Shown one piece after another: positions 1-64,000 of a DNA stretch of 64,000 nt. The stretch covers positions 14,198,001 through 14,262,000 of the forward strand of contig CATNEN010000038.1 of assembly GCA_950097015.1 (NCBI GenBank), given 5' to 3'. Each line of letters begins with the position of its first letter. Position 1 is the stretch's first letter. A program made the position numbers and the translations under genes. The notes beneath the pieces were generated by a model. It saw only the letters and a list, made by a program, of their open reading frames with translations. It ran no database searches and was not told the origin of the DNA. Origin of the DNA: Macrostomum hystrix (lineage: Eukaryota; Animalia; Platyhelminthes).

Positions 1-226
1 ACCCCCGAAACGGTCATTCAGAGCCCAAACGGTTTTCAAATAAAAAACGTGCAGTAAAAGGTTTATAAAAAGTTACTTAACAATGTAACTAGCAAACTGT
101 TCTGTAACCATAGCAACGTATACGCATTTCAATAAATTTCATGTTAGCCTGCTAGATTGATAAAATGAAAAGTCAGGAAACTACAAAGACACGCTTTGGT
201 TAAACGCGCAAACAAATCGAACCGAA

Positions 227-3173
227 TTAACTGTCGCCTCCGCCAGAGAATCTGCCCCGCTTTGAGGGCGGGCCACCGCCGCCACCGCGCCTACCGCCGC
301 CGCGTCCACCTCGGCCACCGCCGCCACGATGACCGCCTCTGTGACCTCCGCGGCCTCCGCGACCTCCGCCGCCGCCGCCGCCCCGGGACTCGTACTGCTG
401 CTGGCGGGCCTGCATCACCAGGCTCCAAATACGCTCCTCATCCTCGCCGGAAGGCACGCTGCCGGTCAGCTCGACGTCGCGAAACTTAAACGAGCCGCCG
501 TTGGCTTCGCAGATCTTCGACCAGGCCGGCGCGGCGGAGTTCTCCTCGCGGAATCTGGCGGGGATTGGGAAAATACCATCGTTTTATAATCCCAATATAA
601 TCTCCTATTGCCTTACGTGTGTGCATGTGCGTGTGGCTGCGGGTCAAGTGCCCCCAAATGATATGCCATTGCTCGCAGCCCTCCTGCAATTATCATCATT
701 ATTATTATTATACCTGGCATAGAGCACGGACTCGTAGAAGTCCAGGTAATTCTCTTTGCCAAACGACTCGCCCAGGGCGGCCCGCAGATCCTGATACAGC
801 TGGGTTAGCTCGGCCTTGTCTGTCGGCTCCTTGACACCGTCTAGACGGAGCAGGCTGCCACGCACTATGCGCGCCTTCAGCTTCTCGCGATCGCTGGCCG
901 CCTTTGCCTCCAGGCGTTTGGCCTCCGCCTCAGCGCGACGCTTCGAATTCTCGAGCCGCTCCTGCTTGGTGCGCTCCTGCGGGTGAGTCAGTGCTTGCTG
1001 GCTGAGGATATGGGACACTGGGATCAGGGCGTGAGCATGGGGATCTGGGAGATTGTGGGATAAGTACGGGGATCTGGGAGATTGTGGGATAAGTACGGGG
1101 ATCTGGGAGATTGTGGGATAAGTACGGGAATCTGGGAGATTGTGGGATAAGCCTGGGGATCTAGAAGATTGTCGGATAAGCCTGGGGATCTGGGAGATTT
1201 TGGGATAAGCCTGGGGATCTGGGAGACTGAGGGATAAGCCTGGGGATCTGGGAGACTGTGGGATAAGCCTGGGGATCTGGGGGACTGTGGGATAAGCCTG
1301 GGGATCTGGGGGACTGTGGGATAAGCCTGGGGATCTGGGAGATTGTGGGATAAGCCTGGGGATCTGGGAGACTGTGGGATAAGCCTGGGATCTGGGAGAT
1401 TGGGATCAGACTGTGAGCCTATGGGAATAGAGTTATCCCTGTAATCCTGGGCCAAACGCCAGGAGACTTGGAGACTGTGGGATCAGAATTTATGCATGGG
1501 GATCTGAGAGACGGGGATCAGTCTGAGGATCTAGAACACTATGGAGTGCGCAAATACAGTGGAAAGTATCGAGTCGACCAATGTTACCTTCTTTCGATCA
1601 AAGTGCTCCTGGCGCCACAGCCGCTCGACTAGAGGCTGTTTGCGAAATTTGACGGGACTAGCCAGAAATTTCTCGGCCGATTCCCTTTCAGCGAATGTGG
1701 CATAGATGCTGCCCTTGAACTTCTTTGTGTTAACGTCTTTGCGCATCTGAATGTGCAGGGTGCGGCCGAACTGTTCAAGGAAGGCCTGAATCTCGTCTAG
1801 GGTGGCGTCCTCTGGGAATACCTTGGCGTACACGGCGGAGTCCTTGTGCTTCAGCACCGCCTCTCTGCGGGCGGTTTTTGGGATGAACGACAGATGAAGA
1901 GACTTTTCTCCTCTTAAAACACCATTTGTGTACGTATAATCTTTACGACCTTCTAGTTTAGTTCTCCCCAAATCCTCACCCTCGCCTTCTAGTTCTTCTT
2001 AAATCCTCATTCTCGCCTTCTAATTCTCCCAAATCATCATTCTAGCCTTCTAGTTCTCCTAAATCCTCATTCTAGCCTTCTAGTTCTCCTAAATCCTCAT
2101 TCTTGCCTTCTAGTTCTCCCAAATCGTCATTCTAGCATTCTAGTTCTCCCAAATCCTCATTCTCGCCTTCTAGTTCTTCTTAAATCCTCATTCTCGCCTT
2201 CTAATTCTCCCAAATCATCATTCTAGCCTTCTAGTTCTCCTAAATCCTCATTCTTCCCTCTAGTTCTCCCAAATCGTCATTCTAGCCTTCTAGTTCTCCC
2301 AAATCGTCATTCTAGCCTTCTAGTTCTCCCAAATCGTCATTCTAGCCTTCTAGTTCTCCTAAATCCTCATTCTCGCCTTCTAATTCTCCCAAATCATCAT
2401 TCTAGCCTTCTAGTTCTCCTTAAATCCTCATTCTCGCCTTCTAATTCTCCCAAATCATCATTCTAGCCTTCTAGTTCTCCTAAATCCTCATTCTTGCCTT
2501 CTAGTTCTCCCAAATCGTCATTCTAGCCTTCTAGTTCTCCCAAATCGTCATTCTAGCCTTCTAGTTCTCCCAAATCGTCATTCTAGCCTTCTAGTTCTCC
2601 TAAATCCTCATTCTCGCCTTCTAGTTCTCCCAAATCGTCATTCTAGCATTCTAGTTCTCCCAAATCCTCATTTTAGCCTTCTAGTTCTCCTTAAATCCCC
2701 ATTCTCACCTTTTAGGTCTCCCTAATCCTCATTCTAGCCTTCTAATTCTCCCGAATCCTCATTCTCGCCTTCTAGTTCCCCAAATCCTCATTCTCACCTT
2801 CTAGTTCTCCCCATCTTAAATCCTCATTATCGCCTGCCAGTTCTCCTTAAATCAAATAGCACAGTCCACAGCCTCACCTGAATGACTCGGGCAGTGGAAC
2901 GCTGGCCAATCGCCTCACTTTCGTCTCATCCTCGCTGAGCTCAACCAACTCCGATTTAACAGCCTTGAGTGCGGCCACAATATTATCGGCATTCTCGGCT
3001 AGCACGTTGAGTCGCTTAAATTTGAGCATAGTGTCCAGGCTAAACCAGCCATCGTCCGCTTTCAACTGCTCCTGCATAAACTTGTCCTTCGGCAGGTTAA
3101 TGTCGCCGAAGTAGTACTCCAGTTGCTGAACAATCTTGCTGGACTTGGCCTCCGCCTGTACGTTTTCTGACAT
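227..3173 (-). CDS. SSB: Lupus La protein (La motif + RRM1 + RRM2 + RGG-rich tail), 4 coding exons, ~387 aa
   Basis: Exons 3173-2878, 1864-1588, 976-714 and 554-227 are joined by GT-AG introns with consistent phases (2,0,2). La motif KIVQQLEYYFGDINLPKDKF...GWFSLDTMLKFKRL; RRM1 VYAKVFP...FKGSIYATF; C-terminal RGG repeats and basic PPSKRGR. Confidence 0.92.
1035..1400. repeat. 29-bp G-rich minisatellite (TGTGGGATAAGCCTGGGGATCTGGGAGAT) in La intron 2
   Basis: Direct tandem periodicity of 29 nt; explains the spurious ORF 1024..1455. Confidence 0.93.
1945..2850. repeat. ~30-bp minisatellite (AAATCCTCATTCTAGCCTTCTAGTTCTCCC) filling La intron 1
   Basis: Tandem 30-31 nt units visible directly. Confidence 0.94.
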
Positions 3174-3233
3174 GACTGCCCGGGCTAGCTGAAATCAATG
3201 CGGGGAGAAGTAATTCAGTTTTTTTTTACTTTT

Positions 3234-4924
3234 AGAAACAGGTGTGAATAGAACCCACTATAAATGAACAGGTGTGAATAGAACTCACTATAAAGAAACA
3301 GGTGTGAATAGAACCCACTTTAAAGGAACAGGTGTGAACAGAACCCACTATAAATGAACAGGTGTGAATAGAACCCACTATAAATGAACAGGTGTGAATA
3401 GAACCCACTATAAATGAACAGGTGTGAATAGAACCCACTATAAGTGAACAGGTGTGAATAGAACCCACTATAAAGGAACAGGTGTGAATAGAACTCACTA
3501 TAAAGAAACAGGTGTGAATAGAACCCACTTTAAAGGAACAGGTGTGAACAGAACCCACTATAAATGAACAGGTGTGAATAGAACCCACTATAAATGAACA
3601 GGTGTGAATAGAACCCACTATAAATGAACAGGTGTGAATAGAACCCACTATAAGTGAACAGGTGTGAATAGAACCCACTATAAATGAACAGGTGTGAATA
3701 GAACCCACTATAAGTGAACAGGTGTGAATAGAACCCACTATAAGTGAACAGGTGTGAATAGAACCCACTATAAGTGAACAGGTGTGAATAGAACCCACTA
3801 TAAGTGAACAGGTGTGAATAGAACCCACTATAAATGAACAGGTGTGAATAGAACCCACTATAAGTGAACAGGTGTGAATAGAACCCACTATTAATGAACA
3901 GGTGTGAATAGAACCCACTATAAGTGAACAGGTGTGAATAGAACCCACTATAAGTGAACAGATGTGAATAGAACCCACTATAAATGAACAGGTGTGAATA
4001 GAACCCACTATAAGTGAACAGGTGTGAATAGAACCCACTATAAATGAACAGGTGTGAATAGAACCCACTATAAGTGAACAGGTGTGAATAGAACCCACTA
4101 TAAATGAACAGGTGTGAATAGAACCCACTATAAGTGAACAGGTGTGAATAGAACCCACTATAAGTGAACAGGTGTGAATAGAACCCACTATAAATGAACA
4201 GGTGTGAATAGAACCCACTATAAGTGAACAGGTGTGAATAGAACCCACTATAAATGAACAGGTGTGAATAGAACCCACTATAAGTGAACAGGTGTGAATA
4301 GAACCCACTATAAGTGAACAGGTGTGAATAGAACCCACTATAAATGAACAGGTGTGAATAGAACCCACTATAAATGAACAGGTGTGAATAGAACCCACTA
4401 TAAATGAACAGGTGTGAATAGAACCCACTATAAATGAACAGGTGTGAATAGAACCCACTATAAATGAACAGGTGTGAATAGAACCCACTATAAATGAACA
4501 GGTGTGAATAGAACCCACTATAAATGAACAGGTGTGAATAGAACCCACTATAAATGAACAGGTGTGAATAGAACCCACTATAAATGAACAGGTGTGAATA
4601 GAACCCACTATAAGTGAACAGGTGTGAATAGAACCCACTATAAATGAACAGGTGTGAATAGAACCCACTATAAGTGAACAGGTGTGAATAGAACCCACTA
4701 TAAGTGAACAGGTGTGAATAGAACCCACTATAAATGAACAGGTGTGAATAGAACCCACTATAAATGAACAGGTGTGAATAGAACCCACTATAAATGAACA
4801 GGTGTGAATAGAACCCACTATAAATGAACAGGTGTGAATAGAACCCACTATAAGTGAACAGGTGTGAATAGAACCCACTATAAAGGAACAGGTGTGAATA
4901 GAACACACTATAAATGAACAGGTG
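3234..4924. repeat. 30-bp minisatellite (GGTGTGAATAGAACCCACTATAAATGAACA), about 56 units
   Basis: Exact 30-nt period, mostly varying at one A/G position, with no spacers. ORFs 3232..4908 and 3530..4906 are repeat translations. Confidence 0.96.
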
Positions 4925-5854
4925 ACAGGTGTGAATATCTACCTAAAAACACAGAATATTCTTTGGTAATTAAAAGCATTAAATGAGTAAAAACATGATG
5001 GCACGAACACTTAATTAGGCCCAGTAACAACTTGTCTTAGTTTATATCGGATAGTTAAAACGGAAAATAGAAGCAGAGCGGAGTAGGCAGTGCAGATTGA
5101 TTAGAGACATTGTCTCGGTGTAGTTCCGTCAGTATAGAGGAATATTTATTCATGCCTCTCGCAGCTAAAACCTAGAAGTGTCAGTGCAGAATGTCAGCCG
5201 GACAGGTAAAGATAAGCGTAACCGTTTTCTCAATCATTGGCGATTTTGATAGAGCAAAGCACGTCAAACTATTGAGGGGATGCCAGGGTAGTAAAAACAC
5301 AAAAGAGGGTTAGTTATGGCTGTAGCAAGTTGTTAATGACGTTAAATGATGCCTTTTGACCAAATTTCTGGCATAGTTAATAGATTTCTTTGTCTTCTTT
5401 TGCGATAGTTCTACCGAAATTTGGTCAATCAGAAAAAAAAAGAAAAAAAACGAATCCAATAAAATCTTATGAAACTTCACACCAAAAAATGTCAAGATTT
5501 GGACAAGTTTTTTCGGACAAAAGCAATTAAAAATTAACTTTTTCTTTTTTTGAAAACTCAAAAATCTCAAAATACGTTTTCATCCAGGGCAGAAAATGAC
5601 GCGTGTGATTTGAGACAAGAAAACGATATAGACCAATTTAATAACAGTCGATGAATAAGTTCTGAATAAATAAATGGGTCATAAATTTTTAATAAAGGAT
5701 CCTGCTTTCAGCTTTCTTAAAGAACTGAAAATTAAAACAAAGCACAGCAATGACCCCAGCAGTGCACGGGACAACACAGATAATAGTTAAACTTTAGTTT
5801 CGACATTGTTATCGATTTTGACCCTTCGCTTCTTCTATACAGACTGCGGCCTCA

Positions 5855-6583
5855 TTAATCCTTGCGCTTCTTGCGCTGTCGTTCCTCGCCATTGCCCTGC
5901 AGTTTCATCATCAGCACTAGGACCACGCGAAACACTTCGATAATGTCCAGGAATAGGTCCAGGCAGTGCGAGATGTAATCCTTGTCGCCCATGCGAGCCA
6001 GTTCCACAATCTTCTGCGTGTCGTAGACTAAGAAGGCGCAGAAGACCAACAGCGTCAGCTTCAGTGTCAGGTCGAAGATGAATGGCGAACGGGCAAAGAT
6101 GTTGACAAGGCTCAGTAGGAGCAGCAAGGTCAAGCCGGAGGCTAGCGGGCCAGCCAGGAACATCATCCAGCGACTGGTCTTAGCCAGTAGGGCGGCGCCG
6201 CAGAATGAGATGGTCACCACCAGGGTGACAATGATGGCGTTGACCAGAATGCTGGGATCCATGTCTATGGCCAGACCAATTAGTGGGGCCAGGCCAGAGC
6301 CGGACAGAGCGCAGAAGGCGGCGAAGATTGCGTGCCTCTGCGGACCGAAATTGTCGCGAGTGCTGTGGATGTAGAACAGCAGGCCCAGGCTAACTAGGGC
6401 GGCAACTAGGCCGTACATGGGCACCAGGAACATGCCAATGTAGGCGCCGGCAGCGGCGGCCAACAGGCCCATGGCCAGGCACGAATAGACGCGCTGCAGA
6501 TGAGCGCACACCTGTGGCTCCAGGTGGGACAGATCAAACAGGCCATTCAAGGTAACTCGAGGTCGGTTTAGCAGGGTGTCCAT
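5855..6583 (-). CDS. TMBIM6: Bax inhibitor-1 (TMBIM family), single coding exon, 242 aa
   Basis: HLQRVYSCL...AAAGAY, multiple TM helices, FLVYDTQKIVE and GDKDYISHCLDLFLD di-aspartate region, basic C-terminal tail RQRKKRKD. Splice acceptor (CCCCTTCAG) ~25 nt upstream of the ATG. Confidence 0.93.
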   Translation of the reverse strand: MDTLLNRPRVTLNGLFDLSHLEPQVCAHLQRVYSCLAMGLLAAAAGAYIGMFLVPMYGLVAALVSLGLLFYIHSTRDNFGPQRHAIFAAFCALSGSGLAPLIGLAIDMDPSILVNAIIVTLVVTISFCGAALLAKTSRWMMFLAGPLASGLTLLLLLSLVNIFARSPFIFDLTLKLTLLVFCAFLVYDTQKIVELARMGDKDYISHCLDLFLDIIEVFRVVLVLMMKLQGNGEERQRKKRKD

Positions 6584-6742
6584 CGGTGTTTTTGTTGCAG
6601 TTTAAGATCTGAAGGGGAGTATGGTTAGACTTGTTTTCTTTGATTTTATTAAGGCTACATAAATAAAAAAACTATTCACCTTGTGTCTGTAAAATGCAAA
6701 ACTATTTTTAATAAATTTAAAGCTCTATTAACAGTTCTATTC

Positions 6743-7168
6743 ATGAATAATTATGCCTTAATTGAAAACCAAGTCATTTTCTTGATCATTTTTATTAAGT
6801 GAAAATGATTTTTCTAAGGGAGTGATGATATTTAACTCAGTTTTAGCAAGAATGGAATGTTGCCACTCTAAACTAAAAAAAAACAATAAGCTTTTTAGCT
6901 AGATTTTTATTTATTTAGTTAGTTAGTTAAATAAGTTTAGTTGAATTAGTTTAATTTAGTTGAATAATTATGCCTTAATTGAAAACCAAGTCATTTTCTT
7001 GATCATTTTTATTAAGTGAAAATTTAAGCATTGTGGCAAAGTGATTTTTCTAAGGGAGTGATGATATTTAACTCAGTTTTAGCAAGAATGGAATGTTGCC
7101 ACTCTAAACTTAAAAATAACAATAAGCTTTTTAGCTAGATTTTTTATTTATTTAGTTAGTTAGTTAGA
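6743..7168. repeat. ~190-bp near-tandem direct duplication upstream of the BI-1 CDS
   Basis: TGAATAATTATGCCTTAATTGAAAACC...TTAGTTAG occurs at ~6743-6930 and ~6961-7168; the second copy has a short insertion. Confidence 0.85.
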
Positions 7169-10100
7169 ACACATGTATGAATATATGTATGTATTTTTTA
7201 CAAAAAGAGCTAACCTATAAAATATGATTAGCACAATTATTACTTAAGTCCCAAAGTAATTTTTAGGGACATGAGAATTTCCACCTAGTAATAATTCTAG
7301 AAGATGAAGGAATAACTTTATAGTTCAAAATGTCTTAGGATCCCCAATTGGAGTTTATAAACCATGTGACTAACTATAGAAATCAGTTGACAATCTGCAG
7401 ATAAAGTATACAATGAACTTTTGGAGAGTATGTAAAGTTAAACTGAAACAAAACATTTAAAGCACATAATATACTAACTAAGCAGGCATTTAGTAACTGA
7501 TGTAGATGATCTCTAAGTTACATTTCTTAGAAATTTACCATTCAAGATTTTAGTTTTACACTATAACATTTGCTAAAATGTAAATAATTAGTTTTACTGT
7601 ATACAAGAATAGCTTTGGTGCCCTCCTCTACTGCATTAGGCACTATTAAACCCAGTTTAAAAAAAAGACTGACCAAGACTTTTCAGAACTGTCTGACCAA
7701 ACTACTGACTTTTTGTTACCATTAAACATGTTTTTTGTCATTATCTGTCATTTGCAAACAAAAAATAATATAACAAATGGAAGTAAAACATTGCTGAAGC
7801 TTTAAGTCCGTAAATTACAAAATAACAAAACTTCTGAAATAAATAAAAAATCTTTCTTAAGTGCTATGAACATAGCATAATTGTTTATTTCTTTAATAAA
7901 CTTGCCTTTGTTTTTTGCTTACAATTTGAGGCCAAAATAATGTAATGTGGGAAACTAGGAAATAGCCATAAAACTTAATATGCTTGCAAATGTTTTTGTC
8001 CCATGTAGTGCTAAAGTAGGCCCTACAATAAAATGGATTGGACTTGATTCTCTAAAGGGTATATCCACAGGTTTTCCAAATCTATTCCAACAGTGTTGCT
8101 TAGGAAAATTGGTAGGCCTAGCTTAGTGGCAGTTGCTCTACATTATCTACATTTTTAATGGCCAGCTTTTTCATTAAATGTGAGCTCCTAGATAGGAAGC
8201 CACAGCCAGAGTGAAGAATGACTAAAAACTTTGATAAATGTATATTATAATCTAATTATATTAGTAAGATAGACCTATGGCCTAGTCTGTAAGAGCCTGC
8301 TAAAAACTCTATAAAGGAAAGTACAAAGTTTAAATTTTGTGAATAGAACTACACTAAACTAAACAGATAGCTAGCAGGATTAGGCCTAGTGCTAGTTAAA
8401 AATAAATAGTTATCATAAAAACTAAAAATCTATAAAACAGCAGGCCAATTCTGAATACTTAACTTAAGTAGGGCCTACAAGCGTGATTTTAGAAGTCTAT
8501 TTAAATTGCAAGCAATGGTTCCTTATAGCTTTAAGCAAAATAGCATAATATAATGGGAAGTACTAGTAGCTGTAGCTAACTGATACTAAGGTCCAGTAAC
8601 TCGATAATTAAAAGTCTATGCATATCTATTACATTTACATACGAAAATATGTCAGCGAAACATGAAAAGCCTTCCCAGCCCTTAAACAATCATACCTATT
8701 TATTTGCGCAATAAGGTACGGTCCAGTTAATAAATATTCGTTTTACGTGTAAGAAGACACTAGATTATAGAAAGAAATGATGATTGTTTGAAAAGTATAT
8801 GAAACATTTTAAAATATATATAGTTCTCGCACCAACTTGCTATGTATATAGTAGCAAAAAAATGTTCAATCGTGTATATTTTGTTTAGCCGTTGATTTTA
8901 ACGATTTATGTTAAATCCGAGGTAGAAGTAAGTTAATGCTTTTTCTATCGATGACAAAGTTGGCAAAAAATCTCAATGTCATACTGTAAAGGATACTGTG
9001 AGACAGCGACAGCTGTCTTACACTCCGTCGCCTTGCAGAATGAATATTTAGCTCAAGAACTAGCTAATTCCTTCCAAACGCGATTTTAGAAGGAACGCGG
9101 TTCTGCTGCGATTCTTCCTTGATTCGATTCTTGCAGGTACGTATTGCATCTACAGCCGAACCCAGCCGAGCCGAGCCGAGCTGAGCATCTAGTCTAAAGC
9201 ACCTTTAAAAAATGCATCTGAAAAGAATGTGACTATAGAATGCATCTAAACCTAATTCTTATCAATGTGTGTCGCGAACGCTTGACTTATAGCTGCTTAC
9301 GCAAATAGCATGTCGTAAATTTCCGCGAAAGAAGCTCGTACTTCCACATATTGGACTGTATATCCAAATATAATCTACAAAGCTAGTTTGTCGCATTGAG
9401 CGGCGCTCATGTTTACGCTTTCGAAAATAGCATGGGTCCTTTCACAAGTCCTGTTGTAAATTGTTGGATTTTAGCACAACTGAATTTAAGATTTAAAATG
9501 TTATGGAATAAGTTCTAAAATTTATGAAGTTATTAAATTAATAAAGCACAGGAGAGTTTCATACAAGCGCTGAAAACCAACCACCATGCAGCAGGTTCTG
9601 ATCCTAATGGAAAAGTGGATCAGGCCTCATTCTAAAAGGCACTCGCCTTCTGATGGTTCGGTAGACTAGCTGTTCTCTAGCGTCAGGAGTTAAAGAGTAG
9701 TTTTAGTGACTTAAAGTTCAACCACTTCGTGCGGTTCGACTAGACTCGATAATTAAAACCCTAAAGAATAGGTGCTTTACGACCAATTGATGTCGCATGT
9801 CGGTGATGTCAGTTCTTTAAAATGGATGCCACACCCACTTGCTTTATGTAGAGCCAGAGTTACGCGCGCACGCCGTGATAGCATGACCTTGACCTGTTTA
9901 GCAGACAGCCGGATCACGTGGTTTCTGTTGTGCATTGCAAATACATGATGCATTTATACATACGTGCTGGGAATCGTTCGGGGTTTCTAGAAACTTCTGG
10001 CGTATGGCTTGTTTACGCGTATTTCCCGAAGTTTCCCCTCTTTCTTATAGAACTTTTGTAATAAAATGAATGTCCTAGCTGGAGCGTGAGGAATTTAAAG

Positions 10101-11616
10101 CTAGCGACTATTCACTATTCACCGGGGTCGGTGTCCTACCAATCGTTTCAATAGCAGCAGGGAAATCTGGAATTAAATAGCGTTAGAGGCTGTGGTAGCG
10201 AGCGAAGCGGAATAGATAAGCGATGAGACCCGCGTGTCGTCCTCCGGCCCGGCGAAACTCTCAATGAAAAAGAATAACACAGTATGAACACGAAGACTCG
10301 AATAAATTGATTGGGAGTGATTTAATCAGTTGTGACTCGCTAAGATTCCAGATAAGAATAGGAATTGGTTTGAATCTAGTTTACTTGCTGAACTTGATTT
10401 AAAAGTTACACCGACAGAATGAGGATGTTCACACGGACATAACTTATAGCGCGCTCACAGTGAAAAGCAAATTTTGGTCTAACAAATTGGATATAACAAT
10501 TTTACTTAAACTGGCTTAATCCGCGCCCTACTCTTCCCGAGAGGCTCCGGTTGTCTCTGCTTTCAGCGCTGCCCCGACAGATCCTATCGGTTGGCACTCC
10601 TTCTGCCTGACGGCGGAGTCTCCGAAGAGAGCACGTACTGACTTCGACAACAAGCGCCATCTAGACCACCCTTGTCAGCGGCGCACTCTCAAGACGCGTA
10701 GCGCCGAAAGCTACCTAACTGAACAAGTGGAGCGTGGTCGGGCGGGGAGAGACAAAACAAAGTGGACAAGTTTGCACGTGCTTCCCACAGTGTGAGGCGA
10801 ATTGCGGAGAACGATAAAAGTCACTGCAAAAACACGCTTCCTTTTATAGAGTCATGTTAACCCCAAATCAGGTCGATCGGCGAGGTGGATGCCTGGCTGT
10901 AGCTTGAGCCAAGGCGACAAATCACAGTAGACTTGTGACCGCCGTTCTGAGCCCCAGGGTAGCTTCTTGCCGAGGGTAGACAGGTAGTGAGGCCAGGTCG
11001 CTCGCTGATTGGCCGGGACTGTAGCCCAGGGGTAGCGCTCGCGGGGTGGTGGGCGTCCGTTCCCCCGGCTTGGCGTTGGTGATTTTTCGCAAAAAACACG
11101 TGTCTAAAAATAAGTATTGAATAACAACACGGGGAGTTAGACGGGCAAACAAGCTGACACTACACTTTCTTCCCCCGCGCGTATATACGAGCCCTCCCTT
11201 CCTATTGGCCAATCGTCCCTTTTCACGCCTACCCACAGACTTGGCTCTTTGTTCCAGTGCCACTGGCACAAGGATAAACCACTTGTGTTTCTGTGTGAAT
11301 TATTTCCACAACGGAACAGTTTAAATCGCTTTGCGGCGATTCGTTGGGACGGGAGTGGGGTGGGTGCGCGCCTGAGACAAAAAAATATTTATGACCGCAG
11401 AGGGAGGTGGGTGCAAGATTACACAATAATATTTATGGCAGGAGAATAAAGGGGTTCGGGTATAGTATAGAATAGCATCCTATATAGGAACGGTATTCTA
11501 CCCGTACCGTCTGCCTTGCAGACTTTAAACACAATGGCATCTTGCGGAAAATCTGCAAGACTGCAGCTATATGTCTGGATCTGTCTGGACGGCGCATGGA
11601 AGCATTTTTAAGCCTG

Positions 11617-11696
11617 ATATCAGGCCCCTTTATCAGGCCCCTTTATCAGGCCCATTTATCAGGCCCCTTTATCAGACCCCTTTATCAGGCCCCTTT
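11617..11696. repeat. Short tandem repeat (ATCAGGCCCCTTT)n
   Basis: About six 13-14 nt units. Confidence 0.85.
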
Positions 11697-11724
11697 AAGG
11701 TACTACACCGGTCGCCGCTTACAC

Positions 11725-11772
11725 TCACCCTCAAGTCGTTAGTCCGACGCCCTAACCACTAGGCTACAACCT
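11725..11772 (-). mobile_element. Fragment of tRNA-derived SINE head (family 1)
   Basis: Reverse complement matches GGTTGTAGCCTAGTGGTCAGGGCGTCGGACTCACGACTTGA of the copy at 18088. Confidence 0.7.
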
Positions 11773-12492
11773 CTCTATGAGTGTACATACATATATAAAA
11801 TGCTAGCTTGCTCGTAGATGTATTTTTTATATCCAATTAATAAAATTTTATGTACTGCTCAATTGTTCTTGTAATTATTTGTAGCAATTGCCTTGAGGTG
11901 GTCCTTTATTATCGCTGCTTGTGTGCCCAACAGAAAACAACACCGAGACTATTCTGTGAGTTTCTTTCCAGTGAATTACATTCACAAGCCTGTTCAGATT
12001 AAACCGGTTAGGTCTGCGTTGGGTCGAAGAAGTGGTTCTATGTTTTGAACAATTACATGTGCTTGCAGGAGATTTCTCTACCCAGCTTTGTGTTAACCCT
12101 GCAGTCAAGCAAACCCAGAGAAAGCCTTAGAATGGTTTGGGTCACTAAAGCATCTTGAATAGACTGCACGACTAAGCGAGCGTCATATTTTAGGGCTTAT
12201 TGTTTTCAGATTGAAGCGATGTAAAATAACAATATAATAGCGCGCGCTGCTTTGAACACAATGTCTTCACGTGGGGCAGCAATGCTCACTATTCTATTAA
12301 AGTCTCCTATCCAATCTGGCCCCTTCGCACAGAAAGGCTTCATTATTTTTTTCTAAAAATAGTTAACTAGCAAGAGGTTGCAGTACAGTTATCTGCACAA
12401 GCACAAGAAAGTTGAAACAGGTCAAAACTGGCAAACATTTACAGTCAAGGACCGGCAATAAGTTTTATTCAGCATTGCTACAGGGTGACATA

Positions 12493-13686
12493 ATGCTGAA
12501 ATCGAAGCAGAGGATTGTCTACGCTGTGACTTCAGCAGTGACCATCGGAATTATTCTGCTGTTGTTGACTTACGGTGGCCAGTCCAACTCGCGCCAGCCA
12601 GAGCATGCAGCGCCACCCAGTGGCGTGGAGATTTCGGAATCAGACAATCCATCATTACCGGGCATTGATGATCAAGCTCCTTCTGAGCTAGATATACTAC
12701 TGCTCACAGAGCAAAAAGGTTCGATTCCAGCATTCGCGCAGGAATGTCCGCGCTTCTCGGAGCTCAGAGGTATCAACTTTCAGCACCCTGACGTGGCAAT
12801 GCGACTATGCCGATACCAAGCTGCGTACACAATGCTAAGCCAAAAATATCCACCGTGCGAGATCGGCGAAAACTTACCGCCTCAGTTCATGAAGAGGGTC
12901 AATAAGACGTCTGCTAGAAGCTATATTCGGAGCGCACTGACTGGCAGGAATATCACAGTCTACACCTACCTTGCCAGTGACACCATATCTAAAAGCGTCA
13001 TGTCGTCACACAGCTGGCAGAATGATAGCGTTGCCTTCACTCTGTCGATTGCCAAGAAGTTTCCCATCGGTTCCGTCTCCTTCATGGACATCGGCTGCAA
13101 CGTCGGCGTCTACACGCTGCAGGCCAGGGAAGCCGAAATCCCAACGGTGGCAGTCGACGCGAACTTCCGGGACCTCATCCGGGTTCGGATGTCTGCTAGC
13201 GATATGGGCTGGCAAACAAACTACGACGACAAGCTGAAGCTGATGTGGATGTATTTCCAAGGATCCGTGGCGCTGCACTATCTTAAATTTGATACCGGAT
13301 TGTGCCACGTTGATAAAGACAGGGAACACAGAGAAATCTTGACTGACACAATCCCAGTGATGACTGGCAGGGCTGAAGAGCTTTTGAGCAGCCTCATTAC
13401 GGACCTGGTGGTCATGAAGATCGACATCAGTGCCGGCAAGCAGATCCTTGAAACTGGGCAGAGGCTATTTAATGAGAAAAAGATTATCGCTGTGAAGATC
13501 GAGCTGCATCATCTTGGCAATGCGCAGCCCGCTTCCATCAGCCAGTTCGCCGAGTTCCTTGTGAAGCTCAATTACTCGCTATTCCGAATCGGCAGCCTAG
13601 ACCGCGCGCTAGACCCGAAACTCGTGCGCGAGTGGGACGGAATCTGGATTCGTAATGACTTTCTGAGCAAATTACGCACGAAGTGA
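12493..13686 (+). CDS. FkbM/Methyltransf_21-like SAM-dependent methyltransferase with N-terminal type II membrane anchor (MT1), intronless, 397 aa
   Basis: ATG at 12493 follows a CAG acceptor-like site. MLKSKQR plus a hydrophobic TM, then a stem, motif I FMDIGCNVGVYTL, AVDAN, VVMKIDI and terminal WDGIWIRNDF. Paralogous to MT2-4. Confidence 0.85.
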   Translation: MLKSKQRIVYAVTSAVTIGIILLLLTYGGQSNSRQPEHAAPPSGVEISESDNPSLPGIDDQAPSELDILLLTEQKGSIPAFAQECPRFSELRGINFQHPDVAMRLCRYQAAYTMLSQKYPPCEIGENLPPQFMKRVNKTSARSYIRSALTGRNITVYTYLASDTISKSVMSSHSWQNDSVAFTLSIAKKFPIGSVSFMDIGCNVGVYTLQAREAEIPTVAVDANFRDLIRVRMSASDMGWQTNYDDKLKLMWMYFQGSVALHYLKFDTGLCHVDKDREHREILTDTIPVMTGRAEELLSSLITDLVVMKIDISAGKQILETGQRLFNEKKIIAVKIELHHLGNAQPASISQFAEFLVKLNYSLFRIGSLDRALDPKLVREWDGIWIRNDFLSKLRTK

Positions 13687-14192
13687 GCGACATTTTATCA
13701 AATGAATTTACATTTTCATCACTTGCCTGCCTAATGTACTCGTAAATGATCAATGTGGCCCTTTTATAATGCCCGTTTCATCACCATTTTTGCTCTAATT
13801 CAATAAAATATTTACTTTTTTTATTTGCTTCAGGAAATGAAGGTCCACTCATATTTGTACTGTATGTTAGAAGCAAAAAATACACAGCTTGGACATGCGA
13901 GAGTAATTTAGCGATTCGAAATTGAATAAATGGTGAGCTCATGTGCGTTGCTTGTTTATTTAAACTTTTTTGCGAAAGTTTAAGAAGCTATACCCCAACA
14001 GCTTACAGGGAAAACATCGTGCCTATCAGCAGAGCATTATAAAAGAGCATTGCGAAGCAAAGCAATAGCCAGCCATGTGGGGTTGAAATCATCATGTCAA
14101 AGTACATGCAGGGGACTTACATTTGCTCGCATTGTCAGCGGCAAGCTCAGAAACTGATGTTAAAAAAGAGGATAATTATATCCGATTCCAGT

Positions 14193-14280
14193 TAGGGGTG
14201 TGAGTGGCAGAGTGGTCTAAGCGTTTGCCTCTTTCACAAAGGTTCATGGGCTCGATTCCGCGGCGAGGCCACATTCATTG
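14193..14280 (+). mobile_element. 5' head of tRNA-derived SINE (family 2), interrupted by a LINE fragment
   Basis: Box A/B-like GTGGCAGAGTGGTCTAAGCG...GGGCTCGATTCC; matches the head of the copy at 29385. Confidence 0.65.
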
Positions 14281-14284
14281 GAGT

Positions 14285-15344
14285 AACCACAATAACAAAG
14301 AAATACGCTGTCAAGATAGAAAGAGGCAGCGTCACAGGGCACGCTCCAGAGAATGTGAAGAACCGGCGCGAACAAAAGCCGCACCTCCGACAGAGTCAGG
14401 GGTTCCAGCGTCAGCCAGCAGGCAATCGACGAAACGCCGAGTTCTGGTGTGACCGCGCCGGAAGAGTGCCTGCAGAGCAGCAGCACCTCCTGCACCGGCT
14501 GTGGGCGGATGATGTGGCCTGCTAGCTGGAGTCGCCGATGGCACAGAAGTTCACTTGGACAGGGCAGGCCGGCGCGGCGATAGAGTGCCGCGTTGGTGAC
14601 TCGCTCGTCTCTGATTTTAAAGCCGGCACGTAGCAGGCCGGCGTGTGCCACGTTTACTTGCTGTTCGAGTTAGCGTCCTTGCTTGCGTCCAGGTCTCGGC
14701 GCTGTACAACAGGACGATCTCGACCACAACCATAAAAAGCGCTTTCCTCTGGCGATCAGGTAGGGCCTCGGACTGCAGGATCGCTTTCACAGAACGAAAG
14801 GCAGCCCAGGCGAGCTCCAGATCTTCGCGGACGTCAGGTACCAGACCATCGAACTGCTGAAAGCGCGGGAGCTCCGTTGCCTGCCCGTCAGCGCCTCGGC
14901 AGAAAATTGTACCTTGAAAATTGAGGCAGATCACGACGGTCTTCCTCGTGTTGACCACCAAGCCAACGCTCGCTGTCTAGCTGGCGCAGGCCGCCCTCTA
15001 CGGTCGAGGACAGCAGGGACGAGGTCGTCAGCGTAGCCAAGCACGCTGAGCCGCCTTTCCGTTTGATGTTGACCCACGCGTCGGCGGCGCAGAAGGAAAC
15101 CATCTCAGTCGTCGGTAGGCAGAGCATTTCGAAGTACCCAGTCAAGCACCAGGACGAACAGGAACAGCGCTAGCGTGTCTCCCTGGAGCACCCCGTAGGA
15201 TGTTTCGAAGGAGTTTGACAGGCCGTCCGGCGTCATCACAGCTGCTATCAAATCACAGCAAAGCGCCATGATGGCGGAGACCAGCTGCTCTGGCACATGA
15301 TACACACGGAGCCCATCCAGAAAGTCACGTGCTAGGTTCAGCAT
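14285..15344 (-). mobile_element. Degenerate non-LTR retrotransposon (LINE) reverse transcriptase fragment
   Basis: Frameshifted pieces encode GVLQGDTLALFLFVLVLDWVLR, LGYADDL (~15020-15040), VNTRKT, LLYSAETWT and RRLQLAGHI; RT C-terminal half. Confidence 0.88.
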
Positions 15345-15560
15345 TTAGGGCGCAGCCACAAACAAAAGATTTGTCGGAAAAATTACGCCCCTGAGGCCCT
15401 ATCTCTAAGGCACAGTGAAGTGTACACTGCCTGACGAAGAAAGTCAGGGCAGATGTACACGCCTTCGCACAGTATCTGAGTGCGTGTGCTCAGGAGTCAG
15501 CGAGTCAGTGGATGGACAGAATTGCCTCGTCGCTGGCTGGTCTACTGTCACTGAATTTTT
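15345..15560 (+). mobile_element. 3' body of SINE family 2 resuming after the LINE insertion
   Basis: TTACGCCC...CAGGGCAGATGTACAC...CAGAATTGCCTCGTCGCTGGCT matches 29512-29630. Confidence 0.6.
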
Positions 15561-16459
15561 CATCATTAGGCAGTGAACACTGTCGCTTTGCATCAGCGGT
15601 TGGGATTAGATCGCACAACAAGCCCGCATTCTTAATCGCCCTTTCTTGAATGCGGCCTCGCCGCGGATTCGAGCTCAGGGGGGTTGGTTTTGTAATCTAG
15701 CTACGTCTATAAAACCCATCTGTCTATGAAGCTTTAAAATCGTCGAAATGGTGAGAGTCCAATAAGGAAATTGATTTTTAAGCATTAAATAGTAAATTTA
15801 ACTACCTTAGAAATCCCAGACGTGGTATCATATTCGAAGAGCACCCGAAGGCTGTTGTCGATCACAATGGACGAACACTTGACATCAGAAAACCCAAGAA
15901 CACAGGGAACAGCCAAATTTTCAACGGTGTAATTCCATAGCCCTCCTTCAGGAATGCGACCAAGGCGAGCATCCGGAAACAGCTTGTCGATGACTATGTG
16001 GCTAAGAATTCGGGAGGACCAAAGTGCATGGGACCAATAAAAACAAATCGACAGTTGACAGCAGGATTTTAAGGTAGAAGAATATATCGTTTTTAGCTGT
16101 TTATGATTACACCTTAATGCATGAAGTGAATAAAAATGCTGTCGCAGAGAGACTTTAGGAATCGCTCCTCACAGACCGTAAATGAATTGTGGTACAATGC
16201 CCAAGGTCCCAAGAAAGAAATCTTAAGACTACTGCTCTCGAGACAGCTAGGCACAGTTGACGGAGAAACAGCAGCTGTTTACGCATTTAAACAAAACGTT
16301 TTTGGTTTCCAGCCACTCTGGTACTCGCATAAGTTGAGCGTTCAAAAAGTTCTTAGCAGCTAACAGAAGCCCGAAGCATAAAAGAATGGGGCATTAGATT
16401 TTATATGGACAAATTTTTATTTACGTTCTTACATCTTTTACCTCACTTTGTGCTCGAAA

Positions 16460-17688
16460 ATGCAGTTGAAGACACTAAGAGCAGCTTGCTTAATGCTGGT
16501 TGTACTCATGACGATAGTTGGACTCATCGTACAGTTTAGCTTTCATTCAAAATCAATTCTAAAGATAAAGAATTCAACACAGCTGAGGCCTTGCTGCTTG
16601 ACTAGACGGACTTTAAATTTCGGAAACACCAACTCTTCTGCCTTGCTGAAAGAGTTCGGCAGCGTCTGCCACGACCGCAAGTGCCACGCAGCCTTTGAGT
16701 CCGCCATCGACAGAACCGAACGCGTTCCCAAGATTCGGCACATTCTGTGGAAAACTGAACGCGTGCCGACCTACTTCGCTAAGCAGCTGAATTCGTGGCT
16801 GAAAATTCATCACAACTGGACCTATGTCCTGTGGCGCGACCAAGATCTGGATGAATTTGTTGCCGTGCACTATCCAGGTGTGCTGCAGAGATTCCGGTCG
16901 CTCAAGCATCACATCATGCGAGTGGACATGATTCGCTACCTGATACTGCACCACGTGAGTCCCAGAAAATCAGTACTCAATCCACAACGAAGAATTGCCA
17001 GCTGAAAATAGCAGATACTCCGATCTTTCAGTTCGGAGGAGTGTACGCGGACCTGGACTATGTCCTGGTGCGCCCCCTGGACTGGTTTCTCAAGTACCCT
17101 GCCACCGTGCCAATCACAGCGGAGGCCATCGCGATGTTCTACTTCGGCCTGAAGTGGCCCCCGGATCGGCTTGCCAACCCGGCGTTCATGATTTCGGAGC
17201 CGCAGCACCCCTTCTTCTCCTACTGCATCCAGAAGCTGGCAGCCAATCCCACCGAAAACGCATCTCTGTTCGCTGGTCCACTGGGGCTCTCCACAATGGT
17301 CGAGCAGTATACGGCCGACTTTTCTGCCACAGCCGATCCGGGCGGAATTGTGCTCGTGCCGCCCTCGCGAGCGTTCGACGCCTTCGCAAACAACGGCTTC
17401 TGGGGCAGCGCGTCGAATCAGAGGAACTCCTGGACACTTGGCCTTGATCAAAAGTGCCAAGAAATCCAAGCGCTCAAGTCTTCACCAGCACAGCTACAAG
17501 AGTACTGCAAGGACATAAACAATTTGGACCCCATCACTGACAGAAAGGACATTTCGTATGCTGTTCGCGATGAGCAAACTCTTGGGACATGCTACAATAA
17601 TAGGGACTCCAAGCCAGCTACTTGTGACATCACAGTCGATATTAGAACCCTACTGCCCCACATATTGATGGGTGACGAAGTTTATTAG
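16460..17688 (+). CDS. DXD glycosyltransferase, GT32/OCH1-like (Gly_transf_sug), type II membrane protein (GT-A), ~383 aa
   Basis: Exons 16460-16954 and 17032-17688; 77-nt phase-0 intron GTGAGT...TTTCAG. N-terminal TM, VPKIRHILWK, WTYVLWRD, RVDMIRYLILHH|FGGVYADLD, HPFF, AGP. Confidence 0.9.
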
Positions 17689-18087
17689 CAGTGGCCCTGC
17701 CACTTATCATTACCGCCTTTGAACAGCTAGAAAAAGCTTTCAGTTGAAAGATGCCTGTGAATTAGTTTTATTTTCACCTTATTTTCTTAACAGTAGCTAT
17801 ACTAGTTTCTGATATTCATCACAAGATTCCCTGATACTCTGGAATTCTATTCGCTGTTCATTTCATATGTAAATTAGCTGCACTAGTTAAACAATGGATA
17901 TTGTCTCCGCTTTTTGTGCATTATATGCACGAGCGTATGCTCCGTGTTTGACTTATGTTTTTTTTGACCTCGTACCAATAAAAGGTGATCAAATAGCGAG
18001 TGTAAATGGAACACAGAAATGAATCGCTTGTTCATGCGACAATACAATGTCTTTGCTTTACACTTAATTTAATTTATTTAATGCTGT

Positions 18088-18410
18088 GGGGTTGTAGCCT
18101 AGTGGTCAGGGCGTCGGACTCACGACTTGAAGGTCGGGGGTTCGATTCCCGACTCCACTGGAACAATTTGTGTCCTTTAGCAAGACACTTAACTCTGCAT
18201 TGCTTCAGTTCACCCAGCTGTTAAATGGGTAACAGCATTAGCTGGGATAATTGAAGGTGGGCGTGGCGTCCCTCCAGTCCATGGACTGAACAGCTGTACG
18301 CAGCCTTCTGATGCGCCGCGCAATAGCTGCGGCTGTACTGTCGGCTGCACATCTGGCCCTATTGGGGCAGGTGCTCGTATAAATTATTATTATTATTATT
18401 ATTATTTATT
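18088..18410 (+). mobile_element. tRNA-derived SINE family 1 with CORE-like domain, near full length
   Basis: tRNA-like head with box A (TAGCCTAGTGG) and box B (GGTTCGATTCC), CORE-like GTGTCCTTTAGCAAGACACTTAAC...CTTCAGTT...CTGTTAAATGGG, and a (TTA)n tail. Several other copies in the window. Confidence 0.85.
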
Positions 18411-20317
18411 TATTTGAAATAATTTAAATTAAATAAATAGAAAAGCATCCAAACATGCTTTTACGTCGAAGTTAGCTTCAATTAAACGGCAACCGAATCA
18501 ATAAATGATAAAATAGGCTTGACAAACAACAGAGGCAATATCGATGCTGAAATTTCGACTAATAAGATATTTTGCCGACATCTTATCTTGCAAAATCTAA
18601 AATTTTCGAGTGAGTTGCTTGATACAGGTAATTAATTTGACATTCTCGCAACATTTGCAACTCGCATCTTGAGTAGTTCATAATAATCTCAGCTTTGGAA
18701 TCATTCTCAGATTTCAGCTGAATAAGCAGTATTACCGCCCCGCTGGCTGAAGCCGATGGTTGTTACAATGCTCCACACACTGCACACAGCTCAAGTATTG
18801 TTTATGCATGGAACTTGAAAATTTACCCACTCGAGTGAGACAGATGCCAACCTATTTGGCCGGCCTGCTCAGCAGGCAGTACAAACTAGTTTAAACCTCA
18901 CTTATTCAACTCGTCTATTCCTGTCTCGTGCAGCATCTAACTTCAACTATCATGAGCTATATAATAACTGTATGAGTATATAATTGTATTCAGAGACATT
19001 GTCTTGAAATTGTGCTTGAGTTGAAGTGGACAAAAACGATGTCTTTCATTATTTTTAGTTAGTTGATGAATGTTGAGCTCACTGACAGATAGAAGCACGC
19101 GCAAGCTGTAACTACTTGACGCCCTGTTTCAATTGAAGCATTTGCAGTCGGTTGAACGAAATGAAAGTTGAGGCTTTTGTAAGGCTAATTGCGAGCAAGA
19201 ATTCAGAAGCAAACTTTCAAGCAAAAATCTCGCTGCTATGATACAGCTACTCAGGCCCACCCAATCCCAAATGGAGTCTGACAGGGCTGTCCATTATTAT
19301 TTTCCTTGTAGTTAGATTCACTCACTTTAGTTCTCAAAACTCCTTCCATAGTGGCACGTTTATACAGGATGAGGCGAGGTGGTCAGTGGCAAAGCGGTTA
19401 TCGCGTTTGCGTCTCGCACCAAGGTCCCTAGCTGAGCTCGATTGCGCGACGAGGCCACGGAGAGGGCGCAGCCGCGGACAGAAGCGGCTTGTCGTGCAAA
19501 TTGCGCCCTTGAGGGCTAAACTACAGGGCACGCTGGCTGCGGGTCTAGTGTCACCAACTGATGTGCGATTGCCCGCAGCCCTACTGCAAATAATATAACA
19601 ATATAACTGAATGAGGCGACAAACAATCTGATTAACTGCGAAATGATAGCATAAAAATTATGTAATATTGCGACCACCAAAAATAATTTTATTCCTAAAA
19701 AATATTTCTTTTTCAATTTTTCTCCTATTCCTCTGTCGTTTCCTTTCGGTTTTACTCAAAAAAAAATTGCTAATGAGCTGTCAGAAGTTTCAATTTCTTG
19801 AACGACTGTGTTGCACAAAGCGGTTTCACACTTGTACGTTTTAACAAACACTTGGGGCTTTGCCTGTGGCCGTTAAGATTACCGTTTGGGGTAGCCAACT
19901 TTTGAGAATGAAAATATTCAAGAAAGCTTGACATTTAAAAGCGTACGCGAGGTAAGTGCGTACAAAGGTAGAAAGAAAAAATGGTTAACTCATGCTCGCG
20001 AATAGAAAATGCCACATTGTTTCAGCCACATTGTATTTGGCTCTTCGGCCAACCCTGACAAGCCAGTTCTCATCTGTTTGTATTTTATCAGGCTGCATTT
20101 TTAAATGAAGACTACTAAAGATGAAGACAATTAACTACTTTTTCATTTAACAGCGGCAACATGCACCAAAAAGTTAAAAAACATTTTATGGTGCTCTGCA
20201 GATATTTCGAAGAAGCGACCCTGCATCTGCTGTTGTCCTGTCGTTTGAGGATAATCTTTCGATTCACCCTTCTGCTGGTAAATACTCCAAGCATTATAAA
20301 TATTACTTTTTTAGAAT

Positions 20318-20641
20318 AATTATTGATTACACCTGCCCCAATTGGGCCAAACGTGCTTCTGACAGCACAGCGCTTCTGTTGCGCTGCGCACCAGAAGGCT
20401 GCGTACGTTTGTACAGTCCATGGACTGGGGGGCCGCCACACCCTTCCTCAATTACCCCAGCTAATGCTGATTCCAGCTAATTTCTGCCCAGCCCATTTAA
20501 CAGCTGAGTGAACTGAAGCAATGCAGAGTTAAGCGTCTTGCTAAAGGACACAAATTGTTCCAGTGGAGTCGGGAATCGAACCCCCGACCTTCAAGTCGTG
20601 AGTCCGACGCTCTAACTCTAACTCGCTCTAAGACTACAACC
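20318..20641 (-). mobile_element. tRNA-derived SINE family 1 copy
   Basis: Reverse complement aligns to 18088-18390. Confidence 0.85.
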
Positions 20642-20872
20642 GCTCGAAACAATTTTGTTTGGATAAATAATTTTTCCGATAAAATATTTTATTCACTTGT
20701 CCTCGAGTTAAACTTCAGCATCGTGAATAAAATTCTCGAGAATTTCACTCATTTAAACACTATACCCAAGCACCCAAAACGCAAATTTCAGATTGCATCA
20801 ACTCTAATTTATATCATGGCGATAAATCGATTCTCAATCATGCATCGAAAACTAACTGACGATGCGTTTCAG

Positions 20873-23800
20873 CCGAAAATTGCCGCGATAATTCATCAGA
20901 CATTTGCTGCTGATCAAGCATTGAACGCGCACAGAAGTTATATTAAAAGTTGCATCGAACTAAATCCCGATTGGCAGTACTACATGTGGACAGATGATGC
21001 CATCGAAGCCTTTATAAAGGACAATTATGCTTTTTTTCTGCCCAGGTATCTCGCTTACAAATCACAAGATCAAAGAAGACAGAGTGCTCGCTATATGATT
21101 TTGCATCACTTTGGAGGTGAGGTCTGCTATTAGGGGTGAAATTTTGGGTAACAGCTTTATGCAAGGAGATAAAAAATACAAGTAAGTACTGGGTTTGATG
21201 AGCAAATGCTTGGTACTGCATTTCCTCAAAGGCCTGGCAGCTTACTAAATACTAAATGACGGTTGTTCAGCCTCTTACAAAATCGCCAAAATCGACCAAA
21301 ATTTAAGCAAGCGCTATTTTTCACTTAAGGACTTGATTTATGCCGAGCTTTAGTGCTTTAGTTCACATTGTACCCAGATTTTCTCAAACTAATCACCCCC
21401 ATTTAACAAGATCCTGATGAAACGTTCTAAAACTATGAAAATAATTCCCTCCTAATGCATTTTCTAGGAATTTTCATCGACATGGACGTTCAGTGCATGC
21501 GACCGTTTTTTCCTAGCCTAGAAGAACTGACGGCCTTTGTAGCCCAGGAGAACACGATGATGCTTCCCTTCGAGAGAGCGGCAGCCATAAATAGTGTTAT
21601 GGGTTCTGTATCTGGGCATCCTTTCTTCCTGCGCCTCGTGTTTGAGATGATCGAGGTTGACGACAAAGAAGAAGGCACACTATCGACCTCTGGTCACTTC
21701 ATGCTTACCAAAGCGCTTAGAAACTGGTGGCTAAGTGAATTCACTAGCTGCTTTCAAGTGACCCTGCTCAGCCCAGAGTTGCTCAAACCAATCGTTCGCA
21801 ACAATGCGAATAACTTTAAAAGGCCTTGCAAAGAGCTGGGTAAAAGTAAGTTCTGTTTTTTTTCACAAATTTGTCGCGCTTGCAGTATAGCTTTAGTTTA
21901 GGAACCATAGATCACTATTTTATGAGCCATAGACTATGGCTTATCAAAATACTCGAGCAAAAAGTACGAATTTACCGTGACGGAAATTAAGAGAGGGTCT
22001 TCTTTTTGAGAAAATGCTTTAAGTGAATCCTAAAACAGTTGACACTTTTCGGCGGACATTCGAGGTGATAGGAAGACGAGAGCGTATGGGTAATAAGTTC
22101 TCGATCCAGAGCTCGAGAGCTGTTTGTCGGGGATATGGTCTATAGACACCTGCATCAAAGGGCAGAGCATCGGCAATAGGGTCAGAAGTGGATTCTCTTC
22201 GACCTAGTTGACCAGAAACTCCACAATTTGGTCAATAAGCTTTATCTGTTCCTCTTCCCACCATGCGAAATATAGCTTTTTGCAGCCTAGTTAATCCTGC
22301 AAGCATTCAATTTAATCATAAGTAGGCGCAGCAGTGTTGGTTTTGTCAGCCTAACTGAGAATAAAGCCACCCAAAATGAGAATTCTGCCTAAGCTGACTG
22401 CGAAGGGCCTGGCTGCGTGCAGCCTTAGTCTATGGGCCATAGACAATAAAGGACAAGCAAAGTGATAAAAAGGCATCCAATGTAAGAATCGATCGCTTTT
22501 TCTCTTTCCCCCAGCTCTCTCCACTCCTCCAAGCGCAACTTCTCCATCACTGCTTCTCCATCACCCACAGTCTCGTTGCTTTCTTGCCTATTTATCCAAC
22601 ACTTAGAATTAACAGAGTTCAGTCTTCACCACTGCAATAAAAATGCCCGCCTCATCTGTGGACCGCCAGCGACTCATCGCGGCCATTGAAAATGGAAGCT
22701 CACTAAGGGAGAATTTACACCCTTCCTCAACCCATCGGAACTGGCCAACAGTGCGCTGAAGGCACGGATCAAAAGCCGCCTGGCAGACGCTGGACTAGTC
22801 AACGAGGAGGCCGTTGCTCCAGATGGCGTCAACAAAGAGGAGTGGCGATTCATGCTGTTAGAGAGGGAGGCGCGCGAAGCGATTGATGACACAGTCACTG
22901 CTGGGAAGGCTGCCGCGTGGGACCTGTATTGCAGACGACTCTTTGGGCAGTGCATTGAGGGACGGCTTTTTATCACTTTGCTTGTCCTTTATTGTCTATG
23001 GCCCATAGACTAAGGCTGCACGCAGCCAGGCCCTTTGCAGTCAGCGTAGGCAGGATTCTCATTTTGGGTGGCTTAGGCCGACAAAACCAATACTGCAGCA
23101 GTTGCTCTGGCAGCCTGTCTATGGCTCGGACTGTGGCAAACCTGCATTCAATTTAATCCTGCAAGCGCCCATTTAATCATTTTTACTACACATCGTGCAT
23201 TTTTTATCAGTGCAATCTGGGACATGAGTAATGAGCATCTCCAGCGCTTCGTTTGAAGAAGAAGGCACTGAAGCAAGCTTCGAAGCAGGGAATGAAGAAG
23301 GGCCCCCTCCCCCCCCGAGGCACGTCGCGGAAAGTATGACAAAATAACTGATGAGAAGTATGACATGATCTTAAACGCTTTGGATCCGTGGAGAAAGTGC
23401 GGCTGCCATCGCGCAGTGGCTCCAGGTGAAGCTGCGCACCGTATACTCGATACGAAGACGTTACGAAGTCGCAGGTCACCGAAATCGAGGTGCTCGCGGG
23501 GGCGCTCGAACAGTGAAGATTACCGATGATCACGTGCAACAGTTGGTAAGCTGGGTGGAAGATAATCCGCTTCTCACACTGAAGCAAATGAAGCATAAGC
23601 TTCAGGCCGAAGATCCTCAGTTGCATGTCAGCGAGTGCACAGTAAGCAGAGCACTAGACAAGCAGCTCTTTACGCTAAAATGCCTCAGTCGTGACGCCGA
23701 TATTCCAGCAGCGAGAAACTCTGACGAGAACATTGCGCGCCGCCAGGTCTTCGCTCAGTGGCTGATCGAGCTAGAACCAGAATGTCATCTCATATACATT

Positions 23801-24784
23801 GATGAGACAGGCTTCAATATATGGACACGTCGGTCGCAGGGTCGCAGCATCAGAGGGCAGAGAGTTCGGCGCAAAGTACATACGCAACGTGGTGTGCAGG
23901 TGAATGTGATACAAGCTATGTCTCCTTCGGAATTCCTTATGAATTCGGAAACATCGGCCTGGTCAGCCACAAGATCCTGGCGGAGACAATGACGGCAAAT
24001 AAGTTCCAGGACTTCATTAATGAAATGGTGCAGAGCGTTATGTCACGCGAGGATGTGAATGAAGGTGACAACTTCTGCGTGATCATGGATGGCGCTCGCT
24101 TCCACAACGCAGCCACTGTTGTTACATTTTTGTGAATTTTCCATGCAGTTTAATATAGCCCTGTCTGCAAAGTTGCAACATTATTAAATGCGCGCTTGCA
24201 GGATTAAATTGAAATGCAGGTTTGCCACAGTCCGAGCCATAGACAGGCTGCCAGAGCAACTGCTGCAGCATTGCTGCGCCTACTTATGATTAAATTCAAT
24301 GCTTGCAGGATTAACTAGGCTGCAAAAAGCTATAGTTTCAAATATATGCAAAATATATGCACTATGGTTTCTCGAATTGAAAGCAGTTTTAGTAAAAACA
24401 TGCCATAGACAATAAGCAGTCAGTCTTCAGTCGAAGAATGCCATAGACAATAAACAATGTCAGTGGGAAGGACGTGGATTTCGTACTCTTTGCGAACGCC
24501 GCTGTTCTTACCCAGAACGCGAAAAGCTATAGCTTCGTAAATTCGTAAATGCTTCAATTTGTACGCTTCGTAAAATAAACTCTAAAACTTCAGGTGCGCC
24601 AGGCCAGACACCGCCTGACCAATCAGTCGATGAGACAGAGCTCTGCACAAATAATACGGATCACGGATTGGAGAAAAAACTCGTCAGATTTGAAACAACA
24701 AAGCGCCATATTGAAGAGCGCAAAAGACAACAAATCTACTTCAAAATTCACAAGGTTGCTCAGAACGTCAATCTCTTAGTCTAA
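20873..24784 (+). CDS. Divergent GT32/OCH1-like DXD glycosyltransferase (GT-D); partial model, 5' exons unresolved
   Basis: Exon 20873-21116 (PKIAAIIHQTF...WQYYMWTD...ARYMILHHFG) splices in phase 1 to exon 21468-21845 (GIFIDMDVQC...INSVMGSVSGHPFF). A candidate last exon at 24594-24784 is in phase but less certain. Confidence 0.7.
22273..24332 (+). mobile_element. IS630/Tc1-mariner-like DNA transposon with long TIRs and a defective transposase
   Basis: Left TIR pieces 22273-22332 and 23095-23180 are inverted matches to 24180-24332, with TA at both ends. Transposase ~23365-24135 has an HTH region, IYIDETGF and IMDGARFH, and is frameshifted and truncated. Confidence 0.85.
22332..23095. mobile_element. 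Non-autonomous foldback element (~140-bp TIRs) nested in the left TIR of the Tc1-like element
   Basis: CAGTGTTGGTTTTGTC...GCAAAGTGATAAAAAG (22332-22472) is an inverted match to 22965-23095. Confidence 0.8.
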
Positions 24785-25108
24785 GAAGAGATCAAATAAT
24801 CATTTTTATTTTTTTGAGTACTATCGCTAGTAAGGCATATAGTACGGTCTATAAACTAACGGACCGGTTCGGCTTGAATATCAAGTGTAAATAGCTTACT
24901 GAGTCAATTATGTCTATGGCACAATATAGCTGTAATACCCCTTGCTGTGGGGCCAAATCCGCTTGATTGAATTTCCCGCTTGCGCTCTTGAAGCATGGGT
25001 AATATACCATTAATGCCCATGCTTTGAGGGCGTTAATGGAAAATCAGGGGGCGCCGTTAGGCTCCCGAGGATTTTTCAATGACGCCCGCAAAGCTTGGGT
25101 ATCAATTT

Positions 25109-25362
25109 TATTGTACCATAGACGTTTTTGTCCAAGCTATACTTGTTTTTGCCCAAGCTATACTTTCAGAGTCAGAGACGGGGGTGTGGGGCACAGCCCC
25201 CACTTCGGGGTGCCATAGACATTTTAGCCTCAGTAAGCCATTCCTATTGGTCGATGCCTTTTTGCCATTAACCGCCCGCAAGAAAATTACCGAGCATTAA
25301 TTCATCTATGGCCATTAACGGGTAAGACTTTCTGCCCGCCGGCAAAAAGGTCATGGTACAAT
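25109..25362. mobile_element. Small MITE with ~21-bp imperfect TIRs
   Basis: TATTGTACCATAGACGTTTTTG ... CAAAAAGGTCATGGTACAATA. Confidence 0.5.
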
Positions 25363-25370
25363 ATATACTA

Positions 25371-26131
25371 TACCTTTTCCACTCCAAGTCTGTCACAAGT
25401 AACTTCAAATCTGTCCACTGAACAGATAACGAAACAAAGGTTTATTTTGAACAGTTCTCTTAAATTAGTACATCGCTCGCGCATCCATGGTGCCTGGCGC
25501 ATTCCAGCCCGCGTGCACATGCCTGACGTCCTTTAAGGTTATCAGAGTACCGTCCAGCTTCTTGCTCAGGCATTGGGTAGAAACAGCGGGTGCGTCGTGA
25601 AATTTAACAGTCAGCCTCTCTCGCATTTCACTCAATGTGATGGTCGGCTTCTCAGCAACATACCGGTGAAGTGCTTGAAGCATCTGTTCACTTACTTTCA
25701 CGTGTCTAGCCCCTCCTCTTGCTCTGTATTCTGTCCGGTTTTCCTCTAGATAGCGCTTTAGGATCAAGTTTGCGGTGGTCCTTTTGATTCCGAGGTCAAT
25801 GGCCAGTCTCCTCCAGTCCCGTCCAGTGTTGTAGCTGTTAACCAGACGCTGCCTGTCTATTAAGCATATTCTTGCATAGGGCATGGTAGGTAAGGCAAGA
25901 AAAAATTGTTGTGAACTCGCGTTGCTGTCAACATATATATCTCTGACAGATTTGAACTTACTTGTGACAGCATTTATATGTAAGATTGCCATAGACGAAT
26001 AAGTTTCACTGTTAAAATCTGGGTCTGTCTATAAAGAAGTTTTCTAGTCCTTACTGCTTTGGTTCCAACTCCCTATCTGTTCAGTGGACAGATTTGAAGT
26101 TACTTTTGACAGACTTGGAGTGGAAAAGGTA
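25371..26131 (-). mobile_element. Internally deleted IS630/Tc1-like transposon
   Basis: ~58-bp TIRs TACCTTTTCCACTCCAAGTCTGTCA...CACTGAACAGATA. The truncated ORF (ATG 25884 to 25465) keeps only the HTH part, homologous to the 23426 transposase (ARGGAR..K, P..TL..M, LD..L.TLK). Confidence 0.85.
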
Positions 26132-27376
26132 TTATTATTAAATATTAGGAAGCAATGTTGGATGCCATAGTCTTTTTGCAGAGTTGATGCAACAAACTAT
26201 GCTATCGCATTGCCGTAAATACTTTCACGTACTCGCTGGTCACTCTGAACGCTAGTGTTGAATGTGACATTTTATATGATATTCTTCTCTGGATGACTTT
26301 TTGTGTTTATTACATTTATATACTGTGAAGCCAGTGGTACTTTATGCTAGACAGTGAATTGTCCAGTTTTAATTTTACTACTACTCAATGTCTCGCAGTC
26401 GAGTATTTCAGCGGTTCTTGTCGAAGACCCTAGTGACAAGGACAACTAACATTGTCCTGCATAACCTCCATGACGAATTCATATATGTTAAGCAATTCAA
26501 TAATGAATGATAAAATAAGTACAATATAATCAACACGAATAGCCGAAATGGCAACATAATGAACTTTTGTGAGCAGTTTTTGCCTTCAAAGACCCTGAGA
26601 ATCGTTGAATCTCTCGATATGCCGATGTTTTGTGATTCTGAAAGTTGTTTCATCGAAAAAGCGAAAAAATTGCCCGTGTTTTGTATTTTCGTGACGATTG
26701 GTAGAATATTTTGGGAGACACAGAACACAGATGATTGTGGAACAGCCTACTGTTAATTACTTGATCTCTGTCAATGCGGCCAGTCAATCGGTTAGAATTC
26801 TTAGAATTCTAGATAATATGTCCAATTATCTATCCACACAGGGGGCTTCTAATAAGCACTGTTGTTTAGTGCTTATCCTCTTCTTATCCTCCGTAGAAGT
26901 TAGGCGAAAGTTCTGAGCTCATGCAGATGCATGATTGGGTAGCCGCATATTTTTCTTGACTTGATTTGAAATCCAATTTATATTTCCTAACTAAATTACT
27001 CTAGCAGTAACTTAGTAACAAATTACTCTACTTTAACCCGGGCTGTTAATTCTCTTCCCTGCTCAAACAGCAGGATAACTTGTTAAGCACCATACTTCAG
27101 CGGAAAGATTTAACTATAGGTAATTGCTGTGCCTTGCAGTATTAGTCTTTCATCTCAACTAAACCATATCGGAGCAATTATCCTTGTAGAAACAGCAAAG
27201 AAAGAGAAACTCATAATTTCCATCTATCTTGCGATGGAGAAGCACAATGAGAGATTGTCAGCGTCAATGGGCTATTGCATTTGTCTTCCAGTCCCCAAGC
27301 TATTCTTTAATTTTCCATACTTCTAACAATGCGAGCTATTTGCAAACACCCGAAACTCAACAGTGATGTTCTATAC

Positions 27377-28227
27377 CAGGGGTCGGCAAACTCCGGCCCG
27401 CGGGCCAGATGCGGCCCTTGAAGCTCCTAAATCCGGCCCGTTGCCCTTTCTGACATCTACATTGTCCTGTTTCATCTCTCCCGTGTCTAATCTCTCCTGT
27501 GTCTCATCGCTCTCGTGTCTAATCTCTCCTGTGTCTCATCGCTCTCGTGTCTAATCTCTCCTGTGTCTCATCGCTCTCGTGTCTAATCTCTCCTGTGTCT
27601 CATCGCTCTCGTGTCTAATCTCTCCCATGTCTCATCGCTCTCGTGTCTTATCTCTCCCGTGTCTAATCTCTCCTGTGTCTAATCTCTCCCCTGTCTTTTC
27701 TCTCCCGTGTCCAATCTCTCCCCTGTCTTATCTCTCCCGTGTCTAATCTCTCCCGTGTCTAATCTCTCCCGTGTCTCATCTCTCCCGTGTCTAATCTCTC
27801 CCCTGTCTTATCTCTCCCGTGTCCAATCTCTCCCCTGTCTTATCTCTCCCGTGTCCAATCTCTCCCCTGTCTTATCTCTCCCGTGTCTAATCTCTCCCGT
27901 GTCTAATCTCTCCCGTGTCTCATCTCTCCCGTGTCTAATCTCTCCCCTGTCTTATCTCTCCCGTGTCTCATCTCTCCCGTGTCTAATCTCTCCCGTGTCT
28001 AATCTCTCCCGTGTCTCATCTCTCCCGTGTCTAATCTCTCCCCTGTCTTATCTCTCCCGTGTCTCATCTCTCCCGTGTCTTATCTCTCCCGTGTCTAATC
28101 TCTCCCGTGTCTCATCTCTCCCGTGTCTCATCTCTCCCCTATCTCATATTTATACAGTCAATGCGGCCCGCTGTCGTCTTTTAGGTTCTCTCTTTGGCCC
28201 GCCAGCAAATAAGTTTGCCTACCCCTG
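27377..28227 (+). mobile_element. hAT-type non-autonomous element carrying an internal 16-bp minisatellite
   Basis: Termini CAGGGGTCGGCAAACT / AGTTTGCCTACCCCTG; perfect 8-bp TSD TTCTATAC; internal (CATCTCTCCCGTGTCT)n. Confidence 0.92.
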
Positions 28228-29384
28228 TTCTATACGAAAAACTTGGGCTCATTCATTCCTTTCTTGTCTGCCGCCTTTTGCTTTGTTTTGTTGTCGTAAA
28301 TGCAATGCGTTATAATCGGTGGAAATCTATTCTGTTCTCTGAAACAATGACAATTCATTCTATACGCTCAAAAAATGAGATAAGAATCTCAGGCTGTGAA
28401 TAGGTTAAAGTGAAGCAATACATTTTGTAATGCCGACCAGCGATAGCTTTTCCAGCAAGGTGCCCATGAAAGAATGCCAGTTATGCCATGCGGAAAGAAA
28501 TTGTAACTAACAAAAATGCAGTTTAAGTACCGACCAAAGCTGAGCCGAACTATAACGTTATATTTATTGTTGTACCTGTGGTACCGTGGCACACACAATT
28601 GGTAAAAATTACCAAGACAAGAACGCTAGACTAAGAGAGGACCGGCCTCAACACTGTGCTTCTTTGCAGTGGAACAATCTGAGCCTGACTACCGGTCTAA
28701 GTTTCTCTCACTGGGGGATAGGAGCTTCTTCTCAAAATCGCGTGTCGCGTATCTTAGCCACAAAGACTAGACACAAAGAGGGACCGAAATAGATTGCTAA
28801 CTTGAAACAAGTCGCAAACGCAAACGCAAACGCATGAAGAAAAACAGTCCTAGGTGTGCGACTACGGTACACGAAGTGAACTACCATGATGCATACATCA
28901 CCTAGTGTATTCGTCGGACTGTGCTCTACTTATAGTAGCAGCATTTGAGCGATATTCTGCCAGTCTTCTTCCGAACCGAAGCGATTGCACCATGGCGTGC
29001 AATATGACTAAGTGCGCAGACAGAGCTGGAACAAGAGAGAGAAAGAGGAGGGGGTGGCGAGCGGAGGTGAGTGTGCACGGGAAACCGCAGACCTACCTAC
29101 TCCCAAGCCCTCCCACAGAACTAAGGCAGCACTGACTCCACAGATTGCCTGGAGGCTGCTCAGCAGACTACAGCACATCATTATATATATACGAGCGTAT
29201 ATTTATATTTATGTTTATCATCTTTACATGGCAGCGAATAAGACAAGAAACCGATGCAACAAATAAAAAGGTTAAACAAGAATTCGGAAAAGCTTTAACT
29301 GATATTTAAATTGCGCGATATGATTAGTGAAAATATTCGGTGAGATAGGATTCATTCATCGGTTCTCAGGTAGGCCAAATAATT

Positions 29385-29650
29385 GGGGTGGTTAAGCGGT
29401 CTAACGCGTTTGCCTCTCGCAAAAAGGTCACTGGGCTCGATTTCGCGGCGATCGGTCACATTCATTTTGGTCCCAACTGCGAAGAGAAGGCTTGGGGGCT
29501 TGTTGCACAATTTACGCCCTTGAAAAACAGGGCAGATGTAAACACCTGTGTGAGCGTATGCCTGCGTAATCTGTCTGCTGTGTGTTCGAAAGTCAGCAAA
29601 ATGGGCAGAATTTCCTCCTCGCTGGCTGCGGTTCTTGTGTCACCAAATGA
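29385..29650 (+). mobile_element. tRNA-derived SINE family 2
   Basis: Head shared with 14193 and body shared with 15380-15550 and 36880-37145. Confidence 0.65.
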
Positions 29651-29922
29651 CCCAGTCCTCCTGCAATTGTTAATGCTATTTTTATTAGACCAAAGAATTT
29701 GCTTTCAAAATGGCACGAGTATAGTGTCGCTTCTACTATACAGTGTCACTACTAACTGTACTTTAATGCTTACCCAACGGATAACTGATTGGCTTTTCAT
29801 TCTTAATGAACTTCTTCTGCTTGAAAATTTCTGGAAATTCAAAACGGGAAAAAATAGGCGTTGATTTATTGACATGTCATGCTACTTCTGAAACAGCATA
29901 GCAGGCTCTGTTTTGTTTAGAG

Positions 29923-30211
29923 CAGGGGTCGGCAAACTCCGGCCCGCGGGCCAGATGCGGCCCTCGAAGCTCCCAAATCCGGCCCGTTGCCCCTTCTGAT
30001 ATCTGCAGTGTCCTGTTTCATCTATCTCGTGTCTAATCTCTCCCGTGTCTAATCTCTCCCGTGTCTAATCTCTCCCGTGTCTTGTCTCTCCCGTGTCTCA
30101 TCTCTCTCGTGTCCCATCTCTCTCGTGTCCCATCTTTCCTGTGTCTCATCTCTCCCGTTTCTAATCTCTCCCGTGTCTCATCAAATAAGCAAATAAGTTT
30201 GCCTACCCCTG
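29923..30211 (+). mobile_element. hAT-type MITE, same family as 27377
   Basis: Same termini; 8-bp TSD GTTTAGAG; shorter satellite. Confidence 0.92.
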
Positions 30212-30261
30212 GTTTAGAGCCTCCCTCAAGTTTAGAGCCTCCCCCCTTTAGTTGCTAAAGC

Positions 30262-31348
30262 TAGGGGCCCAATCCCGGGATCCCGAGATACGACTAGGGT
30301 ATCCCGAGATCCCGATCCCGGCTTTTTGTTAGTGTTCGATATCCCGGGATCCCGGTAAACACGGGATTGGAATTCACATGGCGATGGCCTGGATGGACAC
30401 TGGGCCCACTGGCCCGGGCCCCGCCGAAGGCCCGCAGCTAAGGAAAGGAAAGGGGGCAGAAAAAGGGGGTGGGGTGGGGACTGGGTTCTGCTGAGCCTGT
30501 GTGTGTGTGTGTGTGAGGTGGTCTGTGTTGGGGGCAGAGGCACCAGCGCAGCGTAAGTAGTTCTAATCCGAGGGGAGAGGAGGGTGTAGTTTAGTATGTA
30601 TGTACAACTGTACATGGATAGTAAACACTGAACACTGAACACTGAACACTGAACACTGAACACTGAACACTGAACACTGAACACTGAACACTGAACACTG
30701 AACACTGAACACTGAACACTGAACACTGAACACTGAACACTGAACACTGAACACTGAACACTGAACACTGAACACTGAACACTGAACACTGAACACTGAA
30801 CACTGAACACTGAACACTGAACACTGAACACTGAACACTGAACACTGAACACTGAACACTGAACATCGGACAAGGATTAGAAAGCCAAGACTCGTGAGTC
30901 ACGACCTTGGGGTGGGTTATCCCAATATATAAAATTTAACTTGTATAGAAATGATAAACAACTGGCTTGCGTCGCTGACTGCTATAGTGTCAATGCTATG
31001 TACTTGTAGTATAAGCGATAATACGGACAATTTGCAATTCATTCATGGCTTTTTGTGCTGTTGCAACAACCCCAATTCGTGTATGCTCACAATTTTTTAA
31101 ATTGAGCTGTCACCTGTCACTGTCACTTGCCAGTTCTTCAAATCTTCAAATCTTTTATCAATGCAGTATAAGCTAGAAAGTAGAAACTCAAATAAGGCTC
31201 AAATTGGTTGAGAAATTTGTTTTGTGGACAATGGAAAGCTTCCCGTAAATTTGTTTGTTCAATCCCGGGATTGGCCTGGCATCCCGGGATTGGGTCTTTT
31301 TTGTCCGGGATCCCGGGATTGTAAAATGTCCGGGATTTGGGACCCCTA
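30262..31348. mobile_element. Second hAT-type non-autonomous element (TAGGG termini)
   Basis: TAGGGGCCCAATCCCG ... CGGGATTTGGGACCCCTA; 8-bp TSD GCTAAAGC; subterminal ATCCCGGGAT repeats. Confidence 0.88.
30624..30865. repeat. (AACACTG)n 7-bp microsatellite inside the hAT element
   Basis: Perfect 7-nt repeat; source of the SVQCSVF ORFs. Confidence 0.96.
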
Positions 31349-32088
31349 GCTAAAGCCCTCCCTCAAACGACGCTTCTTTGGTTTCTCTGGGGTTGCGTAT
31401 CTACGAGTATTTTGTCGTTGTTGTTGTCGCTTTGAGGGGGGGGACGGTAGTGTATAGTCGCGCGTGTTTTGAACATGACAAAGTGCACGAGTAATTCGCC
31501 GTCTGGGGGCTTGCTTCGCATATTGTGATGCTTGTCGTGGCTGCTATAGAAATCTCGCACAATGGTCATGGCCAAATTTTAGTGCGCTTTTCATATCTAG
31601 TTAGACCGAAAGATCCGGCTTTCGTAGCTTTTCATTCAGTCTCCAATGCCCAACGCTACAAGAAGCCACTGTATTCTGTACCGATAAGCAGAAGCAGCGA
31701 TTCATAAAAAGAAAGAATTAGGTTCCATTGTAGATACACAGAGTTCTAAGTCGAAACAAAAAAATACCTATATTGATAGGCTGCAGAGGGCAGAAACGAG
31801 CTAAAACGTCGAGGCGCGTAGCGTGGCGTCGAAGCGTTGAAGCGTAGCTTTGAATTTTGCGTTAAAGAGCAACCCCATCACACAAGACCAGCGCGCACGG
31901 ACACAGCTTTCCAGAGGTAAAAGCTATTATGTAGTTTTACGTGGAGTTACCTTCCATTAGAGATTATAAAAAAATGAACCACTACAACAGCTGACAACTT
32001 AGCGGTCAGATTTCTGCACATCACTGGCACCAGCAACCAAGAAGAAACAGAACAACTCAAGCCACACTGAAATTCACGTCTGCTACTT

Positions 32089-33199
32089 ATGGCGTCAAGA
32101 TTCTACAAGACGGCTGCAGTGTCCGCCGTCGTTATACTGCTGCTGCTGATCTTCAGGCGCCAGCAGATGAAAATAAAAGACCTGGAGAGAAGCCTCGATA
32201 CCATACTTGGCGATGACGGCAGCGAGATTCCCGAACACGCCAAGTCCTGTCCGGGCTACTGGGAGCTCCGTGATGTCAACTTTCTGCACCCGATACTCGC
32301 TCAGCGGCTGTGCCAACGCCATGCGGCCTACACCATGGTGAACAACAAGTTTCCTCCGTGCGAGATCAGCGCGAATCTGCCACCTCAACTCACGAGGAAG
32401 ATCAGCAAGTCAGCCGTGAGAACGTTTATAAACAGCATCATTACTCACCGAGAGGTCGCGATCCACACCTACCCGGCAGTAGATATTTTATCCAATATCG
32501 TAATATCAGCCCACAATTGGGAGACAGGGCAGGTGTTTGTAACTCTATCCATCGCCAAGAAGTTCCCTGCAAAGTCCGTCACCTTCATGGACATCGGCTG
32601 CAACATCGGCGTCTACACGCTGCAGGCCAGGGAGGCCGGCATCCCTACGGTGGCAGTGGATGAGAAACATCAGGAACCTGATCCGAATTCGCATGTCCGC
32701 CAACGACATGGGCTGGGAATCCGATGGCAATCTCAAGCTGATGTGGATGTACTTCCACGATTCCGTGTCGCTGCAGTACCTCAACTTCGGTACCAGCATG
32801 TGCAACGTTGGTGGCGGTGGATCCACCAAGGACGTCATAACCGACACGATCCCCGTGATGACTGGCAAGGCTGACGACCTCCTGAGCAGCGTCACCACTG
32901 ATCTGGTGGTCATGAAGATCGACATCGAGACCAGCGAGTACACCTTCTTCTCGACGGGACAGGCATTGTTTAAAAAGAAGAAAGTCATTGCCGTGCAGAT
33001 GGAGTTCTACCGGCCTGATCCCACGCAGTTCGCCTCTGTTTCAAAGAACTACGATAAGATCGTCTCGTTCTTTGTTGAACTCGGCTACACTCTATTCGCA
33101 ATGGAAAATCTGTACCAGGCCCTGGACCTGAAGGCCGTGCGTGTGTGGGATGGAATCTGGATTCGAAACGACTTCCTGAGTGTTGTGCGGGGCCGATAG
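32089..33199 (+). pseudogene. FkbM-like membrane-anchored methyltransferase MT2 with one +1 frameshift (pseudogene or assembly error)
   Basis: ORFs 32089..32874 and 32660..33199 join to a full paralog. GATGAGAAACATC at ~32659-32671 compares with GATGCGAACATC in MT3 and MT4. Confidence 0.8.
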
Positions 33200-34246
33200 G
33201 ACCAAAGGGTCGAGTTGCCAACTAATTCTATTGCCTCTGTGTTCATTTTTCTAAGATGCTGTCATCTCAATTACATTATTTTCTGATTGCACCTCTGTGC
33301 GCACTTTCATGTTTAATCATAAATGTCAGATATGTCAATATTGCTTGTGACTTCTCGACTAAAAAGTTGTTAAGTCACCTTTCAAATGTACGAAAAATCT
33401 ACTTCTGATGTAACCCAATTTCTTGAATCACGCTCAGATTCAGCCAATCAGCCAGTCAGCCATCAGTGGAAGTAATCGGCCTAAGGAGCTTGCCTCCGAA
33501 CCCTTTCAATGGCCATCACCATCACTAGCGGCCAGACGCAAGACCAGAGTCAAAAGGCAAAGCGCTGAGGTTCCCCTCAACTTAGTAGTAGGGCGCCACA
33601 TAGTTAAGATGATAATAGTTTTCCCTCGCTGGCGACAATGTCTAAGCACTGACGCGGACACTCATAGAAGCTTTAAACTGAGAATTTGAGGCCATCTGAA
33701 TGTCGGCCATGTCTGCATGAACCTGTTCCTCCAAGCGAGCTGTTCACACTGACATCAAACTAGGCCGTATGATTGTGTTAATTCTTTTCATAAACATAAA
33801 AACTAATCACTTATCAAGGCAGTGTAAACGACTTCGGCATCTCAAAGACGGCCGCGATCAACAAAGAACGAGATGATCTTATCGTAGTTCTTCGAAACAG
33901 AGGCGAACTGCGTGGGATCAGGCCGGTAGTTGAGTGCGAAAAGCTGTACGCAGTCTTTGGAAGCGTGACGAAATAGCTGTCACTATGCCACACTGGCTGT
34001 ACACCAATTGAGCTAGGTGTTATCTCCATCTCTACAAGTAAATATAATGTCCTGCCCACAGGTCTCGAAGTAAAACTGAAGTATGATACTTACACACTTA
34101 CATGGTCATGGAAAACAGTAGCAAGCCTGCACAAACATTCACAAAGAGAGCATATTAGTATAGATTATAGCTTTTGGCAAAAATGTGTATCATTTAAAAT
34201 ATTGCTCTCGCGCTACAAGCAGAAACTTTCAACCTTTCTTTTGCAG

Positions 34247-34792
34247 GGCGCTCCCGAATCCTCGGTGGAGCTCCCAAATCCTCGGTGGAGCTCCCAAATC
34301 CTCGGTGGAGCTCCCAAATCCTCGGTGGGTGGCGCTCCCGAATCCTCGGTGGCGCTCCCAAATCCTCTGTGGCGCTCCCAAATCCTCGGTGGAGCTCCCA
34401 AATCCTCGGTGGAGCTCCCAAATCCTCGGTGGGTGGCGCTCCCGAATCCTCGGTGGCGCTCCCGAATCCTCGGTGGCGCTCCCGAATCCTCAGTGGCGCT
34501 CCCGAATCCTCGGTGGCGCTCCGAATCCTTGGTGGCGCTCCGAATCCTCGGTGGGTGGCGCTCCCGAATCCTCGGTGGCGCTCCCAAATCCTCGGTGGCG
34601 CTCCCAAATCCTCGGTGGAGCTCCCAAATCCTCGGTGGAGCTCCCAAATCCTCGGTGGGTGGCGCTCCCGAATCCTCGGTGGCGCTCCCGAATCCTCGGT
34701 GGCGCTCCCGAATCCTCGGTGGCGCTCCCAAATTCTCGGTGGCGCTCCGAATCCTTGGTGGCGCTCCGAATCCTCGTGGAGCTCCCAAATCC
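34247..34792. repeat. 20-bp minisatellite (GCTCCCAAATCCTCGGTGGA/C)
   Basis: Tandem 19-24 nt variants; the overlapping ORFs on both strands are repeat artefacts. Confidence 0.93.
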
Positions 34793-35350
34793 TATTTGGC
34801 TCTCCTAAATCCACGGTGATTACTCCAAAATTTTTGTAGTCCAAGCATTTTATAGCGCTCTATGTAATGTTTACTTAAAATCGGTGATGAGCGAAAAATG
34901 TCTAACAAAAAGCAGACACATTTTTTATCGGGACCCATCTTAAAGACACACGAGATGACAACGAGATTCTAGATTCGAGCGCGAAGGCTGCTAGTTAGAC
35001 GACTGTAGCGCTTGCTAACTATTGTGCTAGCTGTAATTACGAAAAAACTGGAAAAAACTTGTACAATGCTTTGATACTTTTTCATGGAACTCAAAACTGA
35101 CTCACACCTCATCTCTTTGCCACTCTTTTAGATTCTCTCTACAACAGCCAAACAGCAAGGTTTCACAATGAGCTCGACATTCTTACAACTCATAGCAGAA
35201 AGCGACCAATTAGACGGAGGCTCTGGTTTGGATTAAAGCTTGTGCATTGTCTTCCGTTGTCAAGTAATCAATTCAAAACAACTAAATGGCAAAGAAGTTT
35301 TTAGGCTCATTTTTATTTAGTAACCCTGGCTGAATCCTTGGAAGTCCACA

Positions 35351-36544
35351 ATGCAACTCAAGGTGTTAAAGAAAAGAGTCTACACATTAATCGCATTGAT
35401 TGCATGCATTTCATTCTGCCTTTTCTACGAAAAAATTTCTACGAAAGAAGTGCACTGGTCGCACGAAGTAGACGTTCTACAAGATAGAAAGCAAAGCTTT
35501 CGTGCAGAAACGGAAAACGATTTATTGAACAATAAAATAGTAAGCTCCGATGAATTCAAAAGAGAGCGAGGATCCGACAAGTCCTGTCCGGGGTACTGGG
35601 AGCTCCGGGACATCAACTTTCGCGACCGTAACCTGGCTCACCAGCTGTGCCAAAGTCAGGCGGCCTACACCATGCTGGACAAAAAGTTTCCTCCGTGCGA
35701 GATCAGCGCGAATCTGCCACCGCAACTTCTAAGTGCGCTTAGAAACACGGCCATGCGGACCTACATTGAAAACACGATTACTAACAGAACTGTCACCATC
35801 TACACATACCCCAGAGATGATGTCGTGTCCGGATTCGTGTTATCGACCCACAGTTGGGAGCCAGAACAGGTGTTTGTAACTCTATCCATCGCAAAGAAGT
35901 TCCCTGCAAAGTCCGTCACCTTCATGGACATCGGCTGCAACATCGGCGTCTACACGCTGCAGGCCAGGGAGGCCGGCATCCCTACGGTGGCAGTGGATGC
36001 GAACATCAGGAACCTGATCCGAATTCGCATGTCCGCCAACGACATGGGCTGGGAATCCGATGGCAGTCTCAAGCTGATGTGGATGTACTTCCACGATTCC
36101 GTGTCGCTGCAGTACCTCAACTTCGGTACCAGCATGTGCAACGTTGGTGGCGGTGGATCCACCAAGGACGTCATAACCGACACGATCCCCGTGATGACTG
36201 GCAGGGCTGACGACCTCCTGAGCAGCGTCACCACGGATCTGGTGGTCATGAAGATCGACATCGAGACCAGCGAGTACACCTTCTTCTCGACGGGACAGGA
36301 ATTGTTCAATAAGAAGAAAGTCATTGCCGTGCAGATGGAGTTCTGGAGGACGAATGCCAGTGTGCCTTCCAACACTTCGCCGAACTTTAGAAATATTTCG
36401 GAATTCTTTTCCCAACGGGGTTACACTCTTTTTTCAATGCGATCCCCGTTTGAGGCAGTGAATTTGAATACTTTTGTTGACTGGGATGGTATTTGGGTTC
36501 GAAACGATTTTTCAGCTATGGTGTGGAATAAGCCTTTGTACTAA
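35351..36544 (+). CDS. FkbM/Methyltransf_21-like SAM-dependent methyltransferase with type II anchor (MT3), intronless, 397 aa
   Basis: MQLKVLKKR plus TM; SWE, FMDIGCNIGVYTL, AVDAN, VVMKIDIETSE, VQMEF, WDGIWVRNDF. Confidence 0.88.
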   Translation: MQLKVLKKRVYTLIALIACISFCLFYEKISTKEVHWSHEVDVLQDRKQSFRAETENDLLNNKIVSSDEFKRERGSDKSCPGYWELRDINFRDRNLAHQLCQSQAAYTMLDKKFPPCEISANLPPQLLSALRNTAMRTYIENTITNRTVTIYTYPRDDVVSGFVLSTHSWEPEQVFVTLSIAKKFPAKSVTFMDIGCNIGVYTLQAREAGIPTVAVDANIRNLIRIRMSANDMGWESDGSLKLMWMYFHDSVSLQYLNFGTSMCNVGGGGSTKDVITDTIPVMTGRADDLLSSVTTDLVVMKIDIETSEYTFFSTGQELFNKKKVIAVQMEFWRTNASVPSNTSPNFRNISEFFSQRGYTLFSMRSPFEAVNLNTFVDWDGIWVRNDFSAMVWNKPLY

Positions 36545-36879
36545 TTAAGTTTTCATAGTGCCGTAGAAAAATAACTTTAAAAATGATCGACTTCGCAGCA
36601 CAAATACAGTAAATATGTTGGCGAGCTATATGAATTGCAGTGGTGATTATTTGATTATTACTTTGCCCACTTTGTAATATATTTAGGCTTACTTTTTTAT
36701 TCGCAGATAATATACAAAATTGCGATAGCTTCTGATACCGATTGATGTGGTTGGTAACTGAACTACTCGCGACGCGATAGTAATAATTAAAATGCTAGGC
36801 ACTAGATCAGATAACCGAATTTAACTAGAATATCGGGGTCACCTGTAAGTCCCCATTGTTGGTAGATGCATCTGGGCAA

Positions 36880-37145
36880 TGACGTCATTTGGTGACACTA
36901 GACCCGCAGTCAGCGAGGAGGTAATTTCGCCCAACCCACTGACTCCTGAGTACACGCACACAGATACGGTACGCAGTCACACGCTCACACAGGTGTGTTT
37001 CATCGTCGGGAAATGTACAGTCTCATTGTGTCTTGGAGCTTGGCTTTTACTTGGAGGTAAATGGCACGACAAGCCCATAAACCCTCACTCCGCGACCGTG
37101 CCCCAAATAAATATGGCCTCGACGCTGAATCGAGCTCAGGGACCA
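36880..37145 (-). mobile_element. SINE family 2 copy
   Basis: Reverse complement matches 29430-29650. Confidence 0.6.
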
Positions 37146-38074
37146 GTAGAGAGACTACACTATATTTCCCCTGAGGAAAAACCAAAGGGATTTTTTCAGG
37201 AACATGCGGCCTACATGACGATAGCTCCCAAATCGAATGACCGATTTTCGTGAAACTCGCATCTTTGAGATATTAAAAAATTATTGTCGAAGACCATGGT
37301 GACAATCAAACGGGACGTTGACGGGATCAGCTCATGTAGGACACCCCACCGGAAGATGTAGGGGCAGCGAGCGCCAAAGCCCTGGGCTGCTGCCTGGAGC
37401 GCCAAAGCCCTGGGCTGCTGCCTGGAGCGCCAAAGCAGGCGACGCTACAATAGGCGGTGAGGACGCGCTCCAGGAGGAAGACGACGAAGTCACAGGCATC
37501 TGAATCTGACACCGATGTTGGGACAAACCCGATGTTGCCGGCAGAGGCGCTAGGCAGTGGGGTGGAGTTAAAAAAATTCAAGCGAAATGCCTACAAGGCA
37601 AGACAAAAAAATCACTGCCTTACTTCTAGATTTAAAGTCGCACCGGTTTGAAAAAGCCCAACAAAAGCTTTCAGAATTCCCGTTGATTTCACTGAGTGCG
37701 GCTTCGCTTCCACACTGACTCTTTTGGCCCGCTAAATGTCCATCCATGATCAGTGATCGCCTAAATCAAAGCCAAAGGAAGCGCGATAGAATGATTGGTT
37801 GTGACTGAAATATAATAACCATTTTTTTGGAATGGGCTAAGCTTAACTAATATCACTAAGTTGTGTTGCAATTTTGGAAATTCATTAAAGCAGTAACATA
37901 AGTATGACCTTAACAGCCAGAGGGATGAAAAAAACACAACAGTGCCAGTCATTTGCTCTATTATCAACAAGCTTTCCCAATATATTGGAGGCTTCCCTGT
38001 CGAGAAACTTTGACACTTGGAACGAAAAACCCTGCACCGCATCCTGAACCCACGCTTGTGTAGCACTCAGGCTA

Positions 38075-39052
38075 ACCTCTCACATCTCTCCGCTGTCTCA
38101 TCTCTCCCCTGTCTCATCTCTTCCTGCCTCATCTCTCTGCTGTCTCATCTCTCCCTGTCTTATCTCTCTACTGTCTCATCTCTCTACGGTCGCATCTCTC
38201 TAATGTCTCATCTCTCTACCGTCTCATTTCTCCCTGTCTCATCTCTCTACCGTCTCATTTCTCCCTGTCTCATATCTGCACTGTCTCATCTCTATACTGT
38301 CTAATCTCTCCGTGTCTCATCTCTCCACTGTCTCATCTCTCCACTGTCTCATCTCTCTACTATCTCATCTCTCTACTGTCTCATTTCTCCACTGTCTCAT
38401 GTCTCCCTGTCTCATCTCTCAACTGTCTCATTTCTCCACTGTCTCATCTCTCCCTGTCTCATATCTCCACTGTCTCATGTCTCCCTGTCTCATCTCTCCA
38501 CTGTCTCATTTCTCTACTGTCTCATCTCTCCACTGTCTCATGTCTCCACTGTCTCATCTCTCTACTGTCTCATGTCTCCCTGTCTCATCTCTCTACTGTC
38601 TCATGTCTCCCTGTCTCATCTCTCTACTGTCTCATCTCTCTACTGTCTCATTTCTCCACTGTCTCATGTCTCCCTGTCTCATCTCTCTACTGTCTCATTT
38701 CTCCACTGTCTCATCTCTCCCTGTCTCATTTCTCCACTGTCGCATCTCTCCACTGTCTCATGTCTCCCTGTCTCATCTCTCTACTGTCTCATGTCTCCCT
38801 GTCTCATCTCTCCACTGTCTCATCTCTCCACTGTCTCATCTCTCCACTGTCTCATCTCTCCACTGTCTCATCTCTCCACTGTCTCATCTCTCCACTGTCT
38901 CATCTCTCCACTGTCTCATCTCTCCACTGTCTCATCTCTCCACTGTCTCATCTCTCCACTGTCTCATCTCTCCACTGTCTCATCTCTCCACTGTCTCATT
39001 TCTCTACTGTCGCATCTCTCTAGTGTCTTATCTCTCTACTGTGGCATCTCTA
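38075..39052. repeat. 16-bp minisatellite (CATCTCTCCACTGTCT)n
   Basis: Tandem 15-16 nt units related to the hAT-borne satellite; no hAT termini seen. Confidence 0.93.
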
Positions 39053-39679
39053 TTTGGGAATAACTGCACGGATATATTAGTCAAAAGGGGAGAGCCTACG
39101 CTGCGATTCCTTCGACTAAGTTTCTGGCAGAATTTCGCACGATAAATGCAGAATCTGGATGCATTTGCCGCGCAGGTCTATATCGCATTCTTGGGCTGTC
39201 TGTAATGTTTTTCTGCGAAGCCATTGTTGCATACAAATGAGTGCTTTTCCTTCTTGATAGACTCATGAGACTCATGAGACTGTCAATTTACCTTGCTACC
39301 ATTGTAACCCCTCCAAAAATATAATAGTCTTGTGGCTAGCACAATACTCTGCTCACCCAGTTTTCTTGAGCTATGCGCAATTGTTTTCGACTTCGAACGG
39401 ACGAGGGTTGGACGCCAGCTTCCATGGCTTGATTTTTCTCTTCCCAAGGCATTTACGAGCTCGTAGGTAAGTCTAAACAGTCTAAAAGCGTTTCTGTTCA
39501 TTCATAAATGCAGCTTTTGAAGAGGAAAGAGAAGCAGAAAGAAGAGATTTTCTACTTTTTTCATCGAGGTAAGTTTTGTGCATTTTTCTTAAATTGGTTT
39601 CCGATTTCTCAAAGATATTTGAGCAATCGGACAGCTCTCTATCTCATTACCAAAATATCCTTCAGAAAAACTTGTAATT

Positions 39680-39908
39680 GGGGGTCAGACCGTTGGACTC
39701 ACGATTTGAAGGCTGTGGTTTCGACACTTGACTCCACTGGAAAAACTGTGTCCTTTAACAAGACACTTAACTTTGCATAGCTTCAGTTCACCCAGCTGTT
39801 AAATGGGTACCAGCCAGTCCATGGACTGAACAGCAATACGCAGATGCACTGCTGTGCTGTGGGCTGCACATCTGACACAATTAGGACGGGTGTAATCAAT
39901 TATTATTA
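39680..39908 (+). mobile_element. Degenerate SINE family 1 copy just upstream of GT-B
   Basis: GGACTCACGATTTGAAGG...GTGTCCTTTAACAAGACACTTAAC...CAGCTGTTAAATGGGTA. Confidence 0.75.
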
Positions 39909-40012
39909 AGAATAAATTCAGCTCAGGACTTACGTAGGTCGAGGACACGTTGCTGGAGGCCTTATGAAACTAATGATTAAAATCGTTCTCAAACATCCTG
40001 CAGGACTGAGGC

Positions 40013-41235
40013 ATGAACACAAAGATAAGGCGAATTTTGTACTTCCTGATTGGGCTGGTAGCAGTGCTCGCAACTTATTCCAAAATTTGGCCAGTGCAAA
40101 TATCAAAGCACTTTTTAAGCGCACAGAGCCAAGAAAAGCCTTGCCGAGTTAGAAATTTTGCCGGTGCGAAATACGCAAGGCTACTTGCCGTTGCGAACGA
40201 GTTCGGCAGCGTCTGCCACGACCGCAAGTGCCACGCAGCCTTTGAGTCCGCCGTCGACAGAACCGAACGCGTTCCCAAGATTCGGCACATTCTGTGGAAA
40301 ACTGAACGTGTGTCGACCTACTTCGCCAAGCAGCTGAATTCGTGGCTGAAAATTCATCCCGACTGGACCTATGTCCTGTGGCGCGACCAAGATTTGGAGG
40401 GCTTCGTTGCGAAGTACTATCCAGGTGTGCTGCAGAGATTCCGGTCGCTCAAGCATCACATCATGCGAGTGGACATGATTCGCTACCTGATACTGCACCA
40501 CGTGAGTCCCAGAAAATCAGTACTCAATCCACAACGAAGAATTGCCAGCTGAAAATAGCAGATACTCCGATCTTTCAGTTCGGAGGAGTGTACGCGGACC
40601 TGGACTATGTCCTGGTGCGCCCCCTGGACTGGTTTCTCAAGTACCCTGCCACCGTGCCAATCACAGCGGAGGCCATCGCGATGTTCTACTTCGGCCTGAA
40701 GTGGCCCCCGGATCGGCTTGCCAACCCGGCGTTCATGATTTCGGAGCCGCAGCACCCCTTCTTCTCCTACTGCATCCTGAAGCTGGCAGCCAATCCGACT
40801 CAAGACATTTTTTTGTTCGCTGGTCCACTGGGGCTCACCACAATGGTGAATCAGTACGCGGCAGAGTTTCGTGCCACAGCCGATCCGGGCGGAATTGTGC
40901 TCGTGCCGCCCTCGCGAGCGTTCGACGCCTTCGCAAACAACAGCTTCTGGGGCAGCACGACCTCTTATCAGGTATTTTGGATCAAACAACTGAATCACTT
41001 GTGCAAGCTTCACATCAAGTCCAGTAAAGCGGCACCTATGCCACTACAAGAGTATTGCAAGGATGTGTACAACCTGGACCCAATCACAGATAAGAGAGAC
41101 ATTTCGTACGCCCTTCACGACACGAAGAAGACGCGAACATCCTATGATCCTAGAGGTTCGCCAGTGTTTTTCGACAAAACTGTGGATATTCGAAAAGTTG
41201 TGCCAAAGATTCTTATGGCAGACAAGTTTTATTAG
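40013..41235 (+). CDS. GT32/OCH1-like DXD glycosyltransferase, type II membrane (GT-B), ~381 aa
   Basis: Exons 40013-40501 and 40579-41235; same 77-nt intron as GT-A; MNTKIRR plus TM; FGGVYADLD. Confidence 0.9.
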
Positions 41236-41603
41236 CGTGCGTGCATCAGTGCTACAACCCTTGCCACCTGCCAGCCGGTCTCTCCCTGGCAACCACCTTA
41301 CTATATTGACTGATGACAACAAATTAAAAATTATGATATCGCTTTTTCTCAATTTTCCTCTTGAAAGCGCAAAAATACCGAGCTTACGAGCTAAATTAAC
41401 TTCCAAGGAAGACGGTGTCTGTGACACTAGATCAATAAATGAAGCAGGTTTTGTGATTATATAGTCAACAACTTTTTTGTTTACTTTTAATTTAATTAAA
41501 TTATTTATTTATTTTTTTATTTTAACTACTCCAAACTAAAATTGAAACATTCAAATTGATTGCCTACTCTTGGGGTGAAGATTGTAAGTAGTACTAGCTA
41601 TAC

Positions 41604-42146
41604 CAGGGGTAGGCAAACTTATTTGCTGGCGGGCCAAAGAGAGAGCCTAAAAGACGACCGCGGGCCGCATTGACTGTATAAATATAAGATAGGAGAGATG
41701 AGACACGGGAGAGATGAGACACAGGAAATATGGGACATGAGAGAGATGAGACGCGGGAGAGATGAGACACAGGAGAGATTAGACACGGAAGAGATTAGAC
41801 ACGGGAGAGATTAGACACGGGAGAGATGAGACACGAGAGAGATGAGACACGGGAGAGATTAGACACGGGAGAGATGAGACACGAGAGAGATGAGACACGA
41901 GAGAGATGAGACACGGGAGAGATAAGATAGGGAGAGATTAGACACGGGAGAGATTAGACACGGGAGAGATGAGACACGAGAGAGATGAGACACGGGAGAG
42001 ATAAGATAGGGAGAGATTAGACGCGGGAGAGATTAGACACGGGAGACATGAAACAGGACACTGTAGATGTCAGAAGGGGCAACGGGCCGGATTTGGGAGC
42101 TTCGAGGGCCGCATCTGGCCCGCGGGCCGGAGTTTGCCGACCCCTG
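41604..42146 (-). mobile_element. hAT-type MITE with 16-bp satellite
   Basis: Same termini reversed; 8-bp TSD AGCTATAC. Confidence 0.92.
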
Positions 42147-42171
42147 AGCTATACAATTTTATGGTTCTTGA

Positions 42172-42326
42172 AGGGGTTGTACAGAGCGCCGGACTCACCA
42201 CTTAAAGGTCGGGGGTTCGATTCCCGACTCCACTGAAACAATTTGTGTCCTTTAGCAAGACATTTAACTATACATTGCTTCAGTTCACCCAGCTGTAAAA
42301 TGTGAACAGCATGAGCTGGGGTAATT
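42172..42326 (+). mobile_element. Truncated SINE family 1 copy
   Basis: GGTCGGGGGTTCGATTCCCGACTCCACTG...CAGTTCACCCAGCTGT. Confidence 0.78.
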
Positions 42327-42414
42327 GGTTCGGCACCAGCTCAACCAGATACAAAAATATCTATGGCACAAGCCCATCATACTGATACAACCACAGATTC
42401 TATATTACTACACG

Positions 42415-43390
42415 AACGAAAAGCTCGACTTAGAAAAGATGCCCTTCCAAATCCCTACACTTTTCCACCACGCTTGGAGAAGGAATCGGTTGAAGTCGAT
42501 TAGCGACCAGACCACATTGCTGACAACATGTATCCACCAGTTCTGCATCGTGAAGACACGTACGCTGTCGAGATGCCTGAGCTACACGCAATGCCAGCCG
42601 ACGCTCAGGATAAAACTGGCTCAGAAGACAGGGCAACAAACAACCGCAACGAAGTTCGAAAGGAGCGGAAGAAACAGCGGGATAGAGCTCGATATCGAGA
42701 TGGAGTCATCAAGAGATTAAAGCACAAGCTTCAAATAGCTTCAACTGCCACTTCTGAACAGCAACGGCACAAACTGTGAGGACGATGGTGATGCCATGGC
42801 AATTGAGATTCGTGACTTACGTGAGAAGGTCACGGCTGCATCAACTTCAGCTGCAGAGCAGCCCCAGCAGAATCGGGCAGTTTCTGCAGATGGAGACGTT
42901 GCAACAGAAATTGCATTCGACAATGTGGAGGCTACTGATGTAATCCCTTACATCGGAGGATGGATTTTTCGGAAGCTGCAAATTTTTGCATGCGACAGCT
43001 GTAAGGATCAGTTGGTAACGGACGAGTCACCTGCTCGAATCTTCACCTGCACAAAAACTTTGAAGACTCTCGATACGGCCTTACTCAGCCGTCGAGCGCG
43101 TTTGTTGCGATATTCTGTAAGATGGAGGAGATTTTTCGTCGAGAAATGTCAACAGCAGCAGCTGCTGATGCCATTGGGGCAAGAATCCTCGGCAGATTTG
43201 AGCGATTTAGTGTGCAGCTTCCATTTTGTATCGAACATCGAGCCGAAAGCAATGCACAAGCGGCAGGCCTTTTGTGCACATGCGATTGCATCAGTGGTGC
43301 CGAGAGAAGATGGAGACTGTGCGGAAGGAAAGAGATCGCGCTATTGCTAACCGCAAGCTCAAGAAGTTGGGACATAATGCATGGTTAGGG
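42415..43390 (+). mobile_element. Remnant of a THAP-domain/P-element-like transposase
   Basis: KARLRKDALP resembles a THAP C-terminus. YIGGWIFRKL...CDSCKDQL and HMRLHQWCRE resemble the THAP9/P transposase C-terminal region. Stops and frameshifts are present and the catalytic core is absent. Confidence 0.55.
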
Positions 43391-43450
43391 TACTCACTGT
43401 GCTTCATTATTTTACTTATTTGACACGCTTTCTTGAATACTGTGTTTGCT

Positions 43451-45172
43451 TGTCATGCTTATATGTCATGCTTATCTGTCATGCTTATCTGTCATGCTTA
43501 TATGTCATGCTTATCTGTCATGCTTATCTGTCATGCTTATCTATCATGCTTATCTGTCATGCTTATATGTCATGCTTATCTGTCATGCTTATCTGTCATG
43601 CTTATCTGTCATGCTTATCTGTCATGCTTATCTGTCATGCTTATCTGTCATGCTTATCTGTCATGCTTATCTGTCATGCTTATCTGTCATGCTTATCTGT
43701 CATGCTTATCTGTCATGCTTATATGTCATGCTTATCTGTCATGCTTATCTGTCATGCTTATCTGTCATGCTTATCTGTCATGCTTATCTGTCATGCTTAT
43801 ATGTCATGCTTATCTGTCATGCTTATCTGTCATGCTTATCTATCATGCTTATCTGTCATGCTTATCTGTCATGCTTATCTGTCATGCTTATCTGTCATGC
43901 TTATATGTCATGCTTATCTGTCATGCTTATCTGTCATGCTTATCTGTCATGCTTATCTGTCATGCTTATATGTCATGCTTATCTGTCATGCTTATCTGTC
44001 ATGCTTATCTGTCATGCTTATCTGTCATGCTTATCTATCATGCTTATCTGTCATGCTTATATGTCATGCTTATCTGTCATGCTTATATGTCATGCTTATC
44101 TGTCATGCTTATCTATCATGCTTATCTGTCATGCTTATCTGTCATGCTTATCTGTCATGCTTATCTGTCATGCTTATATGTCATGCTTATCTGTCATGCT
44201 TATATGTCATGCTTATCTGTCATGCTTATCTGTCATGCTTATCTATCATGCTTATCTGTCATGCTTATCTGTCATGCTTATCTGTCATGCTTATCTGTCA
44301 TGCTTATCTGTCATGCTTATCTATCATGCTTATCTGTCATGCTTATCTGTCATGCTTATCTGTCATGCTTATCTGTCATGCTTATATGTCATGCTTATCT
44401 GTCATGCTTATCTGTCATGCTTATATGTCATGCTTATATGTCATGCTTATCTGTCATGCTTATCTGTCATGCTTATATGTCATGCTTATCTGTCATGCTT
44501 ATATGTCATGCTTATCTGTCATGCTTATCTGTCATGCTTATCTATCATGCTTATCTGTCATGCTTAACTGTCATGCTTATCTGTCATGCTTATCTGTCAT
44601 GCTTATATGTCATGCTTATCTGTCATGCTTATCTGTCATGCTTATCTGTCATGCTTATCTGTCATGCTTATCTGTCATGCTTATCTGTCATGCTTATCTG
44701 TCATGCTTATCTGTCATGCTTATCTGTCATGCTTATCTGTCATGCTTATCTGTCATGCTTATCTGTCATGCTTATATGTCATGCTTATCTGTCATGCTTA
44801 TCTGTCATGCTTATCTGTCATGCTTATCTGTCATGCTTATCTGTCATGCTTATCTGTCATGCTTTTATGTCATGCTTATCTGTCATGCTTATCTATCATG
44901 CTTATCTGTCATGCTTATATGTCATGCTTATCTGTCATGCTTATCTGTCATGCTTATCTGTCATGCTTATCTATCATGCTTATCTATCATGCTTATCTGT
45001 CATGCTTTTATGTCATGCTTATCTGTCATGCTTATCTATCATGCTTATCTGTCATGCTTATATGTCATGCTTATCTGTCATGCTTATCTGTCATGCTTAT
45101 CTGTCATGCTTATCTATCATGCTTATCTGTCATGCTTATCTGTCATGCTTATCTGTCATGCTTGCCTGTCAT
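43451..45172. repeat. 13-bp satellite (TGTCATGCTTATC)n, ~1.7 kb
   Basis: Exact 13-nt period; the ~600-aa ORFs are repeat artefacts. Confidence 0.96.
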
Positions 45173-47989
45173 TCTTGCTTGTTTAATCACCATGTTATCT
45201 TTATTTGTTTTAATGTTCCGCGCATTCAATAAATATTCGGCTCAGAAATTTGTTACTCGCGTTTTCTCCAATTAAAAGTCATTTCTCAATATTGGCTCGC
45301 CTAGCGTTAAAGGCAAATAACAAAGTTTACTAAAAATATATATTAATGCGGCAGTATTTAACTCGCGTCTGTGGCAAAAACACTGGGTTTTCGATTTCTC
45401 TTGGAGTGACCCATCTACTCGTAGGTAATATAGAATCTGTGGATACAACTGCATTCAAATTCGGCAAACTGCAAGCAAATTCAGCAGCAGAAGTATGCCA
45501 TTAATCCTCATCGGCTGGACTGGACAATAATTTTCTGTTCCGCGTACATTGTGCTGTGCCAAAGTACTGAATAAACCATTTTCTAATGGCAGGCACAGTA
45601 ACAGTGCAAAGTACTTTAATACATCAATAAGAACCGCAGACAAGATTAAAACCGAACGATTCAACACGTTTTTGTGAGCAATTCAAACAAGCTCGAACAA
45701 TGCGAAAATGGTGATTTGCTTAGTAGGCAGCGAGGCACAAATGAAAAGCAGTGATTTTACATGTACCACGCATTGCAGTTTGTTGGTGTAACGGTCATAA
45801 CGGTGTTATCAGCGAATAGGCGCAGTTTGTCAAACCTAAATTGCACGAGAGTTCTTCTGGCGCGGGCCTCTGCGGTCGGGTTGATAAAACTATCCGCATA
45901 GTCAGCGATCTCCTGCTTGATTGCCGCCTTCCAGCCGGAGATCGCGCTCTCATTCCTTCTCTCTGCTTCTGCTGCCGAATTTGCTTGTAGTTTGATCGAT
46001 ATGATGGGCTTGTGCCAAAGATATTTTTGTACCTGGTTGAGCTGGTGCCGAATTTTCTTGCAGTCAAAAGTATAGCCATAGAGGTTGTTCGAATTTGAAT
46101 ACAGTTGTATTGAAATTGACTGCAGAAATGAAGAATTTGAGTGTATTAAAGCAACACAGTCCAAGAAAATTGGACGTATCGGTTGCGCACCGTGGATGAC
46201 AATAAGACGGAGTTGCCGAAAGCCGTAAACGAGGCCATGGTTGCAGTGCTTTGTGGTGTATCCCGCGACTGACTGGCGCCAACCCATTGCCTACTATCCA
46301 GCTTTTCGAACCCTTGACGGATTCAGGCAAGCTATCGATGAGTGTCTGACAGCCAGTCACAACCACAATGAAGCGTTCACTTGCACTAATTGTTGATCAG
46401 GAGTCGACACAGTGGTCTTAGGCGGGTGTCTCTAGGCGGGTGGTTAGTGACAGGGGCATTAGAAGTCAACAAAAATAAATGTTCCTCTTTGCGCAGAGTT
46501 GAAGTTTAGATTTCGAGAACTGTGAATAATAACTCTTAAAAGCGATAGCAGCTAAGTAATCGGGTACCATGTGCAGCCGCGACGACCAGGGACTGCAGGA
46601 CTGCCGCAAAATGCCCGGAGTTCCTGGAAATAGTTGGGGGCCGGGGGCTCTAGACTGGCATCCTGTTCGGGAAGCACTTGTCCCCACTCATCCTGACTCT
46701 GCAATGACTCCGCAGCTATAGAAAAACAAGCATTATCATCGTCACTGATCTCTCTGTCACTGTCAAAACTACACCGAAGCTAAGTTGGTATCGGATCGCT
46801 ATCCAGTCCAAGACGCCGGCATGCTTCAACAGCAGCCGCTATTCTTTGGGGTTAGCTTGACAAGAGTAAGACAAAATAGTGAACGGCGAGAGGCATGAAA
46901 CTAATGACTTGGTCTGTTTTCTCACTGCCACTCTATCCTCCGCTATCTATTACGTTGAGTCGCCATTAGTGAATCCGTTGTACTGGTCAACTGATCCAAT
47001 GCACTACTGCCGTTGATTTTACCTGCCGAGAAAGCTTGTCAAGAAATCATTTTCAAGAAGAACTATCATTCCCATCCTGTGACGCAATGATTGCAGACAT
47101 TGTTATGAGAATGACTGCCTCTAGAAGATTCGACTTTTCCTTTGCACGAATGTGTACGCTCCGTAGCGAGAGGTCAGATGAGACCTTAGTTCGGTACAAA
47201 GTTACATAGCAAACTTTTATGTACTTCCCCCTTCTCTCCCTCTATTTGTTAAACTTCTAAAGCTAACCTTCACTTCTCTTTCCTTTCCCTCGTCTCTGAT
47301 TGGCTAGCTATTCGTCTCTCTTCCTCACCCTCTGCCTCTCAGCTCTTACCCTCTAGCCCGTCTGGCTCGTTTTAACTGTGCCGCAACCACCTGAACCCTG
47401 GATACCACGTGGTGCTCGTATGCGTTGTAGAAGTTCTTGCTGGAAAAAGTGACAGCACGTTGATTACAGGCACGGTGTGGAAAGATCAACAAATACAACA
47501 AACACATGGATGCAGGTGTTGACCGGACTCGATGCGGTGATTGGCATGTTTAAGTTGTTCTAGACGCTGCTTTTCCACTTCGCCCTACCTGAGCAGCTGC
47601 ACCTAAGTAGAATCGCTTCAACTGAATCACTGCCGCGCCCATCGAATGCTTTGGCGAAACGGCGTCACTAAAAAGACAATCAAAAAAAGTTATGAAAGGC
47701 TTGTAAAAACCGATTTAATCGATTTTTTAGCTAGTATTTCAAGTAAGTACATGTAGATCCAAGTTAAAGGGACACGAATCGAATTCTAGCCGAATGAGAA
47801 AATTCGCTACCTTGTCAGTTGGAGAGGTCTCTCTAAATTTAATAAAAAGCGCGTATGCTACTGAATTAAGCTCTTTGTACTCGTAATTTATAAGTTTAAT
47901 AATACGCTAAAGTTCCAAAAATAAAGCTGAAATTTGAATTCGAACAAAAAGGCAGTGTTCTGGAGATTTGTTTTAGATTGGTTACACTG

Positions 47990-48930
47990 CAGGGGTAGGC
48001 AAACTTATTTGCTGGCGGGCCAAAGAGAGAGCCTAAAAGACGACAGCGGGCCGCATTGACTGTATAAATATGAGATAGGAGAGATGAGACACGGGAGAGA
48101 TGAGACACGGGAGAGATGAGACACGGGAGAGATGAGACACGGGAGAGATGAGACACGGAAGAGATTAGACACGGAAGAGATTAGACACGGGAGAGATTAG
48201 ACACGGAAGAGATTAGACACGGGAGAGATGAGACACGGGAGAGATGAGACACGAGAGAGATGAGACACGGGAGAGATAAGATAGGGAGAGATTAGACACG
48301 GGAGAGATGAGACACGAGAGAGATGAGACACGGGAGAGATAAGATAGGGAGAGATTAGACACGGGAGAGATGAGACACGGGAGAGATGAGACACGGGAGA
48401 GATGAGACACGGGAGAGATTAGACACGGGAGAGATGAGACACGGGAGAGATGAGACACGGGAGAGATTAGACACGGGAGAGATGAGACACGAGAGAGATG
48501 AGACACGGGAGAGATTAGACACGGGAGAGATTAGACACGGGAGAGATTAGACACTGGAGAGATGAGACACGGGAGAGATGAGACACGAGAGAGATGAGAC
48601 ACGGGAGAGATTAGACACGGGAGAGATGAGACACGAGAGAGATGAGACACGGGAGAGATTAGACACGGGAGAGATTAGACAGGGGAGAGATGAGACACGA
48701 GAGAGATGAGACACGGGAGAGATAAGATAGGGAGAGATTAGACACGGGAGAGATTAGACACGGGAGAGATTAGACACAGGAGAGATGAGATAGGGAGAGA
48801 TTAGACGCGGGAGAGATTAGACACGGGAGACATGAAACAGGAGACTTTAGATGTCAGAAGGGGCAACGGGCCGGATTTGGGAGCTTCGAGGGCCGCATCT
48901 GGCCCGCGGGCCGGAGTTTGCCGACCCCTG
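47990..48930 (-). mobile_element. hAT-type MITE with expanded 16-bp satellite
   Basis: Same termini; imperfect TSD (GGTTACAC.. / GGTTACAG). Confidence 0.9.
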
Positions 48931-49215
48931 GGTTACAGGCTTATGGTTTTATCGAAAAAAGTTTCGCTAAAAGTAGATAAAAAGACGCTAATGCTCTCAC
49001 AAAACCACAAGAGTTTCTAAGCAAAAAGCCCAACCAGCTGTGCTTTAAGCGAGAAACAAAAAATTAGAAACGAAAGCGTTCATAAGCTAATAAGAATAAC
49101 GAGTGATAAATTGAGGAGAAAACAATCAAGTACTAGCAATAGTTGTATCTTATGCACAGAAATTATGGCCTGCCAAATTGTCACGCGTGCCACACTGTGG
49201 CTGGCAGGGCCACAG

Positions 49216-50444
49216 CTAATGAACTTCGTCACCCATCAATATGTGGGGCAGTAGGGTTCTAATATCGACTGTGAATGCACAAGTAGCTGGCTTGGAGTCC
49301 CTATTATTGTAGCATGTCCCAAGAGTTTGCTCATCGCGAACAGCGTACGAAATGTCCCTTCTGTCAGTGATGGGGTCCAAATTGTTTATGTCCTTGCAGT
49401 ACTCTTGTAGCTGTGCTGGTGAAGACTTGAGCGCTTGGATTTCTTGGCACTTTAGATCAAGGCCAAGTGTCCAGGAGTTCCTCTGATTCGACGCGCTGCC
49501 CCAGAAGCTGTTGTTTGCGAAGGCGTCGAACGCTCGCGAGGGCGGCACGAGCACAATTCCACCCGGATCGGCTGTGGCAGAAAAGTCGGCCGTATACTGC
49601 TCGACCATTGTGGAGAGCCCCAGTGGACCAGCGAACAGAGATGCGTTTTCGGTGGGATTGGCTGCCAGCTTCTGGATGCAGTAGGAGAAGAAGGGGTGCT
49701 GCGGCTCCGAAATCATGAACGCCGGGTTGGCAAGCCGATCCGGGGGCCACTTCAGGCCGAAGTAGAACATCGCGATGGCCTCCGCTGTGATTGGCACGGT
49801 GGCAGGGTACTTGAGAAACCAGTCCAGGGGGCGCACCAGGACATAGTCCAGGTCCGCGTACACTCCTCCGAACTGAAAGATCGGAGTATCTGCTATTTTC
49901 AGCTGGCAATTCTTCGTTGTGGATTGAGTACTGATTTTCTGGGACTCACGTGGTGCAGTATCAGGTAGCGAATCATGTCCACTCGCATGATGTGATGCTT
50001 GAGCGACCGGAATCTCTGCAGCACACCTGGATAGTGCACGGCAACAAATTCATCCAGATCTTGGTCGCGCCACAGGACATAGGTCCAGTTGTGATGAATT
50101 TTCAGCCACGAATTCAGCTGCTTGGCGAAGTAGGTCGGCACACGTTCAGTTTTCCACAGAATGTGCCGAATCTTGGGAACGCGTTCGGTTCTGTCGATGG
50201 CGGACTCAAAGGCTGCGTGGCACTTGCGGTCGTGGCAGACGCTGCCGAACTCTTTCAGCAAGGCAGAAGAGTTGGTGTTTCCGAAATTTAAAGTCCGTCT
50301 AGTCAAGCAGCAAGGCCTCAGCTGTGTTGAATTCTTACATTTGGGAACCGACCTCGAGTAATTTCTCAACTGTATAATGACACCAAAGATCGTCATGAGT
50401 ACCAACAGTACAAAGCAAGATGCTGTAAGTGTCTTCAACTGCAT
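49216..50444 (-). CDS. GT32/OCH1-like DXD glycosyltransferase (GT-C), inverted near-identical paralog of GT-A, ~383 aa
   Basis: Exons 50444-49950 and 49872-49216; identical 77-nt intron. Confidence 0.9.
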
Positions 50445-52254
50445 GTTTGCACAAGCAGAGAGCGAAAAATCAGGGTGAAAAATTTCTTGCTCACACCTTT
50501 TATACCTATTTATGTAATATATATTGTTTTTGCGCAGACAATGGCTAAATGAGAAGGGTGTTCGTCTGAAGCGTCTCTAGGTAAAAACTGTACAACAGCT
50601 TTCTATAGCAATAAATGAGATCCAATGAGAAAGCTGGTCTTGCGGTAAATAGGAGCAGCTGAGCAAAAAGGCGCAGCAGCATTGTCTTTGGAGGAGGAGT
50701 TGAATAGGTGAAGAATTTCTAACTCAATTTAGAATTGCATGAGTCTAACTAAAGTTGAAGTCGTTCTTGCGCATCTATTTAAAACGCACCCAACGACGAG
50801 TCTGGAAAATAGCCCCCACAAGCAAGCCTGCTGGTGTGGGCCTCAGTTCTCACATATAGAGAAGCGCGTAGTTATGTATTGGTTTGTCTCTCGAAGCGTC
50901 TACTTATTTATAAATATGACAAGTTTCTATGCATAAAAATACCGTCTTGTAAAAAACATAGTACAGTTTTCACCACATAGTTTTCATATAGTTTTCATCT
51001 TGGTATAGTATAGTTTGCTAGAAACATAACTAGAAACTATACTAGAAACATAGTATAGTTTTCACCACGTAGGGTGGGTGATCTACCAAGCGACAAGTAT
51101 TACTCTAAACACAAATCCACCGGATACAACCCCCAGGTTAGATAAGTCCTGTACAGTTAGCTATTGGATCCCCCAACAGGAGGGACACATAACCGAGAAC
51201 CGACCGCAGTTAACCGACAGCGCAACGTCGGCCGCCCGTGGCCAGCCTCGTTTGTGGACGAGCTGCGTTCCGCCGCAACCAACCGGTTGTACTCTTTCGT
51301 ATTTATAACTCCATACAGATCTTTTTAACTCATGCCTTTCGAAAACAGTTTTGTCCGAAATGAGTAAATCAAAGCTCAACGAGTTAGACTTCACCTTCCG
51401 TAATAAAAAAGATTGATTTGGTGAATTACTGAAAAAAACAAAAATGTATAGAGATCGAGCTAAATTTATTGTGTTTAACGTTTTTAGCGCGTGACTGCTT
51501 TTAGGGATTGAACAAGTTCTTTGACATCCTATAGGCGGTGCATCTTCATCTAGACATCTGTTGATCGCCTGTTAAATGACATTCACAGAATTCCCTCTAA
51601 TTTAGGTATTGTTTGCTAGCGAAATGCAGCATTGAAGTTCTGGTGGCCCGGTTTAGACGACCCATCGTTCCCCTAGCTCAACCCTGACCTCATCAACATG
51701 GAGACTCAAAATTAGACAATGATCTAGGCCATCGCATCGAACAACAACAGCAACAACCATACTTTCCCAATTACTTATTAGAGTTCTGTCAAGCCATAAA
51801 TCACGTCATAATATCCGCCCGCGGCTACTGCACCTGTCACGATTTGCTGGGCTTCTCGTTGCGTCTCCGCTGCAGCCAATCAGCCTGAGCAGCTAGAAGG
51901 CTGGCTGTCATCATCTTTGAGCAGGATGAGTACTCCCAGTTGGAGCCGGCCTGCAGTGATTTTCCGTTCGCGCCATGGTTGGCATCGATTCTCTTCTTTC
52001 GCCAAACACTCGTTGATATCAGTTCTGGGGTGCAGTCGTGGTATGAAAACTCGGCAGTTTTTCTATTACTAGACTTTTTCTGGCTCATTTTTTAGCACAC
52101 AATGCATTGCCGAAAAAAGCTATATGCAAATAAAAGCCATTGAACTAAATAGGGGGCAAGTAATCGACGCACTCAGCAAAAAAATACCATAGACGAAAGC
52201 GATCAAGTTGGGCAAAACGTGCTTTTTTGCTTCTCAAGCCGCTTCTCTACAACA

Positions 52255-52862
52255 CAGCGAATTAGCGGCCATCAACATGCGACCCGAAAGTGGACATCTT
52301 GTCAAAGATCGTGCTATCAACACCAGCTGGCAGCTGGAACAGGTGTTTATCCAACGCCAAGAAGTTCCCTGCAAAGTCCGTCACCTTCATGGACATCGGC
52401 TGCAACATCGGCGTCTACACGCTCCAGGCCAGAGAGGCTGGCATCCCAACGGTGGCAGTGGATGCGAACATCAGGAACCTGATCCGAATTCGCATGTGCG
52501 CCAACGACATGGGCTGGGAATCCGATGGCAATCTCAAGCTGATGTGGATGTACTTCCACGATTCCGTGTCGCTGCAGTACCTCAACTTCGGTACCAGCAT
52601 GTGCAACGTTGGTGGCGGTGGATCCACCAAGGACGTCATAACCGACACGATCCCCGTGATGACTGGCAGGGCTGACGACCTCCTGAGCAGCGTCACCACG
52701 GATCTGGTGGTCATGAAGTTCGACATCGAGACCAGCGAGTACGCCTTCTCGACGTGACAGGCATTGTTCAATAAGAAGAAAGTCATTGCCGTGCAGATGT
52801 TTGTTGACTCGGACAGCATCTGGAACGACTTTGTTGGAGTCGTGCTCAACGGGCCTCCGTAG
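52255..52862 (+). pseudogene. Decayed FkbM-like methyltransferase MT4
   Basis: Core KKFPAKSVTFMDIGCNIG...VVMKFDIETSEY is near-identical to MT3. No TM or start, several small deletions, and a premature TGA at 52755-52757. Confidence 0.85.
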
Positions 52863-53636
52863 TTAAAAAATTGGAGACCAAGCCCTTTCATGTGCCACCG
52901 TTTTTCGGTGGGGCCAGAGCAGCCTTGATGACGAGCCTCGGTTACGACGTCCAGCTTCCGCTGTCACGGACGAAAACATCGCTACTGTCCGGAGAATGAT
53001 CGACGAAGACCGGCGAGTGACCTGTGCCGAGATCAGAGAGGCTCTTGGCATTGGATCGGCAGCGGTTACGACCATCCTACACAACAAGCTGGGAGCCTCC
53101 AAGCGATGTGCCCGATGGGTGCCCCACAACCTGACGGAGGACCAGAAAGCGGAGAGGGTGCGTTGGTGCGAATTCATGCTCGAAAGATTCGACTCTGGCA
53201 CCTCGAAGCGATGCTAGAAGATTGCCACCAGGCGATGAAACCTGGGTCTACCAGTACGACCCGGAAACCAAGCAGCAGTCAGCAGTTTGGCTCCTTCCGG
53301 ATGATGCCACTCCAACGAAGGTCAAGCGGGCCTGCAGCGTCGGGAAGCAGATAGTGGCGACTTTCTTCAGCCTGGCTGGTCACCTGGCGACTGTAGCGCT
53401 CCAAGAGAGGCGTACAGTCAATGCCGACTAGTATATCAACCAGTGCCTGCCGCTGGTGTTCGATGCGTGGCGCAGACACCGGCCGCGCACCGGACTTTGT
53501 GGCCTTCTGCTGCACCACGACAATGCCAGTGCGCACACGGCTGCTGCAACATTGGCATATCTGACCGAGAATGGAGTCCAGCTGGTGACGCATCCTGCAT
53601 ATTTGCCCGACCCTGCACCCTGCGACTTTTTTCTTG
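52863..53636 (+). mobile_element. Mariner (D,D34D) transposase pseudogene fragment
   Basis: RWVPHNL, GDETWVYQYDPETKQQS, LHHDNASAH and HPAYLPDPAPCDFFL; stops and frameshifts. Confidence 0.92.
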
Positions 53637-54239
53637 TTTTTCTTTGTTTTTGTTTTGATGCATCTAAAAACTTTCAGTACCCCTCCTCGTCCTCCTCCTC
53701 CTCCTCCTCCTCCTCCTTCAACATCTGGCAAATCACACTGCGACTCAATCTGCAATTCCCAGCTGAAATTCTAGCGCCGATTTCACAGGTAATTCCCAGT
53801 TTTCATAAAAATTTCGTACAAAAAAGAATAACTTAAAAAAAAAGAAAAAAGTTTTATATAGTTTCTTCTGAACGTCAAATACTCGTACAATAAGCCGCTT
53901 AAATTTTTTTCACCTATGCCTACATTTATTTTTGGCATTTAAACGTAGCATACTAAATAAATAACATAGCATTAACTAGCACATTTAGAAATGCGTGATA
54001 AATGTCGAAATCGAATAAAATTTTTAACCTTAGTTAAAATAGAAAAACAAATATATTTTCTGATTTCTACGATTCAAAGCAATAAAATGCGTTAAGTCCC
54101 TACGTTGAAGCCTTAAAAAGTACTATTATATTCTAAGGAACCTTAGCCTTAGCCCTACATTTAGGTCTCTCAACCTTACAAATCGAGAATATTACGAGTA
54201 TTTCATAAAAGTACCATAAAATTTAAGACAACACTATCT

Positions 54240-54640
54240 AGGACTTAAAATTTCTTCGAAATCGGAGTCTAAAAAATCGTGATCTTAAAGTTAAAGTTTC
54301 TAAGAAATCGTGATTTTAAAGTTGAACATTCTAATAAATCAAGAACTTAAAGTTTACCGCTCTAAGAAATCGGTATCCTATAGTAGAATATTCTATGAAA
54401 TCACGGTCCTAAAGTAGAAAATTCTAAGAAATCGCGATCCTAAAGTTTAAAATTCTAAGAAATCGCTATCCTAAAGTTGAAAATTCTAAGAAATCGCGAT
54501 TCTAAAGTTGAAAATTCTAAGAAATCGCGATCCTAAATGTGACAACTCTAGGAAATCGTGATCGTAAAGTTAAACATTTTAAAATATCGCGAAGTTTGAA
54601 GTTTAACATTCTAAGAAATCGTGATTTTTTAGTTTTATAT
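54240..54640. repeat. Degenerate 31-bp tandem repeat (TTCTAAGAAATCGCGATCCTAAAGTTGAAAA)
   Basis: 31-nt periodicity downstream of TP53RK. Confidence 0.82.
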
Positions 54641-54775
54641 GTAAATAAATCACGTTCCATGCGTCAAGAAGTCACGCTTTCTTGAAATTTGCGTTTTTTA
54701 AACTCTTAGATTCCAAGAAAAATTACAATGTCAAAGTCAGGAAGTTAGTCGGCGAAAAATGCTCATTGAACAGTC

Positions 54776-56386
54776 TCAACCAATCATGAGCCGTTTCCGA
54801 CCTCTGGCCCGCACATCTTCCAGCTTTCTGAGCACAATCTTTCCCTGTTTGTTGTGCCGCCTGTAGCTGTCAAGCACGGTGGCAAACTGGGCCTCCGTGT
54901 TGGGATGCGAGCTGATAAATGCCCGCTCCAGAACATACAGATCAACAGCTTTGTCTTCAACTTCCGCCGAGATAAACGATAATCCGAAATCAATCATGGC
55001 TATGCTAGTCCAGTTGGGCAGGTCGCTGTCCGGATATCCAGCTGGCTGATCGGACATTGTGAGCAGCATATTGGAGGTGGTCAAGTCTCCATGCACAATG
55101 TTTGCCGAGTGCATTGTGGCCAGGGTGTGACCGAGGCCCTGGGTTAGCTGCGGATGTGATATTTGAGTTCGGTTGAGGCGTGTCGACAAGGTGAGAGGAT
55201 AGTAGATTGGGGTATAGAAGCAGAGAGAGGCTAGGCTTCCTGATTCTGTCTTATCTGAAGCTTCTATTAGAAGCAAATATGCTTCTATTTTATATTATAA
55301 GCCATCTGAGCGCCAATTGACCTTATTCAGCGCAGCGTCTCTCGTCACAACCTCCTGACACCCGATGGCACGGTTGACAAACTCGCGCACAGTCAGGCTG
55401 CCCGGGATGAACTCCAGGAAGAGGCGCCGGCGAGACAGGTCGACGTGGAACACAGCAGGAACTCGAATACCGGCCCTGTGCGGGAGAGCAGCAACTCCGG
55501 ACTCAGATCAGTTGGGATTTGGGTCACTAGGGATCTAGGATTATCGGTGTCGAGGATTATCGGTGTCAAGGCTTATAGGAGTCTAGGATTATCGAGATGT
55601 AGGATTATCAGGATGTAGGATTATCGGGATGTAGGATTATCGGGGTTTAGGATTATCGGGATCAATAGGATTATCGGGATCTAGGATCATCGGGATCAAT
55701 AGGATTATCGGGATCTAGGATTTTCAGGATGAAGGATTATCGAGATGTAGGATAATCGAGATGTAGGATTATCAGGATGTAGGATTATCTGGATGTAGGA
55801 TTAGCTGGATGTAGGATTATCTGGATCAAGGATTATCGGGATCTAGGATTATCGGGATCTAGGATTATCGGAATCTAGGATTATTTGGATCAAGGATTAT
55901 CGGATATAGGATTATCCGGAACAAGGATTATCGGATCTAGGATTATCGGAATCTAGGATTATCCGGATCAAGGATTATCGGATCTAGGATTATCAGAATC
56001 CAGGATTATCCGGATCAAGGATTATCGGATCTAGGATTATCGGAATCTAGGATTATCCGGATCAAGGATTATCGGATCTAGGATTATCGGATCTAGGATT
56101 ATCGGAATCCAGGATTATCGTGAAACCTTCTGTACTTGTCAATCGCAGATGCATTCAACAATGATTACCTGCGACACCTCAGTAGGCTCTTGACTTCGCT
56201 CTTAGTTCGCTCCTTTGCCAGATGATCGTCTAGCTGCGCGTGTCTGTATCGTTTCACAAAGCGCTCCTTGATGATGGCCGACCGACCGTAGAAATCGGCG
56301 ACAAAAATGCGAGCCTCCGCGCCCTGTTGAATTAGGCGGAGATCCTGAAGGCCGCCTGCGGCCTCGGCTGTTGAAAATTCGGTCAT
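54776..56386 (-). CDS. TP53RK: TP53-regulating kinase / Bud32 (KEOPS complex), 3 exons, ~247 aa
   Basis: Exons 56386-56169, 55475-55322 and 55147-54776 (phases 2,0). QGAEAR, KERFVKRYRH, HGDLTTSN, IDFGLS, EDKAVDLYVLERAF, VRARGRKRLMIG. Confidence 0.95.
55525..56120. repeat. 15-16-bp minisatellite (GGATTATCGGGATCTA) in TP53RK intron 1
   Basis: Direct tandem periodicity. Confidence 0.9.
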
Positions 56387-56474
56387 TGTCTGAGGGTCCG
56401 GGATGTTGTCAATGTGCTACAGTTCCAGCAGGACTGGAGAATTGTAACAATCTAAAATGCTAGCTAAACTGACC

Positions 56475-57340
56475 TTGGGTGAGATTTTGAATCTAGCCAA
56501 TCTGACTTTGGGTGAGATTTTGAATCTAGCCAATCTGACATTAGGGTGAGATTTTGAATCTAGCCAATCTGACATTAGGGTGAGATTTTGAATCTAGTCA
56601 ATCTGACATTAGGGTGAGATTTTGAATCTAGCCAATCTGACATTAGGGTGAGATTTTGAATCTAGCCAATCTGACATTAGGGTGAGATTTTGAATCTAGT
56701 CAATCTGACATTGGGGTGAGATTTTGAATCTAGCCAATCTGACATTGGGTGAGATTTTGAATCTAGCCAATCTGACTTTGGGTGAGATTTTGAATCTAGC
56801 CAATCTGACATTGGGGTGAGATTTTGAATCTAGCCAATCTGATTTTGGGTGAGATTTTGAATCTAGCCAATCCGACTTTGGGTGAGATTTTGAATCTAGC
56901 CAATCCGACTTTGGATTGAGATTTTGAATCTAGCCAATCTGACTTTGGGTGAGATTTTGAATCTAGCCAATCTGACTTTGGGTGAGATTTTGAATCTAGC
57001 CAATCCGACTTTGGATTGAGATTTTGAATCTAGCCAATCTGACTTTGGGTGAGATTTTGAATCTAGCCAATCTGACTTTGGGTGAGATTTTGAATCTAGC
57101 CAATCCGATTTTGGGTGAGATTTTGAATCTAGCCAATCTGACTTTGGGTGAGATTTTGAATCTAGCCAATCTGACATTGGGGTGAGATTTTGAATCTAGC
57201 CAATCTGATTTTGGATTGAGATTTTGAATCTAGCCAATCTGATTTTGGATTAAGATTTTGAATCTAGTCAATCTGACATTGGGTGAGATTTTGAATCTAG
57301 TCAATCTGACATTGGGTGAGATTTTGAATCTAGCCAATCT
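56475..57340. repeat. 33-34-bp minisatellite (GGGTGAGATTTTGAATCTAGCCAATCTGACTTT)
   Basis: Tandem units immediately upstream of TP53RK. Confidence 0.94.
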
Positions 57341-57711
57341 AATATTATACTGAGACGGTACAGTAAGACAATGAAAGACAACCATAGTCTAGTCGAAAAA
57401 AACCATCAAAAGTAAAAATAAAAACCTGGAAACGCATCCTGTTATTTAATAGATTTGACATTTTGATAGAGTGAACGGTGTATTTATGATAGATTTAGTA
57501 CTTACAAAGCCTTCATAATAGAGCTTCTTGTACCTTCTTGTTTGTTAGGAGTGTGTTAAAAACAACAAAAAAGAAAACATAACTGCCTAAGAAAAATGTT
57601 GTGTTCAGCTGAAGAGGATTTTAATAAACTTCGGTGACTATACAAAGAAATAAGAAATGTGAAAATATTTACAAATTGCTGGATAAAATAATGTCATTCT
57701 CATTAGTCAGA

Positions 57712-58350
57712 CAAAGGGGAAGAGGATAGAGGCACTGGGGAAAGGGGAAGAGGATAGAGACACTGGGGAAATGGGAAGAGGAAAGAGACAGTGGGGAAAG
57801 GGGAAAAGGATATAGACACTGGGGAAACGGGAAGAGGATAGAGACAGTGGGGAAAGGGGAAAAGGATATAGACACTGGGGAAATGGGAAGAGTATAGAGA
57901 CAGTGGGGAAAAGGGGAAGAGGATAGAGACACTGGGGAAAGGGGAAAAGGATATAGACAGTTTGGGAGAAGAGGAAGAGGATAGAGACACTGGGGAAATG
58001 GGAAGAGGATAGAGACAGTGGGGAAAAGGGGAAGAGGATAGAGACAGTGGGGAAAAGGGGAAGAGGATATAGACAGTTTGGGAGAAGAGGAAGAGGATAG
58101 AGAAACTGGGGAAAGGGGGGAAGAGGATAGAGATAGGGGGAGAAGGGGAAGAGGATAGAGACACTGGGGAAATGGGAAGAGTATAGAGACAGTGGGGAAA
58201 GGGGAAAAGGATATAGACACTGGGGAAATGGGAAGAGGATAGAGACACTGGGGAAATGGGAAGAGGATAGAGACACTGGGGAAATGGGAAGAGGATAGAG
58301 ATAGGGGGAGAAGGGGAAGAGGATAAAGACAGTGGGGAAAAGGGGAAGAT
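57712..58350. repeat. Purine-rich ~27-bp minisatellite (GAAGAGGATAGAGACACTGGGGAAAGGG)
   Basis: Degenerate tandem units; source of ORFs 57669-58276. Confidence 0.9.
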
Positions 58351-58940
58351 TAAAGACAGGATGAACGGAATTAAAAACGATGTGAAAAATTAAAAACTAA
58401 CAATGAGGAAACAAAAAAACGGAATATAAAAACGCACAGATCATTAATACAGACTACAAATACAGATTCATATTTACCGCTGAAATCTGGTGCACTATAC
58501 TCGTAGCCTTGCAAGGCTTTTAGTTTTAATTCTGCAAAGTAAAATCCAAAAGCAAAATAAAAAATCCTTTCTTTCCCAGGAAGCCCGATGAACTGTAAAA
58601 ACGGGTGGCACAAAATAATGAATGAATTACAGAAACAAAAATATTTAGCTGTGGAAGCATGCTGATTATAAATTGTGGAATTTTTCGTCCAGAAAAGAAA
58701 ACTATAAAAGTGGAAGACAAAAATTGAAAACCTACATTTTTTCGGTACGGGTTACTCGCAGTAAAACAAATTTTAAAAGTTAGCATGGCGCCAATTTAAA
58801 ACAAATCAAAACCAACCAGCAGAAACGATTGAATTTCTAGTTTACTGCACAGCTCTGTTCTGCACTAAATTATGTCCCATTTTCGTTGATGGAGTAAGTT
58901 CAGACGCTGCCGAGCGCTACTTCGTGCTGGCGCAACCACT

Positions 58941-61394
58941 TCACTTTCTGTTGACAACGGCAACTAAAACAGCAAAAAATCTGATGATCAGATGAAGGTG
59001 AGTCATAGATACTGAAGGATCAGATGAAGGTGAGCCATAGATACTGAAGGATCAGATGAAGGTCAGCCATAGATACTGAAGAATCAGATGAAGGTGAGCC
59101 ATAGATACTGAAGGATCAGATGAAGGTGAGCCATAGATACTGAAGGATCAGATGAAGGTGAGCCATAGATACTGAAGAATCAGATGAAGGTCAGCCATAG
59201 ATACTGAAGGATCAGATGAAGGTGAGCCATAGATACTGAAGGATCAGATGAAGGTGAGCCATAGATACTGAAGGATCAGATGAAGGTGAGCCATAGATAC
59301 TGAAGAATCAGATGAAGGTCAGCCATAGATACTGAAGGATCAGATGAAGGTGAGCCATAGATACTGAAGGATCAGATGAATGTGAGCCATAGATACTGAA
59401 GGATCAGATGAAGGTGAGTCATAGATACTGAAGGATCAGATGAAGGTGAGCCATAGATACTGAAGGATCAGATGAAGGTGAGCCATAGATACTGAAGGAT
59501 CAGATGAAGGTGAGCCATAGATACTGAAGGATCAGATGAAGGTGAGTCATAGATACTGAAGGATCAGATGAAGGTGAGCCATAGATACTGAAGGATCAGA
59601 TGAAGGTGAATGGAAAGTACACCGAAGAAAAACAATAAAAAAGGAACTCACCAATGATGATGATAATTATAATGCTAACAATCACACCAATGATGATCAT
59701 CATCTACAAAACAATATTTTTTAGGGTATCGTTAGTTTTTGCATTAATAAAAGTAGCAGAAAAGTATGTTCTAGATTTGTGTTAATAAAGAAAAAAAACC
59801 TAAACACACAAGCATCAAAGCCAATGAGTAAAAAAATGTCGTCCAAGAAAAAATGTTAAACCTTGACATTTTGCCAGAAGTATTTCCGACGAATTCTGGT
59901 TGTTGTGGCCATAAATTGTTGCGAGCCGATTGACAATTCAGCTGTGCAAATGGACGGTGAGGGCGCGTTAAAAAGCTCGTTACGGACTAGTGCATCCAGG
60001 GACAAATAAGGTCATTTGGGACTAGTGCATCCAGGGACAAATAGGGTCATTTGGGACTACTACATCCAGGGACAAATAAGGTCATTTGGGACTACTGCAT
60101 TCAGGGACAAATAAGGTCATTTGGGACTAGTGCATCCAGGGACAAATAAGGTCATTTGGGACTACTGCATCCAGGGACAAAGGTCGTTTATGACTAGTAG
60201 ATTTGGGGTCAAATAAGGTCATTGAGGACTAGTGGATCTGGGGTTAAATAAATTTCATTCAGGACTAGTGAATCCGGGATCATATATTGTCGCTTAGGAT
60301 TAGCAAATCAAAAAAGGTCATGCAATATTCTTGCACAACATAGAATAACAGATATTTTTTATAAGATCAAATAAAGTAAACTAAATTTAAGAGATGACTA
60401 TTTTACTTTTACTTGAGATGACCTTAAAACTAAATCTGCTTGACGCTCTGGCGCTTTGAATTGGCTTTTTTGCCGAATCAATTTTTCTACAATTAAAAAC
60501 GGCTAACCTCGAAATAATTGATTACAACAATAATCAACCATAGCGAATACAACACTAAAGATTGGCTAGATTTATTAACTACTAAAATACCTTGACATTT
60601 TTCCAGAAATATTTATTCTTTAATCGTCCGGCGCTTTCTTCGAATTGCGAAGCGCCAGTCTGTAGGGCGTCTAAATATAGTAACACATCTGCACGCTGTA
60701 GTCTTTGTCCTAATGTTACAGTCTTTATTACTGAAAGTAGCTATGTAAGAAAAACATGCTAAAAAATATGATTTTACCTGCTCGATCGTCCAAATTAGAG
60801 ATCTTGGCGTCTCGATCTAGCACTTTTTCAACGTTGACTCGCATTATGTCCACTACCTGGGCGGCAATTGGTGGTGACTAGCTTATATTTTACCGTGAAG
60901 AAAAATAAATTTAGTAAAAAACTGCTAAACGACACAGGCTTTGAGCAATGCAAAGCGCGTCGCTTCTACTTTTTACTTGCGTGTACAGCAGGTTAGTCCA
61001 TAGACTGGAGGGGCACTTACAACTACCGAGATTTATACCCCATCTGATAGTGGAATTGATTTTACAGCTTGGGTGAACATACTGATACTAGAGAATTAGT
61101 GAGTCGTTCTCATGAATATTCTATAGCAAAAAGCTAGCTAAATTTAATAAATAGCCAATGCCACAAGATGTCAATCTGAAACTACACAAAATCCTCACCT
61201 CATCCACTTGAGCCTGTGTTTGCTGAAGCCTCCTATTTGGCTGGTAGGCGGAGGACCTAGCAGTATCCTCAGGTCGGTTAGAGCTTGAAGACCAAATAAA
61301 ATGCAGTAAGAACAAAACATTAATATTTTTTAAAGAGAAGAAAAGCTTACATAGGAATTCCAGAAGATTGTGGAGGTGGTGGTAGAGCAGCCAT
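58941..61394 (-). CDS. Synaptobrevin/VAMP (R-SNARE, VAMP1/2/3-like), ~120 aa, with two alternative versions of exon 4
   Basis: Exons 61394-61351, 61283-61199 ([12 protein letters not shown]), 60856-60778 ([26 protein letters not shown]), 60670-60591 or 59941-59862, 59703-59652 (TM) and 58963-58941 (VAVVNRK*). All phases are consistent. Confidence 0.93.
58986..59610. repeat. 32-bp minisatellite (GATCAGATGAAGGTGAGCCATAGATACTGAAG) in the last VAMP intron
   Basis: Exact 32-nt period. Confidence 0.95.
59862..59941 (-). CDS. VAMP exon 4B (divergent alternative): [27 protein letters not shown]
   Basis: 80 nt; TTTGCACAG acceptor, GTTTAA donor; phase 1 to 0; open frame homologous to 4A. Confidence 0.78.
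59984..60275. repeat. 35-bp minisatellite between VAMP exons 4A and 4B
   Basis: (GGACTAGTGCATCCAGGGACAAATAAGGTCATTTG)n, decaying to the right. Confidence 0.88.
60591..60670 (-). CDS. VAMP exon 4A (canonical): [27 protein letters not shown]
   Basis: 80 nt; TTTAG acceptor, GTATTT donor; phase 1 to 0. Confidence 0.9.
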
Positions 61395-63224
61395 TGTCCA
61401 AATCTTTTTAAAGCTGTACAGTAGTTTCTTTATATTTTTAGACTTCTCTGAAATGAAAATTATAGTAAACTTTAAGCTGTTTTTAATTAATGGTTGCATT
61501 GCAGAACTTTTTTAAAAATGCGAACCTATTAAGTATTTTGGATAGATTTTCTTTGGTTTTTTTTGCAGAATTCTGTATTATGTCTTTTTTAATCTATACT
61601 CTTACAATTTAACTCATACAAAATTAAAAAACTAATTTCTTTAACTTGATGAAAACCATATCACTCCCAATATTTAAGAAAAACAATAGCAACAAAGGAC
61701 TGTCTAAGGCTCACTAAAAACAAAAACAGCAACTATAAGTATAGAACAAAAAACAAAAATATAATATTTTATAGTTAAAATACATGTATATATGTTCTTG
61801 TTATTTCAAGTCAACCAGACCCTAAATATAAAACGATTTTTAAAGGCAAAACTTAAAGCTTTAAAAGGAAAAATATCGCTTTTTATATACAAAAAGTCTA
61901 AACAGATATATTGGGTTCAAGTTGAACAGCATAAAGCCTTTTAGGATGAGTTTAATCTTGGATGTTGTCTTTGCAGATTAAATTTCAGCACTTAGCCTCT
62001 AGCTTAAAGGCACAAGCCATACACAAGCTGTAAAGTAGAATAGGCCTTATTGCTATTCAATGTGCTTCAGGCTTAAATAAATATTACTACTGTACTGATA
62101 TGAGAATATAATAACAACAGAATTAAAGGACCATATTTAGGTTCAAAGTTTATACATTTTTTACTCTTACTAGATATTGCAAACAAAAACTGGACCCTAT
62201 AGCTAGCCACGCTAGCGCTCATGTTTTCCGTCATAGTCAGTGTCTCAGGGGCAGTCACTGTAGCACCTGGAGCTGATAAAGTATAAAGCTAAATCTGTTT
62301 CCAAGAAAATCTTTTTTTGTGCTTCAGCATTCACGTTGTTAGTAAAGTTAAACAAATTATATGTCGTTTCTAGGAACTTAAGTCAATAATATTTTTGGAT
62401 TATTTATGTTATACAATTATTACCAATAAATTTAAAGCGGCCAAAGAATTCATAAATCACGACATAGACTGTCGCTATAGTTATTTTAGTTCGTGTTACT
62501 TTCTTAATAGAATAAACATGGGGCTTGTGGCCATCCAAGGATCAGTATTCGTGTAACTTATACTATTCTTATACTATGCTACAGTTATACTAACAGTGGT
62601 CCTTGTTGAAGCCATGGGCTTCGGACCCATGCGGCACCGCGGCACGTTGTTCCCGAAAAACGGAATAATAATAAGACACAAATTCAAGGACCATTGTGAT
62701 CGAATACTCTTAAATTGCATAACCTACTACTATGTGGTTTTCAGTAAACTATGCATCTGGAATTGATCATAAAAATATATAAACGAGGTTTATCTTTCTT
62801 GAATCCCACAACTCGTCTTTGATTCACATAAAAAGTGAAACCGTGTTCAGCTGAGTCTATATTGCAGGGCACAATATATAGCTGACATTCTTGATTGTAT
62901 TCCTCGGGTCCGGGACCCTGATGCGCGTGGTAGTCAATCCAAAGTCAGCCTATCTGAGTTGCAGTTTAGCCTTTTGAATATTTAAAAAACGTATTCTTTA
63001 AAAAAATAAAAAAAAATTACCATACCTTTTTTCTTCTTTAGCGACCTGAAAAGACTTTACTACTGTCAAACAGAGTATATACAGCCAAACGTAAAGTAAT
63101 AGCTAATAAAAAAAGTTGCAAAAGTTACAAATAATTTAACTACTTAGTGATGTTTATATAAAATTTTAAATAAAAACGTGAATGAATTCTCATCCGAATC
63201 GGAATCCTAGCTCCTCCAGATCCT

Positions 63225-63440
63225 TTGAAGGTCAGGGGTTCGATTTCGGACTCTAATTAGTCTAGTGCATCCAGATTCTGATAGAACTGTTTTGATAGAA
63301 CAGTTCGTGTCCTTTAGCAATGCAACTGAGCCTGCATAATGTTTCAGTTCATCCAGCTGTAAAATTGGTTCCATTTAGCTGAACTAATTAAGGGATAATT
63401 AAGGGTGCGTTGGTGTGGCGGTCCCATATTTATTATATTA
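63225..63440 (+). mobile_element. Degenerate SINE family 1 copy
   Basis: GAAGGTCAGGGGTTCGATT...GTGTCCTTTAGCAA...CAGTTCATCCAGCTGT. Confidence 0.65.
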
Positions 63441-64000
63441 GTTGATAAAAGCAAACACAAGAATCTATGTTTGATCTTCGTAATATTTTAAATGTAAGTA
63501 ATATAAGAAGTAATATCGATGGAAATTTGAGTAGAATACCTGAAACTGTAGGGATACAAAAATTATTATAATTTCAAATATCCATCAAACTTCAGTTGCA
63601 TCCCTAAAACTTCATTGACATCCTTAAAACTTCTGTAGAACCCTTTGAATTTCAAGAAAACCCTAAAATTTCTGTGAAATCCCTAAATATTTATTAAAAG
63701 CAATTCTAAAAAATCGATGAAATCTAAAATCTCTGGACTCTGTTCAAACACTGAAACGTGATAAATTCTTAGAAAACTCCAGTTAAATACATTAAATATT
63801 AGTTAGTTTCTGAAGAGTAATTGGATGAGTGAAGGATGCGTATATTTAAAACTGGTGAAACAATGGAAAATCACCAATTGCCAGAGGAATTTCTTCCCTA
63901 TTTGGACCGGGGTAAACATGCATATAGCTCCGCTCCCATTGGTTGAACGGTATTCTATCCCAGCCAATGAGGAATCGAATGCGGATTTAATCTCTGTCAT

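What the first reader, a model, noticed from the sequence alone, without database searches (positions are those of the whole stretch)
12493..52862. Candidate animal gene cluster for O-methylated glycan synthesis: interleaved Golgi-type FkbM methyltransferases and GT32 glycosyltransferases
Seen: across ~40 kb the only recognisable non-transposon genes are two unrelated families in the order MT1, GT-A, GT-D, MT2, MT3, GT-B, GT-C, MT4. Every complete member has a short basic tail, one TM helix, a stem and a catalytic domain (type II topology). Known: GT32/Gly_transf_sug enzymes add alpha-linked sugars in the Golgi (OCH1, SUR1/MIPC synthase, A4GALT). FkbM-family enzymes are SAM-dependent O-methyltransferases often found in bacterial polysaccharide loci. 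O-methylated hexoses occur on glycans of planarians, molluscs and nematodes, and to my knowledge the animal methyltransferases responsible are largely unassigned. Inference: a co-duplicated 'add a sugar, then methyl-cap it' module, i.e. a biosynthetic-type cluster of non-homologous enzymes in an animal, possibly for mucus, adhesive or surface glycans.
Basis: partly seen in the sequence, partly recalled or inferred. Interest (0 to 1): 0.88.

Follow-up and report, generated by a model that had tools for sequence, protein, structure and literature searches.

The report
Interleaved flatworm methyltransferase and glycosyltransferase genes
A 40-kb stretch of a Macrostomum flatworm chromosome really does hold interleaved genes for two kinds of secretory-pathway enzymes (FkbM-type methyltransferases and GT32 glycosyltransferases). 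The arrangement looks like the product of local duplication and gene conversion in two large gene families, and it is not shown to be a working "add a sugar, then methylate it" unit.

Summary
Window 12.4-52.9 kb carries, in the stated order, four FkbM-like methyltransferase (MT) genes and four GT32 glycosyltransferase (GT) genes. Apart from these, I recognised only transposon remnants and minisatellites.

Caveats on the gene set:
- Only MT3 is intact with all family motifs.
- MT1 is intact and transcribed but lacks both acidic residues of the DIExxE motif.
- MT2 is frameshifted.
- MT4 is a fragment with stops.
- GT-D is a distant GT32 with no anchor found.

MT1, GT-B and GT-C are transcribed, and the 77-nt GT intron is spliced.

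Both families are large here: about 35 MT genes at 20 loci, and at least 110 GT32 hits. Only this region and a sister cluster 350 kb upstream place them within 50 kb of each other. Six other MT loci have no GT of any family nearby. Counted as one event, the adjacency has a chance probability of about 0.15-0.25.

An MT->GT head-to-tail unit recurs three times. The GT cores, intron included, are homogenised by gene conversion.

The reading as lumen-facing, probably Golgi, glycan enzymes is reasonable. Functional coupling is untested and not favoured (about 0.2).

The scan noted FkbM arrays and gene-converted GT32 arrays elsewhere in this genome. The interleaving is specific to this region.

The parts
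12493..13686 (+). MT1: intronless FkbM-like type II methyltransferase paralogue, 397 aa. Intact and transcribed, but with S and K in place of the two Glu of the family's K-I-D-I-E-x-x-E motif.
   Evidence: ORF. Full-length alignment to the family. Anchor at residues 8-26 with a KSKQR tail. Exact transcript contigs spanning 12400-13930 in three runs. dN/dS of 0.2-0.3 against MT3 and the sister MT. No Pfam hit of its own.
16460..17688 (+). GT-A: two-exon GT32 glycosyltransferase. Exons 16460-16954 and 17032-17688, with a 77-nt GT..AG phase-0 intron. DXD motif = YADLDY.
   Evidence: PF04488, 27.3 bits against cut-off 23. Splice sites read directly. Spliced contigs 16954->17032. A full-length M. 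lignano homologue reads straight across LILHH|FGGVYADLDY. GT-A-specific transcription is not shown.
20855..21846 (+). GT-D: distant GT32 paralogue. Conserved exons 20855-21116 and 21468-21846; DXD motif = DMD. The N-terminus and 3' end are unresolved and no membrane anchor was found.
   Evidence: PF04488, 32.7 bits. Splice sites read directly. 57% identity to a GT-D-like gene in the sister cluster. The upstream ORF part is repeated at 18104-18166 and 42182-42241.
23375..26028 (.). Tc1/mariner-type transposase remnants (23375-23989 + and 25468-26028 -).
   Evidence: HTH_32, HTH_23 and DDE_3 matches.
32089..33199 (+). MT2: FkbM-like gene broken by a 1-base insertion in the VAVDAN codons near 32662. 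Near-identical to the sister-cluster MT.
   Evidence: Two overlapping ORFs. DNA alignment shows GATGAGAAAC against GATGCG-AAC. 95.6% nucleotide identity over 1350 bp to the sister MT. dS of 0.03-0.04.
35351..36544 (+). MT3: intact intronless FkbM-like type II methyltransferase, 397 aa, with all family motifs (DIGCNIG, VAVDAN, KIDIETSE).
   Evidence: PF05050, 23.7 bits against 22.7; TIGR01444 E=9e-7. AF2 model at pLDDT 85.6 shows an anchor helix, a disordered stem (35-75) and a Rossmann methyltransferase domain. Class I methyltransferase folds at Z 10-12, including FkbM 2py6 at rmsd 2.9 A.
40013..41235 (+). GT-B: two-exon GT32 (40013-40501 and 40579-41235). Transcribed.
   Evidence: PF04488, 30.6 bits. 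A transcript contig's loose end matches exactly at window 40165. 95.5% nucleotide identity over 1081 bp to the sister GT.
49216..50444 (-). GT-C: two-exon GT32 (50444-49950 and 49872-49216). Inverted near-copy of GT-A. Transcribed.
   Evidence: 96.5% nucleotide identity over 1246 bp to GT-A. Transcript contigs carry GT-C-specific bases and run into its 3' flank at 49201.
52245..52901 (+). MT4: partial FkbM-like pseudogene, covering roughly residues 139-356 of MT3, with in-frame TGA and TAG stops.
   Evidence: 94% nucleotide identity to MT3 over about 500 bp.
16634..17350 (+). Homogenised GT core, intron included, shared with 40186-40959 and 49492-50265 and with the sister GT. It is 88-100% identical, while the 5' 170 bp (32-55%) and the 3' 250 bp (57-61%) are old and divergent. 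This is a gene-conversion tract.
   Evidence: blastn. Sliding-window identity.
27468..48839 (.). One 16-nt minisatellite family (unit GGAGAGATGAGACACG or its complement) at 27468-28147, 30014-30182, 38083-39051, 41692-42055 and 48078-48839, lying between the genes. A 13-nt satellite lies at 43451-45176.
   Evidence: Tandem Repeats Finder. Cross-matches.

Best explanation
This is a genuine, repeat-rich neighbourhood on one chromosome of a Macrostomum flatworm. Two large, lineage-expanded families of lumen-facing, membrane-anchored enzymes lie intermixed in it.

Shown:
- The family assignments and the N-terminal signal anchors.
- Conserved SAM-binding and FkbM motifs in MT3 and the sister MT.
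- The DXD motifs in the GTs.
- Transcription of MT1, GT-B and GT-C, and splicing of the GT intron.
- An MT->GT head-to-tail unit present three times.
- A homogenised GT catalytic core.
- Decay of two MT copies.

Inferred: an MT gene and a GT32 gene became neighbours once, long ago. The pair was then copied locally, once anciently (MT1/GT-A against MT3/GT-B) and once recently (MT2..GT-B against the sister pair 350 kb away). Single genes were added or inverted (GT-C, MT4). Gene conversion keeps the GT cores alike. Surplus copies decay.

Inferred function: both are Golgi glycan-modifying enzymes. The GTs add an alpha-linked sugar. The MTs are plausible glycan O-methyltransferases.

The linkage is best read as a by-product of duplication. 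It is not evidence that these MTs methylate the products of these GTs.
For: Families:
- PF04488 above cut-off in all 4 GTs. PF05050 in MT3, MT2 and 13/17 paralogues. TIGR01444 in 16/17.
- Invariant DIGxNxG and DAN motifs, nearly invariant K-D-I..E, and 4 invariant Cys.
- Rossmann methyltransferase model at pLDDT 85.6 and its fold matches.
- Anchors.

Expression.

Family size and dispersion:
- 43 MT matches in 20 loci, and at least 110 GT32 hits in about 70 loci.
- Only this window and the sister cluster have a GT32 within 50 kb of an MT. The next nearest is 58 kb away and the rest are more than 175 kb away.
- No GT family among ORFs around six other MT loci.
- The MT subclade that holds MT1 and MT3 also holds copies at C38:3.0 Mb, C38:4.24 Mb and C39:4.84 Mb, all without GT neighbours.

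Duplication and conversion:
- MT2 against sister MT: 95.6% nucleotide identity, dS 0.03.
- GT-B against sister GT: 95.5%.
- GT-A against GT-C: 96.5%, inverted.
- Mosaic identity profile that includes the intron.

Decay: MT2 frameshift; MT4 stops.
Against: - If this window and the sister cluster are counted as two independent co-localisations, chance is unlikely (P about 0.01-0.03).
- The MT-GT adjacency has survived an old duplication (MT1 against MT3 dS about 2) in a region with heavy repeat turnover. That could reflect selection for linkage.
- Both clusters also share a third gene type (GT-D-like).
- ORF-based screening of other MT loci would miss GT genes made of short exons.
Confidence: 0.6

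Rival explanations
1. One reading: a functional two-step module. The GT32 enzyme adds an alpha-linked sugar in the Golgi and the neighbouring FkbM enzyme O-methylates it. Linkage is kept by selection (co-regulation or co-inheritance), and the unit is amplified to diversify surface, mucus or adhesive glycans.
For: - Three head-to-tail MT->GT units, one pair of them old.
- Both gene types are transcribed in the same samples.
- Both face the lumen.
- Flatworm glycans are heavily and selectively O-methylated by unknown enzymes (PMC5936828).
- Precedents for GT + methyltransferase clustering in C. elegans 'glycoclusters' (PMC7614267) and on Ostreococcus chromosome 19 (PMC5082852).
- P of 0.01-0.03 if the two clusters count as independent events.
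Against: - 18 of 20 MT loci, and nearly all GT32 loci, lie apart. There is no GT of any family near six other MT loci.
- The two clusters are related by duplication, so there is effectively one event (P about 0.15-0.25).
- In the window only MT3 is intact and motif-complete. MT2 and MT4 are decaying, and MT1 has lost both Glu of the DIExxE motif.
- There are no data on cell type, localisation or substrate.
Confidence: 0.2
2. The methyltransferase-like proteins do not methylate glycans. They act on another lumenal or secreted substrate (protein, lipid, small molecule), or some, such as MT1, are non-catalytic. The neighbourhood with GT32 genes is then coincidental.
For: - The FkbM family includes non-sugar O-methyltransferases (FK506 biosynthesis; TIGR01444 family description, from my own knowledge).
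- Fold matches are generic class I methyltransferases of many substrate classes.
- MT1 lacks both acidic motif residues.
- The family is dispersed among unrelated neighbours: CUB, GPCR, P450 and kinase genes.
Against: - MT3, the sister MT and most paralogues keep every SAM and FkbM motif.
- One paralogue also matches the V. cholerae RfbT sugar O-methyltransferase family.
- The nearest protein clusters come from rotifers, diatoms and molluscs, and the best non-flatworm sequence hits looked up are from a mollusc. Molluscs carry methylated glycans (Stepan et al. 2010, listed among the references of PMC5936828).
- A lumenal SAM supply for glycan methylation is known in nematodes (PMC5936828, citing Wohlschlager et al.).
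Confidence: 0.15
3. The near-identical copies are assembly artefacts (uncollapsed haplotypes or mis-joins), so the interleaving is overstated.
For: Several copies are 95-97% identical. The MT2 frameshift lies next to a short A run.
Against: - Identity is confined to gene bodies, with unrelated flanks and mosaic profiles.
- Paralogue-specific transcripts exist for GT-B and GT-C.
- The assembly has 42 contigs, and this one is 35 Mb long.
Confidence: 0.03

Closest known systems
FkbM-family SAM-dependent O-methyltransferases (Pfam PF05050 Methyltransf_21, TIGR01444; solved example 2py6). From my own knowledge, the family includes sugar O-methyltransferases such as V. cholerae RfbT and rhizobial NoeI.
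   Same: Motif I D-x-G-x-N-x-G, the D-A-N strand end and the K-x-D-x-E-x-x-E motif. Rossmann fold. Profile matches in most paralogues.
   Different: These are eukaryotic and intronless. They have an N-terminal membrane anchor, a disordered stem and an extra Cys-rich N-terminal subdomain (residues about 76-190) that the bacterial profiles do not cover. Scores sit at or below the curated cut-offs. The substrate is unknown.
GT32 glycosyltransferases (Pfam PF04488 Gly_transf_sug; from my own knowledge: Och1, Sur1/Csh1, A4GALT/A4GNT).
   Same: Sugar-binding region with a DXD motif, scoring above the Pfam cut-off. Type II anchor. The second exon resembles Gb3_synth/GT32 clusters by language-model features, which is only a lead.
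   Different: No PF04572 match. Only Macrostomum homologues were found by the word-based search. Donor, acceptor and linkage are unknown. The fold was not confirmed (model pLDDT 48).
C. elegans 'glycoclusters' (PMC7614267) and the Ostreococcus tauri chromosome-19 clusters of glycosyltransferases and methyltransferases (PMC5082852).
   Same: Eukaryotic genomic neighbourhoods that mix putative GTs with putative methyltransferases, including an FkbM gene in Ostreococcus. They hold several members of one family per cluster, in repeat- or transposon-rich and duplication-prone DNA. In both cases consecutive function is unproven.
   Different: A different phylum and a different pair of families (GT32 + FkbM only). 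There is no sugar transporter or nucleotide-sugar enzyme here. No expression response is known.
Gene-converted tandem GT32 arrays elsewhere in this genome (earlier scan notes s1-327266 and s1-366067).
   Same: A homogenised catalytic core, intron included, with divergent ends.
   Different: Here conversion also links copies 23-33 kb apart, one of them inverted, and a copy 350 kb away. MT genes are interspersed among the GTs.

Membership tests
FkbM methyltransferase family (PF05050 / TIGR01444) | Profile match at the curated threshold | tested here: inconclusive
   PF05050: MT3 scores 23.7 bits against cut-off 22.7. The MT2 C-terminal half scores 27.2. MT1 has no hit. 13/17 paralogues match at E<=0.01. 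TIGR01444: 16/17 match at E<=0.01, but MT3 scores 29.5 bits, below the 37.7 cut-off.
FkbM methyltransferase family (PF05050 / TIGR01444) | SAM-binding motif I (D-x-G-x-N-x-G) and the K-x-D-x-E-G-x-E-type motif | tested here: met
   G195, N197 and G199 are invariant and D193 is nearly invariant. D216, A217 and N218 are invariant. K301, D303, I304 and E308 are nearly invariant across 17 paralogues. The motifs are also kept in a mollusc homologue. Exception: MT1 has S and K in place of the two Glu.
FkbM methyltransferase family (PF05050 / TIGR01444) | Class I Rossmann methyltransferase fold | tested here: met
   AF2 model at pLDDT 85.6. Foldseek and VIA-align give class I methyltransferases at Z 10-12, including FkbM 2py6 at Z 10.2 and rmsd 2.9 A over 163 residues. 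The ranking does not single out FkbM.
FkbM methyltransferase family (PF05050 / TIGR01444) | SAM-dependent O-methyl transfer, here proposed onto a sugar hydroxyl | not testable with these tools
   Needs an enzyme assay or glycomics.
GT32 glycosyltransferases (PF04488) | Gly_transf_sug profile match above the gathering score | tested here: met
   27.3, 32.7 and 30.6 bits for GT-A, GT-D and GT-B, against cut-off 23. All four window GT exons match at E<=0.001.
GT32 glycosyltransferases (PF04488) | DXD motif at the start of the second conserved block | tested here: met
   FGGVYADLDY in GT-A, GT-B and GT-C. GGIFIDMDV in GT-D.
GT32 glycosyltransferases (PF04488) | GT-A fold | tested here: inconclusive
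   The model of the full-length M. lignano homologue P0169, built with window exons as alignment rows, reached only pLDDT 48. There were no PDB sequence hits.
GT32 glycosyltransferases (PF04488) | Retaining alpha-glycosyl transfer | not testable with these tools
   Needs biochemistry.
Type II Golgi glycan-modifying enzyme | Short cytosolic tail, a single N-terminal signal anchor, a stem, and a lumenal catalytic domain | tested here: met
   The 19-residue hydrophobic windows have mean Kyte-Doolittle hydropathy of 1.7-2.7 within residues 4-30. Basic tails are clear in MT1, MT3 and GT-B. Conserved Cys and N-glycosylation sequons follow the anchor. The model has a disordered stem. Not met for GT-D. 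Golgi residence itself was not tested.
Biosynthetic-type gene cluster (non-homologous enzymes of one pathway kept together) | Co-localisation of the two families beyond chance, genome-wide | tested here: inconclusive
   2 of 20 MT loci lie within 20 kb of a GT32 hit, against 0.29 expected (P=0.03). The two are related by duplication, and the probability of at least one such locus by chance is about 0.15-0.25 (the at-least-one figure is my arithmetic from that call's genome fractions).
Biosynthetic-type gene cluster (non-homologous enzymes of one pathway kept together) | General association of MT paralogues with glycosyltransferase genes | tested here: not met
   There is no GT Pfam family among 71 ORFs of 140 aa or more in 185 kb around six other MT loci.
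Biosynthetic-type gene cluster (non-homologous enzymes of one pathway kept together) | Co-expression | tested here: inconclusive
   MT1, GT-B and GT-C transcripts are present in the same three runs. These are contigs only, so they give no levels and no cell types.
Biosynthetic-type gene cluster (non-homologous enzymes of one pathway kept together) | Linkage conserved in related species | not tested
No eukaryote genome collection was reachable.
Biosynthetic-type gene cluster (non-homologous enzymes of one pathway kept together) | Consecutive steps on one product | not testable with these tools
   Needs glycomics and enzymology.

The most novel reading that the evidence does not exclude
An ancestral two-gene cassette, made of an FkbM O-methyltransferase followed by a GT32 transferase, has been kept and copied as a unit in Macrostomum because the two enzymes act in sequence: an alpha-linked sugar is added and then methyl-capped. 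If so, this would be an animal biosynthetic gene pair. It would also name both an enzyme and an acceptor for the still unassigned animal glycan O-methyltransferases.
Probability: 0.2. Interest if true: 0.75.

Novelty: new member of a known kind. Interest (0 to 1): 0.4.

Why it matters
The enzymes that O-methylate glycans in flatworms, molluscs and nematodes have not been identified (PMC5936828, PMC7614267). Lumen-facing FkbM-like proteins are sensible candidates. A conserved partner glycosyltransferase would narrow the search for their acceptor.

This locus gives a concrete set of genes to test: MT3 and the sister MT as motif-complete copies, MT1 as a motif-divergent copy, and GT-B and GT-C as expressed neighbours.

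As it stands, the locus mainly illustrates how duplication and gene conversion in expanded glyco-enzyme families can produce a cluster that looks biosynthetic.

Tried and rejected
- Word-based homologue search with MT3 found nothing. The exhaustive profile search was needed.
- PDB sequence searches gave nothing useful, neither with the MT profile nor with the GT exons.
- The structure of the GT was unusable. The model used the full-length M. lignano homologue P0169, with window exons as separate alignment rows, and reached pLDDT 48. No fold search was run on it.
The neighbour screen therefore covers 6 of 18 other loci.
- I considered a simple four-gene block duplication (M G G M twice) and a palindrome around MT2|MT3. 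Both are rejected. MT3 and MT4 resemble MT2 and not MT1. GT-D resembles neither GT-B nor GT-C. Only GT-A/GT-C fits an inverted copy, and that similarity ends at the gene borders.
- Literature searches found no paper assigning an animal glycan O-methyltransferase to the FkbM family, and nothing on these genes in Macrostomum.
- No complex prediction was sent, because no binding claim is made.
- Spliced GT models were never joined. Exons were searched and compared one by one by reference, and whole-gene DNA was aligned with the intron left in.

Full report
WHAT IS THERE

The window is G000:C38:14198001-14262000 of a 220-Mb, 42-contig eukaryote genome. The best outside hits of its proteins are Macrostomum lignano proteins. 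I did not verify the species.

Between 12.4 and 52.9 kb the ORF list and Pfam scans recover eight genes in exactly the stated order:
- MT1: 12493-13686(+).
- GT-A: 16460-16954 and 17032-17688(+).
- GT-D: about 20855-21116 and 21468-21846(+).
- MT2: 32089-33199(+).
- MT3: 35351-36544(+).
- GT-B: 40013-40501 and 40579-41235(+).
- GT-C: 50444-49950 and 49872-49216(-).
- MT4: about 52245-52901(+).

Other ORFs of 110 aa or more inside the interval give only Tc1/mariner-type HTH/DDE_3 matches or nothing. The rest is minisatellite. Outside the interval lie an RRM exon, a Bax-inhibitor gene and a kinase-like exon.

THE METHYLTRANSFERASES

An alignment of MT1, MT3 and 15 paralogues from the same genome shows these conserved features:
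- Invariant G-x-N-x-G (D193 nearly invariant) and D-A-N motifs.
- A nearly invariant K-x-D-I-x-x-x-E motif.
- Four invariant cysteines.

13 of the 17 match PF05050 and 16 of the 17 match TIGR01444 at E<=0.01. Scores are at or below the curated cut-offs.

The AlphaFold model of MT3 (pLDDT 85.6) has an N-terminal helix, a disordered stem (residues 35-75) and a well-defined Rossmann methyltransferase domain. Fold searches return class I methyltransferases at Z 10-12, among them FkbM 2py6 and the sugar O-methyltransferases SpnH and CalS11. No single family stands out.

An exhaustive profile search finds 5407 relatives at E<=0.001. The best are M. lignano 'FkbM domain-containing' proteins, followed by molluscan proteins at about 1e-35. 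A Mya arenaria homologue keeps the motifs at 28% identity. Language-model neighbours are eukaryotic FkbM clusters from rotifers, diatoms and molluscs.

State of the four window copies:
- MT3 is intact and motif-complete.
- MT1 is intact, under purifying selection (dN/dS 0.2-0.3) and transcribed. It has S and K where the family has the two Glu of DIExxE.
- MT2 has a 1-base insertion in the VAVDAN codons.
- MT4 is a 0.6-kb fragment with TGA and TAG stops.

THE GLYCOSYLTRANSFERASES

All four first exons match PF04488 above the cut-off.

GT-A, GT-B and GT-C are two-exon genes with a 77-nt phase-0 GT..AG intron between ...LILHH and FGGVYADLDY.... The join is confirmed in two ways. Contigs in three runs skip 16955-17031. 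A full-length M. lignano protein reads straight through the join.

GT-D is a distant paralogue, about 25% identical to the others. It has a DMD motif and further introns. No anchor was found for it, and the upstream part of its ORF is a repeat present at two other places in the window.

I searched and compared the exons separately. The joined proteins were not built.

TOPOLOGY

MT1, MT2, MT3, GT-A, GT-B and GT-C each have one hydrophobic segment within residues 4-30. Tails are basic in MT1, MT3 and GT-B. Cysteines and N-glycosylation sequons follow the anchor. The catalytic domains should therefore face the secretory lumen. Golgi residence is an inference.

EXPRESSION

Three small runs of one organism behave like transcriptomes. 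Their contigs cover MT1 end to end with no differences, leave the intergenic DNA uncovered, and lack the GT intron.

The 3' GT contigs carry the GT-C-specific bases and continue into GT-C's flank at 49201. A contig whose 5' part does not fit GT-A matches GT-B exactly at 40165.

So MT1, GT-B and GT-C are transcribed. Contigs give no expression levels and no cell types.

IS THE CO-LOCALISATION MORE THAN CHANCE?

Both families are large. The MT profile gives 43 matches, about 35 genes in 20 loci. GT32 gives at least 110 hits in about 70 loci. Both are concentrated on this contig.

- Only two MT loci have a GT32 within 50 kb: this window and a sister cluster at C38:13.815-13.865 Mb. The next nearest is 58 kb away, and all others are more than 175 kb away.
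- Treated as independent events, this gives P of 0.01-0.03.
- The two clusters are related by duplication. The chance that at least one of 20 loci falls within 10-20 kb of a GT32 hit is about 0.15-0.25.
- In 185 kb around six other MT loci, including the four-gene array at C38:3.0 Mb, no glycosyltransferase family of any kind appears among 71 ORFs. The neighbours there are CUB, GPCR, P450, kinase, MFS and GDA1/CD39 genes.
- In the MT tree, MT1, MT3 and the sister MT share a well-supported subclade (100/99) with copies at C38:3.0, C38:4.24 and C39:4.84 Mb, which have no GT neighbours.
- The closest GT paralogues outside the region (C3, C11, C39) have no MT neighbours.

HISTORY OF THE REGION

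The sister cluster holds two tandem GTs, a third GT, one MT and a GT-D-like gene.

- MT2 is 95.6% identical in DNA to the sister MT (dS 0.03). GT-B is 95.5% identical to the third sister GT. The similarity ends at the gene borders.
- GT-A and GT-C are inverted copies at 96.5% identity.
- Sliding-window identity among GT-A, GT-B, GT-C and the sister GT is 88-100% over a roughly 720-bp core that includes the intron. It is only 32-55% in the first 170 bp and 57-61% in the last 250 bp between the A/C and B/sister lineages. This is a gene-conversion mosaic over old paralogues, as earlier notes of this scan described for other GT32 arrays.
- An MT lies upstream of a GT on the same strand three times: MT1->GT-A (2.8 kb), MT3->GT-B (3.5 kb) and sister MT->sister GT (15 kb).
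- MT1 against MT3 has saturated dS of about 2, so the unit was already duplicated long ago.
- dN/dS values of 0.2-0.7 indicate constrained but fast-evolving genes.

READING

The enzymes are most likely lumenal glycan-modifying enzymes. FkbM-like proteins are reasonable candidates for the unidentified flatworm glycan O-methyltransferases (PMC5936828).

The claim of a biosynthetic module rests on one old adjacency that duplication has multiplied. Genome-wide, the two families are not associated, and surplus MT copies in the cluster are decaying.

Comparable mixed GT/methyltransferase neighbourhoods have been described, without functional proof, in C. elegans (PMC7614267) and Ostreococcus (PMC5082852).

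I put about 0.6 on the historical-linkage reading, about 0.2 on a true functional module, and about 0.15 on non-glycan or non-catalytic MT function.

LIMITS

- The GT structure model failed (pLDDT 48).

Noticed in passing
window 16634-17350, 40186-40959, 49492-50265; sister cluster G000:C38:13836425-13837193: The GT catalytic core, with its 77-nt intron, is 88-100% identical in four genes whose 5' and 3' ends are only 32-61% alike. One of the four copies is inverted and one lies 350 kb away. This is a gene-conversion mosaic.
   Followed up: yes
window 13360-13400 (MT1 residues about 305-308 in MT3 numbering): MT1 has S and K where 15-16 of 17 paralogues have the two Glu of the K-I-D-I-E-x-x-E motif. 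It is nevertheless transcribed and under purifying selection. It may be a non-catalytic or re-purposed family member.
   Followed up: partly
window 27468-28147, 30014-30182, 38083-39051, 41692-42055, 48078-48839: One 16-nt minisatellite family recurs in both orientations between the genes. It could provide homology for the rearrangements in this region.
   Followed up: no
window 14190-14368: A short element is covered at about 250-320x summed contig depth in three transcriptome-like runs, with many loose ends at 14247-14258. It is probably an abundant transcribed repeat.
   Followed up: no
window 20555-20620, 18104-18166(-), 42182-42241(-): A short repeat is found at three places. At GT-D it translates to ...WSRESNPRPSSRESDAL... 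and looks tRNA-SINE-like. There it occupies the place where an N-terminal anchor would be expected.
   Followed up: partly
window 3234-4924 and 43451-45176: Long satellites with about 30-nt and 13-nt periods, 95-98% regular. They create long spurious ORFs in several frames.
   Followed up: no
window 1534-1998(-), 5858-6601(-), 54779-55294(-): Flanking genes: an RRM-domain exon, an intact Bax-inhibitor-1 family gene (E=4e-36) and a protein-kinase-like exon.
   Followed up: partly
L021-L040 (flanks of six other MT loci): One ORF near another MT locus matches GDA1/CD39 nucleoside phosphatase (E=8e-6). That family includes Golgi nucleoside diphosphatases. I did not resolve which locus it belongs to.
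   Followed up: no
G000:C38:13815001-13865000 (L016-L020): The sister cluster also holds an LTR-retrotransposon pol (RVT/RNase H/integrase), Crypton- or DIRS-like integrase pieces, and a Peptidase_M24 gene.
   Followed up: no
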